A stretch of DNA of 53,478 bases, taken from Minisyncoccota bacterium. GTDB taxonomy: Bacteria; Patescibacteriota; Minisyncoccia; Phycocordibacterales; UBA9973. The notes under the pieces are model-generated. The model was not told the DNA's origin. It worked only from the letters and a program-made list of their open reading frames with translations, and did no database searches. Positions 1 through 53,478 of the stretch are shown piece after piece (within the stretch, counting starts at the first letter, position 1; the number at the start of each line of letters is the position of its first letter). Position numbers and translations under genes: made by a program. The DNA is taken from contig JBAZXO010000002.1 in assembly GCA_041659785.1 (NCBI GenBank), positions 1-53,478 of the forward strand, in the 5' to 3' direction.

Positions 1-84
1 ATGGAAGTTCTAGGATTTTAAAAGTGGATTTTTAAATTTAAAATTGCTAATCTAAAAATATCCCACGTTTTAAGCGGGGCAAAG

Positions 85-156
85 CCTCTCGTCGTTCAAT
101 GGATAGGACGTAACTTTGCGGAAGTTATGATGTAGGTTCGATTCCTACCGAGAGGA
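85..156 (+). tRNA. tRNA-Arg (anticodon GCG)
   Basis: Cloverleaf read by hand: acceptor CCTCTCG/CGAGAGG, D stem GTTC/GGAC, anticodon stem TAACT/AGTTA with loop TT-GCG-GA, T arm GTAGG-TTCGATT-CCTAC; CCA not encoded. Confidence 0.93.
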
Positions 157-212
157 CAAGAAAAAATAAAATAAATCTATTTATACAAAACATAACTCTC
201 TTTATAATGTAT

Positions 213-241
213 TTGACATTTTTACCTAGTCATGATACAAT
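213..241 (+). promoter_or_regulatory. sigma70 promoter of collagen-like gene
   Basis: TTGACA (213-218), 17-nt spacer, TG-A-TACAAT (233-241); inverted repeat ACCTAG/CTAGGT (224-229, 243-248) straddles the -10. Confidence 0.7.
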
Positions 242-342
242 GCTAGGTGAATAAAGTTGTTGGGGATGCACCCCAAAACCGGGGATTTCCCCCACAGTTC
301 ATCCAATTTTCATAGCCCCAAGAAGGGGCACAAGGAGAAATC

Positions 343-996
343 ATGAAAAACCTACTGAAAGCATTCACGATTTTCGTGATGTTGCTCTTCGGTCTCTGCT
401 CGCCCCTCGGCGCGCAAACAGCGCCCGCTCTTTTCGAAAACAAAGAGCAAGCTGAAGTGGCCTTCAACACTGGTGCGTATACGATGTACGTACCTCAACA
501 AAGGGCTGCCCATCCAGTAAGTGGGCAAGAGAGAATGACGGAAACAGTTATTTTCGCAGAACTGTTAACCCCCCACGGGTGGATGTGGACCATCTACCCT
601 ATCAAATCTCGCTTGCTCTTCAACGAAATGAGTGAGCCTTCCGGAGACGCGAGGTGCCGGAACCCAATCCGCAGGTGGGCATATCCATCGGCACCCAAAG
701 CCACCCCGATCACGGCTCAGGTAACTGTAGGTCCTCAAGGGCCTCCGGGACCACAAGGACCCCCGGGACCTTCGGGGTACACCCCTATCAAAGGAATCGA
801 TTACTTCGATGGTCGGGACTTCTCAGATCGCGATCGCAAACCCAACATCCCAGTAGTCAACAAGACTTCATGGATGCGAAGGCACCCCGTGGCTTCTGTT
901 TTCATCGGGATAGCTGGAGCAGCATTAATCGGCTCTGCTTTATCTGGTGGGCACAAAGGTTCATCCGGCCCCAAGGGCGCAGGGGACAATCTTTAA
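343..996 (+). CDS. Exported protein with short collagen-like Gly-X-Y tract
   Basis: Signal peptide; GPQGPPGPQGPPGPSG followed by YTPIKGIDYFDG; hydrophobic segment near C-terminus; AGGAG SD upstream; visibly GC-richer than flanks. Confidence 0.7.
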   Translation: MKNLLKAFTIFVMLLFGLCSPLGAQTAPALFENKEQAEVAFNTGAYTMYVPQQRAAHPVSGQERMTETVIFAELLTPHGWMWTIYPIKSRLLFNEMSEPSGDARCRNPIRRWAYPSAPKATPITAQVTVGPQGPPGPQGPPGPSGYTPIKGIDYFDGRDFSDRDRKPNIPVVNKTSWMRRHPVASVFIGIAGAALIGSALSGGHKGSSGPKGAGDNL

Positions 997-1145
997 CAGT
1001 CCCATCTATCAGCCGCAGGAGCAAAGTTAACCAAAAGTTAACCTTGCTCCTGCACTCTTCAAAGTTATGAAAATAATTTCATAATTCCGAAGAGTGAAAA
1101 TGTCGAATTTTTATTCCAAAAAAATTAATAAAATAAATTATAATT

Positions 1146-4100
1146 ATGAATACAAAAATAAAATTATCAATGAAATTGTTTATGTTAGGAGTAGTCACAC
1201 TACTTGGCATTTTTGCTGTAGCTACACCAGCATCAGCAACATCAAATATAACTTGTAATAGTGCGACAATCAGTGCTTGGGTTGATCCAATGGGAGTCAC
1301 AACCACTGCTTGGTTTGTGTGGGGTACGACTACTTCATTCGGACAACAATCACAACCACAAGACTATAACTCATACCAAAGCTTCAGTTATAATTTGACT
1401 GGTCTTAGCCCAAATACAACATATTATTGGAATTCAAAATTCCACAACAACTCAAGAGGATATTGGGATGGAACATCTATTCAATCTTTTACTACTCTTT
1501 CTTGCACCCCACCACCACCTACTATTTTCACTGTTACAGCAATTGCTGGTACGGGTGGATCAATTAATCCCCCATCACAGACAGTCACTTCAGGCTACAC
1601 TGCAAACGTTTATGTAACTGCAAATCAAGGATACACAATAAATCAAGTTACTGGCTGTGGTGTTTTCTATAATGGAGGAAGTACGTATACTACAGGTGCA
1701 ATACATTCAGACTGTACGATCAATGCTAGTTTTACCCAAAATGCTCCTACTACTTACACCGTCACAGCTACTGCTGGACAAGGTGGATCAATCACCCCTT
1801 CAGGAAATCAGCAAGTAAACGCAGGGAATACAACCAGCTTCACAGTAACTCCAAATTCTGGATACACTGGATCAGTTTCTGGTTGTAATGGTAGTCAGTT
1901 GAATAATATTACTTCTGCTACTACATACACTACTGGTACAATAAATTCTGCTTGTACTGTATACGCTAGCTTTACACAAAATGCTCCTAATCCAGCAACG
2001 GGAAGTCTAACTATCTCACCATCAAGTTGTATTATCGCTTCAGGTGCAAGTACTTGTACTGTTACGGGCGCAACCTGGACAACAACAAATGCTACAAATC
2101 CTGCATTAATAGATGGAAACACGGGAGCTACTCTTTCTACTGCTGCAAATAACACAAACCCTCTTTTAGTATATGTTGGATATCCATATACAATATTTAA
2201 TCTAAAAAATGGATCAACCATTCTAGACACAAAATCAGCTATTTCGTCATGCGCAAACGGATCTTCTTGGAACGGTTCAATCTGTGCGTCCAATGCACCC
2301 AACCAATACACCGTCACAGCTACTGCTGGACAAGGTGGATCAATCACCCCTTCAGGAAATCAGCAAGTAAACGCAGGGAATACAACCAGCTTCACGGTAA
2401 CTCCAAATTCTGGATACACTGGATCAGTTTCTGGTTGTAATGGTAGTCAGTTGAATAATATTACTTCTGCTACTACATACACTACTGGTACAATAAATTC
2501 TGCTTGTACTGTATACGCTAGCTTTACACAAAATGCTCCTAATCCTACTAATCCTGCTGTTCAATTGACTGCAGACAATCAAAATGTAACTTATAACGGA
2601 AGCACTGTTCTCCGTTGGAATGCAACTAATGCGACTTCTTGTATTGGAAGTGGTAATTCTAGTTACTGGTCTGGAAGTGTAGGTCTTTCGGGACCATGGA
2701 ATACTGGATCTTTAACTAACACAACTACTTTCAACATAACTTGTTATGGTGCCAATGGAACAACACCAGCCTTCAGCACAGTAACTGTTACTGTAAACCA
2801 AAACCAAACTTGTCAGGATCCTAATGCTATTAACTACGGTGGATCACTGCCTTGTAGATACCAAACACAAGGACCAACTGTCACCATATACGCAAACCCA
2901 TCTTCTATAAATTATAATGGAACTTCTTTGGTTATTTGGAATTCAAATGGTGCAACCTCTTGTACTGCAAACGGTGGAACAAACGGTTGGTCAGGAAACC
3001 AAAGTACGTCTGGAAGCTTCTACACGAACACTCTAACCAATACAACAACTTACGGTATTACCTGTACGAACAATACTGGTCAGCAAGCAAACGCCTCTAC
3101 TACAATTTATGTAAACAATCAGACCCAATACCCAACAGTTAACATTTATGCTAGCCCTGCTTCTGTTTCTTACAATGGAACTTCTTTAATCACTTGGAAT
3201 TCAAATAACGCAACATCCTGTAATGGTACAAGTGGCACCAATGGATGGGCAGGAAATAGAAGTACATCTGGAAGCTTCTACACCGGCAATCTAACTTACG
3301 CAACAAATTACGGCATTACTTGTACAAGCAATACAGGTCAGCAAGCAAGTAGTTCAACCACAGTATATGTAGATAACCAGCAAGTTGTTAATAATCAACC
3401 TACAGTAGTAGTTTATTCAGATCAAACAAATGTAGATTTTAATGGAGCTGCTACTGTTCGTTGGATTACTACAAATGCAACTTCATGTAATGCTTCAGGC
3501 GGATCCGTCGGCTGGGCAGGAGCAAAGAGTATCGGACCAGGTTCTTTCTACACTGGAAGCCTTACTTCAAGCAAAACTTATGAAATAACTTGTAGCAATG
3601 CTTTCGGATCTGCAAGTGATAGCCAAACTATCACTGTTCGAGGACAAATAAACAGAAATCCTATTACCCCATCTTCTCTCGTCTTAATAACCTCCTCTGT
3701 TGACCGCAACCAACCAATCGTTCCTACGATTGATAACACCATGCCAAAACCTGGTGATGAAATAAACTACACTGTTAGCTATCAAAATATTGGTAACGCT
3801 TCAATCACTGGTCTTACTTTACAAATGAATCTTCCACTTGAAGTAGATTACCTGTTCTCAAACCCAAGCAATCCCTCAATCTCTGGAAATACTTTATACT
3901 TTAATCTCGGAAGTCTTCGAGCAAATGGTAAAGGAGTAGTCACTGTCAGAGTCCGAGTCCGAGACAACATTAAGGCTGGAACAGCTTTAAACTTCCCTGC
4001 AACTTTGAGTTACATTGATCCTTCTGGTCAACCTCAATCAGTCAGCGCAAATGTCTCCGCCCAAGTTTGGAAAGATGGAACAGGAATTAATTTCCTCGGA

Positions 4101-4283
4101 GCAAATGTCTTCGGAGCTGGTTTCCTTCCAACAAATTTATTCGGATGGCTTCTATTGCTTATCCTTATACTTATATTGGTATTTCTAGCTAAATACCTTT
4201 ATGATCAATCTTTCCAAAAGAAAACTACAACTGTAGTTGATCAACCCTCTGGCAAAAAGACCACGACTACTACGTTACAATAA
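1146..4283 (+). CDS. Large membrane-anchored surface protein (Fn3-like, InlB-B-like repeats, Ig/PKD-like repeats, DUF11-like domain, C-terminal TM)
   Basis: 1045 aa; signal peptide; T/S/N/G-rich beta repeats with paired Cys; LTGLSPNTTYY Fn3-like motif; PGDEINYTVSYQNIG DUF11-like motif; C-terminal hydrophobic helix plus basic tail. Confidence 0.85.
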   Translation: MNTKIKLSMKLFMLGVVTLLGIFAVATPASATSNITCNSATISAWVDPMGVTTTAWFVWGTTTSFGQQSQPQDYNSYQSFSYNLTGLSPNTTYYWNSKFHNNSRGYWDGTSIQSFTTLSCTPPPPTIFTVTAIAGTGGSINPPSQTVTSGYTANVYVTANQGYTINQVTGCGVFYNGGSTYTTGAIHSDCTINASFTQNAPTTYTVTATAGQGGSITPSGNQQVNAGNTTSFTVTPNSGYTGSVSGCNGSQLNNITSATTYTTGTINSACTVYASFTQNAPNPATGSLTISPSSCIIASGASTCTVTGATWTTTNATNPALIDGNTGATLSTAANNTNPLLVYVGYPYTIFNLKNGSTILDTKSAISSCANGSSWNGSICASNAPNQYTVTATAGQGGSITPSGNQQVNAGNTTSFTVTPNSGYTGSVSGCNGSQLNNITSATTYTTGTINSACTVYASFTQNAPNPTNPAVQLTADNQNVTYNGSTVLRWNATNATSCIGSGNSSYWSGSVGLSGPWNTGSLTNTTTFNITCYGANGTTPAFSTVTVTVNQNQTCQDPNAINYGGSLPCRYQTQGPTVTIYANPSSINYNGTSLVIWNSNGATSCTANGGTNGWSGNQSTSGSFYTNTLTNTTTYGITCTNNTGQQANASTTIYVNNQTQYPTVNIYASPASVSYNGTSLITWNSNNATSCNGTSGTNGWAGNRSTSGSFYTGNLTYATNYGITCTSNTGQQASSSTTVYVDNQQVVNNQPTVVVYSDQTNVDFNGAATVRWITTNATSCNASGGSVGWAGAKSIGPGSFYTGSLTSSKTYEITCSNAFGSASDSQTITVRGQINRNPITPSSLVLITSSVDRNQPIVPTIDNTMPKPGDEINYTVSYQNIGNASITGLTLQMNLPLEVDYLFSNPSNPSISGNTLYFNLGSLRANGKGVVTVRVRVRDNIKAGTALNFPATLSYIDPSGQPQSVSANVSAQVWKDGTGINFLGANVFGAGFLPTNLFGWLLLLILILILVFLAKYLYDQSFQKKTTTVVDQPSGKKTTTTTLQ
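1755..1993 (+). repeat. Intragenic 239-bp direct repeat, copy 1
   Basis: Matches 2307-2545 (offset 552 nt); only one synonymous difference seen (ACA vs ACG). Confidence 0.92.
2307..2545 (+). repeat. Intragenic 239-bp direct repeat, copy 2
   Basis: Matches 1755-1993. Confidence 0.92.
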
Positions 4284-4292
4284 AAAGACACA

Positions 4293-4325
4293 ATAAAAAC
4301 AGCACATAAAATGTGCTGTTTTTAT
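4293..4325. terminator. Intrinsic terminator hairpin
   Basis: ATAAAAACAGCACAT-aaa-ATGTGCTGTTTTTAT directly after the surface-protein stop. Confidence 0.75.
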
Positions 4326-4339
4326 GTTATATTTAAAAC

Positions 4340-5050
4340 ATGTTATACCCAATAAGGATAAACAAATATTTAGCTGATAAGAAAATCTCTACCAGGCGAG
4401 GCGCAGACGAGCTCATAAAAATGAAGAAGGTCTTTATTAACGGGAAATTGGCTGTATTGGGTAGTCAGGTAAATGAGAATGATAAAGTCGAAGTAAAAGG
4501 TGCAAAGGCAAAAGAGTATGTATATTTCGCTTATAACAAACCTATCGATGTCATTACCCATTCTCCCCAGGGTAAAGAAAAAGACATAAAGGAAGAAATA
4601 AAAAATAAAAACATTCCAAAAGATGTCTTCCCTATTGGTAGGCTGGATAAAAATTCTCATGGGCTACTCATCCTCACAAATGATGGACGTATCACAGACT
4701 CTCTCTTAAATCCAAAATATTTTCATGAGAAAGAATACATAGTCAGAACAAAAGAAAAACTTCGCTCAAATTTCAAAGAAAAAATGGAAGCGGGAGTAAA
4801 TATTGAAGGATACAAGACCAAACCATGTAAAGTTAAAATCTTGAGTCCTTCTTCTTTTAAGATAATCTTGACCGAGGGTAAGAAACATCAAATCCGCCGA
4901 ATGTGTTCTGCTCTTTTTCAAGAAGTCGCAGACCTTAAACGCGAAAGATTTATGAATATAACATTGGGCACTCTAAAGCCTAATGCTTTTCGCCCTATAG
5001 TAGGTAAAGAATTAGCTACTTTTCTAGATCCAATACTTCATCAATCCTAA
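4340..5050 (+). CDS. rRNA pseudouridine synthase, RsuA/RluB/RluF family with S4 domain
   Basis: RINKYLA...STRRGADELI S4 domain; PIGRLDKNSHGLLILTNDG catalytic motif; EGKKHQIRRM. Confidence 0.92.
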   Translation: MLYPIRINKYLADKKISTRRGADELIKMKKVFINGKLAVLGSQVNENDKVEVKGAKAKEYVYFAYNKPIDVITHSPQGKEKDIKEEIKNKNIPKDVFPIGRLDKNSHGLLILTNDGRITDSLLNPKYFHEKEYIVRTKEKLRSNFKEKMEAGVNIEGYKTKPCKVKILSPSSFKIILTEGKKHQIRRMCSALFQEVADLKRERFMNITLGTLKPNAFRPIVGKELATFLDPILHQS

Positions 5051-6512
5051 TTTGTTTTATAAATTCTGGTACGTGAGAAACGATAATCATAGCACCAGCG
5101 TATTTATGGAGCGCTTCGGCAATGACTGGCAAGTGACGGAAATTTATATGGTTCGTTGGTTCATCTAATATTAGAAGTCCGGGCTTTTGTAGAACCAATC
5201 TAGCAAAAGCGACGAGCCCTTTCTGCCCCTCAGACAAGTCCCCTATTTTCGTACGAATAAATTCTCCAGTAATTAAAAATCCGGCTGCGACAGAACGCAT
5301 ACGCTCTTCATCTAATTTTTCTCCACCTTCACGCATAGCATCTGCTAGAGAATTATAAACAGTGTCATTAAAATCAAGTGTAGAGAAATCTTGTCTATAA
5401 TATCCAATACGTATCCCCTCTCTCACCTTTTCTCCATCTGCGTGGCCACTAGCGAGCCTCTCAAGCAAGGTCGTCTTGCCGATACCATTTGGCCCCTGTA
5501 AAAGTAAATGTTTATTTTTATTTAAGGAAACGTGAGCTTTGTGTTTTACTATTTTTCCATTTTTCATCGTGGTGAAAGAAGAAATGTTCAAAATTTCACC
5601 AATCAAGTCCGGTTGCGAAGGAATAATAAAAGGCCTGATGGCTTTGTCTTCTTTTCGCACATCCACTATCTCCTCTTCAAGCTCTTCTGCTTTTTCTCGC
5701 ATTCTTTTCGCTACTAAACGTAGTCTACCTCCTTTATATGCGAAGACATTAGCCTGATCTTTCTTAGCCTGAATTTCTTTTTGCAACTGGGCATTTTTCA
5801 TATTTTCTTTTTCGACACGAGCAGCGATATCTTTCACTACATCAAAATAGTTTCCAACATATTGTTCAATTTTCTTTGTATACACGTCGAGGTAAAGGAC
5901 GCCCTGCGTAAAAGCATTTAAAAATTCTGCATCGTGTGAAATAACTAAAACTGTTTTTGGATAATTTACTAAAAAATTTGTCAGATGAGCAATACCTGCT
6001 TTATCTAAATTATTTGTCGGCTCATCCAAAAGAAGTAAATCTGGATTTTGAATAATTGCAGAAGCAAGTAGTAAGCGTGCTTGCTGTCCACCAGAAAAGG
6101 TTCTAACTATCCTATCATGCACCTTGGTGTGCCCTTTTAAATTTACTACTTCTAAAACATCATCAATCTTTGGATCAATGTCATAAACTTTTTCCTTAAA
6201 ACTCTTTTCAAAAAATTCTCTTACAGTTAAATCTAGTTGATCACGAGGAATTACTTGTAATGCCGAAGCGATACTCACTCCTTTTACTATGTTTATAGTT
6301 CCAGATTCAGGAGTATAAACACCAGAGATAAGCCCGAAAATAGTACTCTTCCCTGCGCCATTTTGCCCCATTAAAGTGAACTTCGTACCCCTTCTGATGG
6401 TAAAACTGACCTCATCTAAAATAGGCTTATTCACGCCCCATTCGAATGAGACATTTTCAAATCTAGCTATTGTTTCTTGGGTTTTTCCTGTTTCTTTGGT
6501 TTCGAAGGCCAT
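5016..6512 (-). CDS. ABC-F family translation-associated ATPase
   Basis: Two ABC cassettes (GQNGAGKS, FSGGQ, LLLDEPTNNLD; GPNGIGKT, LSEGQ, LILDEPTNH), linker, no TM segments. Confidence 0.92.
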   Translation of the reverse strand: MAFETKETGKTQETIARFENVSFEWGVNKPILDEVSFTIRRGTKFTLMGQNGAGKSTIFGLISGVYTPESGTINIVKGVSIASALQVIPRDQLDLTVREFFEKSFKEKVYDIDPKIDDVLEVVNLKGHTKVHDRIVRTFSGGQQARLLLASAIIQNPDLLLLDEPTNNLDKAGIAHLTNFLVNYPKTVLVISHDAEFLNAFTQGVLYLDVYTKKIEQYVGNYFDVVKDIAARVEKENMKNAQLQKEIQAKKDQANVFAYKGGRLRLVAKRMREKAEELEEEIVDVRKEDKAIRPFIIPSQPDLIGEILNISSFTTMKNGKIVKHKAHVSLNKNKHLLLQGPNGIGKTTLLERLASGHADGEKVREGIRIGYYRQDFSTLDFNDTVYNSLADAMREGGEKLDEERMRSVAAGFLITGEFIRTKIGDLSEGQKGLVAFARLVLQKPGLLILDEPTNHINFRHLPVIAEALHKYAGAMIIVSHVPEFIKQIRIDEVLDLEK

Positions 6513-6584
6513 TTATACACACTAGCTTATTTGGACCAAAATAGAAAGCTGGGTTGACCCCGTCGCTCGCGAGCGAAAACAGGG

Positions 6585-6614
6585 TTGACAAAGTGGGTAA
6601 TTTTATGATATACT
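6585..6614 (+). promoter_or_regulatory. sigma70 promoter of cold-shock gene
   Basis: TTGACA (6585-6590), 18-nt spacer, TG-A-TATACT (6606-6614); gives a ~70-nt leader typical of csp genes. Confidence 0.7.
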
Positions 6615-6693
6615 TGTTGTACAAAGTAGGTGCGAAAAGAGTCGATTTCTAGGGTTATCTATTTGTAATTTAACAACTTAAACAAAAAAATCA

Positions 6694-6891
6694 ATGACTG
6701 GTACAATAAAAAGACTCACTGATAAAGGTTTCGGCTTTATAACAGCAGAAGGACTACAGAAGGATTTATTCTTCCACAGTAACTCTCTTGTTGGCGTAAC
6801 TTTTGACGAGTTAAAAGAAGGTGATACTGTTTCTTTCGAAACTGAGGAATCACCAAAAGGATTGAATGCTACAAACGTACAACGCGCGTAA
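6694..6891 (+). CDS. csp: Cold-shock protein (CSD)
   Basis: RNP1 KGFGFI, RNP2 LFFH, GLNATNV. Confidence 0.96.
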   Translation: MTGTIKRLTDKGFGFITAEGLQKDLFFHSNSLVGVTFDELKEGDTVSFETEESPKGLNATNVQRA

Positions 6892-6900
6892 TATTCTCTA

Positions 6901-6932
6901 AATAAAAAAGCCCCTTACGGGGCTTTTTTATT
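6901..6932. terminator. Bidirectional intrinsic terminator
   Basis: AATAAAAAAGCCCC-ttac-GGGGCTTTTTTATT between convergent genes. Confidence 0.85.
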
Positions 6933-6943
6933 TTGTATATTTT

Positions 6944-7207
6944 TTATTTATCTTGCGCCCAAGCCTTTAAATTTTCGTAACTATCCGAACCACAAATCCA
7001 TTTGGTAGTTTTCGTATTATAGAAAAAAGGTACTCCCCCACAAAGATCTTTGTCCAACTCTAGTAAACGCTTTTCATTTTCTTTATTGTGCCAGACTTCA
7101 ATGGCTTCAACCTTAATTCCTTCTTCTTTTTCTAATTTATCCACGAGTACATGCATGTCCACGCAATGAGGGCATTCGGTTCCATAAAATTCAAGTAAAT
7201 GATTCAT
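6944..7207 (-). CDS. Thioredoxin/glutaredoxin-like protein
   Basis: CPHC redox motif, GGVPFF cis-Pro motif. Confidence 0.8.
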   Translation of the reverse strand: MNHLLEFYGTECPHCVDMHVLVDKLEKEEGIKVEAIEVWHNKENEKRLLELDKDLCGGVPFFYNTKTTKWICGSDSYENLKAWAQDK

Positions 7208-7325
7208 AAAAAAATATTAATAATAAAGGATTATGTTTTTAAGGGGGTTTTGCGAGCGACGGCGAGCAAACTTCAGAATTTTTTAAGCTTCAAAAAATTT
7301 GTACCCTAAAAAATATAACCCTTTA

Positions 7326-7577
7326 TTATTTGACTAACTTTGATAAGCGAGATTTCTTGCGAGCAGCGTTATTTTTCTTAATAACACCTTTTTGGGCAGA
7401 TTTATCTATAGCTTGAAAAGCATCAGAAAGCATCTTGGCAGCTGCGACCTTATCGGTTTTAGCGATTTTCTCAATTTTTTTGGTTATCTCTTTCATTACC
7501 TTCTTGCGTTGGTCATTAAAAGCCTTCTTGCGAAGTGAACCTCGTATAGCTTTTTTAGCTGATTGTGTTATTGGCAT
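7326..7577 (-). CDS. rpsT: 30S ribosomal protein S20
   Basis: MPITQSAKKAIR...KNNAARKKSRL; start moved to ATG at 7577. Confidence 0.95.
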   Translation of the reverse strand: MPITQSAKKAIRGSLRKKAFNDQRKKVMKEITKKIEKIAKTDKVAAAKMLSDAFQAIDKSAQKGVIKKNNAARKKSRLSKLVK

Positions 7578-7649
7578 ATAAATAACATAACAGAAAAACA
7601 CGAAAAATGCAAACCCGCCATGCTGAAATAAATATGATATGATTAACAC

Positions 7650-8228
7650 ATGATTGGAAGCATAAAGGGAAAAATTCAACTAAAAACAGAGAAATTTATA
7701 ATAGTAGAAACGGGTGGAGTTGGATATAAAATCAACATATCCCCTGACACATTGTCTAAAACAAAAAAAGTAGATGACGAAATATTTCTTTGGATTCATA
7801 CTCATGTACGTGAAGATGCATTAGATTTATACGGATTTTTAGATCGAGGGGAATTAGAGTTTTTTGAAATGCTTATAAATGTATCTGGGATTGGACCAAG
7901 ATCTGCACTCGCTATCTTGGGAATTGCCTCTATTGAGACACTCCGAAAAGCTATCGGCACAGGAGACACTAGCTACCTCACGAAAATATCTGGCATAGGC
8001 AGAAAAACAGCAGAAAAAATTGTAATCGAACTACGAGACAAGGTGGCAGATAAAAATATAAATGAAAAGGGAGGGAATTCACTCAAGGACGAACTGGATG
8101 CGCTCGAAGCGCTTAAGTCTCTCGGCTATTCTCAAAACGAAGCTCGCGACGCACTCAAAAAAGTCTCCCCAGATACAAATACAAATACAAAAATACGTGA
8201 GGCATTAAAGATTCTAGGAGGAAAATAA
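7650..8228 (+). CDS. ruvA: Holliday junction branch-migration protein RuvA
   Basis: VGY..I, HVRED..LYGF, VSGIGPRSAL HhH, C-terminal ALKSLGY domain. Confidence 0.96.
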   Translation: MIGSIKGKIQLKTEKFIIVETGGVGYKINISPDTLSKTKKVDDEIFLWIHTHVREDALDLYGFLDRGELEFFEMLINVSGIGPRSALAILGIASIETLRKAIGTGDTSYLTKISGIGRKTAEKIVIELRDKVADKNINEKGGNSLKDELDALEALKSLGYSQNEARDALKKVSPDTNTNTKIREALKILGGK

Positions 8229-8231
8229 AAT

Positions 8232-8293
8232 TCACCTCTCCCCTTCGCCCCTCTCCATAATTTTAGAATTATGGAGAGGGGTTGGGGGTGAGG
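8232..8293. repeat. Palindromic mini-element, CCCCTCTCC/GGAGAGGGG family
   Basis: 15-bp stem CCCCTCTCCATAATT/AATTATGGAGAGGGG with C-rich and G-rich flanks; overlaps the amidase 3' end. Confidence 0.8.
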
Positions 8294-9144
8294 ATATTTT
8301 TTTTAGTTGGGAAAAAGTAATTTTTTATCCCTATCGTGGTAAGACTAGACATGTTTTTATAAGCGGCAAGACGTGTACTTTTCGTTCTAAATTTTTTTTC
8401 GTAAATATAACCATATTCTATTAAAACTGAACGCACAGAAGCATTGAGCGTGTTATTAGCACCGATCGCAATTAGTTTTTGATCAGGAGTTAAGCCACCA
8501 GCTTCTGGTTTCCATGTACTTGTGATGTATTTTTTATTTAATTGTAAAAAAATATCAGCAGCAAGCTGTCCACTTTCTCTAGAGTTAGCAAACTGTCCAT
8601 CTGGCATATAAATAGTAAAACCTTTATATTGTCCAACTGTCCAACTCTTGGGCCGTGGATAATCATTAAAGTGAATATGCACCATTGCGTCTATTTTGTT
8701 TTCATCAGCCCATTTATTAAATCCATACAAACGAAGAGCAATGTCTTCGCTCACACGATGATGAGGAATATTGTCTTTTGGTATAAAATTACCACTAATA
8801 ATATTATTATTCATTATTTTTTTTGCAGCCTGTTCAAAGGCTAAAATAGCATCTTTCTGTGTGAGAAAATCTGCAAATTCTTTTGTATAGCCTTCACTAT
8901 CACGAGTAATATAAACGTCAAACCTTTTATCTTTCTTTAAGAGACCATAAATCTGAGTCGCCACAGCTAAATTCATATCGGCTTCTTTTATGTTCCCATA
9001 TTGTGCTCCCCAAACCTCGTTATCATGTCCTGGTATCAATAAAATCTTAATTATTTTGGCGACACTGGCTTCTACCTTTAAAAGTGGTACAAGGAAAAAT
9101 ATTGGAAGAAAAAAAAGTATTAATAGTGATCTTTTCATTAACAT
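8269..9144 (-). CDS. N-acetylmuramoyl-L-alanine amidase (Amidase_3)
   Basis: Signal/TM; IPGH...E, HIHFN and LIEYGY zinc/catalytic motifs. Confidence 0.85.
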   Translation of the reverse strand: MLMKRSLLILFFLPIFFLVPLLKVEASVAKIIKILLIPGHDNEVWGAQYGNIKEADMNLAVATQIYGLLKKDKRFDVYITRDSEGYTKEFADFLTQKDAILAFEQAAKKIMNNNIISGNFIPKDNIPHHRVSEDIALRLYGFNKWADENKIDAMVHIHFNDYPRPKSWTVGQYKGFTIYMPDGQFANSRESGQLAADIFLQLNKKYITSTWKPEAGGLTPDQKLIAIGANNTLNASVRSVLIEYGYIYEKKFRTKSTRLAAYKNMSSLTTIGIKNYFFPTKKNILTPNPSP

Positions 9145-9158
9145 TGTATGATTATAGC
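9145..9158. promoter_or_regulatory. 14-bp bidirectional leaderless promoter
   Basis: + strand TATGAT 6 nt before mutM ATG; - strand TG-C-TATAAT 6 nt before amidase ATG. Confidence 0.6.
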
Positions 9159-10151
9159 ATGCCAGAATTACCAGAAGTCGAAACTACAACGCGAGGCCTA
9201 AGAAAAGCAATTTTAGGCCTAACAATAAAAGACGTGTGGACGGATTTATCAACAAAAGATAAACGTCAAAAGGGGTCCATCGCCAATCCGAAGTTTTTTA
9301 CCATATTTAAAAAAGAAATTTTAAATAAAAAGGTTATATCAGTAGAAAGACGAGCAAAAAATATTTTAATAAATCTTTCCGGAAGCCCACGCCATGTCGG
9401 GGCAAGTAAAACCATACTGATACATTTAAAAATGACTGGGCATCTACTTTATGGAAAATATAAATTTACTCCCTCCCCAAGGCCAGACCTTAAGAATTCA
9501 AAAAGATCTGGCCTTATTAAGGGGTTTTGGACCCCTAATGAATCTGGCCCCCTTCATGACCCCTATAATAGATTTGTGCATGTGGTTTTTACTTTCTCAA
9601 ATAAAAAAAATTTAGCTTTCTCTGATGCTCGAAAATTCGGAAAGATAACTCTTCTTGACCCCGAAGGAAAGAGTACTTCCTACGGGGCAGGTACAAAAAC
9701 TGGCTACCTTGCTCACCTTGGGCCAGAACCACTTGATAGAAACTTTACCTTTGAAAAATTTAAGAAATGCCTGTCCGCCTCTTGGCGGAGGAAAATAAAA
9801 ACTATTTTAATAGACCAGAGCATCATTGCTGGTATTGGAAATATTTATTCTGATGAAATACTCTGGCGAGCTGGTGTACATCCAGAACGAAAAGTTCAAA
9901 AAATTAAAGAAAAAGAATTGAAACTGATATTCAAAGCAATAAAAGAAACATTAACAAAAGGCATAGATTTCGGAGGAGATTCAATGTCAGACTATCGTAA
10001 TATTCATGGTCTACCAGGTAAATTCCAAATACATCATGAAGCCTACAGGCGCACAGGGGAAAAATGCAGAAAACCAAACTGTAAAGGTATCATAAAAAGA
10101 AAAATAGTAAACGGCCGTAGCGCACACTTTTGCTCAGTACATCAGAAATAA
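9159..10151 (+). CDS. mutM: Formamidopyrimidine-DNA glycosylase
   Basis: MPELPEVET N-terminus (start moved to 9159), HLKMTG, DARKFG, AGIGNIYSDE, C-terminal zinc finger. Confidence 0.96.
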   Translation: MPELPEVETTTRGLRKAILGLTIKDVWTDLSTKDKRQKGSIANPKFFTIFKKEILNKKVISVERRAKNILINLSGSPRHVGASKTILIHLKMTGHLLYGKYKFTPSPRPDLKNSKRSGLIKGFWTPNESGPLHDPYNRFVHVVFTFSNKKNLAFSDARKFGKITLLDPEGKSTSYGAGTKTGYLAHLGPEPLDRNFTFEKFKKCLSASWRRKIKTILIDQSIIAGIGNIYSDEILWRAGVHPERKVQKIKEKELKLIFKAIKETLTKGIDFGGDSMSDYRNIHGLPGKFQIHHEAYRRTGEKCRKPNCKGIIKRKIVNGRSAHFCSVHQK

Positions 10152-10260
10152 AAAAGTGAAATATAAAATTTAGAAAGCCTTGCGCAGCCGGGTAGGCGAG
10201 CAGTTCGCTGGCAAAGCTTTGCCAGATAGATTGCTTTATAAATTTTGATATTTTATTTTT

Positions 10261-10734
10261 TTATAATTTACAAATCCTAAATAGAGCTATACCTAACGCA
10301 ACAGAGACATTCAGGGACTCTTTTTGGCCACGCATTGGTATTTCAGCGATGACATCACACTTTTTGAGATTTTCTTTAGAAATGCCAGCTACTTCTTCCC
10401 CCACAAGAAATGCATTTTTGTTTTTTGTTTTTACTTTTTTATAGTCAACTGACTTTTTATCTTGTTCTAAACCAATAATAAAAAAATTGTCCCGCCTTAA
10501 TCTGCGAAAAATGGCGGGCAAGCTTTTTTTAGATTCCCATAATACATATTCTTCTGCGCCTAATGCAGATTTTGCAAAATCCCCTCTCTTTCTGCCGAAA
10601 CGATCCAGCGGTGCTGGTGTGTAACCAGTCAAATAAATTTTATTTATGCCAGCCGCATCCGCAGTACGAAACATCGCGCCTACATTTTCTACGCTTCGTA
10701 TGTTATGAAGTATTAAAATATTTTCTTTTTTCAT
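10261..10734 (-). CDS. TrmH/SpoU family RNA methyltransferase
   Basis: HNIRSVENVGAMFRTADA; IPMRGQKESLNVSVA SPOUT knot. Confidence 0.9.
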   Translation of the reverse strand: MKKENILILHNIRSVENVGAMFRTADAAGINKIYLTGYTPAPLDRFGRKRGDFAKSALGAEEYVLWESKKSLPAIFRRLRRDNFFIIGLEQDKKSVDYKKVKTKNKNAFLVGEEVAGISKENLKKCDVIAEIPMRGQKESLNVSVALGIALFRICKL

Positions 10735-12014
10735 TATTTTAAAAAGTTTCTATTGCGCATGTTTTTATGATAAGCAATAGCGAATCTATGCGCCTCACTG
10801 TTTGCTAATAAAATCTCTCTCTCGTATTTTAAACCAAGATTCTTATCTCCCATAATAGCTTTTGGTTTATGTCGCTCGTCTTTTAATACTGAGACTATTG
10901 GAATATTAATTTTCAAACTAGATAAAACTTTCTTTGTGGCATTTATTTGAGCTATTCCACCATCCACAACTATCAAGCTCGGATAGGTCCATTCTGTATG
11001 CGCCAAACGCCTTTCTAAGACTTCTTTTAATGCTCCTGTGTCGTTTGCATCAATTTGTGTTCTTATTTTAAATTTTTTATATTCATTTTTTGCCACTTCT
11101 CCATCTTCTAAAACTACCATAACACCAACCATATTTTTTCCTCCCATGTGTGCTATGTCGTAGGCTTCAACTCTAAAAGCCTCACCTCTCGTAATTTTTT
11201 CGAGCGAGGAATTCTGCTTGGCAGTACGTAGTGAGAAAAAATTATGAGAGGTGGGGTTTTCTTTTATTAAAGCCACATCATTTATATGCTGTAAGGCAAA
11301 AATTTGTCTTTTAATTTCTCCCGCCTTTTCAAATTCACGCAATTTAGAATATGCATTCATTTCTTTCTTTAAATTTGCTAAAACTTTTTTCTTTTTGCCT
11401 TCAAAAAACAATTTAATGTTTTTAATATTTTGCAAATACAATTTTTTGTCATCTAAATCTGGCACTAAATTTATTTGTTTATAAAATTCAAGATAATTTT
11501 TACTTTTTTCGTCCAAGAACGGGAAAATTCTTCTTACTATTTTTAAAGCCTCTCGAAGTTGTGTTCCACTAGTATATGGTCCGTATATTTTGTTAAACAC
11601 CGAGTGTTTAACATTCCTACCTCTAACAACAATCACTTTCGGTAACTCATTTACGCCATGGCGTAAATATACTTTTGTAATACAAACATAGTTAAAACTC
11701 TTATCCGATTTTTCTTTAGTATTATATTTCGGCTGATATTTTTTAATTAAATTTGCCTCAAGTATCAAAGCTTCAAGTACGCTGTCGGTCTCCTGCCAAT
11801 CAATTCTATCCGCCTTGAAAACCATATCCACAAGAATTGGACCTCTCGTCTCTATTAGATCTTTACCAAAATAACTTTTTACTCTATCTTTGAGTGATGT
11901 AGCTTTACCAATATACAAAATTTCCCCGCCAGCGCGGGCAGGCTTTCCTTTTAAGAAAAAGTACACGCCGGGCTTGTCAGGAAGTTTTACTTTTTTTAAA
12001 GTTTCATTTTTCAT
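10734..12014 (-). CDS. uvrC: Excinuclease ABC subunit C (short form)
   Basis: PGVY..YIGKA GIY-YIG; PKYN; VEAYDIAH and LIVVDGG RNase-H-like domain; ends without HhH motifs. Confidence 0.9.
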   Translation of the reverse strand: MKNETLKKVKLPDKPGVYFFLKGKPARAGGEILYIGKATSLKDRVKSYFGKDLIETRGPILVDMVFKADRIDWQETDSVLEALILEANLIKKYQPKYNTKEKSDKSFNYVCITKVYLRHGVNELPKVIVVRGRNVKHSVFNKIYGPYTSGTQLREALKIVRRIFPFLDEKSKNYLEFYKQINLVPDLDDKKLYLQNIKNIKLFFEGKKKKVLANLKKEMNAYSKLREFEKAGEIKRQIFALQHINDVALIKENPTSHNFFSLRTAKQNSSLEKITRGEAFRVEAYDIAHMGGKNMVGVMVVLEDGEVAKNEYKKFKIRTQIDANDTGALKEVLERRLAHTEWTYPSLIVVDGGIAQINATKKVLSSLKINIPIVSVLKDERHKPKAIMGDKNLGLKYEREILLANSEAHRFAIAYHKNMRNRNFLK

Positions 12015-12075
12015 ATTTTTCTATTTACTCCAACCCCCGAACGAAAGCCTTCGGCTTCATACGGGGCATGCTTTT

Positions 12076-14838
12076 TTATTTTCGTAGTACTTTCTTCAAA
12101 TATCTACCAGTGTACGATTTGTTATTATTAGCTACATCCTCTGGAGTACCTTTAGCTACTATATTACCACCATTTACTCCTCCTTCAGGACCAATATCGA
12201 TGATATAATCTGAACTTTTTACGATATCTAAATTGTGTTCAATAAGTACAACAGTGTTACCCTTAGAAACTAATTTATTTAAAACTTCTAGAAGTTTATG
12301 AACATCATCATAATGCAGACCAACAGTTGGTTCATCTAAAAGGTAAATAGTTTTTTCTAAATGTGGACGATAAAGCTCACTGGATATTTTTACTCGTTGT
12401 GCTTCTCCGCCTGATAAAGTCGTCGCTGACTGCCCTAACTCCAAATATCCTAAACCTACGTCCATAAGAGTTTGCAACCTGTCAGAAATAGCAGGAATAT
12501 CTTTAAAAAAGACTAATCCATTTTCTACGGTCATATGAAGCACTTCATAAATATTTTTTTTCTTATATTTTACGGTGAGTGTTTCTTTATTAAAACGTTT
12601 TCCATTACAAACATCACAAGTAACATAGACGGTGGGCAAGAAATGCATTTCCACGGCTATTTCCCCATTTCCTTCACAAGCTTCACAGCGTCCACCCTTT
12701 ACATTGAAAGAAAAACGATTAGATTTCCACGCCCGGAGCCGTGCTTCTTCGGTCGCTGCGAAAATGTCTCGAATATGAGTAAATGCGCCAGTATAAGTAG
12801 CAACATTAGAGCGTGGAGTTCTGCCGATTGGTGACTGATCAATTAAAATAGCCCGTGATAAATATTCAGTTCCAGAAAATGAAGAGCAATTAAAAACTTT
12901 AGCTGTACGATATTTTCTTTCGTAACGAGCCTGAAGATTTTTATAAAGAATCTCATACATAAAAGAACTTTTTCCAGAACCAGACACTCCGGTGATAGAT
13001 GTCATCACACCGAGGGGTATTTCCACATTTAAATTATTTATATTAAAAATATTTCCACCCGCAATACGCAAGGCTCCCTTCCCCTGTCGTCTCTTTTTAG
13101 GAATTTCTATTTTTGTTTCTTCTCTTAAATAAGAAAGGGTTCGTGAATTATTGGTATTCTTCTTTGCAGTTAATAAATCATCAAGATAACCAGAGACGAT
13201 AACCTCCCCGCCGTGTACTCCAGCTTTATGTCCAATATCTACAATATAGTCTGACGCATAAATAGTGTCTTCGTCGTGTTCTACAATTAAAATAGTATTT
13301 CCTAAATCACGAAGGTTTTGCAAGGTTTTTATAAGTCTATCGTTATCTCGCTGATGGAGCCCTATTGTTGGTTCATCGAGCACATAGAGTGCCCCCACGA
13401 GTCTAGAACCGAGCTGAGAAGCTAAGCGAATACGTTGTGCTTCCCCACCAGAGAGAGTGTTCGCTTTACGTGAAAGCTGAAGGTAATCCAAACCCACATC
13501 GAGCATAAATTGAAGGCGAGCCTCAATCTCCCGTACGACGGGTACAGATATTTCACGTTCTTGTTCTGTAAGTTTAAGATTTTTGAAAAAATCATGCGCA
13601 TCTTTTATGGAAAGTGAAGCAAGGTCTAAAATATTTACTCTACTTTTTTTAAGCTTATTTTTTTCTTTTCCTTTTTCTACTGCAACCTCTGCCTCTAAGA
13701 AAACATTTAAGGCCTCAGGACGCAAGCGCGCGCCATGGCAAGTATCACATGGTTCATCTCCCATAAAATACTTTGAACCAAGACCGTTACAAGTAGGGCA
13801 TGCCCCATAAGGAGAATTGAAAGAAAATAATCTTGGCTCGACTTCTGGAAAAGAAAAGCCGTCATTCTTGCAAGCAAATTTTGATGACATAATAAATTCA
13901 TCATCAGCAATTTTAATAGTTACTAGTCCATCAGATTCAAGAAGTGCACGCTCTAAGGCCTCAGAAAGTCTCATACGGCTCGTCTCAATATCATCTTTAA
14001 ACTCATGGAGGGCATATTGGTCTACTAAAATATCTATATTGTGGGCTTTATTTTTTGAAAGAGTAATTTGCTCTCGCAATTTCTTCATTGTGCCATCAAG
14101 GCGAATTTCAGCAAAACCTTTCCCAAGTAAGTCATAAAGAAGTTGATAATATTCCCCTTTTCGCCCACGAACAACTGGAGAAAAAATACTAATTTCTGTT
14201 TCATCCCACTCAACTCCCATAATTTTTCGTTTACCTTTCTCGAGATTTAAAGAAGAAGAATTCTGCAGCCCGTCGTAGGGCAAGGAATTTTTCTTCTTTA
14301 GGTCTCCACCCTGAGAAGTTAATTTCTTTGTCCTACTACGGCCGTCAGAAATCAACTTCTCATGGTCTCGCATTTTTTCCAAAACAAAATTTAAAATTTC
14401 TTCATTAGAAAGTTTTTTAATTTCTTCTCCACAAATAGGACAGTGTGGGTGCCCAATACGCGCATACATAACACGCAGATAATCATAAATTTCTGTTATC
14501 GTCGCTACTGTAGAGCGAGGATTATTAGAGCGAGATTTTTGATCAATAGATATCGCTGGAGAAAGTCCTGTAATCTCATCCACGTCTGGCTTGGGCATTT
14601 GATTTAAAAATTGTCGCGCATAAGAAGAGAGAGATTCCACATATCTTCTTTGTCCTTCGGCAAAGATAGTGTCGAAGGCAAGAGAGGATTTCCCAGATCC
14701 GGAAACACCAGTAATAACCACCATCTTATTGCGTGGCATTTCTACGTCTATATTCTTTAAGTTATGGGTCCGTGCCCCTTTTACTATTATTTTACTTGCC
14801 CCGCCTTGGCGTGGGTCTACATTTTTCTCTGTTTTCAT
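12076..14838 (-). CDS. uvrA: Excinuclease ABC subunit A
   Basis: [20 protein letters not shown], two LSGGEAQR signatures, Zn modules; start moved to ATG 14838. Confidence 0.97.
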
Positions 14839-14969
14839 AAAAATTAAGCTATATAACACAACTACACCCCGCCATGTTCCTAGGGGGTGTCTATCTATAT
14901 TCAACTACCAATACTATACCACAAAAACTCTCAAAAGTCTGGTTTGCGTTAGGTCTTGCCTAACGCAGT

Positions 14970-17216
14970 TTATTTCTTTTCTGATCGAGTTCGTAATACT
15001 CCAATCTCATCTCGCAGGATTGCTGCAGTTTCAAAATCCAATTCTTTTACCGCTTTATTCATCTCTTTCTCTTTCATTTTTATTATTTTTTCATAAATAA
15101 GGTTTCCTATTTCTTCATCAGAAAGATATGATTGTCCTAAACTTGTATTTGGTATTTTATTTTTATTTTTTCTTTCTTTTTTAAACTCTTTCGAGTAAGC
15201 ACGTTTGAATACCTCTAAATCAAGACCAAGCTCTACATTTACAACTTTTCCGTGTTCACTCTCCATTTCTTCCGTAATGTCTTTTATTTTTTTCATTATT
15301 GTTTTGGGAGTAATGCCATGTTTTTTATTGTAAGCAAGCTGAATATTTCTACGACGTTCTGTTTCTTTTAACGCATAATCCATAGCGTCAGTCATGATGT
15401 CTGCATAAAGAATTACTTTACCTTCACTATTACGGGCTGCACGACCGATAGTTTGGATTAAGGACGTTTCTGACCGTAAGAATCCTGCTTTATCAGCATC
15501 GAGAATCCCAATCAGCGCCACTTCAGGCAAATCGAGTCCCTCGCGAAGCAAATTAACACCAACCAAAACATCAAACTCTCCTTTTCGAAACTGAGTGAGG
15601 ATTTTAATTCTTTCTATCGTCTTTATATCGCTATGTAAATATTCGGCTTTTATTTTTTTGCCCTCCTTGGCGGTTAAATCTTTTAAATAAACAGAGAGGT
15701 CTTCTGCCATCTTTTTTGTTAAAGTTGTAGCCAAAACCCTAAAACCTTTGGCAATTGTTTTTTCCGTTTCAGAGATAAAATCTTGAATCTGGCCTGGATA
15801 AGGCAAGTGGGCAAACTTTTGTGAATGGTGACGTTGCGAAGCAGGATCCTGAGCAAAAGATTGGTCACTTGCCTTATTAGCACTCACAGGTCGCACAATT
15901 GTCTCTGGATCAACGAGCCCTGTCGGACGAATGATTTGCTCTACTATTTGCTCACTTTGACTTCGTTCCTGCTCACTAGGAGTCGCACTCGTATAAATAA
16001 CGGGGCCAATACGCTCACTGAATTCTGCATATTTAAGAGGCCTATTATCTTTAGCCGAAGGTAAGCGAAAACCATATTCCACAAGCGTATTTTTGCGTGA
16101 AGCATCTCCTGCATACATTCCGTTTAATTGAGGCAAGGTCACATGTGATTCATCAATAATTGTAAGAAAATCTGGCTCACCTTTTTTATTGCGCGGAAAA
16201 TAAGAAAGAAGTGTCTCTGGGGGTTCTCCTTCTTTTTTACCAGACAAATGTCGAGAATAGTTTTCTATACCATTACAATAACCAACCTCTTTTATCATAG
16301 CTAAATCATAATTCGTTCTTCTTTTTATTCTTTCTGCCTCTAAAAGCTTCCCCATTTTTTCAAATTTCTTTAATTGTATATTTAATTCTTTTTTGATCTC
16401 AACCAGCGCTTTCTTTTTCTTTACATCTTCGGTAATAAAATGTTTAGCTGGGAAAATAAAAATATTATCCTCTTCTTTAATTATTCGAGAAGAAACTGGG
16501 TCAATTTTTGTTATTTTTACTAAGGTCGGACCTTCGTTTTTACGAAAGTCGGACCTTTTTTCTTCAAATTCTATTTGATATACAACTGTTTCTGAAACTG
16601 GCATAAATTCTACCCTTGAACCAATAAACCTAAACTGTCCAGGATTCAAATCTGCATTGGTGCGTTCAAAATGAATACCAATTAATCTTTTCATTAAACT
16701 CATACGATCCAATTTCATTCCTAACTCAAGTTTTAAATTTACTTTTTCATATTCTTCTGGAGAGCCTAAACCATAAATACAAGAAACAGAAGCAACGATA
16801 ATAACATCTCTTCTCGTTAGAAGCGCCTGGGTGGAGGCATGACGAAGCATATCTATCTCTTTATTTATAGAAGCATCTTTTTCTATATAAGTATCGGAAG
16901 CAGGCATATAGGCCTCTGGCTGATAATAATCATAATAAGAAACAAAATAGTGTACCGCAGATTCTGGAAAAAATTGTTTAAATTCTTGGGCGAGTTGCGC
17001 GGCCAATGTTTTATTATGCGCAATTACAAGTGTTGGTTTATTATACTGTGTAATCACATTCGCCATTGTAAAAGTCTTCCCTGTGCCAGTAGCTCCAAGC
17101 AAGGTCTGCTTCTTCATACCTTTTTCAAGCCCACCCACAAGCTCAGAAATAGCCACCGGCTGATCTCCAGCAGGCTCGAAAGGATTATGTAATTTAAAAA
17201 TACTTTTTTCCAACAT
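14970..17216 (-). CDS. uvrB: Excinuclease ABC subunit B
   Basis: PAGDQP, GATGTGKT, YYDYYQPEAY beta-hairpin, DESH, GRAARN, C-terminal UVR motif. Confidence 0.97.
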   Translation of the reverse strand: MLEKSIFKLHNPFEPAGDQPVAISELVGGLEKGMKKQTLLGATGTGKTFTMANVITQYNKPTLVIAHNKTLAAQLAQEFKQFFPESAVHYFVSYYDYYQPEAYMPASDTYIEKDASINKEIDMLRHASTQALLTRRDVIIVASVSCIYGLGSPEEYEKVNLKLELGMKLDRMSLMKRLIGIHFERTNADLNPGQFRFIGSRVEFMPVSETVVYQIEFEEKRSDFRKNEGPTLVKITKIDPVSSRIIKEEDNIFIFPAKHFITEDVKKKKALVEIKKELNIQLKKFEKMGKLLEAERIKRRTNYDLAMIKEVGYCNGIENYSRHLSGKKEGEPPETLLSYFPRNKKGEPDFLTIIDESHVTLPQLNGMYAGDASRKNTLVEYGFRLPSAKDNRPLKYAEFSERIGPVIYTSATPSEQERSQSEQIVEQIIRPTGLVDPETIVRPVSANKASDQSFAQDPASQRHHSQKFAHLPYPGQIQDFISETEKTIAKGFRVLATTLTKKMAEDLSVYLKDLTAKEGKKIKAEYLHSDIKTIERIKILTQFRKGEFDVLVGVNLLREGLDLPEVALIGILDADKAGFLRSETSLIQTIGRAARNSEGKVILYADIMTDAMDYALKETERRRNIQLAYNKKHGITPKTIMKKIKDITEEMESEHGKVVNVELGLDLEVFKRAYSKEFKKERKNKNKIPNTSLGQSYLSDEEIGNLIYEKIIKMKEKEMNKAVKELDFETAAILRDEIGVLRTRSEKK

Positions 17217-17439
17217 AAACACTCTTTTATAATTATTTATTTTCTGTTAAATAACCATAATCAGTATTATCATATGCTTTTATTACAATAAAATAAGCTA
17301 AAGCAGAACTTACTATTGTAAAGATAAGAAAATATACTAATGTTACTCTAAGGTCTCGCATGCTTATACTCTAGCATTTTTCTTGATTTTTCACCTTATT
17401 TACTATATATTTAAATAGTTTTCTGTTATAAAAATACAT

Positions 17440-17512
17440 GCGCCCGTAGCTCAGCTGGTAGAGCAGATCCCTTTTAAGGATAAGGTCCTCGGTTCGATCC
17501 CGAGCGGGCGCA
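17440..17512 (+). tRNA. tRNA-Lys (anticodon UUU)
   Basis: Acceptor GCGCCCG/CGGGCGC, D arm GCTC/GAGC, anticodon loop CT-TTT-AA, T arm CTCGG-TTCGATC-CCGAG; CCA not encoded. Confidence 0.95.
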
Positions 17513-17522
17513 CAGCGTAAAG

Positions 17523-17548
17523 AAAAATCTGCACTACTGCAGATTTTT
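17523..17548 (+). terminator. Terminator-like hairpin after tRNA-Lys
   Basis: AAAAATCTGCA-ctac-TGCAGATTTTT. Confidence 0.65.
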
Positions 17549-17769
17549 TAGCTGTGCGGACCGCAGTGCTGTTTTCTGAGCACAGAAAACCACGAGGGGC
17601 GGGCTGCGAAAATTTCGAGCGACGGCGAGAAATTATTTGTAGCCACAAGAAAATTATGCCTGACCACAAAGTGCGAGCCGGAATCATATTTTTTCAGTAG
17701 AAAAAATAGATGAGGCAGGGTCGTGAAAATTTTGTTTTGACGAAAACAAAATTATTCCTGACCACAGCG

Positions 17770-18057
17770 TTAATATATTATTTTAAAATCAGAAAAGTTT
17801 TTTGTTGTTTCGCTAAATTTTGTATCAATATTATCTACTTTAAAATTTATTCTTGTGAGAAGTGGACCTTTAAACATTAATTCTAAAAATTTTTTGAGAT
17901 TCTCTTCTTCTCCTATAGCCACAACCTCCACAGAACCATCTGTTTTATTCTCTACTGTACCTACAATACCTAAACCCTGTGCTTTTCTTTGAACAAAATC
18001 ACGAAACATAACTCCCTGAACTTTGCCATTAATTTTACAAAATAATTCCATTTTCAT
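17770..18057 (-). CDS. acyP: Acylphosphatase
   Basis: GKVQGVMFR and GTVENKTDGSVEVVA motifs; exact start uncertain (18057 or 18051). Confidence 0.92.
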   Translation of the reverse strand: MKMELFCKINGKVQGVMFRDFVQRKAQGLGIVGTVENKTDGSVEVVAIGEEENLKKFLELMFKGPLLTRINFKVDNIDTKFSETTKNFSDFKIIY

Positions 18058-18062
18058 AATAA

Positions 18063-18710
18063 TCAAAAAGCTTCTAGAAGAAACTGTTCAAAAGCAGCCT
18101 CTGCATTAAGGCCGTTTTTTCGAGCTTCTGGTAAAAGACAAGGAATACGAGAAACGAAAATCTTAAGTTGTTCTTCTTTAAATTTACTAAAATTCTTTTT
18201 TAAAAGCATATCTTTAATTTTCCAGAAAAGAACACCCACAAGCTCCTCCATTCCTACACCCACATCTACAGCTTGTCGGAAATAAATCCAAGTATTTAAT
18301 TTATCTTTATTAGCAAAAGCATTAGCTACCAAAAAGTTATCAAACTTCTCTTTTTTTTCTTTAGGTAATTCAAAAACATTAAGTTCTGCCCGTGCTTTTT
18401 TAAAAGCATCCAGTATAGGTTTATTTAATTTACTCTCTAAAAATATAAATGTATTACTAGACTCTCCCATTTGGGCCAATCTTTCTAGAAGAAAATCTCT
18501 CTTTTCCTCATATTCAAAAATATTTAAAAAAACTATTGCAGACAAAGCTGAAAATAGACTAGCTCCAGAATAAAAACTTTCAATTTGAACAGGGTTGAAA
18601 TCGTTTCTATTTATAAAAAAAGTTTCTGTACCGACAGGAATGGATTTTATGAATTTTTCATAATTTAAAATTTTATTTTTAGAATCATCACCAGAGAAAA
18701 GATACAGCAT
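18063..18710 (-). CDS. holA: DNA polymerase III delta-subunit-like protein (short HolA)
   Basis: MLYLFSGDD N-terminus, SLFS motif, C-terminal helical collar-like region; only 215 aa. Confidence 0.6.
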   Translation of the reverse strand: MLYLFSGDDSKNKILNYEKFIKSIPVGTETFFINRNDFNPVQIESFYSGASLFSALSAIVFLNIFEYEEKRDFLLERLAQMGESSNTFIFLESKLNKPILDAFKKARAELNVFELPKEKKEKFDNFLVANAFANKDKLNTWIYFRQAVDVGVGMEELVGVLFWKIKDMLLKKNFSKFKEEQLKIFVSRIPCLLPEARKNGLNAEAAFEQFLLEAF

Positions 18711-18726
18711 AAATATTCAATGATAA

Positions 18727-19197
18727 TTAAAATTTAACCTTCTCTTTATACTCAAGGTAAGGGGTGCCGTATTTTATAGCTAACATCTTTTCTTGTTTAT
18801 TTAAAAATACAAACTTTGCAAGGAAGAAGGACACGAAAGCAGATAAAACCACAAAAAAAGCATTAATTATTAAACCAAAACCTAAAACTAGGAAAAAAAG
18901 ACCAAAATTAGTAGGAGTCCTGGTGTAACAATATGGGCCACGGCAAAAAGTTTCTTTAGTTATATTGTCTTTGTCCAATTTTTGTGAAGTTTTTTGTGCC
19001 CAAAAAACTAAAAACGTACCAAATACTAAAAAGAAAAAGCCGACAGACATGCTTATAGGATCATTAAAAAATTTAAAATTAAAAACAAGATCCAAAACAA
19101 CTCCAACTAAAAACAAAATAAAATGGAGAGAGTAAGAATGGGCTAAAACCTTATGTATAGCATGTTGGGGAAAGCTGTTTTTATCATTATTTTCCAT
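18727..19197 (-). CDS. Isoprenylcysteine/phospholipid methyltransferase family membrane protein
   Basis: Four TM segments; GPYCYTRTP and E..L..KYG..YLEYK motifs. Confidence 0.8.
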   Translation of the reverse strand: MENNDKNSFPQHAIHKVLAHSYSLHFILFLVGVVLDLVFNFKFFNDPISMSVGFFFLVFGTFLVFWAQKTSQKLDKDNITKETFCRGPYCYTRTPTNFGLFFLVLGFGLIINAFFVVLSAFVSFFLAKFVFLNKQEKMLAIKYGTPYLEYKEKVKF

Positions 19198-19220
19198 ACC
19201 TTTATTCTATCACAAATTTA

Positions 19221-21647
19221 TTACTTCACTTCTCCTAAATTATCTCCAGAACCAGAATGCACCAAAAGAGGAATATCATCTTTATAATGTAAATATGATC
19301 TAAAAAGAGCATCTTCCATAGCGTTTTTTATTATTTTGTCAGCTTTTTCTAATATTTTTTCTTCAGTTTCGTAAACTAATTCATCGTGGATTTGGAGCAC
19401 TAAATGAACCTTATCTAATAGTCCTGCTTTTTTTAAATCCTCTTCTGTATATCTTATGGCTAGTTTTATAATATCAGCAGCCGTACCTTGGAGAGAGGCA
19501 TTTGTTGCTGTACGTTCAGCCATATTTTTAAGAAATGGAATTCTAGAATTAATATTAGGGAAATATCGCCTACGGCCAAACAATGTTTCTGTGTAAGAAT
19601 TTTTCTTGGCAAATTCTTTAACACTTTCTAAATAATCTCTGACACCAGAAAATTGATTAAAATAATTATCATAAAATTTTTGAGCTTCCTCACGAGTGCC
19701 TCCGAGATTTTTCCGCAAAGCAGATACTCCCATACCATAAATAATACCGAAGTTTATCACCTTGGCCTTGCGACGCATCTCACTATCTACTTTTTCTATA
19801 GGAACACCAAAGACAAACGAGGCTACCCCAGCATGAGCATCTTTTCTATCACGGAATATCTGAGTCATCTTTTTGTCTTTGGACAACATGGCGGCTACTC
19901 GCAATTCAATTTGGCTGTAATCAAAAGCTGCGAGCTTATAACCTTTTGGAGCTACAAAACCATCTCGAATTTTTCTTCCTAGTTCTGTTTTTATTGGTAA
20001 ATTTTGTAAATTAGGATCTTGAGAAGAAAATCTACCCGTAGTCGTACCATTTTGCAAGAATTTAGCGTGCAGGCGTCCGTCTTCTCTTGCCATTTTAGGA
20101 ATTACATCAATGTAAGTTGAAAGCAACTTCTGTAATTCTCGATAAGCTAATATTTCTTTTATAATTGGATTATTTTCTTCTAATTCTTCTAGAACAGAAA
20201 CTTTAGTAGAAAAAGACCCACTAGCATTTTTCTTTTTTCCACTTCTCATCCCCATTTTACCAAAAAGAACTTCTCCCAATTGTTTAGGGGAATTGATATT
20301 AAATTCCACTCCGGCCTGTTCGTATATTTTTTTAGTTAATTTGTCTAACTCTATATGGTATTCTTTTGATAATTTTTCAAAATACTTTTTATCTATTAAA
20401 ATTCCATGATCTTCCATCTCTTTCACTACAGAAATAATGGGCTTTTCTATTTCTTCATATATTTTATCAAGTTTTTGTTCTTTTAATTTTTTAAAAATGT
20501 ATTCATAAGCTACATCAAAAGAGTCTGTATTAGCAAATATCAAAATGTCTTCTAGTTGAGGGTTTGATATATCGGAATTAATTAACCACAAAGCAATACT
20601 AGCTTCTTGTAGTTTTTCAGGGGAAATTTGAGAAAGCAAAGTTTTCTCGGGTCCTCGGTTCTCTGGGTCCCCTACCCCAGCCAGACCAGCTCCAAAACTT
20701 TCTTTCTCAAATTTCCCCTTCTCATTATTTCCAAAGAAATTTTTTAACCGCCCAAACAAACTACGAAACTCAAATTTCACAAAAACCTGCTCTATTTTTT
20801 TTAAATCCGCATTCTCCCAAAAAGTTTTTTCAGGCATTTCAAAATTTATTGGCGCATCAGTTCGTATAGTCGCTAAAGTTTTAGAGAACAAAGCTTCTTC
20901 CTCGTTATTTTTTAATAACTCAATCATTCTAGGGCTTATGCCAGCTTTCGAAAAAGCCCCTTCATCCTTTTTAATTTTTTTATATATTTCTTCTATTGTT
21001 CCAAAATTTACAATTAATATTTCAGCAGTTTTTTCCCCTATTCCCTTGATACCGATAATATTATCTGAGGGATCACCACGTAAACCTTTATAATCTGGTA
21101 AAAATTTTGGTTTAAAATGAAATCTTTTAACGACAGCATCTTCATCATATAAAATGGTGTCATTGATTCCTTTTTTTAATGTATAAACTCGCACTTTTTT
21201 ATCATCCACTAATTGCATCGTATCCATATCTCCTGACGCAATGATAATATTTAAATTTTTATCTTTCTTGAATTTTTCGACAATTGTTCCCAAAACGTCG
21301 TCAGCTTCGAAGCCTTTCGCATCATAAATGGGGATATTAAAACCTTCAAAAATCTGCCGAGAATTTTTCAGCTGCACGATAAGAGCATCTTCAGTTTTTG
21401 CCCGTCCAGCTTTATATCCCTCATAGGCATCATGCCTAAAAGTTTTGTGGGGCAAATCATAACAGGCAACGATATAGTCTGGCTTTAATTCAGTAATTAT
21501 TTTCATTAGCATACTCGAAAGTCCGTAGAGGGCGCCCGTAGGTTCACCCGAAGATGACAAAAACTCAGGCAAAGCATGATATGCACGATGAATGATGGCG
21601 TGGGAATCTAATAATACTAATGTTTTTTTATTCTCTTCTTTTGGCAT
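19221..21647 (-). CDS. polA: DNA polymerase I
   Basis: LVLLDSHAIIHRAYHA 5'-nuclease, GDPSDNIIGIKGIG, FNINSPKQL, TGRFSSQDPNLQN, DYSQIELR, QIHDEL; start moved to ATG 21647. Confidence 0.97.
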   Translation of the reverse strand: MPKEENKKTLVLLDSHAIIHRAYHALPEFLSSSGEPTGALYGLSSMLMKIITELKPDYIVACYDLPHKTFRHDAYEGYKAGRAKTEDALIVQLKNSRQIFEGFNIPIYDAKGFEADDVLGTIVEKFKKDKNLNIIIASGDMDTMQLVDDKKVRVYTLKKGINDTILYDEDAVVKRFHFKPKFLPDYKGLRGDPSDNIIGIKGIGEKTAEILIVNFGTIEEIYKKIKKDEGAFSKAGISPRMIELLKNNEEEALFSKTLATIRTDAPINFEMPEKTFWENADLKKIEQVFVKFEFRSLFGRLKNFFGNNEKGKFEKESFGAGLAGVGDPENRGPEKTLLSQISPEKLQEASIALWLINSDISNPQLEDILIFANTDSFDVAYEYIFKKLKEQKLDKIYEEIEKPIISVVKEMEDHGILIDKKYFEKLSKEYHIELDKLTKKIYEQAGVEFNINSPKQLGEVLFGKMGMRSGKKKNASGSFSTKVSVLEELEENNPIIKEILAYRELQKLLSTYIDVIPKMAREDGRLHAKFLQNGTTTGRFSSQDPNLQNLPIKTELGRKIRDGFVAPKGYKLAAFDYSQIELRVAAMLSKDKKMTQIFRDRKDAHAGVASFVFGVPIEKVDSEMRRKAKVINFGIIYGMGVSALRKNLGGTREEAQKFYDNYFNQFSGVRDYLESVKEFAKKNSYTETLFGRRRYFPNINSRIPFLKNMAERTATNASLQGTAADIIKLAIRYTEEDLKKAGLLDKVHLVLQIHDELVYETEEKILEKADKIIKNAMEDALFRSYLHYKDDIPLLVHSGSGDNLGEVK

Positions 21648-21684
21648 TGTATAAATTATACCATTTAAGATATACTTTAAGATA

Positions 21685-23382
21685 ATGGCTTTATTTGATG
21701 AAGAAAAACAAAATAGACAATTGGATGATTTGCACAAACAAGAAGAAGAGCAGTTAGTGGCAACGCTAGCAGAATCAAAATATGGCATACCTTATATTGA
21801 TCTTTATCGATTAGGGATAGACAACGAGGCGCTTCGTGCAATATCTGAAAAAGATTCCAGGGAACTAAATGTAGCTCCTTTTAAGCTTTTTGGAAAAAAT
21901 ATTTTTATTGCATTACGTTCTCCTTCAGACGAACTTATAAAAAGACTAAAAGACGATATGGAAAGAAAAAATCTAATTCCAACTTTTTATATGGCATCTT
22001 CAGGAAGCATAAATAAGGTCTGGGAAAGATATAAAGAAATTTCAATGGCAGAAAGCTCTACTATCGGGGGTTTGGATATTTCTGGAGAAGTTCTCAGGGA
22101 AACAGCAGCAAAAATACAAAAAATGAAAGATATTGAAATAATGATCACTGATGCCTTGAAAGAAAATAAAATCCATAAAATTTCTCGTATGCTCGAAATA
22201 ATATTAGCTGGTGCTATCGCCATCAAAGCGTCTGATATTCATATTGAACCCGAGGAAGACAGAGGAAGGCTCAGGCTTAGACTAGATGGAGTTCTCATTG
22301 ATGTATTATTCTTCGGCTTAGATGTCTATCGTTTACTTAATTCACGAATAAAACTTCTCTCTGGAATGAAATTGACATCAAAGATAGCTCAAGACGGACG
22401 TTTTAGTATTACAGAAGGCAAAGAAGAAATAAGTATTCGTTCTTCTCTCATCCCTGGAACTTATGGTGAATCGATAGTCATGAGAATATTGGATCCAAAA
22501 TCAATTCAAGTACCACTTGAAGAGCTCGGAATCGAACCTTTCCTTTTTTCAGTCATTCAAAAAGAAATATCAAAACCAAATGGATTAATTTTAGTTACTG
22601 GTCCTACAGGCTCCGGAAAAACCACGACCCTTTATGCGTTCTTAAAAAGAATTTACTCTCCCGAAATAAAAATAATAACAATTGAAGATCCGGTAGAATA
22701 TCATTTGGTAGGTATTACTCAAACACAAACTGACATGAAAAAGGGTTACACCTTTGCAGAAGGTTTGCGCTCAGCCTTACGCCAAGACCCAGATGTGGTG
22801 ATGGTCGGAGAAATTCGTGACAATGAAACAGCAGAAATAGCTGTGCAATCAGCGCTCACAGGACACATCGTCTTTTCAACTCTGCACACGAACAACGCAG
22901 CAGGTGTCATCCCCCGCTTAATCGACCTTGGTGTTAATCCCAAAATTTTAGTTTCAGCATTATCTCTCTCTATTGCACAACGTTTGGTGCGTAAACTTTG
23001 CCAGTTCTGTAAAAAGGAAAAAGCTCCAAGCAAAGAAGAGGAAGAAACTATAAAATTAGTTCTAGCAAGTATAAAAGATGAGGGGAAAAGTCTTTCAAAC
23101 TATAATATAAAAGAAGACGCGCCTATAAAACTTTTTACTACTGTAGGCTGTGATAAATGCAACATGACTGGATTTAAAGGCAGAATAGGAATATTCGAAG
23201 CAATTAAAACAGATGATGCTATTGAAAAAATAATGCCAGAAAATCCAAGCGAGCATGAAATTAAAAAAGTAGCGCGGGCACAAGGAATACTTTCAATGCG
23301 CCAAGATGGTCTTGTAAAAATGTTAAATGGAATTACCTCTTTTGAAGAAGTACAGAGTGTCGTTGATCTAAATGAGGAATAG
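21685..23382 (+). CDS. pilB: GspE/PilB family type IV pilus assembly ATPase
   Basis: ASDIHIEP, QDGRF, GPTGSGKTT, TIEDPVEY, LRQDPDVVMVGEIRD, CQFC/CDKC. Confidence 0.88.
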   Translation: MALFDEEKQNRQLDDLHKQEEEQLVATLAESKYGIPYIDLYRLGIDNEALRAISEKDSRELNVAPFKLFGKNIFIALRSPSDELIKRLKDDMERKNLIPTFYMASSGSINKVWERYKEISMAESSTIGGLDISGEVLRETAAKIQKMKDIEIMITDALKENKIHKISRMLEIILAGAIAIKASDIHIEPEEDRGRLRLRLDGVLIDVLFFGLDVYRLLNSRIKLLSGMKLTSKIAQDGRFSITEGKEEISIRSSLIPGTYGESIVMRILDPKSIQVPLEELGIEPFLFSVIQKEISKPNGLILVTGPTGSGKTTTLYAFLKRIYSPEIKIITIEDPVEYHLVGITQTQTDMKKGYTFAEGLRSALRQDPDVVMVGEIRDNETAEIAVQSALTGHIVFSTLHTNNAAGVIPRLIDLGVNPKILVSALSLSIAQRLVRKLCQFCKKEKAPSKEEEETIKLVLASIKDEGKSLSNYNIKEDAPIKLFTTVGCDKCNMTGFKGRIGIFEAIKTDDAIEKIMPENPSEHEIKKVARAQGILSMRQDGLVKMLNGITSFEEVQSVVDLNEE

Positions 23383-23383
23383 A

Positions 23384-23535
23384 AAAAGCATTAATCTCTA
23401 AACAATCCTTTCGGAGCTGGGCCCCAAAAGTAACAAAGTATTATAGGATGGTTCCAGTGGACTAATAAAAGTAACCAAAACGTCCTATGCAAATTCGTAT
23501 AACCTGTGGCTGATTGCTTAGAGATTAATGCCTTC
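23384..23535. ncRNA. Candidate structured ncRNA (long closing stem, central bubble, apical stem)
   Basis: 20-bp stem 23388-23407/23512-23531; inner stem 23443-23450/23481-23488; TCC-GAAA-GGA hairpin on - strand; strand not settled. Confidence 0.45.
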
Positions 23536-23612
23536 TTGTCCCGCCTTTGGCGGTGGCTTTAATAATCTCTTAAAACTATTATACTATATAAGGCGAACAA
23601 CAAATGCTATAA

Positions 23613-23644
23613 TGTTGATAGCTATGTTGATACCCTGTTGATAA
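23613..23644. promoter_or_regulatory. Three DnaA-box-like repeats upstream of ruvB
   Basis: TGTTGATA at 23613, 23625 and 23636; overlaps TG-C-TATAAT at 23605-23613. Confidence 0.45.
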
Positions 23645-23672
23645 ATGTACTATTTTTATAATATAGCATATA

Positions 23673-24719
23673 ATGAAACCAATGTCAAGTAAAAAAGCTA
23701 AAGAAATAGACAATACCGATATTAAAAAAACAGAGAGCTCTGATGACTCTTTCTTGGATCAAACACTCCGCCCTACCCACTGGGATGAATATATTGGCCA
23801 AAAGCACATAAAAGATAATGTAAAAATTTTATTAAAGGCCGCAGAAGGACGCGGACATATTCCTGAACACATACTTTTCTATGGACCACCAGGATTAGGT
23901 AAAACAACTCTCGCGCACTTGATTGCAAAAGAAACTGGCCGACAAATGAAAATTACTTCTGGGCCGGCAATAGAAAAAGTCGGAGACCTCGCATCTATTC
24001 TTACAAACTTAGCTGCGGGTGACATTCTTTTTATAGATGAAATTCATAGACTTAATAAAATGGTTGAGGAAATACTTTATCCTGCGATGGAGTCTGGCGT
24101 TTTAGATATTATTATCGGCAAAGGTCCGTCCGCACGAACGATTCAGCTCGACTTACCACCTTTTACTTTAATTGCCGCCACCACTCGCGTAGCAATGGTA
24201 TCTTCCCCATTACGTTCTCGTTTCTCGGGTGGAGTTTTTCGATTAGAATTTTATTCAAACGAAGAAATTGCAAAAATTATAGAAAGATCTAGTAAACTTT
24301 TAAAAATAAAATTAGAAGAAGAAGCATTGAAAGAGATTGCGGAGCGAAGTCGCTTCACCCCTCGTACAGCAAACTACTTTTTAAAACGTTGTCGAGATTT
24401 TGCTCAAGTACACAAAAAAGATTTAGATAAAAAAACAGTCAAAGAAGCCTTAAACATGCTTGCAATTGATAACATTGGCCTAAACTCTTCCGACAGAAAA
24501 TTCTTAGAAATATTAATTGAAAAATTCAAAGGTGGCCCCGTAGGATTAAAAACTATTGGTGCTGCAATGTCCGAAGAAGAAGCCACTGTAGAAGAAGTAA
24601 TAGAGCCATATTTAATACAGCTTGGTCTCCTTGAACGTACGGCTCGCGGAAGAGTAGCCACGACTAAAGCATATGAGCATCTTAAAATTAGTTATAAAGT
24701 AGAAAGTGAAAAGTTGTAA
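23673..24719 (+). CDS. ruvB: Holliday junction branch-migration helicase RuvB
   Basis: LRP, GPPGLGKTTLA, TSGP, FIDEIHR, LRSRF, EPYLIQ.G...RTARGR. Confidence 0.97.
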   Translation: MKPMSSKKAKEIDNTDIKKTESSDDSFLDQTLRPTHWDEYIGQKHIKDNVKILLKAAEGRGHIPEHILFYGPPGLGKTTLAHLIAKETGRQMKITSGPAIEKVGDLASILTNLAAGDILFIDEIHRLNKMVEEILYPAMESGVLDIIIGKGPSARTIQLDLPPFTLIAATTRVAMVSSPLRSRFSGGVFRLEFYSNEEIAKIIERSSKLLKIKLEEEALKEIAERSRFTPRTANYFLKRCRDFAQVHKKDLDKKTVKEALNMLAIDNIGLNSSDRKFLEILIEKFKGGPVGLKTIGAAMSEEEATVEEVIEPYLIQLGLLERTARGRVATTKAYEHLKISYKVESEKL

Positions 24720-24786
24720 AGTAAATGCAAAATAAAAAATTTAATATATAATCTTTATAACTTTATGAACCTTATAACTTTCAACT
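24690..24786 (+). repeat. 8/9-nt repeat element, both arms, no cargo (ruvB-yebC)
   Basis: AAGT-type arm 24690-24722 overlaps ruvB end; ACTT-type arm 24753-24786 before yebC ATG. Confidence 0.8.
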
Positions 24787-24792
24787 AAACTT

Positions 24793-25329
24793 ATGTCAGG
24801 ACATAATAAGTGGGCACAAATAAAACACAAGAAAGCAATTACTGACTCAAAGAAAAGTAAGATTTTTTCTAAACTTGTACGTTTTATTTCTGTAGAAGCA
24901 AAACTCTCAGGGGGCAAAGAATCTCCCGGACTTCGTGCCGCCATAGAAAAAGCAAGAAAAGTAAATATGCCGGGAGATGTAATAGAAAGAGCTATTAAAA
25001 AAGGAAGTGAGCCATCTTCACATATGGATATGATAACTTATGAAGCGCACGGCCCAGGTGGAGCAGGAATTATTATCGAAACTCTGACAGATAGCAAAAA
25101 CAGGACTGCTCAAGACATAAAACACATTCTTACAAAAAATGGTTTCGCCTTAGGGGCTATTGGCTCTGCATCTTGGGCATTTAGAAAAGAAAAAACCCCC
25201 GAAGGACTTGTTTGGATACCAAATAGCTCTGTTCCCCTTTCTGATGAAGACCTAGAACTACTAGATAAACTAATAGAAGATATCGAAGAAAACGACGACG
25301 TGCAGGATGTTTATACTAATGCGGAATAA
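24793..25329 (+). CDS. yebC: YebC/PmpR family protein (short form)
   Basis: MSGHNKWAQIKHKK, TYEAHGPGG, DDVQDVYTN. Confidence 0.95.
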   Translation: MSGHNKWAQIKHKKAITDSKKSKIFSKLVRFISVEAKLSGGKESPGLRAAIEKARKVNMPGDVIERAIKKGSEPSSHMDMITYEAHGPGGAGIIIETLTDSKNRTAQDIKHILTKNGFALGAIGSASWAFRKEKTPEGLVWIPNSSVPLSDEDLELLDKLIEDIEENDDVQDVYTNAE

Positions 25330-25788
25330 ATAGGCAAAAGAAAAAGCCACCAGTGTTTTTCTTATAAATAAAAAAATCTTAATGACTTCAGATAGGTGGG
25401 GGAGGCCTCTCAAAACCTCCCCCTGTCTCTTCTCTTTTTTTCCTTTTCCCTGGCCCTTTTGGAGGCCGTACCTAAGTGCCGCTACGGCTCCCAAGAACAC
25501 CGGTGAATTTTTTCATGAATCCTCCAGAATAACTTGAAGCTTAGCTTCAAGTTGATTATGAGGCCACGCGGAAAGTTGCCGTGGTTGCTCAAAAATTAAA
25601 AAATAAAGAACGAAGTAAATTGATGCAAACAAAAGGGCAGCGGGAGGAGATTGGTTGTCCCCTCCCTGACACAACCCTACCGGAAAACCCTCCGGCCAAA
25701 CACATACAAAGGACTGTGCTTTCTTTAAAATACTACTTCTGCCATGAATGTCAATTAAAATATCCACACACTATGTTAAACTTATATC

Positions 25789-26268
25789 ATGAGAATTTTA
25801 GGAATAGATCCAGGATATGAACGCCTCGGTGTCGCCATATTAGAAAAAAATAGGGGGGATAAAAAAGAAACTGTAATTTTTTCAGAATGTTTTAAAACTT
25901 CCGCTAAATTAGAATTTAATGAACGATTACTTTTAATCGGTGAAGAAGTAAAAAAAATAATAAAAAAATACAAACCAGAAGTTCTTTCGATAGAAACTTT
26001 GTTTTTAACTACCAACCACAAAACAGTCATGCACGTAGCTGAAGCACGTGGTGTGGTAATTTATGAAGCCACAGCCGCTCGACTTAAAATATTTGAAGCC
26101 TCCCCTCCCCAAATAAAAATAGCCACGACCGGTTATGGCAAAGCGAACAAAGAACAAATAATAAAAATGGTAAAAATATTAGTTGATATAGACCCCGCAA
26201 AAAAATCTGACGATGAATTAGACGCTATTGCTATCGCTATTACAGCCTTGGCGCATATGAGAAATTAA
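25789..26268 (+). CDS. ruvC: Holliday junction resolvase RuvC
   Basis: ILGIDPG, SIETLF, EARGV, DDELDAIAIA. Confidence 0.95.
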   Translation: MRILGIDPGYERLGVAILEKNRGDKKETVIFSECFKTSAKLEFNERLLLIGEEVKKIIKKYKPEVLSIETLFLTTNHKTVMHVAEARGVVIYEATAARLKIFEASPPQIKIATTGYGKANKEQIIKMVKILVDIDPAKKSDDELDAIAIAITALAHMRN

Positions 26269-26290
26269 AAGCTCGCTCGCCTTATGCGAG

Positions 26291-26299
26291 TTATCCACA
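26291..26299 (+). promoter_or_regulatory. Perfect DnaA box
   Basis: TTATCCACA. Confidence 0.5.
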
Positions 26300-26397
26300 T
26301 TTGCTATTGCCAATGCTTTCATATTTTGTTACAAAAGAGGAAATTAAAGGATATTTGTTTTTGGTCGCTTATTAAAAATAAAAAATATAATAAAAAT

Positions 26398-26526
26398 ATG
26401 CGTGACGAGGATGAGGAGATAGATGAAGGAGGTTTTAAAATGGATCTAGATGATGATCTGGATCTTCCTCCCGAAGATATGACCGACTTCGGCTTAGACG
26501 AAGAAGACCCAGATAGAGATAGTTAA
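26398..26526 (+). CDS. Small hyper-acidic protein (42 aa)
   Basis: MRDEDEEIDEGGFKMDLDDDLDLPPEDMTDFGLDEEDPDRDS; 21 of 42 residues D/E; followed by a terminator. Confidence 0.7.
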   Translation: MRDEDEEIDEGGFKMDLDDDLDLPPEDMTDFGLDEEDPDRDS

Positions 26527-26534
26527 GAATAAAA

Positions 26535-26567
26535 TTAAAAAACCCACCAATATGGTGGGTTTTTTAA
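26535..26567. terminator. Bidirectional intrinsic terminator
   Basis: TTAAAAAACCCACCA-ata-TGGTGGGTTTTTTAA between convergent genes. Confidence 0.85.
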
Positions 26568-27734
26568 TTATTTTATTTTTATAAATTTATGTTTCCCAAT
26601 TTTATAAACATGACCTTTAGCAACCACCTCCTCTAAAATTAATTTTTTATTGTCAGTCATATCTTTAATCGCTCCTGCTTCAAACAAACGTCGAATTTCT
26701 CCTTTCGAATCAAACATTCTAGCTTTTAGAAGTATTGGGGTAAGCAACCCCTCTCCTTCTATTTCTTCTACTATTTCTGGAATTTCTTTCTTTTGAAAAG
26801 TATTTACGAAGTTTTCTTGCGCCTCTTTAGCCTTTTTCTCTCCGTGGTAAATCTTTACTATTTCATAAGCAAGGTGCATTTTTGCATCACGAGGATTCAT
26901 TTGGTTTATCTTGTTTACTTCATCCATGGGAACACGAGTACAAATCTCAAAAGCTGATGAAATCAAAGAATCGGGCCAACTCATAACTTTACCAAACATA
27001 TTCTCTCCACCGTCTTCCAAGGTAACCATATTACCTTCACTTTTCCCCATTTTTTTACCAGTAGGATCTACTAAAAGCTTAGTGGTTAAAACATATTTTT
27101 CTTTTCCTCGACTTTTCATCATCGTACGTCCAACAAGCATATTAAAGGTTTGGTCATTACCACCTATTTCCATATCCACATTCATGGCAACAGAATCATA
27201 TCCTTGCATAAGTGGATAAAAAAATTCATGTAAGTATACTGGTTGTCCTTCTTTTATTCTTCTTTCAAACATATCTCTTTCAATCATTTGCTGAAGAGTA
27301 AACTCTGAAGCAATTTCCATCACTTCTTCAAAGGAAAGTTTGGAGAGCCATTTGCTATTAAATTTAACTTGAACATTTTTGATATCCAAAATTTTACCGG
27401 CTTGTTTAGTATATGATTTTAAATTTTCTTTTATTTCTTTTGTCGAAAGTTGTTTTCTGGTTGCTGTTTTATCTGTAGGGTCACCTATCCTGCCCGTAAA
27501 ATCACCAATAAGTAAAATTACTTTATGTCCCAGGTCTTGTAGCTCTCTTAATTTAAGAAGAGTGGAACCATGACCAATATGAAGAGTGGGCCCAGTAGGA
27601 TCAATACCGTTATATACAGAAAGAACCTTGCCAGACTGAAGGACTTTCTTTAATTCTTCTTTAGAGGGGTAGATATTCTCTACGCCGCGTTCTAAAAAAT
27701 TATTTATTTTTTTCTCATCTGTTATCACTTTCAT
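26568..27734 (-). CDS. tyrS: Tyrosine--tRNA ligase
   Basis: GIDPTGPTLHIGH (HIGH), YPLMQGYD, GGNDQTFN, KKMGKS (KMSKS), C-terminal S4. Confidence 0.97.
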   Translation of the reverse strand: MKVITDEKKINNFLERGVENIYPSKEELKKVLQSGKVLSVYNGIDPTGPTLHIGHGSTLLKLRELQDLGHKVILLIGDFTGRIGDPTDKTATRKQLSTKEIKENLKSYTKQAGKILDIKNVQVKFNSKWLSKLSFEEVMEIASEFTLQQMIERDMFERRIKEGQPVYLHEFFYPLMQGYDSVAMNVDMEIGGNDQTFNMLVGRTMMKSRGKEKYVLTTKLLVDPTGKKMGKSEGNMVTLEDGGENMFGKVMSWPDSLISSAFEICTRVPMDEVNKINQMNPRDAKMHLAYEIVKIYHGEKKAKEAQENFVNTFQKKEIPEIVEEIEGEGLLTPILLKARMFDSKGEIRRLFEAGAIKDMTDNKKLILEEVVAKGHVYKIGKHKFIKIK

Positions 27735-27772
27735 GCTCGAATTATAACATATTTACTGATATAATTAGAACA
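27735..27772. promoter_or_regulatory. Back-to-back leaderless extended -10 promoters
   Basis: - strand TG-T-TATAAT 6 nt before tyrS ATG; + strand TG-A-TATAAT 7 nt before PBP ATG. Confidence 0.65.
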
Positions 27773-30319
27773 ATGGACGAAATAATAAAAGAATTAAGAA
27801 GTATATTCAAAAACAAAAAGTTAGTAAAAAATATAGCACTATTGTGTGCAAGTATTTTTATTTTAGGGTCTGGGGTAATAGTAGTTTTGTTATTTTCTTT
27901 GCAAATTCCTGATTTTCATTCTTTTGGCGACAGAAAAGTTGTGAACTCTACTCAAATATATGATCGCACAGGGAAAATTTTGCTCTACGATATACATCAA
28001 GACACAAAAAGAACAGATATTTCTTTCGAACAAATGAGTCTAAATATAAAGAACGCAACCGTTGCAATTGAAGATTCTGAATTTTATACCCATGGTGGAA
28101 TAAGAATAACTTCTATTGTGCGAGCTCTCCTTTCTAATTTATTTGGTTTTGGTATAGGGGGCGGAGGTTCGACAATCACTCAACAATTAGTAAAAAATAC
28201 TCTATTAACACAAAGTAGTGGCTTGGGTAAGTATATTAGAAAAGTTAAAGAGTGGGTTCTAGCAATAAAAATAGACAGGGCTATGCCAAAAGAGAAAATC
28301 TTGGAAGCATATTTAAATGAAGTTCCTTATGGAGGAAATGTTTACGGAGTAGAAGCGGCAAGTAAAACTTACTTCAACAAAGATGCTCAGGATTTAACAT
28401 TGGCAGAATCAGCATACCTAGCATCAATACCTCAATCCCCCACAATGCTTTCTCCTTATGGAAAAAATAGAAACAAACTAGAAGAAAGAAAAAATCTAGT
28501 TCTTTCTAGAATGCTAGAACTAAAATTCATCACGAAAGACGAATACAATAAAGCAAAATCCGAAGTGGTCACATTTATTCCACAAGCAACGATGGGCATC
28601 AAGGCAGCACACTTTGTTTTTTTTATTAAAGATTATTTAGAACAAAAATATGGATCTAGTGTAATTGATAATGGTGGGCTAAAAGTTACTACGACTATTG
28701 ATGCAGACCTACAAGCGAAAGGTGAAGAAATTGTAAAAGAAGGTGCACTTAAAAATGAAAAAGATTGGAACGGAAAAAATGCAGGTTTAATAGCCATAGA
28801 CCCTAAAACAGGCCAAATTTTAACAATGGTGGGTTCAAGAGATTATTTCGACAAAACAATTGATGGTAATTTCAACATAACGACCGCCACTAGGCAGCCA
28901 GGGTCCTCTTTTAAGCCTTTTATTTACGCCACAGCCTTTAATAAGGGCTTTACTCCTGAAACAGTACTCTTTGACCTACCTACAGAATTTCAAACAACCT
29001 GTGACGCTTATGGAAAGGCTCTAGGAGGACACAACCAGAAAGATTGTTATATGCCGGATGATTTCGATGGAAAATTCCGTGGACCAATGAGCTTAAGAGA
29101 TGCACTCGCTCAATCAATAAACATTCCGGCGGTAAAACTTTTCTATTTAGCAGGCCTTCCTGACTCACTCAAAACAGCAGAAGACATGGGGATCACTACA
29201 TTAAAAAATATTGGACAATATGGATTAACGCTCGTTATCGGAGGCGGAGAAGTATCTCTCTTGGATATGACTTCAGCTTATGGAGTTTTTGCAAACAGCG
29301 GTGCAAGAAATCCATATACTGGAATTTTGAAAGTTGAAGACCTAAGTGGAAAAGTTTTAGAAGAATTTCAACCAAGAACAGAGGAAGTTTTACCGAAAAA
29401 TTCTGCTTTAACTATTTCTGATATTTTATCAGATAATAGAGCTCGCATACCAACCTTTGGAGCAAATTCAGTTCTTCAAATACCTGGAAGAAATGTCGCA
29501 GTAAAAACAGGAACAACAAACAATGCCAAAGATGCTTGGACCATAGGATATACTCCATCTATCGTAGTAGGTGTCTGGGCAGGAAATAATGAAAACACTC
29601 CTATGAAAAAAGGAGGTGCGGCAGTAGCAGGACCAATCTGGAATAAATTTATAACTGAAGCATTAAAAACCCTACCAAATGAAAGTTTTGAAAAACCAGA
29701 CACGGAGGTTGATATCACAAAAGTAAAACCAGCTCTTCGTGTTTTTTGGCAAGGAAATGAAAACTTTTTTATAGATAAAATTTCAGGTAAATTGGCCACC
29801 GAATTTACGCCCAAGGAAACACTTCAAGAAAAAGTAATTACAAACGTTCATTCAATTTTATATTGGGTAGACAAAAGAGATATTTTAGGAGCACCACCCG
29901 TTAATCCTCAGAATGATTCTCAGTTTAACCACTGGGAAATTCCAGTACAAAATTGGTGGGCACAGAACAAAGGAAAATACCCTGTCACAACATGGAGTGA
30001 AAAACCTGCTCTTACGGATGACGTACACACAAGTGCTAATCAACCCGTAGTATCAATCCTAGAACCAAACAGTGAGACCACCTACACCTCTGATCAAAAA
30101 ATAAATTTAAAAATTTCCAGCTCTGGTCGTTTTCCTTTGCAAAAAATGGATATTTTTATAAATGATATTTACCTAGAAACGATAGACGCACCATTTAATT
30201 TTTCTTTTTCGGGAAAAGATTTAGAAAATTTAAAAAGTGACAATGAATTAAAAATAATATCTTACGACACAGCCTTCAACCGCAACCAAACAATTACAAC
30301 CTTTAAAGTACAGCAATAA
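27773..30319 (+). CDS. Class A penicillin-binding protein (PBP1A family) with C-terminal Ig-like domain
   Basis: N-terminal TM; IEDSEF and GGSTITQQLVKN transglycosylase; GSSFKP, SIN, KTGT transpeptidase motifs. Confidence 0.95.
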   Translation: MDEIIKELRSIFKNKKLVKNIALLCASIFILGSGVIVVLLFSLQIPDFHSFGDRKVVNSTQIYDRTGKILLYDIHQDTKRTDISFEQMSLNIKNATVAIEDSEFYTHGGIRITSIVRALLSNLFGFGIGGGGSTITQQLVKNTLLTQSSGLGKYIRKVKEWVLAIKIDRAMPKEKILEAYLNEVPYGGNVYGVEAASKTYFNKDAQDLTLAESAYLASIPQSPTMLSPYGKNRNKLEERKNLVLSRMLELKFITKDEYNKAKSEVVTFIPQATMGIKAAHFVFFIKDYLEQKYGSSVIDNGGLKVTTTIDADLQAKGEEIVKEGALKNEKDWNGKNAGLIAIDPKTGQILTMVGSRDYFDKTIDGNFNITTATRQPGSSFKPFIYATAFNKGFTPETVLFDLPTEFQTTCDAYGKALGGHNQKDCYMPDDFDGKFRGPMSLRDALAQSINIPAVKLFYLAGLPDSLKTAEDMGITTLKNIGQYGLTLVIGGGEVSLLDMTSAYGVFANSGARNPYTGILKVEDLSGKVLEEFQPRTEEVLPKNSALTISDILSDNRARIPTFGANSVLQIPGRNVAVKTGTTNNAKDAWTIGYTPSIVVGVWAGNNENTPMKKGGAAVAGPIWNKFITEALKTLPNESFEKPDTEVDITKVKPALRVFWQGNENFFIDKISGKLATEFTPKETLQEKVITNVHSILYWVDKRDILGAPPVNPQNDSQFNHWEIPVQNWWAQNKGKYPVTTWSEKPALTDDVHTSANQPVVSILEPNSETTYTSDQKINLKISSSGRFPLQKMDIFINDIYLETIDAPFNFSFSGKDLENLKSDNELKIISYDTAFNRNQTITTFKVQQ

Positions 30320-30320
30320 A

Positions 30321-30578
30321 TTATCGAATATTTTGTGGACCCTTTTTTCCAAAAGCTTCTTGAAGTTTTGAAAAAATTTGATCTTGTTTTAAAAAAACTT
30401 CATTTTTATAAATAGGTTTAATATTTAAATAAATTATATTATTTTTTATTTCTATATCACCAGAAGATATTTCTGTTTTAATTACAGAGGATATAACATT
30501 TCTTATGATTTCCTTTTTTCCACCCTCTTTTAGAAGAATATTATTAAATCTATTTAATAAATCCTTTATTTCAATCAT
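30321..30578 (-). CDS. Small protein, possible DciA/DUF721-like helicase loader
   Basis: 85 aa, helix-strand-strand-helix-strand pattern, immediately downstream of dnaN. Confidence 0.45.
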   Translation of the reverse strand: MIEIKDLLNRFNNILLKEGGKKEIIRNVISSVIKTEISSGDIEIKNNIIYLNIKPIYKNEVFLKQDQIFSKLQEAFGKKGPQNIR

Positions 30579-30579
30579 A

Positions 30580-31677
30580 TTATCTATTCATTGGCATTAT
30601 AAGATAAGTAAAAGAAGGGTCAGAAACAGCTGATATGACGATGGGGCGAGAAGCACCAGATAATTTTATAGAAACACTGTCAGTATTTATTGACTGAAAA
30701 CAGTCTAGGAAATATTTATAATTAAAGCCTAACTCAACATTTTCCCCTTTTATCACAGAATCTAAGTATGTTTTATTTTCTCCAACATCATTATTAGAAG
30801 AAGAAAGCTCAAAAACTTTTTCTTTAGCTGAAACTTTCAAATTAACCTGATTAAATTTATCAGAAAAAATATTTGAGAGTTTTAATGCATTTAATAAATC
30901 TTGTTTCAAAACCACCACCTCGGTTGAAGAATCTTTAGGTATAATTTGCTTATAGTCTGGAAAAATTCCATCAATAATGCGTGATGTTAAGTAAGTATTA
31001 TCAGACGAGAAAGAAATTTGGTTTTTATTAAAACATACCTTTATAACACCCTTAACTTCTCCAAAAACTTTTAATATTTCTGCTATGTTTTTATAAGGTA
31101 TAAGAATACCGGAAATTTCTTCAAGGTCTTTTACTTTAATTTTCTTTTCTGCTAAACGAAAAGAATCCGTGGAGACAAAAACTAAATTATTGTCGTGGGT
31201 ATATATAAAAACACTTGAAATTTCAGGCTTTATATCAGAAACAGAGGAACTATAGTAAACGGATTTTATACCATCAATTAGTTTGGTTGATTCTATTTCA
31301 AAATTATTTCCAGTAACCAATGGTATTGTTGGAAAATCCTCATGTGGTTGACTTTTTAACCTTATTTGGCTTTTTTTAGTTTTAATTAATAAATTTTCAT
31401 CCTTACTTTCAAAAGAAACATTTTCGTTTTGAGAAACATTAGAAAAAACAGCGTTCAATATTGATCCAGAAATAGCCAAGGTTCCTTCTTTTTCTACTTT
31501 TGCAGGAATTTCAATCTCAATACCAAGACTTAAATTTGTTGATCTAAGTTTTAGTGAGTTTTTGGAAGCAATCAATAAAATTGAATTTAAAATAGGCAAA
31601 GTTAAATTTTTACCAGTTATTCTCTCTACTTGAGAAATTGCATTTTTTATTTTTTCTATTGAGCATTCTGTCTTCAT
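30580..31677 (-). CDS. dnaN: DNA polymerase III beta sliding clamp
   Basis: LPILNSILL, STNLSLGI, DFPTIP, STDSFRLA, FPDYKQIIP, YLIMPM. Confidence 0.97.
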   Translation of the reverse strand: MKTECSIEKIKNAISQVERITGKNLTLPILNSILLIASKNSLKLRSTNLSLGIEIEIPAKVEKEGTLAISGSILNAVFSNVSQNENVSFESKDENLLIKTKKSQIRLKSQPHEDFPTIPLVTGNNFEIESTKLIDGIKSVYYSSSVSDIKPEISSVFIYTHDNNLVFVSTDSFRLAEKKIKVKDLEEISGILIPYKNIAEILKVFGEVKGVIKVCFNKNQISFSSDNTYLTSRIIDGIFPDYKQIIPKDSSTEVVVLKQDLLNALKLSNIFSDKFNQVNLKVSAKEKVFELSSSNNDVGENKTYLDSVIKGENVELGFNYKYFLDCFQSINTDSVSIKLSGASRPIVISAVSDPSFTYLIMPMNR

Positions 31678-31915
31678 ATGTTTGTTTATATCTTCTATAT
31701 ATAATTTATTAATAATATTAGTTCTGTTGATAAGTGGATAAGTTTTTTTAATATTGTTTTGTAATACTTTTTTGGTTTTTTAATTTATTTTAAAACTTAA
31801 TAACTTTTTTTAATTTATTTTAATTATTTTTTATTATTATAAACTTCTTTTTTATAAATCTTTACTAACTTCCCCCACACTACTTATTAATTCTTTCTTA
31901 ACTTATTATTAACAG
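31678..31915. other. Candidate oriC (dnaA-dnaN intergenic)
   Basis: Extremely AT-rich; overlapping DnaA-box variants TGTTGATAA (31725-33) and AGTGGATAA (31733-41). Confidence 0.6.
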
Positions 31916-33256
31916 CTATTTAAACATAATTCTTATTTGTTCTAATTCTTGAATTAACTGCGAATCATTTTTTAAATCAGCTTTAATCTTTACACATGAG
32001 TGCATCACTGTGGTGTGGTCCTTCCCTCCTAGTTTTTGTCCTATTAAAGGATAAGACACACTAAAGTCCTCCCGGAGTAGATACATTATTATTTGTCGGG
32101 CTTTTACTATTTCTTTTTTTCTAGTTTTTTCATAAACAGATGCTTCTTCTAGTTTATAATAATCTGCCACAATTTTTACAACATCTTTAATCGCCATATT
32201 CTTTTTAGGCTTCATGTTGTTTTTTAGAAGGTTTTTTACTTCCAAAAGCGTAGGAGCTTTATTTTTCAAGCGATATTGGCAAACAATGAGGTTTAAGCTT
32301 CCCTCAAGCTCCCTGATATTTCCTTGCATTGCGCCAGCAACATACTCAACTAAGTCGTCCTCTAAAACAATATTAAGCTCTCGAAGCTTAACCTTTATAA
32401 TCGCGAGCCTGGACTCATATTCTGGTTCAGAGATATCGACTATCATTCCTGCAGCAAAGCGTGATTTAAGGCGGTCTGCGAGCTCTGGGATGTAGTTAGG
32501 GTGCTTATCAGAAGAAAAAATAATTTGCTTATTGTTTTCATAAAAAGTATTAAACGTATGGAAAAGTTCTTCTTGAATTTTTTCCATTTTTCCTATGAAC
32601 TGTATGTCGTCTATGATTAGAAGATCATATTTTCTATATTTTTCTTTAAAAGAGTTTGCTTTATTGCTTTGAAGTGAATTAATAAAGTCAGTTGCAAACT
32701 TTTCTAGGGTCATATAATGCACCTTTTTATCAGGATATTTGTCTTTTATTGAATTTCCTACTGCTTGGATCAAGTGAGTCTTCCCTAAACCAGTGCCTCC
32801 ATAAATAAAAAATGGATTGTATTTAGTTCCAGGAGACTCGATGATTGCTTGAGATGCCGCATAAGCGAGTTCGTTGAAGGCTCCGACGATAAAAGAGTTG
32901 AATTGGTACCTTGGGTTGAGGTTGTCTCCTGGATTTATATACAAATCCCTTAAAGGCAGCTCTTTTTCTACGGTTTCGTTTATTGTGATAATTTCTTGTT
33001 TAGGATTTTCTATTTTTGTAATGGTATATTCCACAGCCCGCATGTTTTCATAGGCTTCTGCTATGGTTTTAGTTATGAGTTTGTGGTATTTGTTCATGAG
33101 CCAGTCACGTACAAATTCGTTTGGGACGCCAATATAAATAATACCAGTTTCCTCTTTAACAATAGAGGTATTTTTGAACCAGGTGCTGAAGTTTGCTTTT
33201 GACATTCCTGCTTCAATCTTCAATAAACAATTTTTCCACAACTGTTTCGTATTCAT
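31916..33256 (-). CDS. dnaA: Chromosomal replication initiator DnaA
   Basis: LNPRYQFNSF, YNPFFIYGGTGLGKTHL, LIIDDIQF, RLKSRF, GGKDHTTVMH. Confidence 0.98.
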   Translation of the reverse strand: MNTKQLWKNCLLKIEAGMSKANFSTWFKNTSIVKEETGIIYIGVPNEFVRDWLMNKYHKLITKTIAEAYENMRAVEYTITKIENPKQEIITINETVEKELPLRDLYINPGDNLNPRYQFNSFIVGAFNELAYAASQAIIESPGTKYNPFFIYGGTGLGKTHLIQAVGNSIKDKYPDKKVHYMTLEKFATDFINSLQSNKANSFKEKYRKYDLLIIDDIQFIGKMEKIQEELFHTFNTFYENNKQIIFSSDKHPNYIPELADRLKSRFAAGMIVDISEPEYESRLAIIKVKLRELNIVLEDDLVEYVAGAMQGNIRELEGSLNLIVCQYRLKNKAPTLLEVKNLLKNNMKPKKNMAIKDVVKIVADYYKLEEASVYEKTRKKEIVKARQIIMYLLREDFSVSYPLIGQKLGGKDHTTVMHSCVKIKADLKNDSQLIQELEQIRIMFK

Positions 33257-33311
33257 AGTTTCATATTATACTATTTCTAAAATAGAAGACACTTTTAAGT
33301 CTTATTAACTC

Positions 33312-33331
33312 TGTTGATAAGCTGTGGATAA
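33312..33331. promoter_or_regulatory. DnaA-box pair upstream of dnaA
   Basis: TGTTGATAA (33312-20) and perfect TGTGGATAA (33323-31). Confidence 0.75.
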
Positions 33332-33336
33332 AAAAG

Positions 33337-33388
33337 CCTCTCCCCCAGCCCCTCTCCTTAGTAAGGAGAGGGGAGGTTTGGGGTGGGA
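33337..33388. repeat. Palindromic mini-element, CCCCTCTCC/GGAGAGGGG family
   Basis: CCCCTCTCCTT-agt-AAGGAGAGGGG with C-rich and G-rich flanks. Confidence 0.8.
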
Positions 33389-33454
33389 CCCGAATCTCGA
33401 AGGCCGGATGAGGTGAATTTGATTTATTGTTGGTTTTATTATAGACTTTATTAT

Positions 33455-33589
33455 ATGTCACAAACATACCAACCTAAAAAGAGAAAAAGAGCCCGAGCCC
33501 ATGGGTTTTTGGTTAGATCAAGAATAAAGACTGGTAAAAAGGTCTTAAAAAGAAGACGCCAAAAAGGTAGGGCTAAACTTTCAGTTTAA
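33455..33589 (+). CDS. rpmH: 50S ribosomal protein L34
   Basis: [18 protein letters not shown]...RRRQKGR; start moved to ATG 33455. Confidence 0.96.
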
Positions 33590-33668
33590 GTTATCAAGTT
33601 TGTAATGTTGAAAGTTTTTAAAGTAATAATTAATCTTTATGAACTTTATAACTTTTTACTTTATAACT
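33588..33668 (+). repeat. 8/9-nt repeat element, both arms, no cargo (rpmH-rnpA)
   Basis: AAGT-type arm 33588-33624; ACTT-type arm 33635-33668. Confidence 0.8.
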
Positions 33669-33675
33669 ATTAAGT

Positions 33676-34050
33676 ATGCTTCCTAAAAAAAATAGGGCCG
33701 ATAAAAAGGCAGTAGAAAAAATCTTTAAAGAAGGTAAGTTTGTTAATTCTCCAAACTTAACTTTTAAATTTGTAATACGCGGAGAAAATGATTTTCTTAT
33801 GAGCAACACAGAAGCCAGCTACTCATTGCGAAAATCATTTTCTCCGCGTGTTTCTGTTGTTGTGCCTAAAAGTGTAGCCAAGCTCGCAGTAAAAAGGAAT
33901 TCCCTAAGAAGACTTTTATATTCTATACTTATAAAATATATAAAAGATTTACCAGTTTCTCTTGTGGGTGTTTTTATTTTTAAAAAAGCAGAAAATGACG
34001 TCACAATTCTTGAAAATGAAATTAAAACAATATTCAATAAAATTCGTTAA
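33676..34050 (+). CDS. rnpA: Ribonuclease P protein component with in-frame palindromic insertion
   Basis: MLPKKNR, PRVSVVVPKSVAKLAVKRNSLRR (RNR motif); position rpmH-rnpA-yidD-yidC. Confidence 0.92.
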   Translation: MLPKKNRADKKAVEKIFKEGKFVNSPNLTFKFVIRGENDFLMSNTEASYSLRKSFSPRVSVVVPKSVAKLAVKRNSLRRLLYSILIKYIKDLPVSLVGVFIFKKAENDVTILENEIKTIFNKIR

Positions 34051-34231
34051 TTTTTACCAGAAATATATTTCTATTTTTACAAAACCAAACTGTGTTTTTT
34101 ATCCTACCTGTTCAGAATATACCAAACAAGCTATAGAAAAATATGGAACACTAAAAGGAATTTATTTAGGATTTTTACGTATTTTACGTTGTCATCCATG
34201 GCAAAAAAAACACATTGATCCCCTACTTTGA
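34016..34231 (+). CDS. yidD: Membrane protein insertion efficiency factor YidD
   Basis: YQKYIS, CVFYPTCSEY, RILRCHPW; start taken at ATG 34016. Confidence 0.93.
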   Translation: MKLKQYSIKFVNFYQKYISIFTKPNCVFYPTCSEYTKQAIEKYGTLKGIYLGFLRILRCHPWQKKHIDPLL

Positions 34232-34261
34232 TTTTTTGTTGTTTTAATATAGAATGGGGTA

Positions 34262-34987
34262 ATGCTTTCAAGTATTTGGAATATCGTTCTATATCATCCA
34301 TTATTAAACGCCCTAGCTTTTTTGGTATCTATTATACCTGGTGGGGACGTTGGTATTGCTGTTATAGTCCTCACTATCCTTGTTAAAATCATCCTCTTTC
34401 CTTTATCTCAGAAATCCATAGAAAGTCAGGCGGAGATGAATATTTTGACTCCTGAGATTAATAAAATCAAAACGAGCGGTGCTTCTAAAGAAGAGCAAGC
34501 ACGTCTTACTTTCGAACTTTATAAAAAACACAACACAAATCCATTTTCAGGATGTCTTTTAGTCTTAATTCAGATCCCTGTTATCTTCGCTTTGTATTAT
34601 GTATTTCTAAAAGGAATAAAATTTGACGGAGTCTTGTACTCTTTTATTCACGTACCCGCTCATGTAAATATGATTTTCCTTGGTTTTCTTGATATAACTC
34701 AAAAGAGCTTAGTATTAGCAATTTTGGCTGGTGTTTCTCAATATCTACAAGCACACTATATGCCTAAGCCTCCCACCCCTGCCCCAGGTGCCAGTGCTTC
34801 TTTCGCTGATAGCTTTACAAAGAGTATGAGCATGCAAATGAAATATATTTTCCCATTTATTATTGCTTTTATTGCTTACAGCATTTCTGGTGCTGTCGCT
34901 TTGTATTGGATTACCAGCAATCTTTTTATGGTGGGTCAACAGATTTATGTTAAAAGAGAGAAGAATTTTAAAATAGTTATAAAGTAA
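34262..34987 (+). CDS. yidC: Membrane protein insertase YidC (short, Oxa1-like)
   Basis: LTILVKIILFPL, LYKKHNTNPFSGCL..LIQIPV, ALYWITSNLF. Confidence 0.95.
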   Translation: MLSSIWNIVLYHPLLNALAFLVSIIPGGDVGIAVIVLTILVKIILFPLSQKSIESQAEMNILTPEINKIKTSGASKEEQARLTFELYKKHNTNPFSGCLLVLIQIPVIFALYYVFLKGIKFDGVLYSFIHVPAHVNMIFLGFLDITQKSLVLAILAGVSQYLQAHYMPKPPTPAPGASASFADSFTKSMSMQMKYIFPFIIAFIAYSISGAVALYWITSNLFMVGQQIYVKREKNFKIVIK

Positions 34988-35008
34988 AAAGTTATAAAGT
35001 TCATAAAG
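34975..35008 (+). repeat. 8/9-nt repeat element, solo 5' arm (yidC-jag)
   Basis: AGTTATAAAGTAAAAAGTTATAAAGTTCATAAAG spans the yidC stop. Confidence 0.8.
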
Positions 35009-35013
35009 AATTT

Positions 35014-35496
35014 ATGAAAAAGGAAGAGATTCAAAATTTAATAAAAGAATTAATAGAGAAAACCACAGTAAAATTAAACGAAATTTCAGTTGTTGAAGAT
35101 GGCCCTAAAAATTTATGGGTTTCTCTGGAGGTGAATGAACCACATTTTTTTATTTCACGCGAGGGTGAAGGCTTGCATGCTTTGAGTCATCTTGTGCATC
35201 GAATTATTGAATCAAAGTCTTCTCCAAAATCTGGATTAGGAGAAAGAAATGAATCAGGCTTAGGAATTATCATAGATGTAAATGGTTTTCAAAAGAAACA
35301 CGTCGAGAGTATCCGTGCCATAGCTCACATGATGTCTGAAAGAGCACGATATTTTAAATCTAATATAGAAGTTGACCCAATGTCTGCTTTTGAACGCAGA
35401 ATTGTTCATGAGTTTTTATCTGATGCAAGTGACCTCAAAACTGAATCCATGGGTATGGGGCGCGATCGTCGTGTTGTTATTAAATACATTGGCTAA
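35014..35496 (+). CDS. jag: Jag/KhpB-like KH-R3H RNA-binding protein
   Basis: ISREGEGLHAL KH-like motif, IDVNGF, PMSAFERRIVH R3H motif; follows yidC. Confidence 0.88.
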   Translation: MKKEEIQNLIKELIEKTTVKLNEISVVEDGPKNLWVSLEVNEPHFFISREGEGLHALSHLVHRIIESKSSPKSGLGERNESGLGIIIDVNGFQKKHVESIRAIAHMMSERARYFKSNIEVDPMSAFERRIVHEFLSDASDLKTESMGMGRDRRVVIKYIG

Positions 35497-35511
35497 AATA
35501 TATAGGTCTAA

Positions 35512-35583
35512 ACCTCACCCCGTCTCGCAAGCGAGCCACCCCTCTCCATTTTAGAAAATGGAGAGGGGAAAAAGGGGTGAGGT
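35512..35583. repeat. Palindromic mini-element, CCCCTCTCC/GGAGAGGGG family
   Basis: CCCCTCTCCATTTT/AAAATGGAGAGGGG stem; 35516-35544 is the exact reverse complement of 50159-50187 inside rsmA. Confidence 0.85.
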
Positions 35584-35587
35584 GCAT

Positions 35588-36982
35588 TTATTTTAATCCT
35601 AACTCCCACAAGAAAGAATCTTTTTTGTTTACAAAAAATAGGTAATTTTCTCCATCATCCAATGCAAGTTTAATGCTGTCTGTGTCTTGTCCTCCTTGCA
35701 CAGTTACTGGGTCTGCAATTATTGTGGCATTTCCAGTTTTAATATCTATTTTCCAAATTTGATCTGAGAAAGAAACTTCTCCTTGATACCAAGTATCTGG
35801 ATAGCTCCCCGCGTTAATATTTTTAGGTACTCCGCAATAAGCAGTGTCACTTGTTTTATTCCAGACACATTTTTCTGGTAAAGTTTTCACTCCGAGTGGG
35901 TCTGTTGTTTTTGTGTCTGTGTGATAAACATTGAGAAATAAATTATTATCACTATATAGAACTAATTTTCCACTAGGACTTGTTAGTGTGGTGAGTCCAT
36001 TTATACCTCCTAATACTTTGGTTAAATTTTTATTAGTTGGATCCATCATATACATATATCCTTGTACGCTAGAGGCGGGCTTAGTGGTGAAGGTAATCAT
36101 TTTACTATTGGGCCACCAAGATAACCATTCTGTAAATGCTGAACTGAAAACTTGAACTTTCTTATTAGTTGCGAAGTTTAGAGTCGTCCCTATCATATTA
36201 TCTCCAGAGTTAAATAAATAGAATAAACTTCCAGCATCAGAAGACAGGCTTACATCTTTTATATCATCAGGTAAGAATGTTCCCTTTACTTCATTGCTGC
36301 TCGTTGTGTCTGCGCCCAATATTTCTTTAGGAAGATTACCAACAAAAGTAGCAATTGTTTTAGCATCCCCTTTTAAATATCTCATTATCACCGAGCCTCC
36401 ATTGTTGCCAAAGAAAACTTCGTATATTTTAGGAATTATTGTTATGGAAAATTTCTGTTCGAGGATTCTGTCTGCAAAAGTTTGATAGATGTTTCCCGTA
36501 GCTCTCTCTACGTATCTCAATGCAGGCATAAATTCAGTTGGTGGAGCAATTGGTTTTACTAAAGTCTTTTTTAGACCCCCCGCACCCCCCTTAGCAGGGG
36601 GGACAGGATTAGCTCCCTCTCCTGATAAGGGGAGGCTGGGAGGGGTTGTATTGTTTGGTGTTACTACAGGGACATCTTTTAATCTTTCTTTAGAAAATAC
36701 AGTAAATCCAGCTATAGGCATACTAGAAATTTTTCTTAATTTTACTAGTAAGTCTGGATTTGTGGGAGTTGGTTCATATCCAGAAACATCTACTGGAGGA
36801 GTAACTGCTGGAGTTACTGGTTTGTTGTTATTTCCAAATGGATTAAATTGGGAACCAAAATTTGTGCCACCCGTGTCAACGCCCAGTGTGCCTGTTGGTT
36901 GCTGTAAATATAAAAATCCAAATACCCCAACTACAACGATGGCTAGAATGATTATTAAAAGTATAAAGTTTCTTTTTGACAT
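35588..36982 (-). CDS. Membrane-anchored exported protein, possible beta-propeller
   Basis: N-terminal TM, Pro-rich linker, repeated S.D/W.P strand motifs; carries a palindromic insertion at 36576-36645. Confidence 0.6.
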   Translation of the reverse strand: MSKRNFILLIIILAIVVVGVFGFLYLQQPTGTLGVDTGGTNFGSQFNPFGNNNKPVTPAVTPPVDVSGYEPTPTNPDLLVKLRKISSMPIAGFTVFSKERLKDVPVVTPNNTTPPSLPLSGEGANPVPPAKGGAGGLKKTLVKPIAPPTEFMPALRYVERATGNIYQTFADRILEQKFSITIIPKIYEVFFGNNGGSVIMRYLKGDAKTIATFVGNLPKEILGADTTSSNEVKGTFLPDDIKDVSLSSDAGSLFYLFNSGDNMIGTTLNFATNKKVQVFSSAFTEWLSWWPNSKMITFTTKPASSVQGYMYMMDPTNKNLTKVLGGINGLTTLTSPSGKLVLYSDNNLFLNVYHTDTKTTDPLGVKTLPEKCVWNKTSDTAYCGVPKNINAGSYPDTWYQGEVSFSDQIWKIDIKTGNATIIADPVTVQGGQDTDSIKLALDDGENYLFFVNKKDSFLWELGLK

Positions 36983-37001
36983 ATTGTTTTAATTTTATTT
37001 A

Positions 37002-38243
37002 TTAGCATCCATCTTTAGCAATTTGTGCTTTTATTTGAGTCATTCTATTTATTACACTATCCCCATAAAATTCATTTGGCGGTTGTCTACCAGCTTGACA
37101 GGCAACACCAGAGTAATATTTACAGGCAGCGTTTCTGGGATCATTAATTGCACCGATATTTTTTAAATATACACCCGCTGTCATTAATGCGTCGTTAGTG
37201 TTCCACGGATTTTTTCCACTGCCACCATTGGCTAGCCATGTTGTAGGACGAAATTGCATAAGTCCTATAGCACCCCCATGACCACCGCCACTAGCACACG
37301 ATACATAAGTAGTACTCATATTATTACTACCCACAATGGCTTCTAAAGCTTTTTTATCTTCAGGAAACATGTTTGCATTAGCAGGAAGACATCCCCCAGT
37401 GTTTGCTCCTCCACCTGTTTCTTGGGCAAATATAGCTAAAATAAAAGCTTTATCTACTCCAGTGCTTGCTTGAGCAGCTGTTGCTGCAGGACAAGCTTCT
37501 GCTTTAAAGTTAACTTTACTAGGTTTTCCATCACGACTTAGTGCCCCAGAAATTTGGAAATCCTTTATAGTTACCTCAACCTTCACATCTGTTAAACTAT
37601 TTAAGTCAGTTTTTAAAATATCAGGATTTATCGTGTACAGAAGAGTGTAAGCACCAAGAGCCAAAAGAAGACCAAAAATTGCATTTCTTATTCTTTCTTT
37701 TCCATGTTCTTTGTTTGAGATTAGTTCACTCGTCATATATTCTATTCCACCTATGACAATCATTATCACAGCAAAGACTGCACAAACACCAATAAATATT
37801 CTTATAATCATATTTAAATAATCACCCAGTTTATTATTGTTGGCAGTGCTACTTGTAGGGTCATAAGTTCTTAAGGTATGGGTCTGGGGATCACATCCAG
37901 GGGTGCTAACATCACAAGGTAACGGAGCTAAAAAATTATAATAAGCTTGCCAAGATGCTCCAGTTACAGTTTTGCATTCTTTTTCTGTAACATTATTAAT
38001 TGTTGTTTCCCCAACGGGAAAAACACAGTTTCCTTTTGGTTCGGGTGTGTTTGGTGTTGTGGAGGTTGGAGTGGGCGTAGGGGTTGGATTTGTGGTTGGG
38101 GTGTTACATCCAATTGGTATAGGTATTGGTGTGCCACTACTGCTGTCTGTCCCCGTACAAGGGAATGCGTGTATAGATAATATTGGAATAAATATTCCAA
38201 TTAGTACAATAAGTATTAAAATGTATGGTGAAATTTTTTTCAT
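37002..38243 (-). CDS. VirB2/TrbC-like pilin fused to lytic-transglycosylase-like domain
   Basis: Signal peptide; two-TM pilin block IIRIFIGV...IGGIEYMTS...KERIRNAIFGLLLALGAYTLLYTINP; C-terminal AIFAQET...GAIGLMQF.P.TW...NPWN..DA lysozyme-fold motifs; start moved to 38243. Confidence 0.75.
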   Translation of the reverse strand: MKKISPYILILIVLIGIFIPILSIHAFPCTGTDSSSGTPIPIPIGCNTPTTNPTPTPTPTSTTPNTPEPKGNCVFPVGETTINNVTEKECKTVTGASWQAYYNFLAPLPCDVSTPGCDPQTHTLRTYDPTSSTANNNKLGDYLNMIIRIFIGVCAVFAVIMIVIGGIEYMTSELISNKEHGKERIRNAIFGLLLALGAYTLLYTINPDILKTDLNSLTDVKVEVTIKDFQISGALSRDGKPSKVNFKAEACPAATAAQASTGVDKAFILAIFAQETGGGANTGGCLPANANMFPEDKKALEAIVGSNNMSTTYVSCASGGGHGGAIGLMQFRPTTWLANGGSGKNPWNTNDALMTAGVYLKNIGAINDPRNAACKYYSGVACQAGRQPPNEFYGDSVINRMTQIKAQIAKDGC

Positions 38244-38244
38244 T

Positions 38245-39234
38245 TTAAAATTGTAAATTAATTTCTCCGCTAGCATTTCCAGTAAGTTTATATATATTTT
38301 CAATATCAAGTTTTACTTTAGATGTTCCAGAAACCCCAGCCTGAATTTTAAGAGGTATTAAATTTTTTATAATACCAATTGAGGTAGCTACTGAAGTGTC
38401 GTTAATAGACCATGTCCAATTAAGTAGAGGGGTTCTTATGTCGCCTGGAGAGATAAAGTACGGTACAGCCTCTAGCGTAGTATCGCCAAGGATTTTATAT
38501 CCATCAAAAAGTGCTTGTTCCCAAAGTGTACCCATGTATATATTATTTATATAGAATAAAATTTTAGGTTGAGTCATTCCTATATCAATGCTTGCGTTCG
38601 AAGAAATATTTTGGCTGATTGTTGACGCAGTTACGCTAATATTATTTGAATTTTCTAAATAATCATTGACATAAGTAAAAGAATTTTTACCATACCCAGA
38701 ACCATCTACATTATTGGTGTAATCTTTTTTCCAAGAATAAGTCATGGTTTTAGGATTTACCAAACCAGCACCCGATTTTATTTCAGGCATAGCCACTACT
38801 TTTACAGAACTGTCGGCTGAAGGCATTGCTTTACCTTTATAAAATGGTGGTACATAAGAATCTTGTGCTTGCCAAAGCAACACCATTACCGAAGGTTTTA
38901 TTGTCATGTTTGTATTTACTGTGCCGTCTGGTAGATTTATTGTAGCTACGACGCTTGTATTCCCCCCCGCATTGGGAGCATTTAGAGAAAAAGTTTTCTT
39001 ACCAATTCCAGAAGAAATATTTTTTCCATTAACAGACCAAGAAATTAGAACACTGTCTAGATTATTAGCATAACTATTTAAGGTAATATTTACATTTTCA
39101 TTAGGTGCCGGATTTTCTGGTGACATATTAACTAAAATACTACTAGATGAAGCAGCATTTGCTTTAAAAGGTAAATTTATTCCCAGTATTGCAACAAATA
39201 TAGTTAAATATAGTAATAAAAATTTAAACTTCAT
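38245..39234 (-). CDS. Exported protein with Ig/PKD-like domains
   Basis: Signal peptide; repeated ISWSVNG, YSWKKD, WTWSIND strand motifs. Confidence 0.6.
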   Translation of the reverse strand: MKFKFLLLYLTIFVAILGINLPFKANAASSSSILVNMSPENPAPNENVNITLNSYANNLDSVLISWSVNGKNISSGIGKKTFSLNAPNAGGNTSVVATINLPDGTVNTNMTIKPSVMVLLWQAQDSYVPPFYKGKAMPSADSSVKVVAMPEIKSGAGLVNPKTMTYSWKKDYTNNVDGSGYGKNSFTYVNDYLENSNNISVTASTISQNISSNASIDIGMTQPKILFYINNIYMGTLWEQALFDGYKILGDTTLEAVPYFISPGDIRTPLLNWTWSINDTSVATSIGIIKNLIPLKIQAGVSGTSKVKLDIENIYKLTGNASGEINLQF

Positions 39235-39254
39235 ACACTCTAATTATATCATAT

Positions 39255-39292
39255 CTACTTTATAAACTTGATAACTTTAAACTTTATAACTC
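39255..39292 (-). repeat. 8/9-nt repeat element, solo 5' arm (after virB4)
   Basis: - strand GAGTTATAAAGTTTAAAGTTATCAAGTTTATAAAGTAG. Confidence 0.8.
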
Positions 39293-39311
39293 CCAAATAA
39301 AACCTATGTTT

Positions 39312-41159
39312 TTATTTGGTGGCTGTTGCTGCCTCTGCTTGCTCTTCTTTGGCTTTTTTGTTGGATAATATTTGTGAAGGATCAGAAGTAATGATTTGGT
39401 CTTCAGTGTAAGAAGAAACAATTTTGATAGCGACGTGTTTTAATCCTGCAAAAAAGATTCCTTCTCCTAAACCAGACTCTAATAGTAAGTATTTTTCTTC
39501 ATCTGTAAGGTTGAAAGTTTTCTGTAGAAGGTCGATGGTGGTTGGAGACTGTTTCAAGAGAAGTTGGATTGAAGAGTTTGTAATTATGGGTACTCCATAT
39601 GGGGACTTCATGAAGTCCCCAGCGTCTTGAGTAATAGTAGAAAGCCCTAAATAATATTTTCGGCCTCTTTTAGCTATTGAATACAAGAAAGATGCCGTAT
39701 CTTCAGACTTCATCATCCACCATGCTTCGTCCACTACGAGTAAGCGTTTTTTTAAGTTTTTACGAATAGCATTCCATATGTAATGCATGATGATATACAT
39801 TGCTACTGGTTTAAGCTCGTCTTCCATGTCACGAACAGAGAAAACAACAAATTTTTTATTTATATCCACATTGGAAGGTCTATTTAAGAATGTTGCCCAA
39901 GAACCTCGTGTATATTTCGCGAGTCGTGCAACGACTGAGTCACTCCCCTCCATGCCTGAAAGCACCATTTCCATATCTGAGAGGAGTGGAGGTTCTATGT
40001 TAGAGAAATCTGACTCCGGAGTGATGTCTTTTATGGCATAAGTCTCTGAGATGGCTCGGTCCACCATGGAATCTTCTTCTGGAGTGAGTCCACCTAGCAT
40101 GAGTCTAAAGAGTCCGACTAGGTTAATGATGTTTGAACGAAGGACATCTTCGGCAGTTTCATCTTCGCGAGGTATCGGTAAATCGAAAGGATTTAAATGG
40201 TGGTCCGAAGAAAGTGAAATGTTAAAATATCTTCCACCGACAGCTTCAGCCAAGAATTCATATTCTCGCTCTGGGTCTATCACGATGACGTCTGTATCAA
40301 ACATGAGTGACCTTAGAATTTCTAATTTTGTAGCATAAGATTTTCCTGAACCAGACTTGGCGAAGGTTACAGAATTGTAATTTTCTAATGAAAATCTGTC
40401 GAAAATAACTAAACTAGAATTGTGTCTATTGATACCATAAAGTATTCCTTTATCAGAAGTGAGGTCAGAAGATATAAAAGGAAAGACACTCGAAAGCGGT
40501 TCCGAATTTAATTTTTGATGGATATTTAATAAGTCTGTCTCTATTGGGATGACGCTCTTGAAGCCTTCTTCTTGTTGGAAAAGGGCTGGTTTTATATAGA
40601 TGAGTTTAGATTCAAGCATTGATTTTATCTCATTTTCTATCTTGAAGAGCTCGAGATCGTTGTCTGCATATATTGTGATATAAATACCTACATCAAACAT
40701 TTTTTCTTGAGCTTGGATCAGATTATCACGGAGACCTTCTAAGTCTTGGTATGCTGTATCTAGCATTGGATCTCGGACCATACCTTTTGATTCTCGGACA
40801 TTTATCTGACTTTGAACTTCGGCGACTTTTTTCTGAAATTGCCTAAGCATTAATGATGTATCTATTGGATGAACAAAAATTGAAATATCAAAAATTTTAT
40901 CCAAGTTAATTATTGGAGAAAACCAATTATCTGTTAGAAATCTAGGATAAGATATTATGAAAAATGTTCGAGCTATTTTGTCACCAAGGTTTATAGATTT
41001 GGGGTCAATCTTGAGGGCTGAGGGGGCGATGACGTCTTGGAGTTCCAAGTTTGCAGATTCGTAAATTTTTTCTGGCAAAATAGCCAAAACAGAAGCGTTT
41101 GGCTCTTCGTTACTCTTTTTTACTCCAAATAATTTTTTTATATCATCTAAAATACTCAT
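39312..41159 (-). CDS. virB4: VirB4/TraC-like secretion ATPase
   Basis: Walker A AKSGSGKS, VIDPEREY, LNPFD, Walker B LLVVDEAW, KRGRKY..GL..ITQ. Confidence 0.88.
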   Translation of the reverse strand: MSILDDIKKLFGVKKSNEEPNASVLAILPEKIYESANLELQDVIAPSALKIDPKSINLGDKIARTFFIISYPRFLTDNWFSPIINLDKIFDISIFVHPIDTSLMLRQFQKKVAEVQSQINVRESKGMVRDPMLDTAYQDLEGLRDNLIQAQEKMFDVGIYITIYADNDLELFKIENEIKSMLESKLIYIKPALFQQEEGFKSVIPIETDLLNIHQKLNSEPLSSVFPFISSDLTSDKGILYGINRHNSSLVIFDRFSLENYNSVTFAKSGSGKSYATKLEILRSLMFDTDVIVIDPEREYEFLAEAVGGRYFNISLSSDHHLNPFDLPIPREDETAEDVLRSNIINLVGLFRLMLGGLTPEEDSMVDRAISETYAIKDITPESDFSNIEPPLLSDMEMVLSGMEGSDSVVARLAKYTRGSWATFLNRPSNVDINKKFVVFSVRDMEDELKPVAMYIIMHYIWNAIRKNLKKRLLVVDEAWWMMKSEDTASFLYSIAKRGRKYYLGLSTITQDAGDFMKSPYGVPIITNSSIQLLLKQSPTTIDLLQKTFNLTDEEKYLLLESGLGEGIFFAGLKHVAIKIVSSYTEDQIITSDPSQILSNKKAKEEQAEAATATK

Positions 41160-41167
41160 TTTTTTAT

Positions 41168-41209
41168 CTTTACTTTATAAACCTTACAACTTTACAAACT
41201 TTATAACTA
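41168..41209 (-). repeat. 8/9-nt repeat element, solo 5' arm (before virB4)
   Basis: - strand TAGTTATAAAGTTTGTAAAGTTGTAAGGTTTATAAAGTAAAG. Confidence 0.8.
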
Positions 41210-41848
41210 CTATTCCAGCTTTATTTTACCTTCTATTTCCCCTGGATTGAAAACTTTATAAAATACTTCCACCACTTCTTCAGTACCGAGCTGAGCTGAA
41301 TTTATACCACAACGACTAAGTCCTTGCTGTATTACGGCTACCCTCTCCTCTAATTGGGATCTCTTTTCTTCAAAAGCCACTTTCTTTGCTGCTTTAATTT
41401 CTGCTGAATTTTTTCTTGAGAATATTTTATCAATTATTCCAGAGTCTGATTTTAGAGCAGTGTGTGTATAAGGTACAACAATAAAAAAGCTTTTGGTCAT
41501 TATGGCGACAGTATCAGTGAAGTTTTTAATGAATTCTATATATTCTCTGGTTTGTAATTTTAGAAGAGGTTCATTTTGTACCTTGATTCTGTTCTCCAAG
41601 AGAAGTAGATATGGCCTGATGTCTAATCTTCTGGACTGGATTGATATCTGTATTGAAAAATCTAAGGTATTTAGAAAGTTTTGGAATTGCATTATTGTTG
41701 CTTTTTGTTCATCGGCAGATTTTAAAGAAAGATTTATAGAATTTGCCAATACAATTGCACGCAATTCGTCGTTTTTCAGCACGACTATTCCGTCGCGTAC
41801 TTCTTTGATTGGTATGAATTCTTGTGTTGCTTTTGCGTTTAATGCCAT
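41210..41848 (-). CDS. TraC/VirB4 N-terminal-like protein
   Basis: IKEVRDGIVV, NLSLKSADEQ, FLNTLDF.IQI.IQSR; sits between prgI-like and virB4. Confidence 0.65.
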   Translation of the reverse strand: MALNAKATQEFIPIKEVRDGIVVLKNDELRAIVLANSINLSLKSADEQKATIMQFQNFLNTLDFSIQISIQSRRLDIRPYLLLLENRIKVQNEPLLKLQTREYIEFIKNFTDTVAIMTKSFFIVVPYTHTALKSDSGIIDKIFSRKNSAEIKAAKKVAFEEKRSQLEERVAVIQQGLSRCGINSAQLGTEEVVEVFYKVFNPGEIEGKIKLE

Positions 41849-41850
41849 AC

Positions 41851-41969
41851 AGTTAGTTCATAAAGTTATAAAGTTCATAAAGTGTAAAGTTGTATTTTTT
41901 AAATTGTGAAATTGAATTTATTTGCATTGTATTTACTTGATAACATTATAACTTTTTACTTTATAACTC
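41851..41969 (-). repeat. 8/9-nt repeat element, both arms, no cargo (prgI-traC-like)
   Basis: AAGT-type arm 41933-41969 overlaps prgI stop; ACTT-type arm 41851-41892; 41852-41883 identical to 42411-42442. Confidence 0.85.
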
Positions 41970-42404
41970 GTTTACCTTTTGCTTGCTTAAATCTAACACA
42001 TCCAGACTCCAAGCCAGATCTCTTAATTTACTGCCATTTAATTCTAAGCCCCCTTCTTTCATCATTCTTATCTTGTTTATATCATTTGAGGTCCCCTGCT
42101 CACCATTTGTAGGCTTTTTTATCGTTGTATTTTTTTTCCAAATATAAAGTTTGTTTTGTATAAAATATTTGAAACCAGACTCAAGCATGTTTATAAAAGG
42201 TTTGTTGTTTGGTTTGTAAAAAGTAAGCATTAAAGAAAATCCTGCGATGGCCAAGATGGGTATGATTCCAAGGAGGAGCCCAAGCAATTTATAAACAGTA
42301 AAACACAAACCTGCTCCACCAGCTAAATAAACAAACTCCCTGAAGGTGAAAGGGCCAAAAATTTTGTCTTCTATTTCTAAAAACTGTGGAACTTTGAATT
42401 GCAT
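41961..42404 (-). CDS. PrgI family (VirB3-like) membrane protein
   Basis: MQFKVPQFLEIEDKIFGPFTFREF, two TM segments. Confidence 0.8.
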   Translation of the reverse strand: MQFKVPQFLEIEDKIFGPFTFREFVYLAGGAGLCFTVYKLLGLLLGIIPILAIAGFSLMLTFYKPNNKPFINMLESGFKYFIQNKLYIWKKNTTIKKPTNGEQGTSNDINKIRMMKEGGLELNGSKLRDLAWSLDVLDLSKQKVNEL

Positions 42405-42408
42405 GGAT

Positions 42409-42847
42409 AAGTTAGTTCATAAAGTTATAAAGTTCATAAAGTCCTTAAAGTTAAGATCCTTAATCCAAAGTTTTAATAAAACCTGATAATAACTTAGAAA
42501 TCTCTAGAGTTAAACCATACATTTTATCAAAATCTCTTTTGGGAAGGTACCTTAACTCTAAACCTAAGTTTAACATAGATCTGACTTCCCCAGCAGAGCC
42601 TTTTGATATAAAAAGAAAACTTTTTAATTCTTTGTTTGTTCTCCTCTCAAAACCTTCTGCAATATTATTCATTATTGAAACAGAGGCTCTTTCTATTTGA
42701 TTTTTGAAACTAAAATCTTTGCAAGTTTTAAATACCGTGTAAATATTAAGTGTTAATTCTTTTCCTTTTTGCCAAGATATTATTTCTTCGAATTTTTCTA
42801 TTTTCATGCTACTTTATAAACTTTACAACTTTTTACTTTATAACTAG
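42409..42847 (-). mobile_element. Putative cassette: four-helix-bundle gene bracketed by inverted 8/9-nt repeat arms
   Basis: 5' arm 42809-42847, gene 42460-42807, 3' arm 42409-42454; mobility inferred, not shown. Confidence 0.5.
42460..42807 (-). CDS. Four-helix-bundle protein (23S rRNA IVS protein / bAvd-like family)
   Basis: FEEIISWQKGKEL, QIERASVSIMNNIAEGFERRT.KE...FL.ISKGSAGE. Confidence 0.9.
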   Translation of the reverse strand: MKIEKFEEIISWQKGKELTLNIYTVFKTCKDFSFKNQIERASVSIMNNIAEGFERRTNKELKSFLFISKGSAGEVRSMLNLGLELRYLPKRDFDKMYGLTLEISKLLSGFIKTLD

Positions 42848-42859
42848 ATTAAGTCCTTC

Positions 42860-43483
42860 CTAATCCGGACTTAATCTGTATGGATCTCCTTTTGGAGGAT
42901 AAGTGGAAGGAGCGGGTTTAGGGGGCTGGGGAATAGTATCGTTCTGGTTACTCATTTTTGTAAGATTTTCTAAAGAGTGTTCTGTGGTTACTGTAGGTGT
43001 TTGGAAAGTACTGTTTAATTTTTGTGCTAATATTGGATGTACTTCTTCTCCCTTTTTTAATTCTAATTTTTCTGGAATGATTTCTATACCAGCTGTGTTT
43101 AATACATGTGTATTTTTCTTCTTTTCCTCCTCTGTGTCGTGTTCAGTTGTATCTTTCTTGGATGTATTGTCATACATTTGCATCATTTTCTCTTTGATTT
43201 CTTTTAGAATTTTTTCATTTACAGCATTTACTATTAAGCGTGTTTTCTCATCTCCCAATTTCATGCTGTTTTTGATAGATTCTTCAAACTTGTCTGGATG
43301 TGTAAAACCAAACATGACCATATGTGTCTCTAGAGAAAGTTGCCCCATTTGCTCCACGTTCAAACCCTGTGTCTGACCTATTTCAATAATATTGTCATCC
43401 ACATTTACTCCCATGATTGCCCATTTTAAATCTTCTGGGAGATCGTCAAACTTTTTTTGTATTTCTTCTAATGTTATTTCCAT
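42860..43483 (-). CDS. Hypothetical cytoplasmic protein
   Basis: 207 aa; helical N-terminus, low-complexity C-terminus ending DPYR; in the T4SS-like operon. Confidence 0.7.
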   Translation of the reverse strand: MEITLEEIQKKFDDLPEDLKWAIMGVNVDDNIIEIGQTQGLNVEQMGQLSLETHMVMFGFTHPDKFEESIKNSMKLGDEKTRLIVNAVNEKILKEIKEKMMQMYDNTSKKDTTEHDTEEEKKKNTHVLNTAGIEIIPEKLELKKGEEVHPILAQKLNSTFQTPTVTTEHSLENLTKMSNQNDTIPQPPKPAPSTYPPKGDPYRLSPD

Positions 43484-43516
43484 AAATTTATTATTAAGCT
43501 AATAATTTTTTAATGA

Positions 43517-46500
43517 TTAAGTATGTCCATGTGCCGCTGGTGGTGTATGTGCTGATTCTGTTGGTTTTTCATGAGGTTTTTCTTCTTCATGCTCTTCTTC
43601 TGTTTTATGTGCTGTATTTTCTTTTGGTGCTTCATGACTCTTCTTGTCTTCTTTGTGTTTTGTTCCTCCCCCCTCTTGTTCTTTCTCAAGTGCCGATTTG
43701 TCTTTTCCTAAATCAAGATTTTCCTTTTTAAGATTATGAAGATCTTTTTCTGCAGTTTTTAGTTTAGTTAATTCAAATTTTCTTTCGCCATTTTTTATTG
43801 TTTCATTAAATAAACCTACAACCCTTGGATCATCTTTCCCTGCTTTTTCTTGTTCAACAAGTCTTTTTAGTTCTATTTCGTTCATCTTTTCAGCAAATGA
43901 TATTTTTGTTAACTCCGATTCTATTTTTCCTGTATTTACAGTAAATCCCTTGTCTTTATCTCCAGTTACTAATCCATTTCCTGTGTCTTTTCCTGACGCA
44001 TCTTTTTCAATAAATTTATCTAATGATTCATGGAGTTTGTCTATTGATTTTATGTTTTCCGCTATCCTATCTGTTATTCCAGACATTTTCTTAAAGCCCT
44101 TTTCAAGTTCCTTGGTGAACTTAGATTCACCAGCTGCTTCTTTCATAGCATAATCTCCAGCACTTATACCACCTACACCCATACCACCCGTTACTCCCGT
44201 TGCTGTTCCCAAGGTTCCCATACCCATTGCTCCAGCAGCTACACCACCTACTGCTCCGCCAGTAAGAACAGCGGCTGTTCCACCGACGGCCATCTTTGTC
44301 ATCATAACTCTCTTGTGGTTTACATCGTTTGCTATTTTTGAATCATATACCATCTCTGCAAGTTTAGCTGGATCATTTTTATATGCTTCATTGTATCTTT
44401 TCCTATATGCTCCATCTTTACTAAAGTTATTTTTATCAATGATTTCACCAGTAAGATTTACGGTTGAATATGCTAGTGCCCCCAACAAACTATGGGCACC
44501 CACAAGAATATCATCACGAAATTCTTCCATTCTGGAACGGTTTAATTCGTCAGCTTTTGTGTAATATTCACCTTTGCTGTTTCTTACATTATGTTTCTTA
44601 GACCACTCCTCGACTTCCTTATCCGATTTGCCCGTTTTGTAAAGTTTCGATTCTTCTTTTAGAGCTTCAGATTTTCTTTCTCCAGCTCCTTTGAATCCAC
44701 CTTCTGTATTAGGCCTCAACCCTAATACACTTCTAGAGAAATCTAATCCAGATGCCTTAGACAAGGCTTTTCCTGCGCCCGATTTTCCAAAATCAAAAGA
44801 AGCTTTTTGTCCATAGTCTGCAGCCTTGAGAGTCGTTCTTGCCAAGAACCCACCAATACCTTTTGATTCAACTCCTGCCTTCTTTAGATTTTCACTGCTT
44901 GCTACAGTAGATGCTATTTTACCAATTGTTCCTGTTGCGAGCATTGCTGTTCCGCCCGTCACTGCTCCTAATGCAAGAGATGCACCAGTTTTTGCAGCAC
45001 CAAGTATTACCTCTCCAACTTTACCAGAGCTCTTTACTGCGTACATCATTGCTTTGTAAAGAAGGATATTAACTAAAATTAATGGTAAAAAGACCCCTAA
45101 ATACATTTTTATTGCTCCCGCTGGATCATCTGTACCACTAGCTTTTGGTATGAGTTCAGAAAATATATTTGAATGAAGTAATAAAAATATAAAATACAAA
45201 AAGAACATAAAAATTGGAGCCATAAATGCTGTTTTCAGCAAACGTTTTAACCAAGAATCCCAACCTATATATTCTAATCCTCCTAAAATTGGGACAGAGG
45301 AAGACATAAAAGCAAAAGGAGAAAAAATAATTAAAAACCAAAGCTCAACTAATCTAACTAAGAAAGCAAAACCTGCTACCCAAAGTACAAACACAGTATA
45401 GTACATTAATGATCCAGCCAAAATAGAAATTGCAATCAACATTCCAGCAGGTACAGTAGGCTCTTGTTTGACAAGATGACCGTCTATATATGTTTTTCTA
45501 AGTTCACTAAAGAAAGGTTCAGTTAGCGTTGTGGTAGGATTAAAACCACCAACTAAACCACCCGCTATATCTGTTTCGTTTCCTGTAAGTGCTACATATT
45601 TTCTTTGGTTTCCTTGTGCGTCTTTTGTATAAACACTTAATTTGTTATAAAAAGTTAAAGCTAAAATATTCGAAGCATCGATGATTACTTGAGTAAAGAA
45701 CATAGAAAAGTTTATGAGGAGTGCCACGACGATAACCTTCGCTATCATCTTTTTAACATCAGAACCACCAAGTCCAATAATTAATTTGATTGCAATATAA
45801 AGTAAGACAAGGATAAAGAAAAGATTTGAAAGGTCTCGAACGACTCCCCATGCTTGAGAAATAAAAGAATTTGTGAACAATCCACTACCCAATGAAATAA
45901 ACACTAAGATGTTAAAAAAATAAGCTGCAGTATAAAGGAAAAAAGCTGGTACGGTATAGAACATACCATAAGAAATTTGTATAGCACACCCAGGCCAGAT
46001 ACTAGAACCAGTACCTCCAGCAAAAAATACTCCGAATCCACACTGTTGTTTATTAATTTCTACTTCGAATGGCGTTGTCCCTCCTGGGGAAGCTGGAGCT
46101 ACTTGTCCCGTTGGTGTTGTCCCTGATGTTCCCGCTGGTATTTGTGTTACCGCCCCACCAACACCACCTGCAGTCCATGTTCCACCTCCATTACTTCCTG
46201 CCAATGTTTGACACTCAACAAAGGAATTAACTACCTGTGTTGGTGTTCCTTGTAAATTATAATTACAAGTTCCATTTCCTGTTGGTCCTGCTGGTGGTGG
46301 GGTGGTTGCTGGTATTTGTGTTACTGTTCCATCACGTGCAGTCCACGTTCCACCACCATTACTTCCTGCCGATTTTTGACAATCAGTTAAGTAAGCAGCT
46401 TGTTGAGTTTGCCCATATTTACATATTCCAGATAGATTTTGTTGTGCATTAATTTTACTTATCGGACTAAAAAGCCCGATAAGTGCAATGAATATTATTA

Positions 46501-46525
46501 TGTAAGGCAGAATTTTTCTAATCAT
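43517..46525 (-). CDS. VirB6/TrbL-like polytopic membrane protein
   Basis: Signal peptide; WGVVRDLSN, LLINFSMFF, RLVELWFLIIFSPFAF TM blocks; Gly-rich cytoplasmic tail; duplicated Cys module at N-terminus. Confidence 0.75.
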   Translation of the reverse strand: MIRKILPYIIIFIALIGLFSPISKINAQQNLSGICKYGQTQQAAYLTDCQKSAGSNGGGTWTARDGTVTQIPATTPPPAGPTGNGTCNYNLQGTPTQVVNSFVECQTLAGSNGGGTWTAGGVGGAVTQIPAGTSGTTPTGQVAPASPGGTTPFEVEINKQQCGFGVFFAGGTGSSIWPGCAIQISYGMFYTVPAFFLYTAAYFFNILVFISLGSGLFTNSFISQAWGVVRDLSNLFFILVLLYIAIKLIIGLGGSDVKKMIAKVIVVALLINFSMFFTQVIIDASNILALTFYNKLSVYTKDAQGNQRKYVALTGNETDIAGGLVGGFNPTTTLTEPFFSELRKTYIDGHLVKQEPTVPAGMLIAISILAGSLMYYTVFVLWVAGFAFLVRLVELWFLIIFSPFAFMSSSVPILGGLEYIGWDSWLKRLLKTAFMAPIFMFFLYFIFLLLHSNIFSELIPKASGTDDPAGAIKMYLGVFLPLILVNILLYKAMMYAVKSSGKVGEVILGAAKTGASLALGAVTGGTAMLATGTIGKIASTVASSENLKKAGVESKGIGGFLARTTLKAADYGQKASFDFGKSGAGKALSKASGLDFSRSVLGLRPNTEGGFKGAGERKSEALKEESKLYKTGKSDKEVEEWSKKHNVRNSKGEYYTKADELNRSRMEEFRDDILVGAHSLLGALAYSTVNLTGEIIDKNNFSKDGAYRKRYNEAYKNDPAKLAEMVYDSKIANDVNHKRVMMTKMAVGGTAAVLTGGAVGGVAAGAMGMGTLGTATGVTGGMGVGGISAGDYAMKEAAGESKFTKELEKGFKKMSGITDRIAENIKSIDKLHESLDKFIEKDASGKDTGNGLVTGDKDKGFTVNTGKIESELTKISFAEKMNEIELKRLVEQEKAGKDDPRVVGLFNETIKNGERKFELTKLKTAEKDLHNLKKENLDLGKDKSALEKEQEGGGTKHKEDKKSHEAPKENTAHKTEEEHEEEKPHEKPTESAHTPPAAHGHT

Positions 46526-46561
46526 TTTTGTTTTGAAACTTTGCTACTCTTCTTTCTGTTT

Positions 46562-48916
46562 TTAATATGAAGGCTCTCCAGTATAAGAGTAATCAGTTGG
46601 GCTAGCCTTAAAAATAATATTACAGTTTATGTCTATATTTATTAGACTGCTAATGTCTCCATACACATGTTGCGCATTTACCATAGGTAAATCGGTATAT
46701 CCTGGATTGCCTAAGTCATTTGTTGGGTTTCTAAATGTAAAGCCAGAAGCGTTCGCAGCATTTGCTTCAGCTTCCCATCCTAGTGGATTATAAGGCATTA
46801 TGCTTGTGTCTCCATGAGAATAACCGCTTACTATTGGTAAGTCGCAGAATTTATCTATTTCTTTTGTTCCACTTTGCGTGCTTTTTCCTTTCCCTGTTGT
46901 ATCGACTTCCCCCCAGCCTGCAGCAATTCTTTGGTTTGAGCATTTAATATTTAAGTCTTCCATGTTAAGTTTCTGATCCTTTAGGGTATTTAATTCATTT
47001 CGTGTGTTTTCTATACTAACCGTAGAAGAAATTGAAGGAATTATGGCATCATATTGTTTTGCTAATTCTATTAATTCTTTTTCTTCAGGAGAGCCCGAAA
47101 CTGGTTGAGTTGAAAAAGTTGAAGTCGCTAAGGTGTCAGCAATTGCACGCAATCTATCTAATGCTTGGGATTTTATTTGTTTTGCATCAATTAATTCCTT
47201 TAATTGTTGACGAAAACTATCTATTTCTTTTATGGCGTTTATATAAGTCGTTGCCCCAGGAAGTGAGTTTTTCATTTTTGTATTTATCCAACTTGTAAAC
47301 GAATCAACAGCAAACCTAAGTTCCTTTAGTGCAGCATTTGAGGCTCGTACTTTTAAGTTATCACTACTGCTGACGGCATCAGTAAATTTACCAGCAAAGA
47401 GACGTTGCTCTTCTTGCAGTCTATTTTCCCAAGCTTTATCTGGTCCTGGCAAGCATTGATCAAGAGTTTTAGCTTCTTGCGTCACTGGTTCCATTAATTG
47501 AACAATGCCAGGAACATAAAAGTTTGGACTGTTTGGATCTACATTATTTGGATTGGATGGGTTATTTGCATTACATAATGGATCAGTTGAATTACATGGA
47601 GGATTATCCATCAATCTAATTTCTAGGGTTGTGTTGTTTATTGCATCTTGTATGGTCTTTTTGAAATCACTAAGTACAATTACCGAATTCCAATTGAAGG
47701 TTGTGTTAGTTCCTGTGGCTGGGCTACTAAGAGTTTGTCCACCATAGCTCCAAGTGTCTGGGGTATTTGATTGGTTTGTTGTACTTGATAAGCTATTTAA
47801 ACCACTGCTTATAAATTTATTTAATAAAGCATCAAAGATTGCAGAAAGGCTGTTTCCCATAGCTGCGGCAAGTTCGGTTTGTCTTTGTCCCGAGGTCAAC
47901 GAAGTCATTATTTGATTAGAAACCACAGAACCAGGAGTAGTATTTACTAATCCTCCTGGGCAGGTATTTTTACCCTCCCATTCACCCTTAGCTAATCTAA
48001 GTTTTGCTTTAAAAACTACATCCCATTGTTCTGCGTCTATTCGCTCATTTTCTGTTGGGTTTAAAATATCTACGGGTGTTGGCATTAATGGTCTATAATT
48101 GCTAATAAATGCAGCTTCATCAAAGCTTGGTTTTTGAAATTCGTTTGTGCCGTTATTGTAGTCTGGATTAGATGGACAAGTTTGTGGAGACAAAAAGCCA
48201 TTTCCTTGTTGAAGAGTCGATGTAATTTTTTGTGCGTTATTTTGACTTGTGCCCTGCAGTCTTGCCGCGAGTTCATTGGTTGCAAGAATTTGAAACCCCA
48301 CATAATTATTTTGAGGATATTGAGTATTAACAAGAAAACCACTCCAACCACTATAATTAAAATTTTGGTAATTATTTAATGCTATAGGGTCTCTTAGAGC
48401 ATTACTCAAACTAAAAGCAGCATTGTCTGCAAGTGTTCTTTTGTAAGAGTTAATTATATTCAAAGAAAAATCTTTCCCGAAAGGATATTTTAAATTATCA
48501 TAACCAAACACACCTACTAGCGACCTTACTTCTGATTTTGCAATATCGTTAAAGAAAGAACTTGAATTCTCTACGAAAAGTGGTGATCCGTGAAAACCAG
48601 AATTTATCCAGTTCACTGTGCTTTGGGTTATTTTTTTAAGAAAAGATCTAGCTACAGCCATAAGAGCTTGTTTAATAAGCACTTCTGACCATTGTTTTAT
48701 TGAAAGAGAGGTATTCGTGACTGTTGATACTGAAGTTATCCAAGTAAAAGCCTTCGTTAGCCAAATTGCTGGGGCGCTAGGTATCTCAACAACCGGGACT
48801 ATTACTGCTTGTGCTTTTTGAGGATTAGAAAACAAAATAGATGGTGCTATTATTGAAATAATTAAAAGAGCAGAAATAAATTTTTTTATTTTATTTTTAA
48901 ATTTTATATTTTGCAT
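46562..48916 (-). CDS. Large exported protein of the T4SS-like cluster
   Basis: 784 aa; signal peptide; ITQSTVNWINSGF..SPLFV motif; coiled-coil C-terminal half with paired Cys. Confidence 0.65.
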   Translation of the reverse strand: MQNIKFKNKIKKFISALLIISIIAPSILFSNPQKAQAVIVPVVEIPSAPAIWLTKAFTWITSVSTVTNTSLSIKQWSEVLIKQALMAVARSFLKKITQSTVNWINSGFHGSPLFVENSSSFFNDIAKSEVRSLVGVFGYDNLKYPFGKDFSLNIINSYKRTLADNAAFSLSNALRDPIALNNYQNFNYSGWSGFLVNTQYPQNNYVGFQILATNELAARLQGTSQNNAQKITSTLQQGNGFLSPQTCPSNPDYNNGTNEFQKPSFDEAAFISNYRPLMPTPVDILNPTENERIDAEQWDVVFKAKLRLAKGEWEGKNTCPGGLVNTTPGSVVSNQIMTSLTSGQRQTELAAAMGNSLSAIFDALLNKFISSGLNSLSSTTNQSNTPDTWSYGGQTLSSPATGTNTTFNWNSVIVLSDFKKTIQDAINNTTLEIRLMDNPPCNSTDPLCNANNPSNPNNVDPNSPNFYVPGIVQLMEPVTQEAKTLDQCLPGPDKAWENRLQEEQRLFAGKFTDAVSSSDNLKVRASNAALKELRFAVDSFTSWINTKMKNSLPGATTYINAIKEIDSFRQQLKELIDAKQIKSQALDRLRAIADTLATSTFSTQPVSGSPEEKELIELAKQYDAIIPSISSTVSIENTRNELNTLKDQKLNMEDLNIKCSNQRIAAGWGEVDTTGKGKSTQSGTKEIDKFCDLPIVSGYSHGDTSIMPYNPLGWEAEANAANASGFTFRNPTNDLGNPGYTDLPMVNAQHVYGDISSLINIDINCNIIFKASPTDYSYTGEPSY

Positions 48917-48954
48917 TTTCTTATTTTAACTCTTTATATTATACGTCTTTTTGT

Positions 48955-49887
48955 TTAATTGTTCAATTTATTATTGATGATGTCTGTAAGTTTTTTTACA
49001 GCAGATTCTAAAAGAGTGGCATTGTTTTGATATTGGCTTATTCCGCTGAGTGCTACGATCACATCACTATCATAAAGCCTTATATCACTTGTATTTTCTG
49101 ATAATCTTTCTAATGCGTTCAGAATATCTAAATGTGTGGATGCAAGAAATTGTGGTACGTTCATTTTTGCCATTTCATTTATTGTTCCTTGTGTTTGTTT
49201 AATAATTGGGTCAAGCTCTACGAGCACACTTGAGTCAACGTTGTTTTCATCAATTACAAATTTTTGCAATACATCTAAAACAGTTCCTTTGTTTGGATAT
49301 TTTTGTTGAATATTATTAAGCGTGTCGTTGTAACTTTTTACAGCCTTAATGCTGTTGTCATTTATTACTTTTATATCAGAAAGTAAAAATATTTTTCTTA
49401 TGGGAGTATTTTGTATTTTTGAAGCAAGAGAATTACTTAATTGGTCTGCTGTATTTTGGTCCATTATTCCATTTTGGTTTAGTGCTGCTGTCGAAGAGAA
49501 AAGTTCTCTAGAGAATTTATCTGTTTGAGTTAGATTTTCTTCATTTTGAATATTTTCGGCATTTGCTTGGTTTGCATCATTTTCTTTAGCTTTTAGTTTG
49601 TTTATTGCTACACTGTCAGGTGTTCCAGGAGTCGTTTCTTTCTTGGTTGGGTCAAGGCCGTATAAACCTTCTTCCCAATCTGGCACTCCGTCGCCATCTT
49701 CATCTTTATATACTAATTCTTTTAATGTGGTGGTGTAAGCTAGCCCACTTTCTTGATTTTTAAAAACAGAATTGATGGAATTTTTAACCACTGAAGTGTT
49801 TTTTATTAAAAAAAGTGCAACAAGAAACAGCACCGCAAAAGTGATTGAAAGTATCCTTTTATGTTTTAACCAAATTTCTTTAATTAT
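48955..49887 (-). CDS. Membrane-anchored protein with DxDGDG Ca-binding motif; start ATA (49887) or GTG (49833)
   Basis: DEDGDGVPDWEEGLYGLDP; frame is open from ATA 49887, 6 nt after TG-T-TATAAT; no ATG before the TM segment. Confidence 0.65.
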   Translation of the reverse strand: MIKEIWLKHKRILSITFAVLFLVALFLIKNTSVVKNSINSVFKNQESGLAYTTTLKELVYKDEDGDGVPDWEEGLYGLDPTKKETTPGTPDSVAINKLKAKENDANQANAENIQNEENLTQTDKFSRELFSSTAALNQNGIMDQNTADQLSNSLASKIQNTPIRKIFLLSDIKVINDNSIKAVKSYNDTLNNIQQKYPNKGTVLDVLQKFVIDENNVDSSVLVELDPIIKQTQGTINEMAKMNVPQFLASTHLDILNALERLSENTSDIRLYDSDVIVALSGISQYQNNATLLESAVKKLTDIINNKLNN

Positions 49888-49930
49888 CTTTTAATTATAA
49901 CAATAAGGTATAAGCAAAGCAACGAATTTA

Positions 49931-49968
49931 CCCCCTTTCCTTAATAAGGAGAGGGTTGGGGTGAGGTG
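49931..49968. repeat. Palindromic mini-element, CCCCTCTCC/GGAGAGGGG family (degenerate)
   Basis: CCCCCTTTCCTTA-A-TAAGGAGAGGGTTGGGGTGAGG. Confidence 0.7.
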
Positions 49969-49973
49969 AATTT

Positions 49974-50846
49974 TTATTTAGCTAAATTTATCCAATCAGA
50001 GAGAGATAAATCTTCTGCCCTTTTGTTCCCCAGTTCCAATACACAGGCGTTGCCTGTGTATTTTAATATATTTTTTAGATTTGAGGAGAGTTTTTTTCTT
50101 TTGTGCGCGAAGCCAGTCTTTACTATTTCCCAAAATCTGGTTTCAAAATTCCCCTCTTGAGGGGTGGCTCGCTTGCGAGACGGGGTGGATATTCCACCTC
50201 CCCCTAAAGGGTACTCCTCAAGAGGAGAATTGGTGAATAATTTTCTAGAAATATTACTAATTTTAATTATTGCTGAATCTACCTTAGGTGCAGGGGAAAA
50301 GTATCGTGCGGCCACCTTCATTATCATCTTTGGTTCCCCATAAGCCTTGACTGATATGGATAAAATGCTTTCTTTGTTATCACGAGCGACTATTCTCTTT
50401 GCCACCTCGTGCTGAACCATTAAAACCATACATTCAGGCTGTTTTTTCTCTGTTAGAAATTTTTTCAAAATTGCACCAGTAATGTTGTAGGGGATGTTGG
50501 CGATTATTTTATAGTGAAATGTTTTCGAAAAACTTGGAAACGTTTCGCTAACGTTGAATTCTAAAATATCTTCATTTAATAAAACTAAAGCACCAGATTT
50601 TATTTCTGGAGCAAATTTTTCTTTTAGAAAAATAAAAAGTTCTCGATCTTTTTCCACAGCGATGACAATTCCCCGCCCCGCCCCATCGGGGTAAACATTC
50701 TCTAAAAGTTTCTCTGTGAGCGCTCCTTTACCTGGACCTATTTCTAAAATTACATCATTCTTTTTTATCTCCCCTGCTTCAACTATTTTTCTGAGCGCTA
50801 TTTCAGATTTTAGAAAATTTTGTCCGAGGGATTTTTTTGCTTTCAT
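49974..50846 (-). CDS. rsmA: 16S rRNA dimethyladenosine transferase RsmA/KsgA with in-frame insertions
   Basis: AKKSLGQNFL, LEIGPGKG, IIANIPYNIT, FSPAPKVDSA, RAEDLS. Confidence 0.96.
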   Translation of the reverse strand: MKAKKSLGQNFLKSEIALRKIVEAGEIKKNDVILEIGPGKGALTEKLLENVYPDGAGRGIVIAVEKDRELFIFLKEKFAPEIKSGALVLLNEDILEFNVSETFPSFSKTFHYKIIANIPYNITGAILKKFLTEKKQPECMVLMVQHEVAKRIVARDNKESILSISVKAYGEPKMIMKVAARYFSPAPKVDSAIIKISNISRKLFTNSPLEEYPLGGGGISTPSRKRATPQEGNFETRFWEIVKTGFAHKRKKLSSNLKNILKYTGNACVLELGNKRAEDLSLSDWINLAK

Positions 50847-52384
50847 ATAGACAAAACACTTTTAATTTCGAATAAATTTTTTGGGAAATAACTTTCTATT
50901 GTTGGCTCCATTAATTTTTCTACAGGGGAAAAATTGTCTGTGAGTATTACAGATGGATAATTTTTAAAAGATAAAACCGGGACTATTTTCTCTGCTAAAA
51001 AACTATTTTCCCCGACTGACAATTTTTTTATAAGCTCTTCTTCGTTTATAGGTAAGTTCCCTTTTATTCCTACCAAGGTTACGTTTTGTGTATATTCTGG
51101 ATTTGTTCCAAACGCAAATATGTAAAAGTTAGGAAAACTAATTTTAAATGTATTTAATACACTATTTGTAAATTCTGACTTTGTTCCGGAGAGTGAGCCT
51201 ATAAAATTTATAGCATAGATTCCATTATCATTTAATTTCTCTTTAACCTCGTCATTCCATTCTTTTGTTAAAAGATACCAAGGGACAGAAATAAAAGAAT
51301 TATAAGCATCACCAAAGATTACATCGTATTTTTCTTTATCTTTATTTATTACTATCTTTGCATCTCCTGCAACTGTTTTTATGTCATATTTTTTAAGGTT
51401 AAAAAAATTATTACCAATATTTATCATTTCTGGGTCTACCTCAACCACAGAAACATTTGCATTTTTATAATAATTTTTAAAATATTTTGGCATAGTATAT
51501 GCTCCAGCCCCTATGACTAAAATATTTTTTATATCTTGTTTTAAATTTCCAAAGACAGGATACATTTCTGGGTAATCTTCAGCTTTTTTTTCTGGTTCAA
51601 CGCTGTGAAAATCAAAATCTAAAGCAAGAATTCTAGATTTTCCATATGACGGAAGATCGGAATCAATAACTCTTGCATCATAATAATTTGTTTCTTTTTC
51701 GAAAACTATTTTTGGGTTTAATATTTTTTGTTGTGTTATATAAAGAATAATTGGCATTACAATAAGGGTAACTAAGAAAAGTAGAATTATTTTTTTATTT
51801 TTTAGGGCAAAAATTCCTCCTACGAAAAACAACACGAAAGACATAAGCCAGATCGTTTCCCTGCTTCCAATATTTGATATGAAAAAGAATCCTGTCAAAA
51901 ATACACCGAGTATTCCACCAGCTGACCAAGCAAAAGATAAAATACCATATTCACTACCAATTTTTGAAAAATCGTTGGCAAATTTTTTCAGAATTATCGG
52001 CTGGATAAGTCCTATCGCGAATGTGGGTAGTAAAAATAAATAAAGTGACAAATATAAATTTAAAGTCAATATTGAATCAGAAGAATCTGTAATAAAATTT
52101 GTATTTGCTGCCAATAGTGGAATTAAAGAAACTAGTATTGATGAGATTAAAAATGTTAACGGAAGTGCTTTGTTGTTTTCAGCCCTGTCTGCTATCTGAC
52201 CTCCAACATAGCTACCAATTGCTAGCCCCAGTAAGGTTATCCCTATTACAGATGTCCAGGTGAATACCGAAGATCCTATTATTGGAGCTACTATTCTTCC
52301 AGAAATAAGCTCAACTGTCATTACAGAAAAACCAGCAAGGAATGAACTTAATATATAGAATGTATGTTTTGTAAAAATCCTCAT
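50843..52384 (-). CDS. Fused membrane domain / spermidine-synthase-like methyltransferase
   Basis: Seven TM segments (VMTVELISGRIVAPIIGSS), then LVIGAGAY, VEVDPEM, YDVIFGDAY, LTDNFSP. Confidence 0.85.
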   Translation of the reverse strand: MRIFTKHTFYILSSFLAGFSVMTVELISGRIVAPIIGSSVFTWTSVIGITLLGLAIGSYVGGQIADRAENNKALPLTFLISSILVSLIPLLAANTNFITDSSDSILTLNLYLSLYLFLLPTFAIGLIQPIILKKFANDFSKIGSEYGILSFAWSAGGILGVFLTGFFFISNIGSRETIWLMSFVLFFVGGIFALKNKKIILLFLVTLIVMPIILYITQQKILNPKIVFEKETNYYDARVIDSDLPSYGKSRILALDFDFHSVEPEKKAEDYPEMYPVFGNLKQDIKNILVIGAGAYTMPKYFKNYYKNANVSVVEVDPEMINIGNNFFNLKKYDIKTVAGDAKIVINKDKEKYDVIFGDAYNSFISVPWYLLTKEWNDEVKEKLNDNGIYAINFIGSLSGTKSEFTNSVLNTFKISFPNFYIFAFGTNPEYTQNVTLVGIKGNLPINEEELIKKLSVGENSFLAEKIVPVLSFKNYPSVILTDNFSPVEKLMEPTIESYFPKNLFEIKSVLSI

Positions 52385-52391
52385 GTTTTTA

Positions 52392-53478
52392 TTATAGGTA
52401 AATTGTCTTTATTCCGCTAGCTTCGCCTTCTTTTTCTAAAAGATCAGCTGGAATGTCAGAAATAAATTCTGAAGGCGCATTTATGTTACGTGAACCGAAA
52501 ATTGTGCGGAAATTCGCAAAGGATAAAAACAATTTTTCTTTTGCGCGAGTGAGCGCCACATAGAAGAGCCTTCGTTCCTCTTCACTATCTTCATTTGTTT
52601 TACTCTCATTTTGTCTTTCATGTGGGAAGAGTCCATCTTCTAGTCCAGTAACGAAAACGTATTTAAATTCAAGGCCTTTTGAAGCATGGACAGTCATTAA
52701 CTTTACAGCATTTATTGCTTCTTTTTTCTCCCCTCTTTCTATTAATGAATCTTGGTCTGATGCGAGTGAAGCATCTTCTAAAAGCTTTTCTATGCCTCCT
52801 GGATAAGGGATTTCATCATATTTTAAGGCAAGCGTAGCAAGCTCTTTTATGTTTTCGAGCCTTTCTATGTCTTCTTCAGTGCCACTACTAAGCTCCTGTT
52901 CAATGCCAGACTTTTTTACTACGAACTTAATTATTTCTGAAGTTTTTGAACTTTCAATTTTTTCTTTTATTTGTGAAAGTAGGTTATAGAAATTTTCTAC
53001 CCTCAATAAAGTTTTTACCGGTAATTTTTCCTTTTCTCCGGCAAAAATTTTTACTAAAGTGGCCTTGCCGATGCCTCGTGTGGGGAAATTTATAATTCTT
53101 TTTATGTCCGACAAGCTATCAGGATTTAATGCTGCTCGTAAATACGCCAGAGTGTCTTTTATCTCTTTTCTCTCAAAAAATTTAACACCTAAAACTTGAT
53201 ATGGGATATTGTAGCGAAGCATCGCTTCTTCTAACGCTCGAGATTGGAAGTTGGCTCTATATAAAATCGCAATGTCAGCGAAGTCGGTAATATTTTTTTT
53301 CAGGATATCCTGCTTCGCAACGTCACCGTTCAAAAAATTATTACCGACTTCGCTTTTAGCGTAGCTGGATGTGCTTTTTCGAATGGTCTGGGGATTTTTT
53401 CCGAGGACCTGAGAAAAAGCATCTCCAGTGGAGCTATCCATAATTTCAAGAATTTTTGTGGCGACAAATTCAGCTTCG
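52392..53478 (-). CDS. pcrA: UvrD/PcrA helicase, C-terminal part (5' end outside window)
   Basis: IAILYRANFQSR, FFERKEIKD, INFPTRGIG, LMTVHASKGLEF, EERRLFYVALTRA. Confidence 0.93.
   Translation of the reverse strand, partial: EAEFVATKILEIMDSSTGDAFSQVLGKNPQTIRKSTSSYAKSEVGNNFLNGDVAKQDILKKNITDFADIAILYRANFQSRALEEAMLRYNIPYQVLGVKFFERKEIKDTLAYLRAALNPDSLSDIKRIINFPTRGIGKATLVKIFAGEKEKLPVKTLLRVENFYNLLSQIKEKIESSKTSEIIKFVVKKSGIEQELSSGTEEDIERLENIKELATLALKYDEIPYPGGIEKLLEDASLASDQDSLIERGEKKEAINAVKLMTVHASKGLEFKYVFVTGLEDGLFPHERQNESKTNEDSEEERRLFYVALTRAKEKLFLSFANFRTIFGSRNINAPSEFISDIPADLLEKEGEASGIKTIYL

Follow-up and report, generated by a model that had tools for sequence, protein, structure and literature searches.

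A groundwater Candidatus Nomurabacteria (Patescibacteria) bacterium, with a tiny genome of 687 kb, carries a dispersed family of short nested palindromes that have common boundaries, are present or absent at orthologous sites among relatives, reside in frame in intact essential genes, and are linked both physically and statistically to DUF559 genes, which encode Vsr-like nucleases (PF04480). We conclude that these palindromes are insertion elements of the BoxC/PIT type and, at gene boundaries as well as in frame, most likely gene-less MITE-like derivatives of DUF559 cassettes. The sequence type itself is already known as BoxC, PIT or TMECO 'intrastrand triplex motif' (Holder 2015); new with respect to the published motif are the in-frame copies, the bracketing of DUF559 genes, the empty and cassette alleles at metG|tatD, the cassette-like structure of solo copies and the association across the phylum.

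In the window, the whole 53,478-nt stretch of this genome that was analysed, the pair CCCCTCTCC/GGAGAGGGG was seen seven times against 0.14 expected, and none of 100 shuffles attained seven; a lone CCCCTCTCC at 26748, whose partner arm is absent, is not a copy. An HMM built from 20 copies of the first subfamily (SF1) found 27 genome loci (E < 0.02) with boundaries in common, the ends being A-CCTCACCCC ... GGGGTGAGG-T. These results uphold the initial annotation in its claim of a hairpin family with intergenic and intragenic copies, and the shared boundaries speak for a true family. The genome contains about 40 nested GC-rich palindromes of at least four subfamilies, among them SF2, with about 10 loci and ends TACCCCCACCC / GGGTGGGGGTA, and SF3, with four copies including one in rsmA. 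Elements are 40-90 nt long, have terminal inverted repeats of 9-11 bp and contain no transposase gene; Rfam has no family matching the window hairpins. Among genomes of the genus, SF1 hairpins number 27 in G006, 20 in G000, 15 in G020 and 0-3 in most others, and the dominant loop variant differs for each hairpin-rich genome, a sequence pattern suggesting recent proliferation within genomes. A rise of 20-60 fold in metagenome contig depth, exactly across the two elements, points the same way.

Table 1. Elements and associated features in the window (feature, positions, strand, remarks)
Complete SF1 nested palindrome	8232-8296	.	fills the gap between convergent ruvA and amidase gene
N-acetylmuramoyl-L-alanine amidase gene	8269-9144	-	Pfam Amidase_3
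DnaA-box consensus TGTGGATAA	33324-33332	.	dnaA-rpmH spacer, 4 nt from element
SF1 copy, side hairpin CCCGAATCTCGAAGGCCGG	33337-33418	.	nhmmer E = 1e-9
Complete SF1 copy, side module GTCTCGCAAGCGAGCCA	35513-35583	.	between convergent jag (R3H) and 464-aa gene
464-aa membrane-anchored protein gene	35588-36982	-	hosts in-frame copy
Degenerate SF4 element in 464-aa gene	36576-36645	-	in frame, about aa 113-136, TTPPSLPLSGEGANPVPPAKGGAGG
Partial SF1 copy: degenerate inner hairpin and one outer arm GGGGTGAGG	49931-49968	.	just downstream of rsmA
rsmA (ksgA)	49974-50846	-	intact despite insert
SF3 nested palindrome in rsmA	50147-50231	.	in frame, about aa 206-233

Copies in the window were evaluated by nhmmer E values (SF1) and by DNA fold energies with z scores. 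The four intergenic copies reported at the outset are listed in Table 1; those at 8232 and 35512 are complete, but that at 49931-49968 is only partial. The copy at 8232-8296 has the layout CCTCTCCCC-CCCCTCTCC-loop-GGAGAGGGG-GGGGGTGAGG (E = 3e-16; -24.2 kcal/mol, z = -7.9) and is absent from the ruvA/amidase junction of six relatives. As had been proposed, it supplies the C-terminus of the amidase: the final eight codons (ILTPNPSP) and the stop codon of this ORF are element sequence, and orthologues without the element end in ...GIKNYFFPK* just before the point where it starts. The copy at 33337, with a degenerate outer arm (ATGAGGTGAA), does lie near a DnaA box, which is conserved in relatives, but ends at about 33418 and not at 33388. 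Of 57 relatives, a single one shares with G000 an SF1 copy in this dnaA-rpmH spacer; in the others the spacer is empty or contains other palindromes. At the jag/464-aa junction, the copy (z = -8.0) is absent in most of 12 relatives, with an independent SF1 copy in G006. Where the partial copy downstream of rsmA lies (E = 1e-5; z = -1.2), a contig that is about 94% identical (run X4) has 27 different letters instead.

Each copy in the window is lacking from the orthologous position of most relatives; the elements are therefore insertions. No target-site duplication was seen in four comparisons of filled and empty sites (rsmA, jag/464-aa, metG|tatD and amidase/ruvA), where AT-rich junctions could hide 1-2 nt. 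That different subfamilies repeatedly occupy a small set of sites may be due to selection for permissive positions and not to targeting. Common boundaries, presence or absence at orthologous sites and genome-specific loops support the early view of a REP/MITE-like family dispersed over coding and non-coding DNA.

In-frame copies were found genome-wide in rsmA, lepA, ligA, mnmA and the genes for a 673-aa and the 464-aa protein, those in lepA, ligA and mnmA being canonical. The equivalog HMMs for MnmA, LepA, LigA and RsmA align across the inserts, and no reading frame is interrupted. For RsmA, residues 1-289 align to positions 1-253 of the NCBIfam profile TIGR00755 (205 bits, cut-off 171), while Pfam RrnaAD ends at aa 212; the insert (fold z = -5.5) lies where the methyltransferase domain meets the C-terminal domain. 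Its 27-aa segment is absent from most of 30 orthologues, distant ones included, so the extra residues are no conserved part of the protein, and at the same codon four close relatives have an SF1 hairpin (SPQPSPYKGEG). The 29-nt match by which positions 35516-35544 are the exact reverse complement of 50159-50187 was confirmed and corresponds to a shared side hairpin module. The rsmA copy is a real in-frame member of the family, but the SF1 HMM did not match it, and it belongs to a different subfamily (SF3) from the intergenic SF1 copies. Likewise, the in-frame copy at 36576-36645 proved to be a related element, but a degenerate one of a fourth subfamily: its matches to the SF1 and SF2 HMMs are weak (E of about 9 and 0.28, respectively), and its alignment over about 80 nt with elements located after rsmA in two relatives (L015 and L018) identifies it as a decayed SF4 member. 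The 464-aa host protein, with no Pfam or NCBIfam family match, has orthologues in 21 of 25 relatives, most of them without the element, and a related peptide occurs in G007. The lepA loop is empty in most relatives and filled by different palindromes in six. Because pyrimidine arms contain zero stop codons in any frame and most frames of purine arms are open, inserts would simply be translated, yielding a Pro/Ser/Leu ... Gly/Glu/Arg loop in the fashion of Rickettsia palindromic elements.

Repeat ends of the family enclose all three DUF559 genes of the genome, two of them with SF1 ends and one with SF2 ends; when 675 genes are ranked by inverted repeats between their two flanks, the three come at 13, 16 and 17. 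Over 52 DUF559 loci from the genus and phylum, 46% scored at least 12, compared with 0.5% of displaced controls (p = 1e-12). No DUF559 gene of this genome is cognate to SF3 or SF4; a DUF559 gene of the relative G005 (L048) is bracketed by SF3, the subfamily of the rsmA copy. The layout [arm-hairpin]-gene-[hairpin-arm] also occurs in Betaproteobacteria, Beijerinckiaceae, Hymenobacter and others, and E. coli ycjD has the motif at its 3' end. In structure, a solo palindrome equals a cassette minus its gene, and solo copies outnumber nuclease genes by more than 10:1. At metG|tatD, seven relatives are empty, with 1-4 nt from stop codon to ATG; G000, G001 and G011 contain an entire cassette whose terminal inverted repeats are 11 bp long (TACCCCCACCC/GGGTGGGGGTA), and another subfamily follows the metG stop in G016 and G022. 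The best LepA tree needs four changes at this site, well-supported branches forcing just one, and its resolution is too poor to exclude a single gain plus losses. In relatives, leuS, tgt and thrS likewise contain entire cassettes in frame. Across 47 homologues, DUF559 keeps the motif DF..E.DG..H..D..R, and the nearest solved structure is 3HRL, an uncharacterised 'endonuclease-like protein'.

Across 201 genomes of the phylum, at least five hairpins were present in 12 of the 33 genomes with DUF559 but in just 5 of the 168 without it (odds ratio 18.6, p = 2e-7, statistics that ignore kinship and genome size). The association falls to p = 1.7e-4 once hairpins flanking each gene are subtracted, and three complete DUF559-negative genomes have 7-11 hairpins each.

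From these observations, we propose that the ancestral unit would be a cassette, with a DUF559 (Vsr-like PD-(D/E)XK) nuclease gene between terminal inverted repeats and inner hairpins. The inner hairpins, two in number, are direct repeats of each other; deletion of the DNA between them would convert the cassette into a solo palindrome, and copies would persist at gene boundaries of the compact genome and in frame in permissive protein loops. That the DUF559 nuclease moves the elements is a tentative suggestion, the odds being somewhat against it; to our knowledge, neither nuclease activity nor a recognition site nor a transposition chemistry is known for DUF559. It is conceivable, if rather doubtful, that throughout bacteria the BoxC/PIT/triplex-motif palindromes have their long-missing partner enzymes in small DUF559 (YcjD-like, Vsr-fold) nucleases. 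If so, a minimal mobile element would consist of a gene and its palindromic ends, with no classical transposase; its gene-less derivatives would be spread in trans, and either form could reside in frame in essential proteins.

Alternatively, the palindromes could be an independent, older repeat class that provides recognition sites and homology arms for DUF559, a homing-type passenger that lands within them and has no part in the spread of solo copies. The great excess of solo copies over nuclease genes and the many hairpins retained in some DUF559-negative genomes would fit, as would the SF2 cassette, in which the loop of an otherwise solo palindrome is precisely where the gene lies, together with short inverted repeats of its own (TAGGGTGAGGG / CCTCACCCTA); moreover, the DUF559 clade also lists Vsr-fold homing endonucleases (PMC3424549). 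However, the 14 genomes compared at metG|tatD show only empty sites or full cassettes with palindromic ends and no solo-only intermediate, indicating that the ends travel with the gene, and cassettes at unrelated loci and in unrelated phyla have the same end architecture. We therefore consider a passenger unlikely. Far less probable still is mobilization by another enzyme, such as the two IS200/RAYT-like Y1 transposase homologues (C1:290855-291517, with a Pfam Y1_Tnp match, and C2:153826-154521). Perfect palindromes do flank each of these genes in the classic REP/RAYT layout, but those hairpins (AACTGTCAAACACCCGATGTTTGACAGTT, TTCCCGGACACCAGGTGTCCGGGAA) show no relationship with the CCTCACCCC/CCCCTCTCC family, whose ends bracket DUF559 genes and not Y1-like ones.

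A role as host-beneficial terminators or RNA-stabilising stem-loops selected at gene ends is likewise very unlikely for the family, despite stems that are strong by fold computation, many copies 1-7 nt from stop codons, and T-rich tracts after the stem on both sides of 8232-8296 and on the + strand of 35513-35583 and 49931-49968. The last of these T-runs is on the wrong strand for rsmA, and T-rich flanks occur at only 12 of 54 element flanks (22%) against a background of 11%. Of 16 intergenic copies, three are placed between divergent genes, and at least six further copies of the family reside inside intact essential ORFs, where termination would be lethal. Orthologous junctions of relatives manage without these copies, and an earlier E. 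coli study found this motif type to be without promoter or terminator activity (cited in PMC4666352). The suggestion that the elements may double as terminators is thus unsupported family-wide, and gene-less cassette derivatives remain the probable explanation.

The closest known sequences are the G/C-rich triplex motifs BoxC/PIT/TMECO, reported from over 260 genomes besides that of E. coli (Holder et al. 2015, PMC4666352). The E. coli form, CCCTCTCCC-loop-GGGAGAGGG-NNN-GGGGTGAGGG, and that found here, CCCCTCTCC-loop-GGAGAGGGG-NN-GGGGTGAGG, have essentially the same blocks, and in both the third block mirrors the second, with triads G.G:C, A.A:T and T.A:T. The blocks at 8248-8293 (CCCCTCTCC ... 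GGAGAGGGG TT GGGGGTGAGG) conform in sequence to the triplex rule, the reversed third block GGAGTGGGG aligning to GGAGAGGGG with one T.A:T triad, and likewise at 35539-35582. Both families are dispersed, with many similar copies, variable loops and flanking regions that vary among strains. E. coli copies are reported to be always intergenic, one-sided (hairpin and one arm) or paired, and to have no linked mobile element or enzyme (PMC4666352), whereas most copies described here are nested palindromes with two arms, several form part of the reading frame of essential genes, and their arms bracket DUF559 genes, a term that occurs 0 times in the text of Holder et al. (PMC4666352).

In behaviour, the family resembles Rickettsia palindromic elements, in-frame insertions translated as extra, function-compatible peptide segments (PMC10969869), as both place palindromes in frame in unrelated housekeeping genes of a reduced genome. 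Rickettsia elements are about 100-150 bp, however, and ours are 40-90 bp, made of pure pyrimidine/purine tracts, without a conserved peptide of the Rickettsia type and with a candidate partner gene. With REP/REPIN-RAYT systems they have in common dispersed short palindromes, a single- or low-copy gene flanked by the same palindromes, and a repeat subfamily that matches the gene variant, but the flanked gene encodes a PF04480 PD-(D/E)XK Vsr-like nuclease instead of an HUH/Y1 transposase, and copies occur inside coding sequences. Like MITEs, the elements are small and non-coding, have terminal inverted repeats of 9-11 bp and equal a gene-bearing unit minus its middle, here the DUF559 cassettes that share their ends and inner hairpins; unlike MITEs, target-site duplication was not seen, and the gene-bearing unit has no known transposase. 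Finally, Vsr-fold homing endonucleases of the I-Bth0305I type belong to the same PD-(D/E)XK clade as DUF559 (PMC3424549) and are likewise encoded by small genes forming discrete insertions, with clean empty and filled alleles as at metG|tatD, but DUF559 cassettes lie outside introns and inteins, have palindromic ends of their own and are accompanied by dozens of gene-less copies.

The initial annotation had described a hairpin family lying both between and inside genes, and its copies read as described. The genome that carries them (686,725 bases in 7 contigs, 36% G+C) includes the window as C2:1-53478; its DnaA is 85-89% identical to those of many Candidatus Nomurabacteria / Paceibacterota genome bins, which marks its bearer as an ultra-small Patescibacteria (CPR) bacterium, and the sequence is present in groundwater and mine-drainage metagenome runs, all of them DNA runs. 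CCCCTCTCC occurs seven times in the window, both strands included, against 0.14 expected, and perfect CCCTCTCC...GGAGAGGG hairpins number about 20 genome-wide. Alignment of 20 copies of the first palindrome subfamily, SF1, showed common ends and a common architecture: A-CCTCACCCC, an optional side hairpin, CCCCTCTCC, an A/T-rich loop that is palindromic in its own right, GGAGAGGGG, an optional side hairpin and GGGGTGAGG-T. The proposed HMM check, with an nhmmer profile made from these copies, retrieved 27 loci in the genome (E<0.02).

We distinguished three further subfamilies, SF2, SF3 and SF4. One nhmmer profile per subfamily set clear copies apart from noise; degenerate copies escape (the HMMs miss 36576-36645, and the SF1 model misses the one in rsmA), and we used cross-genome alignment for these; alignment to elements in two relatives made 36576-36645 recognizable. 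The exact 29-nt reverse-complement match between an intergenic copy and rsmA is true, and corresponds to a side-hairpin module common to both. Folded as single-stranded DNA, complete copies are far more stable than their shuffled counterparts (z = -7.9, -8.0 and -5.5), which partial or decayed copies are not. No Rfam family was found on the hairpins. A lone CCCCTCTCC in a class I tRNA synthetase gene, with no partner arm, is either chance or a decayed remnant.

Positions and composition of the palindromic elements and associated features
Feature	Position	Sequence or layout	Context
Window copy	8232-8296		amidase and ruvA
Window copy	33337-33418		dnaA-rpmH spacer
Window copy	35513-35583		jag/464-aa gene junction
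Window copy	36576-36645		decayed SF4 member
Window copy	49931-49968		downstream of rsmA
Window copy	50147-50231		in rsmA
Shared 29-nt module	35516-35544 and 50159-50187		exact reverse complements
Second rsmA insert	50672-50697 (- strand); aa ~51-58	YPDGAGRG, encoded by TACCCCGATGGGGCGGGGCGGGGAAT	rsmA
Lone CCCCTCTCC	26748-26756		class I tRNA synthetase gene (26568-27734, - strand)
rpmH-to-first-DnaA-box spacer	33257-33460		loci L284-L340
SF1 insert in MnmA	aa 314-335		NCBIfam equivalog aligns through insert
SF1 insert in LepA	aa 64-85		NCBIfam equivalog aligns through insert
SF1 insert in LigA	aa 173-199		NCBIfam equivalog aligns through insert
SF2		TACCCC(T/C)ACCC..CCTCCCCCTA..TAGGGGGAGG..GG(A/T)GGGGGTA	~10 loci
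SF3 (rsmA type)		AATTCCCCTCTTGAGGGG + side hairpin + GGGGTGGA..TCCACCTCCCCC ..CTCCTCAAGAGGAGAATT	4 loci
SF4		ATACAA-CCCCTCCC..CCTCCCCTT..AGGGGAGG..CCCCCTG..AGGGGGG	
Two DUF559 genes		[CCTCACCCC-hairpin]-gene-[hairpin-GGGGTGAGG]	
Third DUF559 gene		TACCCCCACCC..CCCTCCCCCTA.. and ..TAGGGGGAGG..GGGTGGGGGTA	SF2 ends
3' duplicate beyond ycjD	NC_000913.3 1351200-1351450		L181, E. coli K-12
23S rRNA intervening sequence protein gene	42460-42807 (- strand)	TTATAAAGTT-type inverted repeats	PF05635
IS200/RAYT-like genes	C1:290855-291517; C2:153826-154521	AACTGTCAAACACCCGATGTTTGACAGTT; TTCCCGGACACCAGGTGTCCGGGAA	outside window
Cas2-like / PaaX_M gene	C2:112167-112538	two ATCTACGCTATAGCGTAGAT palindrome copies	outside window

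Comparison of orthologous sites, together with the shared ends, bore out the proposal of a REP/MITE-like dispersed family. The 27-residue segment of RsmA is not conserved in distant orthologues: among 30 orthologues, it is missing in all the distant and most of the close relatives. At an identical rsmA codon, four close relatives carry SPQPSPYKGEG, the translation of the SF1 hairpin CCCTCTCCTTATAAAGGAGAGGG, and further inserts occupy other rsmA positions. Judging from the breaks in the Pfam and NCBIfam alignments, the insert would lie at a domain junction. The small, GC-rich, hairpin-like second rsmA insert is particular to this genome, being missing in all 29 aligned orthologues. The amidase does take its C-terminus from an element, as had been noticed, its ORF entering the 65-nt element by eight codons; its orthologues end in ...GIKNYFFPK* and adjoin ruvA. 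Most relatives have no element at the convergent jag/464-aa gene junction; one, G006, has an independent SF1 copy there. An SF1 copy stands beside the DnaA box in only one of 57 relatives, most of which have about 20 nt at that place and several of which have unrelated palindromes. In Nomurabacteria, a hot spot is the short spacer that runs from rpmH to the first DnaA box ahead of dnaA, with palindromes that differ by species (L285, L288, L296, L301, L302 and L326). The copy downstream of rsmA is missing from a ~94% identical contig in metagenome run X4, one of four runs (X1-X4) in which close relatives occur.

Canonical SF1 copies also reside inside long ORFs outside the window, as seen from translation and NCBIfam equivalog models, and RsmA with its insert scores above the NCBIfam cut-off. 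A LepA loop (MEY....YILNLI) that is short in most relatives contains six different palindromes in six species. The arms are read in different frames among in-frame copies. Stop codons are impossible in the pyrimidine arms, and the purine arm GGGGTGAGG gives TGA in one frame; with the limits set by the A/T loops, only some insertions therefore stay open. The inserts are probably translated. Reuse of a site by different subfamilies may simply reflect the scarcity of insertion-tolerant sites in such compact genomes.

Five species of the genus have 20, 27, 15, 9 and 7 SF1 hairpins, and others 0-3; the dominant loop sequence differs for each SF1-rich genome. Such uneven counts and genome-specific loops are the pattern expected of within-genome amplification. 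In metagenomes, summed contig depth climbs from ~50-80 to 1,000-2,900 precisely at the two elements, which have a wide variety of flanks there. We saw no target-site duplication.

The initial annotation had also supposed that the copies may double as terminators, which is not borne out for the family as a whole. Three window copies do have T-rich tracts after the stem; family-wide, however, T-rich flanks number only 12 of 54, against a background of 11%. Moreover, divergent genes surround 3 of the 16 intergenic copies, several copies are inside essential ORFs, the same junctions are element-free in relatives, and previous work on E. coli, cited in PMC4666352, detected neither promoter nor terminator activity of the motif found there. 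Some copies may terminate transcription through accident of position.

Two pairs of half-elements ~430 bp apart each enclose a gene of 112-116 aa matching Pfam DUF559 (E = 1e-31 to 1e-34). The host genome has three DUF559 genes, two with SF1-type ends and the third with SF2 ends, indicating that the repeat subfamily matches the nuclease gene; SF3, with no DUF559 gene in the host, brackets one in the relative G005 (L048). Ranked by flanking inverted repeats, these genes are 13th, 16th and 17th of 675, and a score of at least 12 was reached at 46% of 52 DUF559 loci, drawn from the genus and 200 genomes of the phylum, versus 0.5% of 201 displaced controls (p = 1e-12). At least 90% of 47 homologues keep the residues DF..E.DG..H..D..R. 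Among solved structures the nearest is 3HRL, described as an uncharacterised 'endonuclease-like protein', and DUF559 has been placed in one group with Vsr and with a homing endonuclease of the Vsr fold (PMC3424549).

The metG|tatD junction is the clearest case: in seven relatives, 1-4 nt separate the stop codon of metG from the ATG of tatD. The host and relatives G001 and G011 have a ~440-bp cassette there, with 11-bp terminal inverted repeats, and G016 and G022 contain a cassette of another subfamily after the metG stop. We found no solo-only allele at this site in the genomes compared, indicating that the palindromic ends travel with the gene; the LepA tree is poorly resolved and does not separate repeated gain from loss here. 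A different small hairpin, ACACAGGGGAACCCTGTGT, lies just upstream of tatD in G007 and G014 (L235 and L237), both of which have no DUF559 cassette. Whole cassettes occur in frame in leuS in a species of the genus; in other members of the order and phylum they occupy further genes, among them tgt and thrS. A solo palindrome corresponds to a cassette without the stretch that lies between two direct repeats (TAGGGTGAGGG and TAGGGGGAGG in SF2, the two inner hairpins in SF1), which is the relation of a MITE to its parent element.

Across 201 genomes of the phylum, at least five BoxC-type hairpins were present in 12 of 33 DUF559-positive versus 5 of 168 DUF559-negative genomes (odds ratio 18.6, p = 2e-7), or 8/33 versus 5/168 after subtracting two hairpins per DUF559 gene (p = 1.7e-4), statistics that ignore phylogeny and genome size. 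Some DUF559-negative genomes still hold solo copies. In other phyla, a DUF559 gene lay within 41 bp of the motif at 6 of 114 loci (tblastn), with identical layout each time; this association is real, although most copies are solo. In E. coli K-12, an inner hairpin is located at the stop codon of the DUF559 gene ycjD, with TMECO number 9 ~150 bp beyond. About 35 nt of the 3' end of ycjD are duplicated between this hairpin and TMECO number 9, which suggests a past rearrangement at the element.

Altogether, the elements are probably BoxC-type palindromes of an insertional, MITE-like kind, which are related to DUF559 cassettes and are tolerated when read in frame. That the candidate DUF559 nuclease moves them is a tentative proposal, to which we assign considerably less than even chances.

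Other genes in this genome are also flanked by palindromes. The 115-aa '23S rRNA intervening sequence protein' (E = 4e-30) has a flank inverted-repeat score of 16, which places its gene in the top 1%; this may be a further small gene of the cassette type. Of two IS200/RAYT-like genes, each with a perfect palindrome on both sides, one matches Pfam Y1_Tnp (E = 1e-7) and the other is similar by eye only; they form a distinct REP/RAYT-type system within this genome. A Cas2-like / PaaX_M gene is likewise enclosed by palindromes.

BoxC/PIT/TMECO repeats have been known from E. coli since the 1990s and are present in hundreds of genomes. The sequence blocks of this 'intrastrand triplex motif' match those found here (Table 1 of Holder et al. 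2015, PMC4666352). The two outer arms of roughly half the SF1 copies do not pair by Watson-Crick rules (CCTCTCCCC with GGGGTGAGG, or CCTCACCCC with GGGGAGAGG); each nevertheless remains valid as a mirror/triplex partner to the inner arm, in keeping with the published definition. The 23 copies of E. coli K-12 are all intergenic, related motifs occur in >260 genomes, and motif loci show unusual variability between strains; as a single strand the motif adopts a triplex in vitro, with none detected in duplex DNA or in vivo, and BLAST revealed no link to mobile elements (PMC4666352). Our scan of a genome collection confirms the wide spread, with the exact composite CCTCACCCC-N-CCCCTCTCC-loop-GGAGAGGGG at >120 loci in Planctomycetota, Chloroflexota, Bacteroidota, Xanthomonas, Pseudomonas, cyanobacteria, Acidobacteriota and others.

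Thus, the family is real and well delimited, and its sequence type is already described. The setting is new: a CPR genome, in-frame residence in essential genes and a candidate partner gene that we did not find in the literature, where a search on DUF559, ycjD or BoxC returned no link beyond Holder 2015 and a 2012 PD-(D/E)XK survey. BoxC-type repeats behave here as insertions able to live inside essential proteins, generating protein length variation and annotation artefacts in ultra-small CPR genomes. The ends shared with DUF559 cassettes make the nuclease a concrete candidate enzyme for these repeats, and suggest what a large 'domain of unknown function' family may do. Residence in frame is the described behaviour of Rickettsia palindromic elements (PMC10969869), and is the same here; if the nuclease is uninvolved, this family remains a clear-cut RPE-like example from outside Rickettsia.

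Follow-up and report, generated by a model that had tools for sequence, protein, structure and literature searches.

The uvrB and pcrA genes in the window, the whole stretch of 53,478 nucleotides analyzed here, share a dispersed repeat that is designated family B. The evidence supports reading their match as such a repeat and neither as coincidence nor as artefact. Family B is probably a non-coding, low-copy, selfish hairpin family of Paceibacteria that is similar to the Rickettsia palindromic elements (RPEs). Its loop would be exchangeable and invertible, and it would persist as translated in-frame inserts in tolerant loops of proteins. The initial annotation had reported a 25-nt match between uvrB and reverse-complemented pcrA that ran on into TCCTGA, and both parts of this claim were borne out. 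TGAATGGTGACGTTGCGAAGCAGGA at 15822-15846 (+) is identical to TGAACGGTGACGTTGCGAAGCAGGA, the reverse complement of 53308-53332, at 24 of 25 positions. The ungapped match is 31 nt long, 15817-15847 (+) against 53307-53337 (-), with 29 of 31 bases (94%) in agreement, and it extends further, into TCCTGA, if a 2-nt indel is allowed (GGAT-CCTGA vs. GGATATCCTGA). The 20-mer GGTGACGTTGCGAAGCAGGA occurs twice in the window vs. 0.00 times expected from 100 shuffles, which rules out chance as the cause. Both host genes are on the - strand, as annotated (uvrB, 14970-17222; pcrA, 52392 to beyond 53478), and the one DNA gives the two peptides that had been claimed, ...SFAQDPASQRHHSQKF... and ...FLNGDVAKQDILKK....

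The uvrB gene (14970-17222, - strand) is an ORF of 750 aa that matches UvrB structures with E = 2.6e-219. Fold, arm pairing, and nhmmer place a complete B hairpin at 15798-15877, with the core-forward direction on the + strand, antisense to uvrB. Its arms, 15798-15821 and 15854-15877, are 24 nt long, 88% complementary, and 32 nt apart. The shell plus core is found at about 15816-15859 (CTTTTG TGAATGGTGACGTTGCGAAGCAGGATCCTGAG CAAAAG), and nhmmer matches B at 15816-15858 (E = 1e-13). As single-stranded DNA, the hairpin has a predicted fold of -19.4 kcal/mol (z = -5.0), which was equaled by 0 of 200 shuffles. The copy is translated as NKASDQSFAQDPASQRHHSQKFAHLPY. UvrB residues ~448-473 have no counterpart in solved UvrB structures, and the phmmer alignment is interrupted between chain residues 428 and 426 of 9gy7_E. 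The segment holds about 27 extra amino acids, in frame, close to the 25 that had been estimated. In a predicted UvrB model that is only moderate (mean pLDDT 62), residues 447-473 have pLDDT < 50 and no regular secondary structure, and the insert is placed between a strand (440-444) and a helix (478-491). In run X3, one relative has 15803-15888 replaced by 20 other bases. The short assembled contigs of the runs, which come from a multi-strain community, showed neither an inverted nor an empty allele of the source strain.

The second copy is in a pcrA/uvrD-type helicase gene (52392-53478, - strand). The window end cuts this ORF, which contains the C-terminal 361 codons and matches PcrA 1pjr with E = 8e-58. 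An internal inverted repeat and nhmmer identify a complete B hairpin at 53277-53354, core-forward on the - strand and therefore sense to pcrA. The arms, 53277-53299 and 53332-53354, are complementary at 22 of 23 positions (inverted repeat of 23 nt, 95.7%). The core is at 53293-53337, with an nhmmer match at 53337-53293 (E = 8e-15), and the copy is translated as KSEVGNNFLNGDVAKQDILKKNITDFA. Compared with 1pjr, PcrA is longer by about 46 residues between KILEIM and LKKNITDFADIAILYR, where about 45 had been estimated; neither this segment nor that of UvrB aligns to orthologues without a gap. The extra PcrA segment had been taken for one element. It does hold the shared core, but consists of two separate elements, the B hairpin and a second one at 53364-53428 (+) with the core GAATGGTCTGGGGATTTTTTCCGAGGACCTGAG. 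The latter belongs to a sister family, A, is translated as GDAFSQVLGKNPQTIRKS, and is part of a fold with z = -4.1. Its outer shell is that of B (CTTTTTCGAATGGT ... GGACCTGAGAAAAAG) and its centre is different. The same A core is found with other arms in ksgA (L024), in pcrA (L037), and at the uvrB site (L046). The order of the two modules in pcrA also varies, as A precedes B in the window and follows B in L037.

More copies of B were found beyond these two. In total, 24 distinct copies are present in MAGs of Paceibacterota, Nomurabacteria, and "Saccharibacteria" and in metagenomes. These were retrieved by exact 19-20-mers, so the conservation of the B centre is partly due to ascertainment; diverged copies do exist and are found by nhmmer (L045, L047, and L050). 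The whole core of 44-47 nt is carried by 9 CPR loci in representative genomes and by at least 15 in metagenomes. All copies are within long ORFs of housekeeping genes, namely uvrB, pcrA, ksgA, mnmA, leuS, purH, pheT, tsaD, and cca. The copy number looks low, with two in the 53-kb window and two to four seen per related MAG. Ten non-CPR matches of the 19-mer in 596 Gb are treated as chance, since the similarity does not extend beyond the 19-mer and our own estimate for chance is about four. A phage or virus as the carrier of B was rejected, as the single match was a chance one of 19 nt in a mycobacteriophage. Searches of Rfam 15 assigned B to no known structured RNA family. At the gathering threshold, the window has no match other than two tRNAs, and 15780-15900 has none at E <= 1.

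Family B has three layers, an invariant centre, a shell, and locus-specific arms. The centre, GGTGACGTTGCGAAGCAGGAT, includes d(GCGAAGC), the canonical DNA mini-hairpin of extraordinary stability (PMC13037366). Around the centre is the shell, TTTT(G/T)(C/T)GAA(T/C)GG ... CC(T/C)GAG(C/A)AAAA, which is common to sister family A; the outer shell of the two together is CTTTT(T/G)nGAAYGGT ... GGA(T)CCTGArnAAAAG. The core, 44-47 nt of conserved sequence, forms the loop of a long hairpin whose arms of 10-23 nt are different at each locus. The shared DNA had been described as a palindromic element. The dispersed repeat stands, but what is shared is the hairpin loop, and the arms differ between uvrB, pcrA, and all other loci. 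Families A and B are alike in having a core plus a complementary stem, in their gene sites (pcrA, ksgA, and uvrB), and in lineage. B fits a superfamily with a common shell, in which core and shell are set within locus-specific complementary arms, in frame in housekeeping genes. The centre is CTGGGGATTTTTTCCGA in A vs. GACGTTGCGAAGCA in B, and the GCGAAGC mini-hairpin belongs to B. With different centres, B is a sister family of A and not the same repeat. The window contains many other, unrelated cores with the same architecture, and hairpin inserts are present in its uvrA, uvrB, uvrC, mutM, polA, pcrA, ksgA, and rnpA genes.

The arms appear to be maintained as pairs. Arm cells are paired in 78% of cases vs. 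58% in shuffles (0/500), and slid controls reach 54% at most. The covariation score is 0.50 vs. 0.19, and both sides have changed in 16 of 22 pairs. A gapless count of arm pairing misaligns bulged copies, and duplex energies and column counts were used in its place. Orthologous uvrB hairpins have compensatory changes from A-T to G-C and from AA/TT to TC/GA. These comparisons indicate that the arms of B vary by locus and yet stay complementary through compensatory changes. One strand of the core, always the same, also gives the more stable hairpin, regardless of gene orientation. The core-forward strand has the more stable arms in 18 copies vs. 5 (p = 0.001), in 16 vs. 5 with the shell removed (p = 0.002), and in 9 vs. 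3 with one copy per site (p = 0.013), and the bias is present in both gene orientations. Since many copies are orthologous, the statistics of polarity and covariation rest on about 14 independent sites. Inverted duplication of a flank at insertion was considered as the sole origin of the arms and fits only partly. The right arm in pcrA includes codons that are aligned to native residues in a relative, and in ksgA about 11 nt next to the core resemble the left flank in inverted form. Ongoing conversion would be needed too, however, since neither the length nor the sequence of the arms is constant at orthologous sites.

The sites themselves turn over among relatives. Among 119 close homologues of UvrB, the site is empty in 19 (short form VSEKGxYKGQ) and is filled in 100, with at least 10 families of insert among them. 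Homologous arms at the uvrB site hold B forward, B reversed, or a family A core (A-type in L046). When the window is compared with L045, the core is inverted along with the imperfect inner arms. Opposite core orientations occur among relatives at five gene sites, uvrB, pcrA, ksgA, cca, and mnmA. Such alignments indicate that the interior of B flips at a given site between relatives and that homologous arms can hold different cores. The ksgA site of the window (50513-50549, - strand) is unoccupied by B and has a quasi-palindrome, AGCGAAACGTTTCCAAGTTTTTCGAAAACATTTCACT (SETFPSFSKTFH), whose centre, TTTTTCGAAAA, resembles the two shell ends of B joined together. In relatives, the same site holds B reversed (L006), B forward (L037), A (L024), or C plus B (L025). 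The site in the window may not be a virgin target but a footprint. No insertion event between near-identical genomes was caught, and all comparisons of filled and empty sites involve different species and do not distinguish gain from loss. Of the earlier proposal that a mobile repeat is active in this lineage, the turnover stands, with presence, absence, and orientation varying among relatives. Active mobility is suggested by this, and no mobilizing enzyme is encoded in the window.

Copies of B are presumably read through in translation, as judged from their open frames. Three frames and both strands of the same DNA are in use, depending on the gene. Of 15 site-orientations, 13 use the two most hydrophilic of the four to five stop-free frames of B. 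Identity in the core is 0.93 over the 20 nt outside the search requirement vs. 0.55 in adjacent pcrA sequence, where third codon positions were counted for identical residues. Synonymous positions within the core are also conserved, as are the peptides NGDVAKQDIL and PASQRHHSQK. The difference in identity points to conservation of the B core far beyond the synonymous expectation.

A search of the 47 ORFs in the window found no transposase or homing nuclease; the sole GIY-YIG domain is that of UvrC. A gene for a 23S-IVS-type four-helix protein is located at 42460-42807. There are no target-site duplications, as direct repeats of at least 4 nt flank 8% of copies vs. 6.5% of cross-paired controls. 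The core could spread, or be refreshed, by copying between hairpins, either through gene conversion or loop replacement by way of the shared shell or through an enzyme that acts on ssDNA hairpins. Template-switch (quasi-palindrome) conversion could maintain the complementarity of the arms and extend them into native flanking codons, and recombination between the inverted arms could produce the flips. Template-switch conversion has been put forward for palindromes in other coding sequences (PMC6649704). Selection on the host proteins would leave only copies that use the two hydrophilic frames and are located in surface loops without order, and the host would not need to benefit. It is conceivable, though rather doubtful, that Paceibacteria possess "hairpin cassettes", long-lived, gene-specific coding hairpins with exchangeable, invertible, polar cores tipped by d(GCGAAGC). 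These would move as ssDNA by replacing the loops of existing hairpins and not by cut-and-paste into naive DNA, and forward-strand hairpins may double as ssDNA priming or initiation signals. We know of no bacterial repeat for which mobility by replacement of hairpin loops has been described.

The low copy number seems unusual for selfish repeats and counts against a selfish family. It would fit a core that is instead a functional cis-acting signal of the host, such as a signal for initiation or priming on single strands, a site bound by a DNA-handling protein, or a signal for uptake or segregation. Such a signal would be intragenic only because the genomes have almost no intergenic space, and its hairpin and polarity would be selected for function. 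The strong nucleotide conservation of the core and the fixed polarity of the hairpin are also expected from it, and ssDNA phages have the apical d(GCGAAGC) mini-hairpin at sites of priming and of replication initiation, as does ssiA (PMC13037366). In the window, the position of the dnaA/dnaN/rnpA/yidC cluster would fit an origin near 33.5 kb. The two copies flank the dnaA-dnaN / rnpA-yidC region in opposite orientation and so have equal polarity to this putative origin. However, n = 2 and GC skew tracks gene orientation, leaving the origin unconfirmed, so no claim of replication polarity is made. A cis-acting signal is unlikely because its presence varies, with the same site empty or holding unrelated families in close relatives, and because relatives differ in orientation at one site, by which any polarity tied to replication would be reversed. 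Unrelated cores of like architecture are abundant in the window as well. An ordinary non-autonomous transposon is equally improbable, be it a REP/REPIN mobilized by a RAYT (Y1 HUH transposase) or a MITE that depends on an IS transposase from another part of the genome. Y1 transposases, as established for IS200/IS605 and RAYTs, recognize strand-polar hairpins, and B has polar hairpins. Against this, the arms of B are locus-specific vs. the conserved ends of REPs, REPINs, and MITEs, target-site duplications and a transposase in the window are missing, and the few copies are all intragenic.

Far less probable still is that the inserts are ancient and immobile, with a core kept constant by the importance of its peptide for the host proteins. 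Nearly all of the relatives sampled have B in their pcrA linker, and the two conserved peptides would fit. However, different genes read the same DNA in three frames and on both strands, synonymous core positions are conserved as well, the UvrB segment is predicted to be disordered, and the sites are polymorphic among relatives. The source of the window is indeed a complex groundwater metagenome that contains many related strains, in which chimeric joins at a shared repeat could arise in assembly or binning. Such an artefact is scarcely credible, as the same elements recur at identical positions of the genes in assemblies that were made independently, in different studies and from different sites, contigs of run X1 span the uvrB site without differences (0 differences in the 560-nt contig of record 6), and the reading frames are intact.

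The probable selfish hairpin family resembles the RPEs, as the initial annotation had suggested. Both are hairpin repeats of small AT-rich genomes, with several families per genome and no known transposase, and both are found in frame in unrelated housekeeping genes and read as extra peptides, presumably so in B (24 copies in 9 gene families, all inside open frames). RPEs, as summarized from Ogata et al. (2000) in PMC10969869, are about 100-150 bp long and conserved between copies over the whole element, including the arms. In B, conservation is confined to 44-47 nt and each locus has arms of its own, unlike RPE-1 to RPE-10 of Rickettsia. B also flips in place, shares sites and arms with other cores, and has a host in another phylum, Patescibacteria. 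The likeness to RPEs that is claimed here concerns hairpin architecture and in-frame placement. REPs are extragenic and high-copy, with a conserved stem and an equally conserved 5' tetranucleotide (PMC3116915, PMC2817692). REPs/REPINs and B are alike as short imperfect palindromes that form polar single-stranded hairpins and are non-autonomous, but the stems of B differ and its copies are intragenic and few, vs. tens to hundreds. Bacterial MITEs have conserved terminal inverted repeats and target-site duplications (PMC10969869). They are small and non-autonomous, as is B, and are sometimes intragenic with in-frame fusions; however, B has no conserved terminal sequence beyond the 5-7-nt A/T shell, and its flanking repeats are at control level. 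Translated coding inverted repeats elsewhere also have arms that stay complementary while evolving and are gained or lost between species, and template-switch or repeat conversion has been proposed to maintain them, as for B. These have no loop common to different genes, and both of their arms encode conserved protein. The arms of B, in contrast, enclose a conserved dispersed core and are in non-conserved loops. The GC clusters of yeast mitochondrial DNA are GC-rich, palindromic, mobile clusters in a very AT-rich genome, and one is optional and in frame in var1. They are unlike B in being organellar and eukaryotic and in having other sequences and flanks, with no long locus-specific arms described.

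To our knowledge, selfish palindromes in frame within genes have so far been regarded as a peculiarity of Rickettsia. Family B would represent the same outcome, at high density, in a different, very large, and poorly known group of bacteria. Its design appears to be non-classical, with a conserved loop, locus-specific co-evolving stems, an interior that flips in place, and cores that are swapped between families. The lengths and alignments of CPR housekeeping proteins are inflated by non-homologous inserts at recurrent hot spots, which bears on phylogenomics, structure prediction, and annotation. Family B offers a natural system for the upkeep of hairpins inside coding DNA, by template switching or conversion, and opens a search for a possibly new mechanism of hairpin-directed mobilization.

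The stretch shared by uvrB (14970-17222, minus strand) and the 3' portion of pcrA (from 52392 up to the window end, minus strand) is TGAATGGTGACGTTGCGAAGCAGGA, located at 15822-15846 on the plus strand. It differs at one base from the reverse complement of 53308-53332. Without gaps, 15817-15847 matches 53307-53337 at 29 of 31 nt, and the match extends through CCTGA if a 2-nt indel is allowed. A 20-mer from the stretch occurs exactly twice in the window (0.00 expected). Since both genes are on the minus strand, the same DNA yields FAQDPASQRHHSQKF in one gene and FLNGDVAKQDILKK in the other. The initial annotation described one palindromic element, in frame and in opposite orientations, in two proteins that appeared lengthened. 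The match, the orientations and the reading in frame were borne out, as was the added length. Solved UvrB structures contain no counterpart of UvrB residues about 448-473, a short linker (VSEKGxYKGQ) is found in 19 of the 119 nearest UvrB homologues, and PcrA has about 46 additional residues ahead of LKKNITDFADIAILYR (reference 1pjr).

The shared stretch itself, taken at first for the palindrome, has no palindromy of its own. It forms the loop of a long hairpin in uvrB and again in pcrA, with different arms in each. The uvrB arms are 15798-15821 and 15854-15877 (ATAAGGCAAGTGGGCAAACTTTTG / CAAAAGATTGGTCACTTGCCTTAT; single-stranded DNA fold z = -5.0). The pcrA arms are 53277-53299 and 53332-53354 (AGCGAAGTCGGTAATATTTTTTT / AAAAAATTATTACCGACTTCGCT; 22 of 23 complementary). 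This hairpin repeat family, B, has the consensus (C/T)TTTT(G/T)(C/T)GAA(T/C)GGTGACGTTGCGAAGCAGGAT(0-3 A/T)CC(T/C)GAG(C/A)AAAA(G/A), in which a shell surrounds an invariant centre.

A core 19-mer gave 19 matches in a scan of 185,579 species genomes. Nine were in Paceibacterota, Nomurabacteria or 'Saccharibacteria' MAGs, all with the entire 44-47-nt core; the other 10 had only the 19-mer in common and were taken as chance. A shifted, partly degenerate 20-mer matched 25 metagenome contigs, and the CPR-type contigs contain the full core, including the part outside the search requirement. After duplicate removal, 24 distinct B copies are present in genomes and metagenomes, so the repeat does extend beyond the window. 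A profile search of all fetched sequences added diverged copies and found only two in the 53-kb window. Contig-level read data contained the window allele and many related strains; neither a flipped nor an empty allele of this strain was seen in them. No Rfam family matched B, no phage or viral contig carried it, and the 47 window ORFs include no transposase or homing nuclease. A description of such elements in Patescibacteria was not found in the literature searched, which is not proof of absence.

Outside the shell the flanks of the 24 copies have no sequence in common, yet the two flanks of a copy can pair. Arm positions are paired in 78% of cases, against 58% with partners shuffled (0 of 500 shuffles), and the covariation score is 0.50 against 0.19. 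Both sides have changed in 16 of 22 arm columns. Pairing falls to 54% or less when the partner is slid by 1-3 columns, and a left arm combined with another copy's right arm scores far lower. An additional covarying pair lies within the core, GA(A/G)TGG with CC(T/C)GA, at three independent gene sites (loci L004/L022 and L043 in mnmA, and L034 in purH). Target-site duplications were not found flanking the B hairpins.

All B copies are within long open frames of housekeeping genes: uvrB, pcrA (two sites), ksgA/rsmA, mnmA, leuS (two sites), purH, pheT, tsaD and the CCA-adding enzyme. The number of stop-free frames in the core is four or five, according to its length variant. The two most hydrophilic, reading F(L/S/V)NGDVAKQD... 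and FAQ(D/E)(Y)PASQRHHSQK, are used in 13 of 15 site-orientations, and the remaining two use the frame ILLRNVT. This usage suggests that copies are filtered through their effect on the protein. An AlphaFold model of the window UvrB, of moderate quality, gives the insert (447-473) pLDDT below 50 and no secondary structure, and places it between strand 440-444 and helix 478-491. One metagenome contig (L031, Ga0209542_10017925) encodes a PcrA of 1136 codons that has an apparent intein-like insertion in the helicase core (CLIKGTKIKMADGS...IVTHNC). Its gene has B at two separate sites, once in each orientation.

DNA from six homologues was compared at the uvrB site. B is oriented as in the window in P0001 and P0002. 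In P0003, which is 80% identical across the queried stretch (residues 380-560), the whole interior is inverted, including the core and imperfect inner arms. Its outer 11 bp are perfect and contain one compensation, A-T to G-C. Recombination between inverted arms would be expected to produce this arrangement. In P0006 the arms are homologous, with a double compensation (AA/TT to TC/GA), but enclose the core of another family, A. P0038 is empty. Of 119 UvrB homologues, 100 have an insert in the linker, and these inserts belong to ten or more families. In a related strain from another groundwater metagenome (run X3), 20 other bases, TCTTCCCACTCGCAGAAACC, replace uvrB 15803-15888 (86 nt); this is a short-linker allele in a relative.

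Both orientations of B also occur at single sites in pcrA (L011 versus the rest), ksgA (L006 versus L037), cca (L021 versus L027) and mnmA (L004 versus L043). In the mnmA pair the arms are homologous and one rare core variant is shared. Modules A, B and C make up a mosaic in the pcrA linker, where their order varies among genomes, and the ksgA loop contains B, A, C+B or nothing. In the window, ksgA 50513-50549 is unoccupied by B and forms a quasi-palindrome, 10 of its 12 arm pairs being matched. At its centre is TTTTTCGAAAA, identical to both B shell ends joined, so the site could be a preferred target or the footprint of a lost core.

Family A is represented in the window by a second, independent hairpin in the extra segment of pcrA (53364-53428, core GAATGGTCTGGGGATTTTTTCCGAGGACCTGAG), which comes before B here and after it in L037. 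This core and those of L024, L037 and L046 have their outer 12-16 nt on each side in common with B. The common shell is CTTTT(T/G)nGAAYGGT ... GGA(T)CCTGArnAAAAG, and the centres differ. These sequences show B to be a sister family of A. The shared shell would provide a simple route for swapping centres by short-homology conversion.

Other hairpins are present in the window. The one within uvrC (11176-11260) has 26-nt AT-rich arms and a 33-nt core whose reverse complement, TCACTACGTACTGCCAAGCAGAATTCCTCGCTC, is module C (SNFFSLRTAKRNSSLEKIE) of the pcrA and ksgA inserts of relatives. Hairpins of like build are in rnpA (33774-33852), polA (20619-20719) and uvrA (14242-14306 and 14308-14366), all inside essential genes, and at 10150-10261. 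Each has locus-specific AT-rich arms of 20-29 nt around a GC-richer core of 19-54 nt, which is a general design in this genome. A GC-rich nested palindrome lies in frame in ksgA (50147-50231; NSPLEEYPLGGGGISTPSRKRATPQEGN). It has a 29-nt perfect inverted match (35516-35544) in an intergenic copy after jag (35504-35551), and its peptide family occupies the UvrB linker in P0013, P0018, P0052, P0061, P0067, P0105 and P0107. Another shared GC-rich insert family is represented by mutM 9386-9416 and the 5' end of uvrA, 14785-14815 (31-nt inverted match, 87%; CCCACGCCATGTCGGGGCAAGTAAAACCATA).

The core is conserved more strongly than synonymous sites would predict. Over the 50 codons past the insert, seven pcrA genes have 95% protein identity and 55% identity at third positions of identical residues, while the 20 core nt outside the search demand are 93% identical. 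The core is thus either under selection as nucleic acid or renewed continually through copying. The core-forward strand gives the better arm fold in 18 copies versus 5 (p = 0.001), in 16 versus 5 without the shell, and in 9 versus 3 at one copy per site. The bias is found with the core sense (7:3) and antisense (9:2) to the gene, so the asymmetry tracks the core and not the mRNA. Arm mismatches are of the G-T type in 37 cases versus 19 of the A-C type. The invariant centre contains d(GCGAAGC), a motif that the complement does not fit; it is the canonical extraordinarily stable, nuclease-resistant DNA mini-hairpin from priming sites of single-stranded DNA replicons (PMC13037366). These results, from a small and partly non-independent sample, point to a single-stranded DNA form of fixed polarity.

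A cluster of dnaN, dnaA, (rpmH) rnpA, yidC and jag at 30580-35496 suggests an oriC near 33.3-33.7 kb. GC skew in the window tracks gene orientation and gives no confirmation of this origin. Relative to this putative origin, the two window copies of B share one polarity. An AT-rich repeat, CTTTATRAACTTTAYAACT, lies at operon junctions (24761, 33635, 39258, 41173, 41190 and 42812) with inverted partners at 34972, 41851 and 42410, and a perfect 38-nt inverted pair (33634-33671 and 34972-35009) brackets rnpA-yidC. A co-directional gene block (35588-49833) encodes a T4SS pilin fused to an SLT domain, a TraG/VirB4-like ATPase, PrgI and large proteins without Pfam matches. The gene for a 23S-rRNA-IVS-type four-helix protein is at 42460-42807.

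An assembly artefact is excluded as the source of B, because the assemblies originate independently of each other (Rifle, Hainich, OW334, a mine-drainage study and others). The likeness to Rickettsia palindromic elements (RPEs) proposed initially holds for the consequences, since a repeat is written in frame into genes. It does not hold for identity. RPEs are about 150 bp long and form ten families, with 44 in R. conorii and nearly half in ORFs (PMC10969869). Set against the defining features of RPEs, REP/REPIN elements and MITEs, B is conserved in the loop only, its stems are locus-specific, and it is intragenic, low-copy and without target duplications; by these features it belongs to none of the three. 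The initial observation is confirmed and its interpretation supported in part.

The best-supported reading makes B a selfish hairpin element of low copy number, with stems that may be maintained and extended via quasi-palindrome (template-switch) conversion, a process proposed for the coding palindromes of nematomorph mitochondria (PMC6649704). Its interior would be flipped by recombination between the arms, and its core could be propagated or refreshed by copying among hairpins with a common shell. In these terms B is an RPE-like palindromic element that is read in frame, with a loop that is conserved, stems that vary and an interior that can invert.

Follow-up and report, generated by a model that had tools for sequence, protein, structure and literature searches.

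The gap between pilB and ruvB in the 53,478-nt stretch of DNA analysed here (the window) contains a gene for a folded RNA of ~160 nt, which lies on the minus strand and extends from one strand of its closing stem, P1, to the other (23537-23382). Judged from the sequence, positions ~23652-23378 (minus) make up an independent transcription unit for this structured RNA, which is conserved across a very large Paceibacteria order, with outliers in other orders and classes, and which by comparison with known RNAs constitutes a new sequence family. The best explanation, and in our view a probable one, is that this new-family RNA unit is processed at P1 and acts in trans as a stable, protein-binding RNA. 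The novelty is that of a sequence family, and the claim does not extend to the kind of function. CPR bacteria account for a large share of bacterial diversity, and very little has been learnt of their RNA biology; support of the kind described below, comprising a promoter close to consensus, over 40 covarying pairs, a fixed locus and occurrence in hundreds of species, is usual only for universal RNAs.

The genes on either side, which the first-pass annotation of this DNA had named pilB and ruvB, carry the corresponding Pfam domains (Table 1). The RNA gene is nearly always oriented tail-to-tail with pilB and divergently from ruvB, which in the window probably starts with the ATG at 23682 (+), followed by a Ser codon, and has yebC downstream of it. 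As had been stated, the element has no open reading frame, at a minimum length of 40 aa. The genome (687 kb in 7 contigs, 36% G+C) has exactly one copy of the RNA, so that the dispersed copies named in the annotation as the mark of a MITE are absent from it.

Table 1. Positions and strands of the RNA gene, its helices and signals, and the genes that flank it (numbering of the window).
Feature	Position	Strand	Evidence or remark
pilB (type IV pilus assembly ATPase), convergent neighbour	21685..23382	+	Pfam T2SSE, 4.4e-115
pilB stop codon	23380-23382	+	
P1 3' strand, GAUUGUUUAGAGAUUAAUGCUUUUU	23382..23407	-	U-run 23387-23383 doubles as intrinsic-terminator U-tract, 0-5 nt from pilB stop codon
P6, 10-bp hairpin CUUUUGGGGC-CCA-GCUCCGAAAG, 3' side of junction	23408..23430	-	8/9 pairs change on both sides
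Long arm P3-P4-P5, with variable tip	23433..23498	-	Model alignments
P3, ACGAA/UUUGU	23498-23494 with 23437-23433	-	5/5 pairs change on both sides
P4, AUAGGA/UCCUAU, then bulged C	within 23433..23498	-	
P5, GUUUUGGU/ACUGGAAC, with tandem U-G/G-U	within 23433..23498	-	
P2, small hairpin AGCC-ACA-GGUU, 5' side of junction	23501..23511	-	4/4 modelled pairs change on both sides
P1 5' strand, closing stem, AAGAAGGCAUUAAUCUCUAAGCAAUC	23512..23537	-	Core AA.CUCUAA.CAA at least 90% conserved in 94 copies
Variable 5' leader	23538..23652	-	Distances from -10 box to P1 and upstream alignments
GC hairpin in leader	23556-23540	-	
Second -10-like box in leader, TAGTATAAT	23586-23578	-	Its TATAAT (23583-23578) is conserved in the genus
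Three DnaA-box-like repeats in leader	23613-23644	-	Limited to a subclade
Extended -10 box of conserved RNA promoter, TGCTATATT	23660..23668	-	Promoter scan
-35 box of conserved RNA promoter, TTGACA	23683..23688	-	Promoter scan; 11/12 matches with TG
ruvB, divergent neighbour	23673..24719	+	Pfam RuvB_N, 5.2e-70; start region carries the RNA promoter

The strand, which the first-pass annotation had left open, was resolved as minus. The minus-strand fold has an energy of -64.8 kcal/mol (z = -7.1, with 0/200 shuffles as good) compared with -47.2 kcal/mol (z = -3.2) for the plus strand. The covariance model gives the minus strand 168 bits and the plus strand 44, and many G-U pairs are present on the minus strand only. 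The 20-nt complementary arms recognised at first reading are confirmed at 23388-23407 (+) and 23512-23531 (-), where shuffled sequence gives an expectation of 0.04 matches. The closing stem had been thought extendable by four pairs; it does extend, and on the minus strand it reaches 25-26 pairs (23537-23512 with 23407-23382), the additional pairs being A-U and G-U pairs whose plus-strand equivalents are A-C mismatches.

In the modelled structure, the RNA is a closed four-way junction formed by P1, the hairpin P2, the long arm P3-P5 and the hairpin P6. The inner stem described earlier is real and corresponds to P4. Other parts of the earlier description need to be redrawn: P2 and P3, each with compensatory changes, close the supposed open, asymmetric bubble, and the GAAAG of a supposed TCC-GAAA-GGA tetraloop hairpin belongs to the 3' strand of the heavily covarying P6. 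The conserved part, presumably the mature RNA, measures ~155-175 nt and P1 is 25-28 bp long; only ~2-4 nucleotides per side are unpaired at the junction. The four arms also recur when single sequences from 30 families are folded to minimum energy.

Covariation in relatives is abundant. The view taken at first reading, of a structured non-coding RNA more elaborate than a simple terminator would be, is upheld. RNAalifold predicted 52 pairs from the genus alignment, 14 of them with compensatory changes. In 30 copies drawn from different families, 94.4% of cells are paired, 43 of the 52 pairs have changed on both sides and the covariation score is 0.534, and in a set of 94 copies the corresponding values are 92.4%, 42 of 52 and 0.492; both sets were aligned with the model as guide, which biases them towards its structure. 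When the 3' partners were slid by 1-3 columns as a control, pairing fell to 40-50% in either set, with scores of 0.09-0.13 for the 30 copies and at most 0.12 for the 94, and the observed values were reached by 0/500 shuffles in both sets. An independent MAFFT alignment agrees for P1, P4, P5 and the base of P6. Within the 94 copies, P2 and P3 have 94% and 85% of their cells paired, respectively.

The letters that are at least 90% conserved among the 94 copies fall inside the helices and not at the junction. They comprise the core of P1 (AA.CUCUAA.CAA with UUG.UUAGAG.UU), P4 with its bulged C (AGGAC with UCCU) and P5 (U.GGU with C.GG). The letters that never change are CUCUAAGCAA/UUGYUUAGAG in the P1 core and AGGAC..UGGU/CUGG..UCCU in P4-P5; the CUC of the 5' core of P1 is invariant in the 94 copies, and the outer pairs of P1 covary. 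In the hairpins P2 and P6, shape is kept and sequence is not.

The RNA gene has a conserved promoter of its own, from which transcription is predicted to start near 23652. The pattern TTGACA (with at most one mismatch)-N13-16-TGnTAnnnT was found on the RNA strand within 180 nt upstream in 89/92 loci, and 0/92 have it on the other strand of the region scanned; TTGACA is perfect in 85 of the 89 related loci. The TATAAT near 23580 to which the first-pass annotation had drawn attention does exist on the minus strand, but the promoter that is conserved order-wide lies further upstream, at 23688-23660. With its next base, the -35 box reads TTGACAT, the reverse complement of the ATGTCAA at the start of ruvB, and it overlaps an opposite-strand ATG in 74/89 loci. 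In 67 loci this ATG opens a reading frame of at least 300 aa (or one that runs off the locus) whose product begins MS.., mostly MSS... The RNA promoter is thus built into the start codon of ruvB.

Synteny at this site is correspondingly deep. Among 30 order-level loci, including those of 29 other genomes, pilB flanks the RNA in 29, with ruvB as the gene at the promoter end (tblastn), and pilB also flanks it in 7/9 further loci from the phylum-wide search; the site is shared by loci of other orders and of another class. Identity between PilB proteins falls to 43-60% among loci that retain the order pilB-RNA-ruvB. Because the -35 box overlaps the ruvB start, the frozen gene order can be explained by this overlap alone, and the synteny with ruvB would then be a structural lock that by itself gives no sign of a function in recombination. 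It provides a clean example of two genes locked in synteny over deep evolutionary time.

Downstream of the promoter, the leader is variable, with 9-150 nt separating the end of the -10 box from P1 in relatives. At the other end of the gene, the U-run in which the unit had been said to end on the minus strand directly follows the GC of P1 in 36/36 aligned genus-level copies (the window and 35 relatives), and other families show either this arrangement or, 20-60 nt downstream, a distinct hairpin with a U-run. In many genomes the gap between the 3' end of the RNA and the pilB stop codon is 0-15 nt, which means that transcripts of pilB must run into the RNA gene in antisense; some relatives have, immediately past the RNA gene, a GC hairpin on the pilB strand that resembles a terminator. 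A replication origin at this locus, considered in connection with the DnaA-box-like repeats, was rejected, as dnaA and a cluster of DnaA boxes lie ~10 kb from the RNA gene and the nearby DnaA-like boxes are limited to a subclade.

Searches at increasing distance delimited the distribution of the RNA. Within the genus, blastn found one copy in each of the 36/36 other genomes, with identities of 74-94% confined to 23378-23537. A covariance model, R1, built from the 36 aligned genus-level copies, matched one full-length copy in 112/151 genomes of the order, representing 98/131 genera and more than 100 GTDB families; the 39/151 genomes without an R1 match may truly lack the RNA, carry a copy too divergent for R1 or have an assembly gap. 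When one genome per GTDB species was scanned for an exact pattern, the RNA was placed in at least 120 species, whose titles, among the matches listed, include Nomura-, Taylor-, Zambryski- and Vogelbacteria, Parcubacteria, Paceibacterota and Minisyncoccia. A broader model, R2, was applied to 401 genomes drawn evenly from the phylum, with few candidates scored per genome, which makes the absences soft. It found the RNA in 7/8 genomes of its own order, three of them of its own genus; beyond this order, the other orders of the class yielded two genomes and other classes another two. One copy in another class is reduced: it keeps the P4-P5 core, the closing stem and the U-run, and has lost P2, P6, the four-way junction and the pilB and ruvB neighbours, which suggests a role for the P4-P5 arm as functional core.

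Comparison with known families brought no relative to light. At E<=10, none of the 4227 models of Rfam 15 matched this copy or six distant copies, and at gathering thresholds two tRNAs were the only Rfam matches in the whole window. In the literature searched, no paper links CPR or Patescibacteria with 6S RNA or describes the motif. RNase P RNA was rejected as an identity, its gene being present elsewhere in the genome (around C1:244650). Likenesses to the Cas9 repeat/anti-repeat, the sarcin-ricin loop, the 23S 3' domain, the hairpin ribozyme, Y RNA and retron RNA were weighed and judged to be chance; among the neighbouring ORFs checked there is no gene for an associated protein, and there is no Rfam match.

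Several structured bacterial RNAs found by comparative genomics, among them the raiA motif, HEARO, OLE and ROOL, are orphans. The RNA described here resembles them in being defined purely by strong covariation and lineage-wide conservation. It differs in giving no match to their Rfam models, in its restriction to Paceibacteria and in being locked to one site.

The reading that we favour combines processing with protein recognition. The transcript from the promoter at the ruvB start would have its leader and trailer cut off, probably at the base of P1: the leader varies in length (9-150 nt), the terminator varies in position and P1 covaries to its last pair, and this combination points to processing at the P1 base. 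RNase III, whose gene lies at C1:294301-295002 and contains the signature ERLEFLGD, is the obvious candidate for the cut, as a near-perfect 26-bp duplex would be its natural substrate. The arrangement recalls the RNase III stems of rRNA precursors and intervening sequences, where a long near-perfect duplex surrounds a structured insert between variable leader and trailer, but the P1 core is invariant in sequence, only ~105 nt are enclosed and the cleavage is deduced. Because the invariant letters lie in helices and P2 and P6 are conserved in shape only, recognition by protein is indicated and not pairing with a target or a purely antisense role; the P1 core motif is absent elsewhere in the genome, and there is thus no obvious base-pairing target. 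The conserved helix letters would be read sequence-specifically by one or more proteins, and the RNA may serve as a housekeeping-type ribonucleoprotein or a decoy and not as an antisense or cis-regulatory element. By analogy with 6S RNA, RNA polymerase is the leading single candidate for a partner, yet the closed junction disfavours it. Against the favoured reading as a whole, the constant placement beside pilB and ruvB would fit cis-antisense action or transcription interference as well.

The first-pass annotation had offered two possibilities, a divergent 6S RNA or an undescribed RNA of CPR bacteria; the second holds, and the 6S-like architecture with an open bubble does not. 6S RNA is a rod of ~200 nt whose central bubble is largely unstructured and whose two helical arms contain loops and bulges (PMC8876501, PMC8414754); in Firmicutes an open 5' bulge, the template for product RNAs, faces a 3'-bubble hairpin that forms in the free RNA (PMC8414754, PMC8876501). 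That the RNA is nevertheless the 6S of its lineage, as a very divergent homologue or as a functional replacement that would bind the sigma-70 holoenzyme as a promoter mimic, is unlikely, though more likely than the other rivals. P1 would then stand for the downstream duplex, P3-P5 for the upstream duplex, P6 for the 3'-bubble hairpin and the P2 region for the template. Like Firmicutes 6S-1 and the ~155-nt 6S RNAs of Patescibacteria, it is a single-copy stand-alone gene of 150-180 nt with a strong sigma-70, housekeeping-type promoter, and its length and the order of its parts (closing stem, 5' element, apical arm and 3' hairpin, here P6) match both. In the six best Patescibacteria 6S matches, which measure ~155 nt, 15-20 nt of the 5' strand are open and the 3' side forms a hairpin. 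In the RNA from this locus, there is no open central bubble; the junction is closed and includes a conserved 5' hairpin, P2 (4-8 bp), which is kept by compensatory changes, as is P3. P1 is an uninterrupted, near-perfect 26-bp duplex with an invariant core, unlike 6S arms, which are broken by loops and bulges (PMC8876501).

The search results bear on the same question. With a limit of E<=10, neither RF00013 nor RF01685, the models that the annotation had proposed to search, matched anything in 23000-24000 or in the six distant copies, though RF00013 works in the phylum, where it yielded 39 matches among the 401 genomes; 8 of these exceed the gathering score and all lie in other classes. RF00013 has no match in the genome of the window; canonical 6S was found in none of ~25 sampled genomes of its class and in none of 11 genomes that carry the new RNA. 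No genome has both, where ~1 overlap would be expected by chance, and the absence from the class (0/25 versus 39/376) is not statistically significant (p ~0.06), so that the non-overlap is suggestive but weak. The new RNA is fixed between pilB and ruvB, whereas none of the six best canonical 6S loci of Patescibacteria adjoins either gene. It was concluded that the RNA lies outside the 6S family.

A lineage-specific RNA that binds RNA polymerase is known from clades of Actinobacteria that lack 6S, namely Ms1 (PMC9130861). Ms1 offers a possible precedent, as an analogy only, for a lineage-specific RNA in the 6S niche; it is larger and binds the polymerase core. If the RNA should prove to be the RNA polymerase regulator of its lineage, 6S function would be possible on a closed junction, and if not, a new ribonucleoprotein is there to be discovered.

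Action in cis offers a second alternative, which we consider less likely again. A strong antisense promoter on the ruvB start would block ruvB transcription or collide with it, and the RNA would pair perfectly with pilB read-through or pilB-ruvB transcripts that RNase III then cuts, and the fold would serve for stability only. Several features of the locus accord with such a module, including a -35 box that falls within the start codon of ruvB (74 of 89 loci), the short distance between the RNA 3' end and the pilB stop, with its consequence that pilB transcripts enter in antisense, the terminator-like hairpin on the pilB strand in some relatives and the presence of an RNase III gene. Pairing in antisense depends on no particular sequence or fold, yet certain letters of P1, P4 and P5 are the same throughout more than 100 families, and compensatory changes have kept each of the seven helices in the consensus fold. 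The G-U pairs indicate selection on the fold of the RNA strand itself. The reduced copy in another class, moreover, keeps the P4-P5 core where neither pilB nor ruvB adjoins it.

The true four-way junction, the constant place beside ruvB with yebC downstream and the location of ruvA elsewhere in the genome could be taken together to mean that the RNA is a Holliday-junction mimic, a Paceibacteria ribonucleoprotein RNA that titrates or guides RuvA, RuvB or RuvC and is made from a promoter interlocked with the ruvB start. This is very improbable: the overlap of promoter and start codon explains the synteny sufficiently, the conserved letters lie along the helices and not at the junction, and the reduced copy has no four-way junction at all. 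We know of no evidence that RuvA or RuvC binds RNA junctions. A role as a substitute for RuvA was rejected, as ruvA is present (C2:7650).

That the element is no RNA gene of its own, being a MITE or other DNA-level inverted repeat or the terminator of pilB, or that it is a divergent SRP RNA or tmRNA, is hardly tenable: the 20-bp inverted termini and the lack of any detectable SRP RNA or tmRNA elsewhere in the genome speak for these identities, and against them stand the single copy per genome at a constant syntenic site (29/30 loci of the order search), the strand-specific G-U pairs, and a promoter and U-run on the strand opposite pilB. For SRP RNA, neither RF00169 nor RF01854 matched in the genome and there is no partner Ffh or FtsY, since no Ffh M domain (PF02978) and no PF00448 match over the cut-off, as expected of an SRP-type GTPase, were found in it; SRP motif scans were negative, and two SRP-motif candidates were copies of a GC palindrome. 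For tmRNA, the element has no tRNA-like domain and no Rfam match, and ARAGORN found none in the window or the genome.

The host genomes are of ~0.7 Mb, seemingly lack SRP and have no detectable tmRNA or 6S RNA. Retention of the RNA under such streamlining argues that it is likely to be important to these bacteria.

As to transcripts, the window itself was found in DNA metagenomes only. In wastewater and soil metatranscriptomes, read-length contigs of relatives lie over the element at a depth of 3-12, similar to that of the flanks; being assembler contigs of relatives, they bear on presence, not on ends, strand or abundance. At least one relative's contig extends into the promoter-proximal leader, which DNA carry-over or longer transcripts could explain. 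A 178-nt contig of depth 16.7, from a run guessed to be RNA, covers the element alone, with both of its ends within a few nt of it, and is suggestive only, as the coding flanks of this relative may be too divergent to align. Finally, one relative's metatranscriptome contig crosses the second TATAAT, which fits a start at the upstream promoter.

A reduced relative of the RNA, scoring 41 bits, was found in a genome of another class (G210; locus L080). This copy folds as a plain long hairpin that lacks both the small hairpin P2 and the 3' hairpin P6, while the AAGGAC..CUGGUU..ACUGG..UAUCCU core and the U-run are kept. Instead of pilB and ruvB, its neighbours are a VanW-like gene and an IS110-family transposase.

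Canonical 6S RNA, sought with the Rfam model RF00013, was detectable in 39 of the 401 sampled Patescibacteria genomes, with the Rfam gathering score exceeded by 8 of these matches. All 39 lie in other classes (e.g., loci L207-L212) and none in the class to which the window belongs. These 6S RNAs are short, at only ~155 nt, and a literature search found no paper mentioning 6S in CPR bacteria.

The leader of the RNA doubles as the ruvB promoter region and houses three DnaA-box-like direct repeats spaced 11-12 bp apart, variants of which (TATCCACA, TATACACA, and TATGCACA among others) occur at the same place in members of the genus and of a few further families. A separate DnaA-box cluster near 33232 belongs to dnaA itself. 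The ruvB ORF as listed begins at the ATG at 23673, and a second ATG at 23682 (MSSK...), which extends into the -35 box of the RNA promoter, matches the conserved ruvB start of relatives. Between the closing stem P1 and this promoter lies a GC-rich hairpin, with similar hairpins at the equivalent site in ~6 relatives. When read on the pilB strand, this hairpin looks like a terminator situated just past the RNA gene, as exemplified at locus L017, where CCCCGC-TAT-GCGGTGG is followed by T7 on that strand.

Coordinates of the reduced relative and of features in the window
Feature	Location	Strand	Sequence or site
Reduced relative of the RNA	L080:1501-1639	-	
Three DnaA-box-like direct repeats	window 23613-23644	-	CTATCAACA, GTATCAACA, TTATCAACA
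GC-rich hairpin	window 23540-23556		CCGCC-TTTG-GCGG; between P1 and promoter of the RNA
dnaA	window 32435-32920	-	

Other components were sought in the whole genome that contains the window (G000, where the window corresponds to C2:1-53478). No SRP RNA, small or large, was found in it, and neither the Ffh M domain (PF02978) nor the SRP54-type GTPase (PF00448) gave a match over the cut-off in this genome; thus, neither Ffh nor FtsY was found there. The whole SRP pathway seems to be absent from G000, which is rated 100% complete and in which assembly gaps could hide SRP genes. Two SRP-motif candidates, at C1:9830-9880 and C2:153465-153485 on two of its contigs, proved false, both being copies of the palindrome CCCGGACACCAGGTGTCCGGG. 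Run on all 7 contigs, ARAGORN identified no tmRNA gene, and RNase P RNA was found near C1:244650, with the motif GGGGAGGAAAGUCCGAAC.

Follow-up and report, generated by a model that had tools for sequence, protein, structure and literature searches.

Intervening sequences (IVSs) of rRNA genes, together with the S23p ORF, have been familiar since about 1990, yet to our knowledge they have no accepted origin, mode of spread or protein function. In Salmonella, Leptospira and Coxiella burnetii, these elements consist of inverted arms and a loop with an optional PF05635 gene, occur also in ORF-less forms, have tandem short repeats beside the ORF and show a sporadic, seemingly horizontal distribution. 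Avd, an accessory protein of diversity-generating retroelements, is a PF05635 homologue whose basic four-helix bundle forms a pentamer and acts together with nucleic acid. Correia/NEMIS elements of Neisseria, ERIC and RUP are co-transcribed MITEs that are cleaved or bound as RNA hairpins. The Coxiella IVS carries tandem heptamers (GACAGAT) 5' of the S23p ORF, the first repeat being where RNase III cuts; rRNA IVSs are excised by RNase III, and S23p is a homopentamer (PMC4990558). rRNA inserts of the candidate phyla radiation (CPR) carry 23S_rRNA_IVP genes (PMC11270868), and such genes have also been found between cas genes, for example, cmr3 and cmr2 (PMC3936711).

We analysed a 53,478-nucleotide stretch of DNA from a Minisyncoccota bacterium (the window), for which a sequence-only reading had reported six empty or solo copies of one repeat element at operon junctions. 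All six are present where that reading placed them. We consider it probable (about 0.6) that they are decayed members, gene-less or one-armed, of one selfish, IVS-type cassette family whose full form lies at 42410-42843. The features are listed below; g212 is a separate VirB4 N-terminal-domain ORF.

24690-24722, + strand: 5' arm of the ruvB-yebC copy, four words (AGTTATAAAGT AGAAAGT GAAAAGT TGTAAAGT)
24723-24751, + strand: spacer of the ruvB-yebC copy, AAATGCAAAATAAAAAATTTAATATATAA
24752-24786, + strand: 3' arm of the ruvB-yebC copy (TCTTTATA ACTTTATGA ACCTTATA ACTTTCA ACT)
33588-33668, + strand: ORF-less hairpin at rpmH-rnpA (5' arm 33588-33624, 9-nt spacer, 3' arm 33634-33668)
34975-35008, + strand: solo 5'-type arm at yidC-jag, made up of a word resembling the native yidC end and, after it, two added words
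39257-39289, - strand: solo 5'-type arm at virB4-g329 (after virB4), sense AGTTATAAAGTTTAAAGTTATCAAGTTTATAAAGT
41172-41206, - strand: solo 5'-type arm at g212-virB4, a word array
41851-41969, - strand: ORF-less copy at prgI-g212 (5' arm 41935-41966, 44-nt spacer, 3' arm 41851-41890)
42410-42843, - strand: master cassette, the only full element in the window, outside the range of the six sites and used as the reference copy
42811-42843, - strand: 5' arm of the master cassette, a word array
42460-42807, - strand: cargo gene of the master cassette, a 115-aa four-helix-bundle protein (PF05635 23S_rRNA_IVP / TIGR02436)
42410-42451, - strand: 3' arm of the master cassette, with a 33-bp stretch shared without mismatch by the 3' arm of the ORF-less prgI-g212 copy next to it

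The window cassette is like the rRNA IVSs in each of the features given above: its arms are complementary and stem-forming (pairing at -28.7 kcal/mol in the master cassette), and the master copy has PF05635 cargo. It differs in location, as all window copies lie between protein-coding genes and none in an rRNA gene (23S helix 9, 25 or 45, or 16S); in its arms, where clade-specific words of 8-9 nt in arrays take the place of plain inverted repeats; and in the existence of one-armed forms. RNase III excision, known for rRNA IVSs, would extend to the window family by analogy. The ORF-less copies also resemble Correia/NEMIS, ERIC and RUP in being small, hairpin-forming, multi-copy, located between co-transcribed genes and polymorphic in presence, with terminal inverted repeats and with empty junctions in most relatives. 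Unlike those elements, they have tandem-word arms and no transposase-encoding parent with the same ends, and the only cargo of the parent cassette is the four-helix-bundle protein. The GC-rich, GTAG/CGTC-tagged palindrome and RAYT Y1 transposase of REP/BIME elements have no counterpart here, as the arms are untagged AT-rich tandem words with no RAYT-like neighbour.

The window protein has its fold family in common with Avd and falls in the IVS-type clade; neither an RT domain nor a template/variable repeat pair was found among the 20 ORFs scanned around the cassette (23.6-48.9 kb), whose neighbours are T4SS genes. The cas-operon copies, like ours, are PF05635 genes wedged between operon genes; they were taken as CRISPR-associated functions, and flanking arms and ORF-less copies were not described there (PMC3936711). 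A search by sequence words and family names, with most subscription journals outside its scope, found no published account of operon-gap copies, and an Rfam search of the window at gathering score matched tRNAs alone. DnaA boxes were rejected, as TTAT is all that the 9-mers have in common with such a box and numerous operon junctions across many phyla carry the sites; CRISPR-like or telomere-like arrays were rejected as well, given that unique spacers are absent and the arrays are paired in inverse orientation.

Word arrays and the gene they flank

The repeat had been described as simple AAGT and ACTT arms. The arrays exist, but their true unit is an 8-9-nt word, ending in AAAGT in the 5' arm and beginning with ACTTT in the 3' arm, and most arms have 4-5 words. 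The identical stretch reported in the prgI-g212 copy and the master cassette is present but measures 33 bp, not 32 (41851-41883 and 42410-42442), and the spacer word AATGCAAA(A)TAAA is indeed common to two spacers. The 5' arms do lie at the upstream stop, but they also overlap upstream coding ends: the ruvB-yebC arm is coding sequence for the last 10 RuvB codons and takes in the ruvB stop (TAA, 24717-24719), and the first word of the yidC-jag arm codes for VIK-stop (TAA, 34985-34987). The rpmH-rnpA hairpin starts within the rpmH stop codon and ends 7 nt 5' of the rnpA ATG, and 6 nt separate the end of the ruvB-yebC 3' arm from the yebC ATG at 24793.

Shuffled sequence, in which arrays at a similar frequency would have refuted the earlier reading, yields very few: nine arrays of at least three units occur in the window compared with a mean of 0.02 in 100 first-order shuffles, and the pattern ACTTTATRAACTTTATRA, with up to three mismatches, has 14 matches compared with 1.2 expected. 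An exact 21-mer of the arrays recurs in more than 119 stretches elsewhere, from many phyla. Metagenome DNA contigs over the window show the arm sequences in many copies in the source community, with joints confounded by other organisms. The shuffles, the presence of the 21-mer in several phyla and the complementary arm pairs that flank one protein clade all argue against an origin by local slippage of word-like native AT-rich sequence with no link to a mobile cassette. That idea draws on the native yidC end (GTTATTAAATAA / GTTATAAAGTAA, VIK-stop), which is word-like even in genomes without an array, and on the ease with which short tandem repeats expand and contract. For the whole family it is largely refuted and barely credible; it could survive only for the growth or shrinkage of individual solo arms.

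The cargo protein matches PF05635 (Pfam E 4e-30), TIGR02436 (103.6 bits compared with a cutoff of 24) and PDB 2GSC (E 8e-9), and its gene is flanked by the same words as the orphan arrays. The protein evolves under purifying selection, with dN/dS of 0.04-0.15, and the words persist even though dS has reached about 1 or saturation. PF05635 was the only recurrent neighbour of the arrays, with no recurrent transposase, RAYT (REP-associated tyrosine transposase) or integrase beside them. Same-word arms enclosed no genes other than PF05635, and no transposase domain was found among the window ORFs scanned.

Junctions in relatives and probable decay of the cassette

Each junction was compared across 40-80 syntenic relatives, with 80 loci for the T4SS junctions. 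Gap lengths in these 80 loci are trimodal (TAA-N1-7-ATG, 40-135 nt or 360-500 nt): the gaps of 40-135 nt contain word arrays, from at least eight word families, and those of 360-500 nt contain a PF05635 gene, which is on the operon strand in every case. The rpmH-rnpA, yidC-jag and ruvB-yebC gaps in relatives are mostly 1-20 nt. Junctions of 1-7 nt without an array are found in the nearest sister genome (L280, 94% identity), as in most relatives, and close relatives can have differing word families at one junction. No duplication was visible when filled and empty junctions were compared; empty sites offer just 1-7 AT-rich bases to compare, and at filled ones the arms run into stop codons. By these sequence comparisons, the arrays are insertions at the junctions and not ancestral.

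The sequence-only reading had offered footprints of cargo loss as one explanation and had proposed looking for a four-helix gene at the same sites in relatives. Such genes are found at prgI-g212 (L125 and L190) and at g212-virB4 (L187, L189 and L197), and a four-helix-bundle gene lies at the g207-prgI junction in nine loci. Cargo loss is further supported by the ruvB-yebC spacer, which matches the start codon and about eight codons of a PF05635 gene in sense with a score of 38 (shuffle maximum 37, with 0 of 300 reaching 38; antisense score 21). We read this spacer as a likely relic of the start of such a gene, with its leader, ATG and ~8 initial codons. A gene-start remnant is seen in one of the three ORF-less spacers of the window; because a wider test over ORF-less spacers had too few clean cases (seven usable, with no trend), the remnant claim is confined to the ruvB-yebC copy. 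Large inserts at virB4-g329 in distant relatives (0.5-0.9 kb) were rejected as alternative cargo, as they encode small secretion-operon membrane proteins.

We propose that the full element, a promoter-less PF05635 gene flanked 5' by an array of 4-5 words that end in AAAGT and 3' by a complementary ACTTT array, would enter transcription units in sense, at rRNA hairpin loops, tRNA spacers and operon gaps. Loss of the gene by internal deletion would leave an ORF-less hairpin, and further loss or slippage would leave one arm, usually the 5', abutting or overlapping the upstream stop codon. In the transcript, pairing of the arms would give an imperfect, AU-rich stem of 30-40 bp with the insert as its loop; if rRNA IVSs are a guide, RNase III may cut this stem. 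By the same analogy, cut copies would be intercistronic sites of processing or structure that the host tolerates rather than signals that it requires.

Polarity, pairing and word type

The case for an RNA-level role had been built on fixed polarity relative to transcription. This polarity is borne out by gene-bearing cassettes (60 sense to 0 antisense): of 66 that could be classified, 60 have both neighbouring genes on their own strand and none has both on the other. Solo arms show a bias only (2:1 to 9:1), and the polarity of the three complete copies is uninformative, because an A...rc(A) palindrome is identical on both strands. Likewise, the absence of arrays from convergent and divergent junctions is true in the window, but elsewhere the co-directional share equals background: 85% of 85 arrays in other genomes lie at co-directional junctions compared with 83% of background junctions (p = 0.45), and divergent and convergent junctions there carry arrays at the background rate. 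A preference for co-directional junctions was therefore rejected.

An RNA-level role of the arrays is nevertheless plausible by analogy with rRNA. The 23S rRNA of one genome (L083) has ORF-less AAAGT-word hairpins in the loops of helix 25 (model positions 583/584) and helix 45 (1218/1219), which are classical sites of IVSs; another 23S rRNA (L009) has an ORF-less AAAGT-word hairpin in the loop at model positions 282-288, and two loci (L034 and L037) have ORF-less AAAGT-word hairpins between tRNA genes. RNase III excises IVSs of this type (PMC4990558). Arm pairing is specific, at -31.4 kcal/mol for own partners compared with a weaker -26.0 kcal/mol for foreign arms of the same family (0 of 2000 permutations), although the three ORF-less window hairpins fold weakly (z = -1.9, -2.9 and -0.6; -16.6 kcal/mol for rpmH-rnpA, with z -2.9). 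Against an RNA-level role, antisense pairing of the arms is equally good, so nothing marks selection on sense RNA rather than DNA; sense-strand G·U asymmetry was absent among 101 arm pairs (51 better, 49 worse) and was thus ruled out as proof of RNA-level selection.

That lack of strand asymmetry would also suit a DNA-level MITE- or REP-like element, the arms being terminal inverted repeats or single-stranded DNA hairpins, moved by an unlinked enzyme with the four-helix gene as a passenger. So would the wide recurrence of the 21-mer, the background rate of arrays at divergent and convergent junctions, the scattered presence and absence on the host tree and the defined architecture (A..B over B..A arm order, 31:1). 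We regard such an element as unlikely, as PF05635 is the sole recurrent neighbour, target-site duplication is not visible at the short AT-rich empty junctions, and neither the exclusively sense orientation nor clade-specific words would be expected of a passenger gene.

More improbable still is that the arrays are expression signals in an organism that is SD-poor and largely leaderless, with the TATAAAGT words serving as phased -10-like promoters or AU-rich translation enhancers directly ahead of start codons. A Shine-Dalgarno site is missing from almost all window genes, and in many of them TATAAT lies 6-10 nt 5' of the ATG; TATAAA occurs within words, arms end 3-15 nt before start codons and, at a Segatella cassette, assembled RNA contigs cover the four-helix ORF and leave the upstream gene uncovered. 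However, the TAGGC, AATTACGAA and GAGTTACGA families occupy the same junctions without -10-like sequence, same-word hairpins lie within rRNA and between tRNAs, and TAATATG junctions suffice in sister genomes. The virB4-g329 array also has a separate extended -10 box downstream (TGATATAAT, 39244-39252), 9 nt before the g329 ATG.

Word type follows the protein. The 80 closest proteins come from at least 10 phyla and are 58-90% identical, and AAAGT/ACTTT arrays flank nearly all of their genes; all 64 AAAGT-armed genes, likewise from at least 10 phyla, belong to one protein clade (support 99/98), outside which 0 of 21 genes have AAAGT arms, and the TAGGC, AGCTTAT and AATTACGAA word families are each monophyletic. 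This co-variation suggests that each protein clade may read its own word, in which case a resident protein could act in trans on orphan arrays. One form of this idea, that orphan arrays are working cis-sites (a 'regulon') at which the resident four-helix protein binds RNA or DNA and tunes downstream genes, gains from the match between word type and clade, from the 4-5 words of most arms in a pentameric protein family (PMC4990558) and from seven of nine relatives with both a gene and orphan arrays, in which the orphan words are those of the locus's own gene. At virB4-g329, a solo 5'-type arm lies directly 5' of a TGnTATAAT box in 11 relatives, with four word families. The rpmH-rnpA hairpin and yidC-jag arm are 83-87% identical between genomes, although silent sites of the flanking genes are saturated, and their carriers are scattered on the host tree (3 and 6 changes needed); this counts against the decay reading if the copies are taken as pure junk, and selection, concerted evolution or site-specific re-insertion is needed. 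Working sites of this kind are, in our view, doubtful: the nearest sister and most relatives lack any site, close relatives have different word families at the same junction, the orphan words of L125 and L126 mismatch the local gene, and matching words are also predicted by shared descent and local copying alone. Somewhat less doubtful, but still tentative, is the broader proposal that PF05635 pentamers are sequence-specific readers of 8-9-nt words, with a self-recognising cassette and with orphan arrays controlled in trans at operon junctions. As word type follows protein clade, the protein is predicted to bind its own words and not foreign ones.

A probable IVS-type element in operon gaps

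The window and its relatives point to an rRNA-IVS-type element that lives mainly outside rRNA, in ordinary operon gaps, and its full decay series is visible, from gene-bearing to ORF-less to one-armed. PF05635 genes inside operons (cas, wzm-wzt and T4SS) should not be annotated as functional partners of their neighbours. If PF05635 proteins do read the words, the rRNA IVS ORF, functionless on record for 30 years, would gain a function; the cassette would spread across phyla via spacers that are transcribed, in operons, between tRNA genes and in rRNA loops, and the arrays would form a layer of control at operon junctions, mobile and exchangeable, that acts post-transcriptionally (or transcriptionally).

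Word arrays in operon gaps and the gene they enclose

Read directly, the junctions singled out by the sequence-only reading resolve into arrays of 8-9-nt words. When read along the flanking genes, the words of the 5' arm end in AAAGT (AGTTATAAAGT, AGAAAGT, TGTAAAGT and so on), and those of the 3' arm are their complements (ACTTTATA, ACTTTATGA and so on).

Word arrays in the window (g212, a 212-aa ORF; g329, another ORF of the secretion operon)
24690-24786, + strand, complete 5' arm-spacer-3' arm copy, ruvB-yebC
33588-33668, + strand, complete 5' arm-spacer-3' arm copy, rpmH-rnpA
41851-41969, - strand, complete 5' arm-spacer-3' arm copy, prgI-g212
34975-35008, + strand, solo 5'-type arm, yidC-jag
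41172-41206, - strand, solo 5'-type arm, g212-virB4
39257-39289, - strand, solo 5'-type arm, virB4-g329
42811-42843 and 42410-42451, - strand, fourth arm pair, around a 115-aa ORF

The arrays are thus confirmed at the proposed operon junctions, with 14 matches to the two-unit pattern in the window (1.2 expected) and nine arrays of at least three units, compared with 0.02 in first-order shuffles. The 5' arm at ruvB-yebC contains the last 10 RuvB codons and the stop, and the first word of the yidC-jag arm is the native YidC C terminus (VIK-stop). A weak three-unit array (31795-31818; ACTTAATAACTTTTTTTAATTTAT) in the 238-nt dnaA-dnaN spacer, which may be the replication origin site, is probably due to chance in AT-rich sequence.

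Pfam searches confirmed ruvB, yebC, ruvC, dnaN, dnaA, rnpA, yidC and jag, along with a type IV secretion operon on the - strand. The arm-enclosed ORF encodes a 23S_rRNA_IVP/TIGR02436 four-helix-bundle protein (Pfam E 4e-30; TIGR02436 score 103.6 bits, cutoff 24), and the nearest solved structure to its product is the pentameric XCC0516 (PDB 2GSC). Because the gene enclosed by the same arms is a PF05635 ORF, the six sites are cassette arms without its gene.

Hairpins of the same words also occur in ribosomal RNA genes. The 23S rRNA gene of L083, an uncultured Saccharibacteria MAG (as deposited), carries ORF-less hairpins of AAAGT words in the loops of helix 25 (model positions 583/584) and helix 45 (1218/1219), which are classical sites of rRNA intervening sequences (IVSs). 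In a complete Campbellbacteria genome (L009, CP011215), an array hairpin of 111 nt occupies a 23S loop (model 282-288), and same-word hairpins are found between tRNA genes in two further loci (L034 and L037). The Coxiella IVS carries tandem heptamers upstream of an ORF for S23p, a pentameric protein, and is cleaved by RNase III at the first repeat (PMC4990558); rRNA inserts with this ORF have been recorded in candidate phyla radiation bacteria (PMC11270868). The six window sites belong to a family of IVS-type cassettes in operon gaps, three as ORF-less copies and three with a single arm, a variant for which we found no description in the searchable literature.

Two other features of the window were observed. 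g212 (41210-41848, - strand) has an NCBIfam match to the VirB4-family ATPase N-terminal domain, such that VirB4 is split over two ORFs (41210-41848 and 39312-41159, - strand), a split kept with its TAATATG junction across ~80 relatives. Almost all window genes lack a Shine-Dalgarno site, and in many a box resembling TATAAT, often in the form TGnTATAAT, lies 6-10 nt upstream of the ATG (for example, the starts of 8269-9144, 23673, 26568-27734, 27773, 31916-33256, 38245-39234 and 50843-52384), suggesting that leaderless or near-leaderless mRNAs are widespread.

Insertions at tight junctions

Across 80 syntenic loci retrieved with VirB4 (75-95% identity), junction gaps fell into three classes: tight (TAA-N1-7-ATG), 40-135 nt and 360-500 nt. 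Gaps of 40-135 nt are made up of short-word arrays, inverted or solo, that belong to at least eight families (AAAGT, TAGGC, AATTACGAA, AGCTTAT, GAGTTACGA, AGCTTTCAG, GAATATAGAAT and others), and those of 360-500 nt hold a PF05635 gene between such arrays. This gene lies at the junction of prgI with g207, another ORF of the operon, in nine loci, at prgI-g212 in L125 and L190, and at g212-virB4 in L187, L189 and L197. The check for a four-helix gene in relatives, proposed in the sequence-only reading, is therefore positive at two of the six window sites, but with arms of other word families.

At the remaining junctions, the rpmH-rnpA gap is 1-30 nt in ~45 relatives, with the same hairpin in L305 and L311 only; the yidC-jag gap is 1-7 nt in most relatives, while five others have a similar solo arm; and the ruvB-yebC gap measures 1-20 nt in 17 metagenome contigs and holds TAGGC-word hairpins in three. 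Compared with these gaps, the window sites are insertions.

Unrelated hairpins were seen at the same junctions in L134, L135 and L161 (prgI-g212 and g212-virB4) and in L291, L384, L385, L359 and L349 (yidC-jag and ruvB-yebC). One type (CCCGTTAGAAG...CTTCTAACGGG) lies immediately next to the ATG, and GC-rich palindromes also occur (for example, TACCCCCTCCTTTCTCCTCCCCCTA...TAGGGGGAGG). In these genomes, tight junctions within operons seem to be hot spots for hairpin insertion in general. In the more distant L190, L195, L196, L198, L189, L185 and L179, virB4-g329 holds an extra gene for a predicted membrane protein of 117-213 aa, which is missing from the window's operon.

Orientation and the pairing of words with proteins

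The sequence-only reading had proposed a fixed polarity relative to transcription. As a palindrome of 5' and 3' arms is the same on both strands, the shared polarity of the three complete copies is uninformative. The arm architecture of the element, unlike palindrome polarity, is non-trivial: in 119 foreign stretches with the exact 21-mer CTTTATGAACTTTATAACTTT, the AAAGT arm precedes the ACTTT arm 31:1. Arrays almost never lie within long ORFs, and 72 of 85 arrays in other genomes are at co-directional junctions, which matches the background of 83% (p = 0.45). Polarity does hold for gene-bearing cassettes, as among the 66 relatives of the window's four-helix gene that could be classified, both neighbours are on the gene's strand in 60 and both opposite in none; four-helix genes in the 80 syntenic secretion operons are all in sense. 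For solo arms it holds as a bias towards the 5' type, which is 26:13 in unrelated genomes (p = 0.05) and, as counted by eye from the relatives' junction listings, 11:1 at virB4-g329 and 7:1 at g212-virB4.

AAAGT/ACTTT arrays flank nearly all of the 80 proteins most similar to the window's (58-90% identity), which were deposited as coming from Patescibacteria lineages, Bacteroidota (including the cultured Labilibacter sediminis and Segatella hominis), Omnitrophota, Spirochaetota, Lentisphaerota, Bdellovibrionota and others. All 64 AAAGT-armed genes fell in one clade (support 99/98) of a tree of 101 such proteins, and none of the 21 genes outside that clade had AAAGT arms. Of the other families, TAGGC, AGCTTAT and AATTACGAA each form a monophyletic group, even though sister genomes carry them in the same operon; thus, the words track the protein and not the host. 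Shared descent alone would also predict this linkage. However, the four-helix genes show dN/dS of 0.04-0.15 with dS ~1 or saturated between even the closest genes, such that neutral flanks should be unrecognisable; the AAAGT core is thus under selection. The two arms of one cassette co-vary, pairing at -31.4 kcal/mol with their own partner versus -26.0 with foreign arms (0/2000 permutations). Arms mostly comprise 4-5 words spaced 7-9 nt apart, which is compatible with, although no proof of, a pentameric partner.

In one locus (L245:2410-2950), an AAAGT-clade protein lies between arms of another family (TTAGGGA/TCCCTAA), and two AAAGT words remain beside the ATG. Either this cassette is nested in another hairpin or its arms were swapped, and the case speaks against a strict pairing of word and protein.

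Gene-less copies and RNA

The suggestion that such sites are footprints of cargo loss is supported. At ruvB-yebC, the start of such four-helix genes (leader, ATG and first codons) can be aligned to the spacer (AAATGCAAAATAAAAAATTT...), but only in the sense direction (score 38, against an antisense score of 21 and a shuffle maximum of 37, 0/300). For the prgI-g212 spacer, the match to a gene-start remnant was not significant, and a broader test was short of cases. The 3' arm of that copy is identical to that of the neighbouring cassette over 33 bp, confirming a repeat noted in the sequence-only reading and suggesting recent copying or conversion.

The rpmH-rnpA hairpin is 83-87% identical among the window, L305 and L311, in which third-position identity of the flanking genes is ~0.5. 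The three hairpin carriers require three changes on a DnaA+YidC+Jag tree and the six solo-arm carriers six, and the window's sister genome (L280, 94% identity) has neither the hairpin nor the yidC-jag arm. This combination of conservation and scattered carriers does not fit simple decay. The flanks resemble one another no more among carriers than among non-carriers, evidence against simple allele transfer. This leaves three readings: repeated site-specific gain, in favour of which the native yidC end is already word-like; frequent loss by slippage, with surviving copies conserved; or homogenisation against other copies.

In groundwater metagenomes of the source type, contig depth over the arms (window 42388-42541 and 41156-41309) is 10-40x the local level, and many contigs join both arms across short GC-rich loops (for example, ACGGACTACTGTAACCGTCCG); the community thus contains a great many ORF-less copies with these arms.

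At the RNA level, the ORF of the Segatella hominis cassette (L244) is covered without mismatch by contigs of three metatranscriptomes (gut or pig gut), showing that RNA containing it exists. One such contig (2487-2858) ends in both arms, and the upstream gene is uncovered. Such RNA may be a separate product or have unusual stability, although contigs also break at repeats, and these ends are thus not evidence of processing. Arm pairing showed no sense-strand advantage, being equally good in antisense, and the window hairpins fold weakly; RNase III cleavage of cassette stems is therefore proposed by analogy with the rRNA cases. Collectively, these results partly support the original interpretation: the sites fit footprints of cargo loss, the polarity argument holds only in part, and an RNA-level role of the window sites is plausible by analogy with rRNA intervening sequences.

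What the first reader, a model, noticed from the sequence alone, without database searches (positions are those of the whole stretch)
35588..49887. Origin-proximal, non-mobile type IV secretion-like operon
Seen: eleven co-directional genes including PrgI (VirB3-like), a split TraC-like plus VirB4 ATPase, a VirB6-like protein, a VirB2-like pilin and several exported proteins. They lie directly between jag and rsmA, with host-like composition and no relaxase, coupling protein, integrase or att repeats in the window. Established: Patescibacteria carry reduced T4SS gene sets, reported as important for the epibiotic lifestyle in Saccharibacteria. Inference: a domesticated host-contact or effector/nutrient channel rather than a conjugation system. 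The uncharacterised exported proteins may replace VirB5/7/8/9/10.
Basis: partly seen in the sequence, partly recalled or inferred. Interest (0 to 1): 0.68.

Follow-up and report, generated by a model that had tools for sequence, protein, structure and literature searches.

The report
Known chromosomal Patescibacteria type IV secretion locus
This is the host-owned, non-mobile type IV secretion machine already described beside the replication origin of ultra-small Patescibacteria; the one feature I did not find described is a pilin-like protein whose cell-wall-cutting end differs between sister species.

Summary
The eleven minus-strand ORFs between jag and rsmA (35588-49833) are real. They form a monoderm-type (MPF-FATA-like) type IV secretion locus with these parts:
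- a VirB6-like polytopic protein;
- PrgI/VirB3;
- a TrsD-like piece plus VirB4;
- a pilin-hairpin fused to a lytic transglycosylase;
- lineage-specific exported proteins.

The genome (0.69 Mb, from groundwater) has no relaxase from five Pfam families. It has one tyrosine recombinase, 15 kb away. Three soluble VirD4-like ATPases and a six-module pilin array lie elsewhere.

VirB4 occurs in 59 of 61 relatives. Gene order from dnaA through the cluster is the same in all 20 loci examined. VirB4 is more conserved than DnaA.

So the locus is vertically inherited and under strong selection, not a mobile element.

What this work adds: the "pilin" at this conserved position has a conserved hairpin and a swappable peptidoglycan-enzyme end. 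The ends seen are SLT, VanY, M15, NlpC/P60, YkuD and others, and they differ even within the genus. I found no description of this in the papers searched.

The parts
48955..49833 (-). g11, 292 aa: conserved acidic DxDxDG-type (calcium-binding-like) motif near the N-terminus; remainder unknown
   Evidence: Alignment A5 has invariant D44, D46, D48, D52, W53, E55. Profile hit to a biofilm surface protein Ca-binding segment, E 6.8e-5. Syntenic in 12 of the 20 loci; in several same-genus loci this end was not reached.
46562..48916 (-). g10, 784 aa: exported (one N-terminal hydrophobic segment); conserved N-terminal ~400 aa, variable C-terminus; no known family
   Evidence: No Pfam or PDB-profile match. 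434 homologues, all unnamed Paceibacteria/Nomurabacteria proteins, 50-60% identical over residues 60-400. Some carry PF13629 or PF26182 in the tail.
43517..46525 (-). g9, 1002 aa: extended VirB6-like polytopic protein. Signal/anchor, duplicated Cys/Gly-rich outer segment, about 7 membrane helices (194-489), ~500-aa charged helical C-terminal tail
   Evidence: Hydropathy scan. 3 of 21 syntenic orthologues hit TrbL/VirB6 PF04610, best E 2.2e-5. The tail resembles TolA-like helices only weakly. Internal 80-nt duplication at 46162-46241 / 46330-46409.
42860..43483 (-). g8, 207 aa: no hydrophobic segment, so probably cytoplasmic; poorly conserved; function unknown
   Evidence: Found in 14 of 20 relatives at 24-44% identity.
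42460..42807 (-). g7, 115 aa: 23S_rRNA_IVP (Avd-like four-helix bundle); accessory insert, not a T4SS part
   Evidence: PF05635, E 4e-30. Single copy in the genome. No reverse transcriptase in the genome, so not a DGR here. Present at this site in only 2 of 20 relatives.
41961..42404 (-). g6, 147 aa: PrgI / VirB3-like two-helix membrane protein
   Evidence: PF12666, E 1.7e-8, above cut-off. Two hydrophobic segments. Present in 20 of 20 relatives.
41210..41848 (-). g5, 212 aa: TrsD-like, equivalent to the N-terminal domain of VirB4 encoded as a separate gene
   Evidence: Matches positions 1-164 of conju_CD1110, positions 102-258 of VirB4_plasma, and TrsD NF041427. 205-235 aa in 20 of 20 relatives.
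39312..41159 (-). g4, 615 aa: VirB4 ATPase of the monoderm MPF-FATA kind, with Walker A (GSGKS) and Walker B (LLVVDEAW) motifs intact
   Evidence: NF045971, 362 bits (cut-off 325). PF19044 TraG P-loop, E 2e-25. Motifs read from the sequence. Single copy in the genome. Present in 59 of 61 relatives.
38245..39234 (-). g3, 329 aa: secreted protein of three tandem Ig-like/FnIII-like beta-sandwich domains
   Evidence: AlphaFold2 model, mean pLDDT 86.5. Foldseek top matches Hoc, SiiE and FnIII tandems, E about 1e-7.
37002..38243 (-). g2, 413 aa from the ATG at 38243: signal peptide, Thr/Pro/Cys-rich segment, VirB2-like pilin hairpin, then C-terminal SLT_2 lytic transglycosylase. This is the cluster's VirB1-like function built onto a pilin module.
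   Evidence: PF18895, 28.2 bits (cut-off 26.6); PF13406, E 3.5e-6. The database copy is 413 aa with both domains. The hairpin is conserved in 20 of 20 relatives, while the SLT part matches in none of them.
35588..36982 (-). g1, 464 aa: N-terminal membrane helix, disordered Pro-rich linker, about 7-bladed beta-propeller. It occupies the position that the VirB8-like PrgL holds in pCF10 gene order.
   Evidence: AlphaFold2 model, mean pLDDT 80.7. Foldseek matches WD40-type propellers, E about 1e-10. Profile hit to the TolB propeller, E 3.9e-5. The pCF10 gene order is from my own knowledge.
33232..33331 (.). DnaA-box cluster upstream of dnaA; with the pair at 31725-31741 it marks the likely oriC, 2.3 kb from the cluster
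   Evidence: One perfect and two one-mismatch TTATCCACA boxes here, and two more between dnaN and dnaA. The cumulative GC-skew minimum is broad, 33-60 kb.

Best explanation
The block is this genome's copy of the chromosomal, vertically inherited Patescibacteria type IV secretion system, which derives from the conjugation machinery of monoderm bacteria (MPF-FATA).

Shown here:
- The membrane core is encoded in pCF10-like order: VirB6-like g9, VirB3-like PrgI, the TrsD+VirB4 motor, and a wall-cutting enzyme (g2).
- These are followed and preceded by lineage-specific surface proteins: an Ig-like protein (g3), a propeller (g1), g10 and g11.
- The small pilins are encoded separately, as a six-module array on another contig.
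- The locus is fixed next to oriC across the order. Its ATPase evolves more slowly than DnaA.
- No relaxase is found in the genome.

Inferred:
- The TrsD/VirB4 motor, docked on PrgI and the VirB6-like channel, assembles a short VirB2-type pilus or conduit through the cell's own wall.
- The g2 protein sits in the membrane by its pilin hairpin, with the enzyme outside, and opens peptidoglycan for that conduit.
- The variable exported proteins make contact with the partner cell.
- The machine moves proteins or other cargo between the epibiont and its host, not its own DNA by conjugation. The cargo and its direction are unknown.
For: - Domain calls.
- VirB6 assignment through orthologues.
- VirB4 present in 59 of 61 relatives at 72-92% identity.
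- Same gene order in all 20 loci from the genus and 11 other families.
- VirB4 is 88% / 75% identical (same genus / other families), against 82% / 57% for DnaA. The exported proteins are only 26-43% identical.
- No hits for PF03432, PF02486, PF01076, PF03389 or PF08751 in a genome scored 100% complete.
- One tyrosine recombinase, 15 kb away.
- Pilin array at C1:19528-22047.
- Three VirD4-like ATPases, unlinked and without membrane segments.
- Literature: the same system, neighbours and conclusion are in PMC12102498. It is essential for epibiotic growth in Southlakia epibionticum by Tn-seq, at locus tags 0006-0019 (PMC10633639).
Against: - There is no functional or expression data for this organism; no RNA runs hold the sequence.
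- The VirB6 assignment is indirect.
- No VirB8-like component was found.
- The relaxase search covered five Pfam families only. MOBC, MOBM, MOBH and MOBB were not searched, and PMC12102498 finds MOBC and MOBM to be the commonest relaxases in this phylum.
- Three T4CP-like, DNA-translocase-type ATPases are kept in the genome, which leaves room for a DNA substrate.
- Host contact is inferred from Saccharimonadia, a different class.
Confidence: 0.8

Rival explanations
1. The machine is a DNA or nucleotide import device, analogous to ComB of Helicobacter pylori or Ced of Sulfolobales. It would feed an organism that cannot make nucleotides.
For: - No relaxase.
- Three VirD4/TrwB-like DNA-translocase-type ATPases are retained.
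- Weak partial match of VirB4 to CedB (NF041017, E 2.7e-7).
- The idea is raised in PMC11665869.
Against: - The CedB match is a short P-loop stretch far below the cut-off (29.6 bits against 700).
- The T4CP-like genes are unlinked and lack membrane anchors.
- In S. epibionticum the T4CP homologue was not essential although the T4SS was (PMC12102498).
Confidence: 0.12
2. It is still a working conjugation system. It would use an unrecognised relaxase and the unlinked coupling proteins to transfer chromosomal DNA.
For: VirB4 is of a conjugative family. Coupling-protein homologues exist. The relaxase search was limited to five families.
Against: - Fixed position and gene order across an order.
- No integrase or ancestral repeats at the borders.
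- PMC12102498 found relaxases in only 103 of 3,035 genomes, and those were rarely near virB4.
Confidence: 0.05
3. It is a decaying remnant of an integrated conjugative element with no present function.
For: None beyond the absence of relaxase and coupling genes in the window.
Against: - All eleven ORFs are intact.
- VirB4 has intact Walker motifs and is more conserved than DnaA.
- Present in 59 of 61 genomes of 0.4-0.9 Mb, which have little room for junk.
Confidence: 0.02

Closest known systems
Patescibacteria-clade chromosomal T4SS (Quiñonero-Coronel et al. 2025, PMC12102498; Southlakia epibionticum SEML1_0006-0019, Wang et al. 2023, PMC10633639)
   Same: MPF-FATA-type VirB4 with a separate TrsD; PrgI/VirB3; VirB6-like protein; VirB2-like pilin modules; VirB1-like enzyme near virB4 (reported for Paceibacteria); no relaxase; T4CP homologues elsewhere; neighbours dnaA, dnaN, rpmH, rnpA and ksgA.
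   Different: Nothing at the level of the system. Details not stated in that paper's text: the VirB1-like enzyme here is fused to a pilin hairpin, and its enzyme domain differs between sister species. The small pilin array sits on another contig rather than in the cluster, unlike S. epibionticum.
Gram-positive conjugative T4SS of pCF10 (prgF-prgL) and relatives (pIP501, ICEBs1, Tn916/CTn-type elements)
   Same: Order VirB6 - VirB3 - VirB4 - wall hydrolase - bitopic membrane protein. Membrane-anchored peptidoglycan hydrolase (PrgK/TraG/CwlT type). VirB2-like proteins are now also reported there (bioRxiv 10.64898/2025.12.18.695078).
   Different: No relaxase, linked coupling protein, adhesin (PrgB) or VirB8-fold protein. 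The locus is chromosomal and fixed. The hydrolase has one enzyme domain and a pilin-type hairpin anchor.
Peptidoglycan-targeting antibacterial effectors of T6SS/T7SS and polymorphic toxins (amidase, muramidase and L,D-transpeptidase-fold effectors; from my own knowledge)
   Same: A constant delivery or anchoring module joined to interchangeable wall-acting enzyme domains (NlpC/P60, lysozyme/SLT, YkuD, M15/VanY).
   Different: No immunity gene was identified. Secretion or delivery of g2 has not been shown. The enzyme may act only on the producer's own wall.

Membership tests
Patescibacteria-clade T4SS (MPF-FATA-derived) | VirB4 of the monoderm MPF-FATA kind | tested here: met
   NCBIfam conju_CD1110, 362 bits against a cut-off of 325, for the C-terminal piece alone. 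No tree was built to place it inside the Patescibacteria clade.
Patescibacteria-clade T4SS (MPF-FATA-derived) | Separate TrsD-like gene next to virB4 | tested here: met
   The 212-aa ORF matches the VirB4 N-terminus and TrsD. Adjacent to virB4 in 20 of 20 relatives.
Patescibacteria-clade T4SS (MPF-FATA-derived) | VirB3 (PrgI) and VirB6 membrane components near virB4 | tested here: met
   PrgI is above the Pfam cut-off. VirB6 is supported only through 3 of 21 syntenic orthologues and membrane topology.
Patescibacteria-clade T4SS (MPF-FATA-derived) | VirB2-like pilin genes | tested here: met
   PF18895 in g2, plus six modules at C1:19528-22047.
Patescibacteria-clade T4SS (MPF-FATA-derived) | Chromosomal, no relaxase, near dnaA | tested here: met
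   no relaxase; synteny; DnaA boxes 2.3 kb away.
Conjugative element (ICE or plasmid T4SS) | Relaxase (MOB) gene | tested here: not met
   Five Pfam relaxase families give no hit in the whole genome. MOBC, MOBM, MOBH and MOBB were not searched.
Conjugative element (ICE or plasmid T4SS) | Membrane-anchored coupling protein encoded with the system | tested here: not met
   Three VirD4/TrwB-like genes lie on other contigs or regions and have no hydrophobic segment.
Conjugative element (ICE or plasmid T4SS) | Integrase, attachment repeats, patchy distribution | tested here: not met
   The only tyrosine recombinase is 15 kb away. The 29-nt inverted repeat pair is absent from relatives. The locus is present and syntenic in all sampled relatives.
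VirB2/TrbC-type pilin (for g2) | Signal peptide plus two-helix hairpin matching a pilin profile | tested here: met
   PF18895, 28.2 bits (cut-off 26.6). TrbC is below its cut-off (17.4 against 27.9). Hydrophobic segments at 30-48, 161-179 and 209-227 of the 435-aa ORF as listed from its TTG start, which is 22 residues longer than the 413-aa protein.
VirB2/TrbC-type pilin (for g2) | Small protein (about 100 aa) that polymerises into a pilus | tested here: not met
   The protein is 413 aa with an about 190-aa enzyme domain after the hairpin. Polymerisation cannot be tested with these tools.
VirB1-like T4SS wall hydrolase (Gram-positive type) | Membrane-anchored peptidoglycan-cleaving enzyme encoded beside virB4 | tested here: met
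   SLT_2 domain, E 3.5e-6 (26.9 bits, cut-off 24.3), two genes downstream of virB4. Catalytic activity not tested.
Diversity-generating retroelement (for g7) | Reverse transcriptase with template/variable repeats | tested here: not met
   No RVT_1 match in the genome.

The most novel reading that the evidence does not exclude
The gene at the g2 position is a polymorphic, pilin-borne cell-wall weapon or drill aimed at the host, not just a housekeeping VirB1.

What the data show:
- A constant VirB2-type hairpin carries interchangeable peptidoglycan enzymes on the outer face. If it co-assembles with the pilins of the unlinked array, the enzyme would sit on or at the base of the T4SS conduit.
- The heads seen are SLT_2, SLT-like, VanY, M15_4, NlpC/P60, YkuD, a large unassigned H..D..HxH class and others.
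- There are at least 15 BLAST-unrelated tail classes among 120 proteins.
- At least seven kinds occur among ten species of one genus, although the flanking genes are syntenic.

Interpretation: the head would be matched to the wall chemistry of each species' host, so it could predict the host range of uncultured Paceibacteria. I found no paper describing the fusion or its polymorphism.
Probability: 0.3. Interest if true: 0.65.

Novelty: already known. Interest (0 to 1): 0.33.

Why it matters
The Patescibacteria T4SS is one of the few machines shown to be essential for the epibiotic way of life, and its cargo is unknown. This locus adds another clean, complete example from a 0.69-Mb groundwater Paceibacteria genome. 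It shows how strongly the motor is conserved (more than DnaA) while every surface-exposed part diverges fast. If the swappable wall-enzyme head on a pilin module really targets host peptidoglycan, it would give a sequence-readable handle on host specificity and on how these cells breach their hosts.

Tried and rejected
- DGR hypothesis for the Avd-like gene g7: rejected. The genome has no reverse transcriptase and only one PF05635 copy.
- The 29-nt perfect inverted repeat bracketing the cluster as a mobile boundary: rejected. It is absent at up to 5 mismatches from all 20 syntenic relatives. One copy lies inside rsmA, consistent with the GC-rich in-frame palindromic elements noted elsewhere in this genome.
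- PDB profile searches gave nothing usable for g10, or for the two largest unassigned g2 tail classes. For g9 they returned only weak matches of the C-terminal tail to TolA-like and other long helical proteins.
- The sigma-70 promoter and terminator scan of the cluster was no better than shuffles, so I make no operon-boundary claim beyond the tight spacing.
- No RNA runs hold the sequence. DNA runs only show that the source is a groundwater metagenome.
- No VirB8-like candidate was found. g1 and g3 were modelled and neither has that fold.
- The first tail clustering merged classes through a shared linker. It was redone after trimming 40 residues.
Full report
**What is there**

The window is the first 53,478 bases of contig C2 of a 686,725-bp, seven-contig genome scored 100% complete. 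The genome was assembled from groundwater. Earlier notes of this scan place it in Paceibacteria.

Around 32-35 kb lie dnaN and dnaA on the minus strand, then rpmH, rnpA, yidC and jag on the plus strand. DnaA boxes cluster on both sides of dnaA, at 31725-31741 and 33232-33331, one of them perfect. The cumulative GC-skew minimum is broad, 33-60 kb. The origin is therefore most likely at dnaA, 2.3 kb from the cluster. The skew alone would not prove this.

Eleven minus-strand ORFs follow, from 49833 down to 35588. Spacers are 1-112 nt. They are bounded by rsmA (49974-50846) and converge on jag.

**Gene by gene**

Listed in transcription order, with call numbers as evidence.

| Gene | Size | What it is |
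|---|---|---|
| g11 | 292 aa | Invariant DxDxDG-type acidic motif |
| g10 | 784 aa | Exported; N-terminal ~400 aa 50-60% identical in hundreds of unnamed Paceibacteria proteins; no known family |
| g9 | 1002 aa | Anchor, duplicated Cys/Gly-rich outer segment, about seven membrane helices, ~500-aa charged tail |
| g8 | 207 aa | No hydrophobic segment; unknown |
| g7 | 115 aa | 23S_rRNA_IVP four-helix bundle |
| g6 | 147 aa | PrgI/VirB3 |
| g5 | 212 aa | TrsD-like, equivalent to the VirB4 N-terminal domain |
| g4 | 615 aa | VirB4 |
| g3 | 329 aa | Three Ig-like domains (pLDDT 86.5) |
| g2 | 413 aa | Pilin hairpin fused to a lytic transglycosylase |
| g1 | 464 aa | Membrane helix, disordered linker, about seven-bladed beta-propeller (pLDDT 80.7) |

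- g9 gives no Pfam hit itself. Three of 21 syntenic orthologues hit TrbL/VirB6 (best E 2.2e-5). Its layout fits the 'extended VirB6' architecture described in PMC12857230.
- g4 scores 362 bits on conju_CD1110 (cut-off 325) and has intact Walker A and B motifs.
- g2 starts at the ATG at 38243. The TTG start listed by the ORF finder is an over-extension; the database copy is 413 aa. Its layout is signal peptide, Thr/Pro/Cys-rich stretch, T4SS_pilin hairpin (above cut-off), then an SLT_2 lytic transglycosylase.
- g1 also gives a TolB-propeller profile hit, E 3.9e-5.
- The order VirB6 - VirB3 - VirB4 - hydrolase - bitopic protein mirrors prgH-I-J-K-L of pCF10 (my own knowledge). However, g1 does not have a VirB8 fold.

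**Is it mobile?**

No.
- Five relaxase Pfam families give no hit anywhere in the genome.
- The only tyrosine recombinase is at C2:64793-65356.
- There are no tRNA genes at the borders.
- GC content matches the genome.
- VirB4 is found in 59 of 61 relatives.

I fetched 20 kb around virB4 in 20 genomes: 9 of the same genus and 11 of other families of the order. Every one has dnaA | (rnpA-)yidC(-jag) | g1-g2-g3-VirB4-TrsD-PrgI-(g8)-g9. g10, g11 and rsmA follow, usually with pcrA beyond, wherever the 20-kb stretch reached that far. In several same-genus loci the far end fell outside the stretch because g9 and g10 are longer there.

One item deserves mention. A perfect 29-nt inverted repeat, found only twice in the genome, brackets the cluster at 35516-35544 and 50159-50187; the second copy is inside rsmA. 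It is absent from all 20 relatives. It looks like the GC-rich palindromic elements that sit in frame inside genes of this genome. I read it as two recent copies of such an element, not as ends of a mobile unit.

**Selection**

Mean identity to this genome, same genus / other families:

| Protein | Same genus | Other families |
|---|---|---|
| VirB4 | 88% | 75% |
| TrsD | 78% | 55% |
| PrgI | 65% | 43% |
| DnaA | 82% | 57% |
| YidC | 69% | 44% |
| RsmA | 63% | 46% |
| g3, g8, g9, g10, g11 (exported or surface) | 30-43% | 26-30%, often over part of the length only |

A motor more conserved than DnaA, with fast-diverging outer parts, fits a machine that is needed and that faces a changing partner.

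**Parts encoded elsewhere**

- PF18895 finds six further pilin modules in five tandem ORFs at C1:19528-22047. This is the kind of array PMC12102498 reports in 383 assemblies.
- Three VirD4/TrwB-like ATPases lie at C1:57725-59866, C1:59870-61333 and on C4 near 33.7-36.4 kb. None has a hydrophobic segment. The paper finds about two such genes per genome, mostly far from virB4, and notes that the homologue is not essential in S. epibionticum.

**What is known**

Quiñonero-Coronel et al. 2025 (PMC12102498) surveyed 3,035 Patescibacteria genomes and report:
- a monophyletic VirB4 clade nested in MPF-FATA;
- TrsD as the commonest partner;
- PrgI, VirB6 and VirB2-like pilins;
- VirB1 homologues associated with virB4 specifically in Paceibacteria;
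- relaxases in only 103 genomes;
- dnaA, dnaN, rnpA, ksgA and rpmH as the frequent neighbours in Paceibacteria.

They conclude that the system was co-opted for a function other than conjugation and may gain expression from being close to the origin. Wang et al. 2023 (PMC10633639) showed by Tn-seq that the homologous cluster, at locus tags 0006-0019, is essential for epibiotic growth. PMC11665869 calls its role 'completely unknown' and mentions effector delivery or nucleotide uptake.

**What may be new**

In all 20 relatives, only the hairpin region of g2 (about residues 124-280) is conserved. The SLT part matches none of them. The orthologues share three features: a signal peptide, a '(L)LAPLPG' motif and the hairpin (GGIEYMTSEL...LNTINPDLL). 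Their C-terminal ends differ:

| Genome or locus | C-terminal head |
|---|---|
| this genome | SLT_2 |
| L011 | SLT |
| L017 | VanY |
| L019 | NlpC/P60 |
| L020 | YkuD |
| L021, a second tandem copy | weak CHAP |
| several loci | unassigned classes |
| L013, L014, L016 | no head at all (140-161 aa) |

Even the closest relatives differ in head type: L005 and L006, whose VirB4 is 90-91% identical.

A database search seeded on the hairpin gave 513 proteins. By my count, among the best 120:
- 7 carry SLT_2;
- 16 carry VanY;
- 6 carry YkuD;
- 17 carry NlpC/P60;
- 5 carry Peptidase_M15_4.

After trimming the shared linker, the tails fall into at least 15 BLAST-unrelated classes.
- The largest class (38 proteins) has invariant His/Asp residues in an H..D..HxH pattern (A6). 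This reminds me of LAS-type zinc peptidases.
- The next unassigned class (16 proteins) has E-S...GLFQIN (A7), which looks like a lysozyme/SLT motif.
- Both readings rest on motifs only; PDB profile searches found nothing.

By the positive-inside rule and VirB2 topology (inference), the head lies outside the membrane. A second SLT_2-type enzyme with a coiled coil, at C1:148699-149301, is 33% identical to the g2 head. The head may therefore have been recruited from an ordinary wall enzyme.

There are two readings.
- Neutral replacement: any wall-cutting activity will do for a VirB1 job, so domains are swapped neutrally.
- Host targeting: the head acts on the host wall and tracks host wall chemistry. 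The set of domains matches the peptidoglycan-targeting effector repertoire of other contact-dependent systems (my own knowledge).

I cannot separate these here. I put the host-targeting reading at about 0.3.

The text of PMC12102498 does not mention a VirB2-hydrolase fusion. Searches for PF18895 and for pilin plus peptidoglycan hydrolase found no description. The preprint on Gram-positive VirB2-like pilins does not mention fusions either. That is an AI note, not independent evidence.

**Verdict**

- Observation: confirmed, with corrections.
- Interpretation: right on domestication and non-mobility, untested on function, and not supported on 'replacing VirB5/7/8/9/10'.
- The system is already known, so interest is modest.
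- The polymorphic pilin-borne wall enzyme is the only lead worth following.

Noticed in passing
window 37002-38243 and L005-L024 orthologues: The pilin-hairpin protein at this syntenic position carries a different peptidoglycan-enzyme domain in different species, even within the genus. Heads seen: SLT_2, SLT, VanY, M15_4, NlpC/P60, YkuD and unassigned classes. Three of 20 orthologues have no head.
   Followed up: yes
G000:C1:19528-22047 (outside the window): A tandem array of five ORFs holding six T4SS_pilin modules (one ORF has two). It is unlinked to the virB4 cluster.
   Followed up: partly
G000:C1:57725-61333 and C4 ~33.7-36.4 kb (outside the window): Three VirD4/TrwB-like P-loop ATPases without any membrane segment. 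Two are adjacent, and one of those has a treble-clef zinc finger and a long Pro/Lys-rich tail.
   Followed up: partly
window 42460-42807: A single-copy 23S_rRNA_IVP (Avd-like) gene is inserted between g8 and PrgI. The same intergenic site holds a 35-40% identical gene in 2 of 20 relatives. The genome has no reverse transcriptase.
   Followed up: partly
window 35516-35544 and 50159-50187: A perfect 29-nt inverted repeat, present only twice in the genome, brackets the T4SS cluster. The right copy is read in frame inside rsmA as part of what looks like an extra GC-rich stretch. It is absent from 20 relatives.
   Followed up: partly
window 33635-33669, 34972-35009, 39258-39292, 41173-41208, 41851-41883, 42410-42442, 42812-42846; also C1:20345-20360: Two to four tandem copies of an AGTTATAAAGT / ACTTTATAAC unit lie, in either orientation, 5-25 nt upstream of the start codons of rnpA, jag, g3, VirB4, TrsD, PrgI, g7 and one pilin-array gene. 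There are 15 such clusters in the genome, 6 of them in these two loci. This may be a shared promoter or operator.
   Followed up: partly
window 46162-46241 and 46330-46409: An internal 80-nt duplication (78% identical) in the outer N-terminal part of the VirB6-like protein gives two copies of a 'SAGSNGGGTWTA' segment.
   Followed up: no
window 39312-41159 versus 31916-33256: VirB4 is more conserved than DnaA among relatives: 88% against 82% within the genus, and 75% against 57% across families of the order.
   Followed up: yes
L010, L012-L016, L021, L023, L024 (between virB4 and g3): Other families of the order have an extra ORF of 108-255 aa between virB4 and the Ig-like gene. It is absent from this genus.
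   Followed up: no
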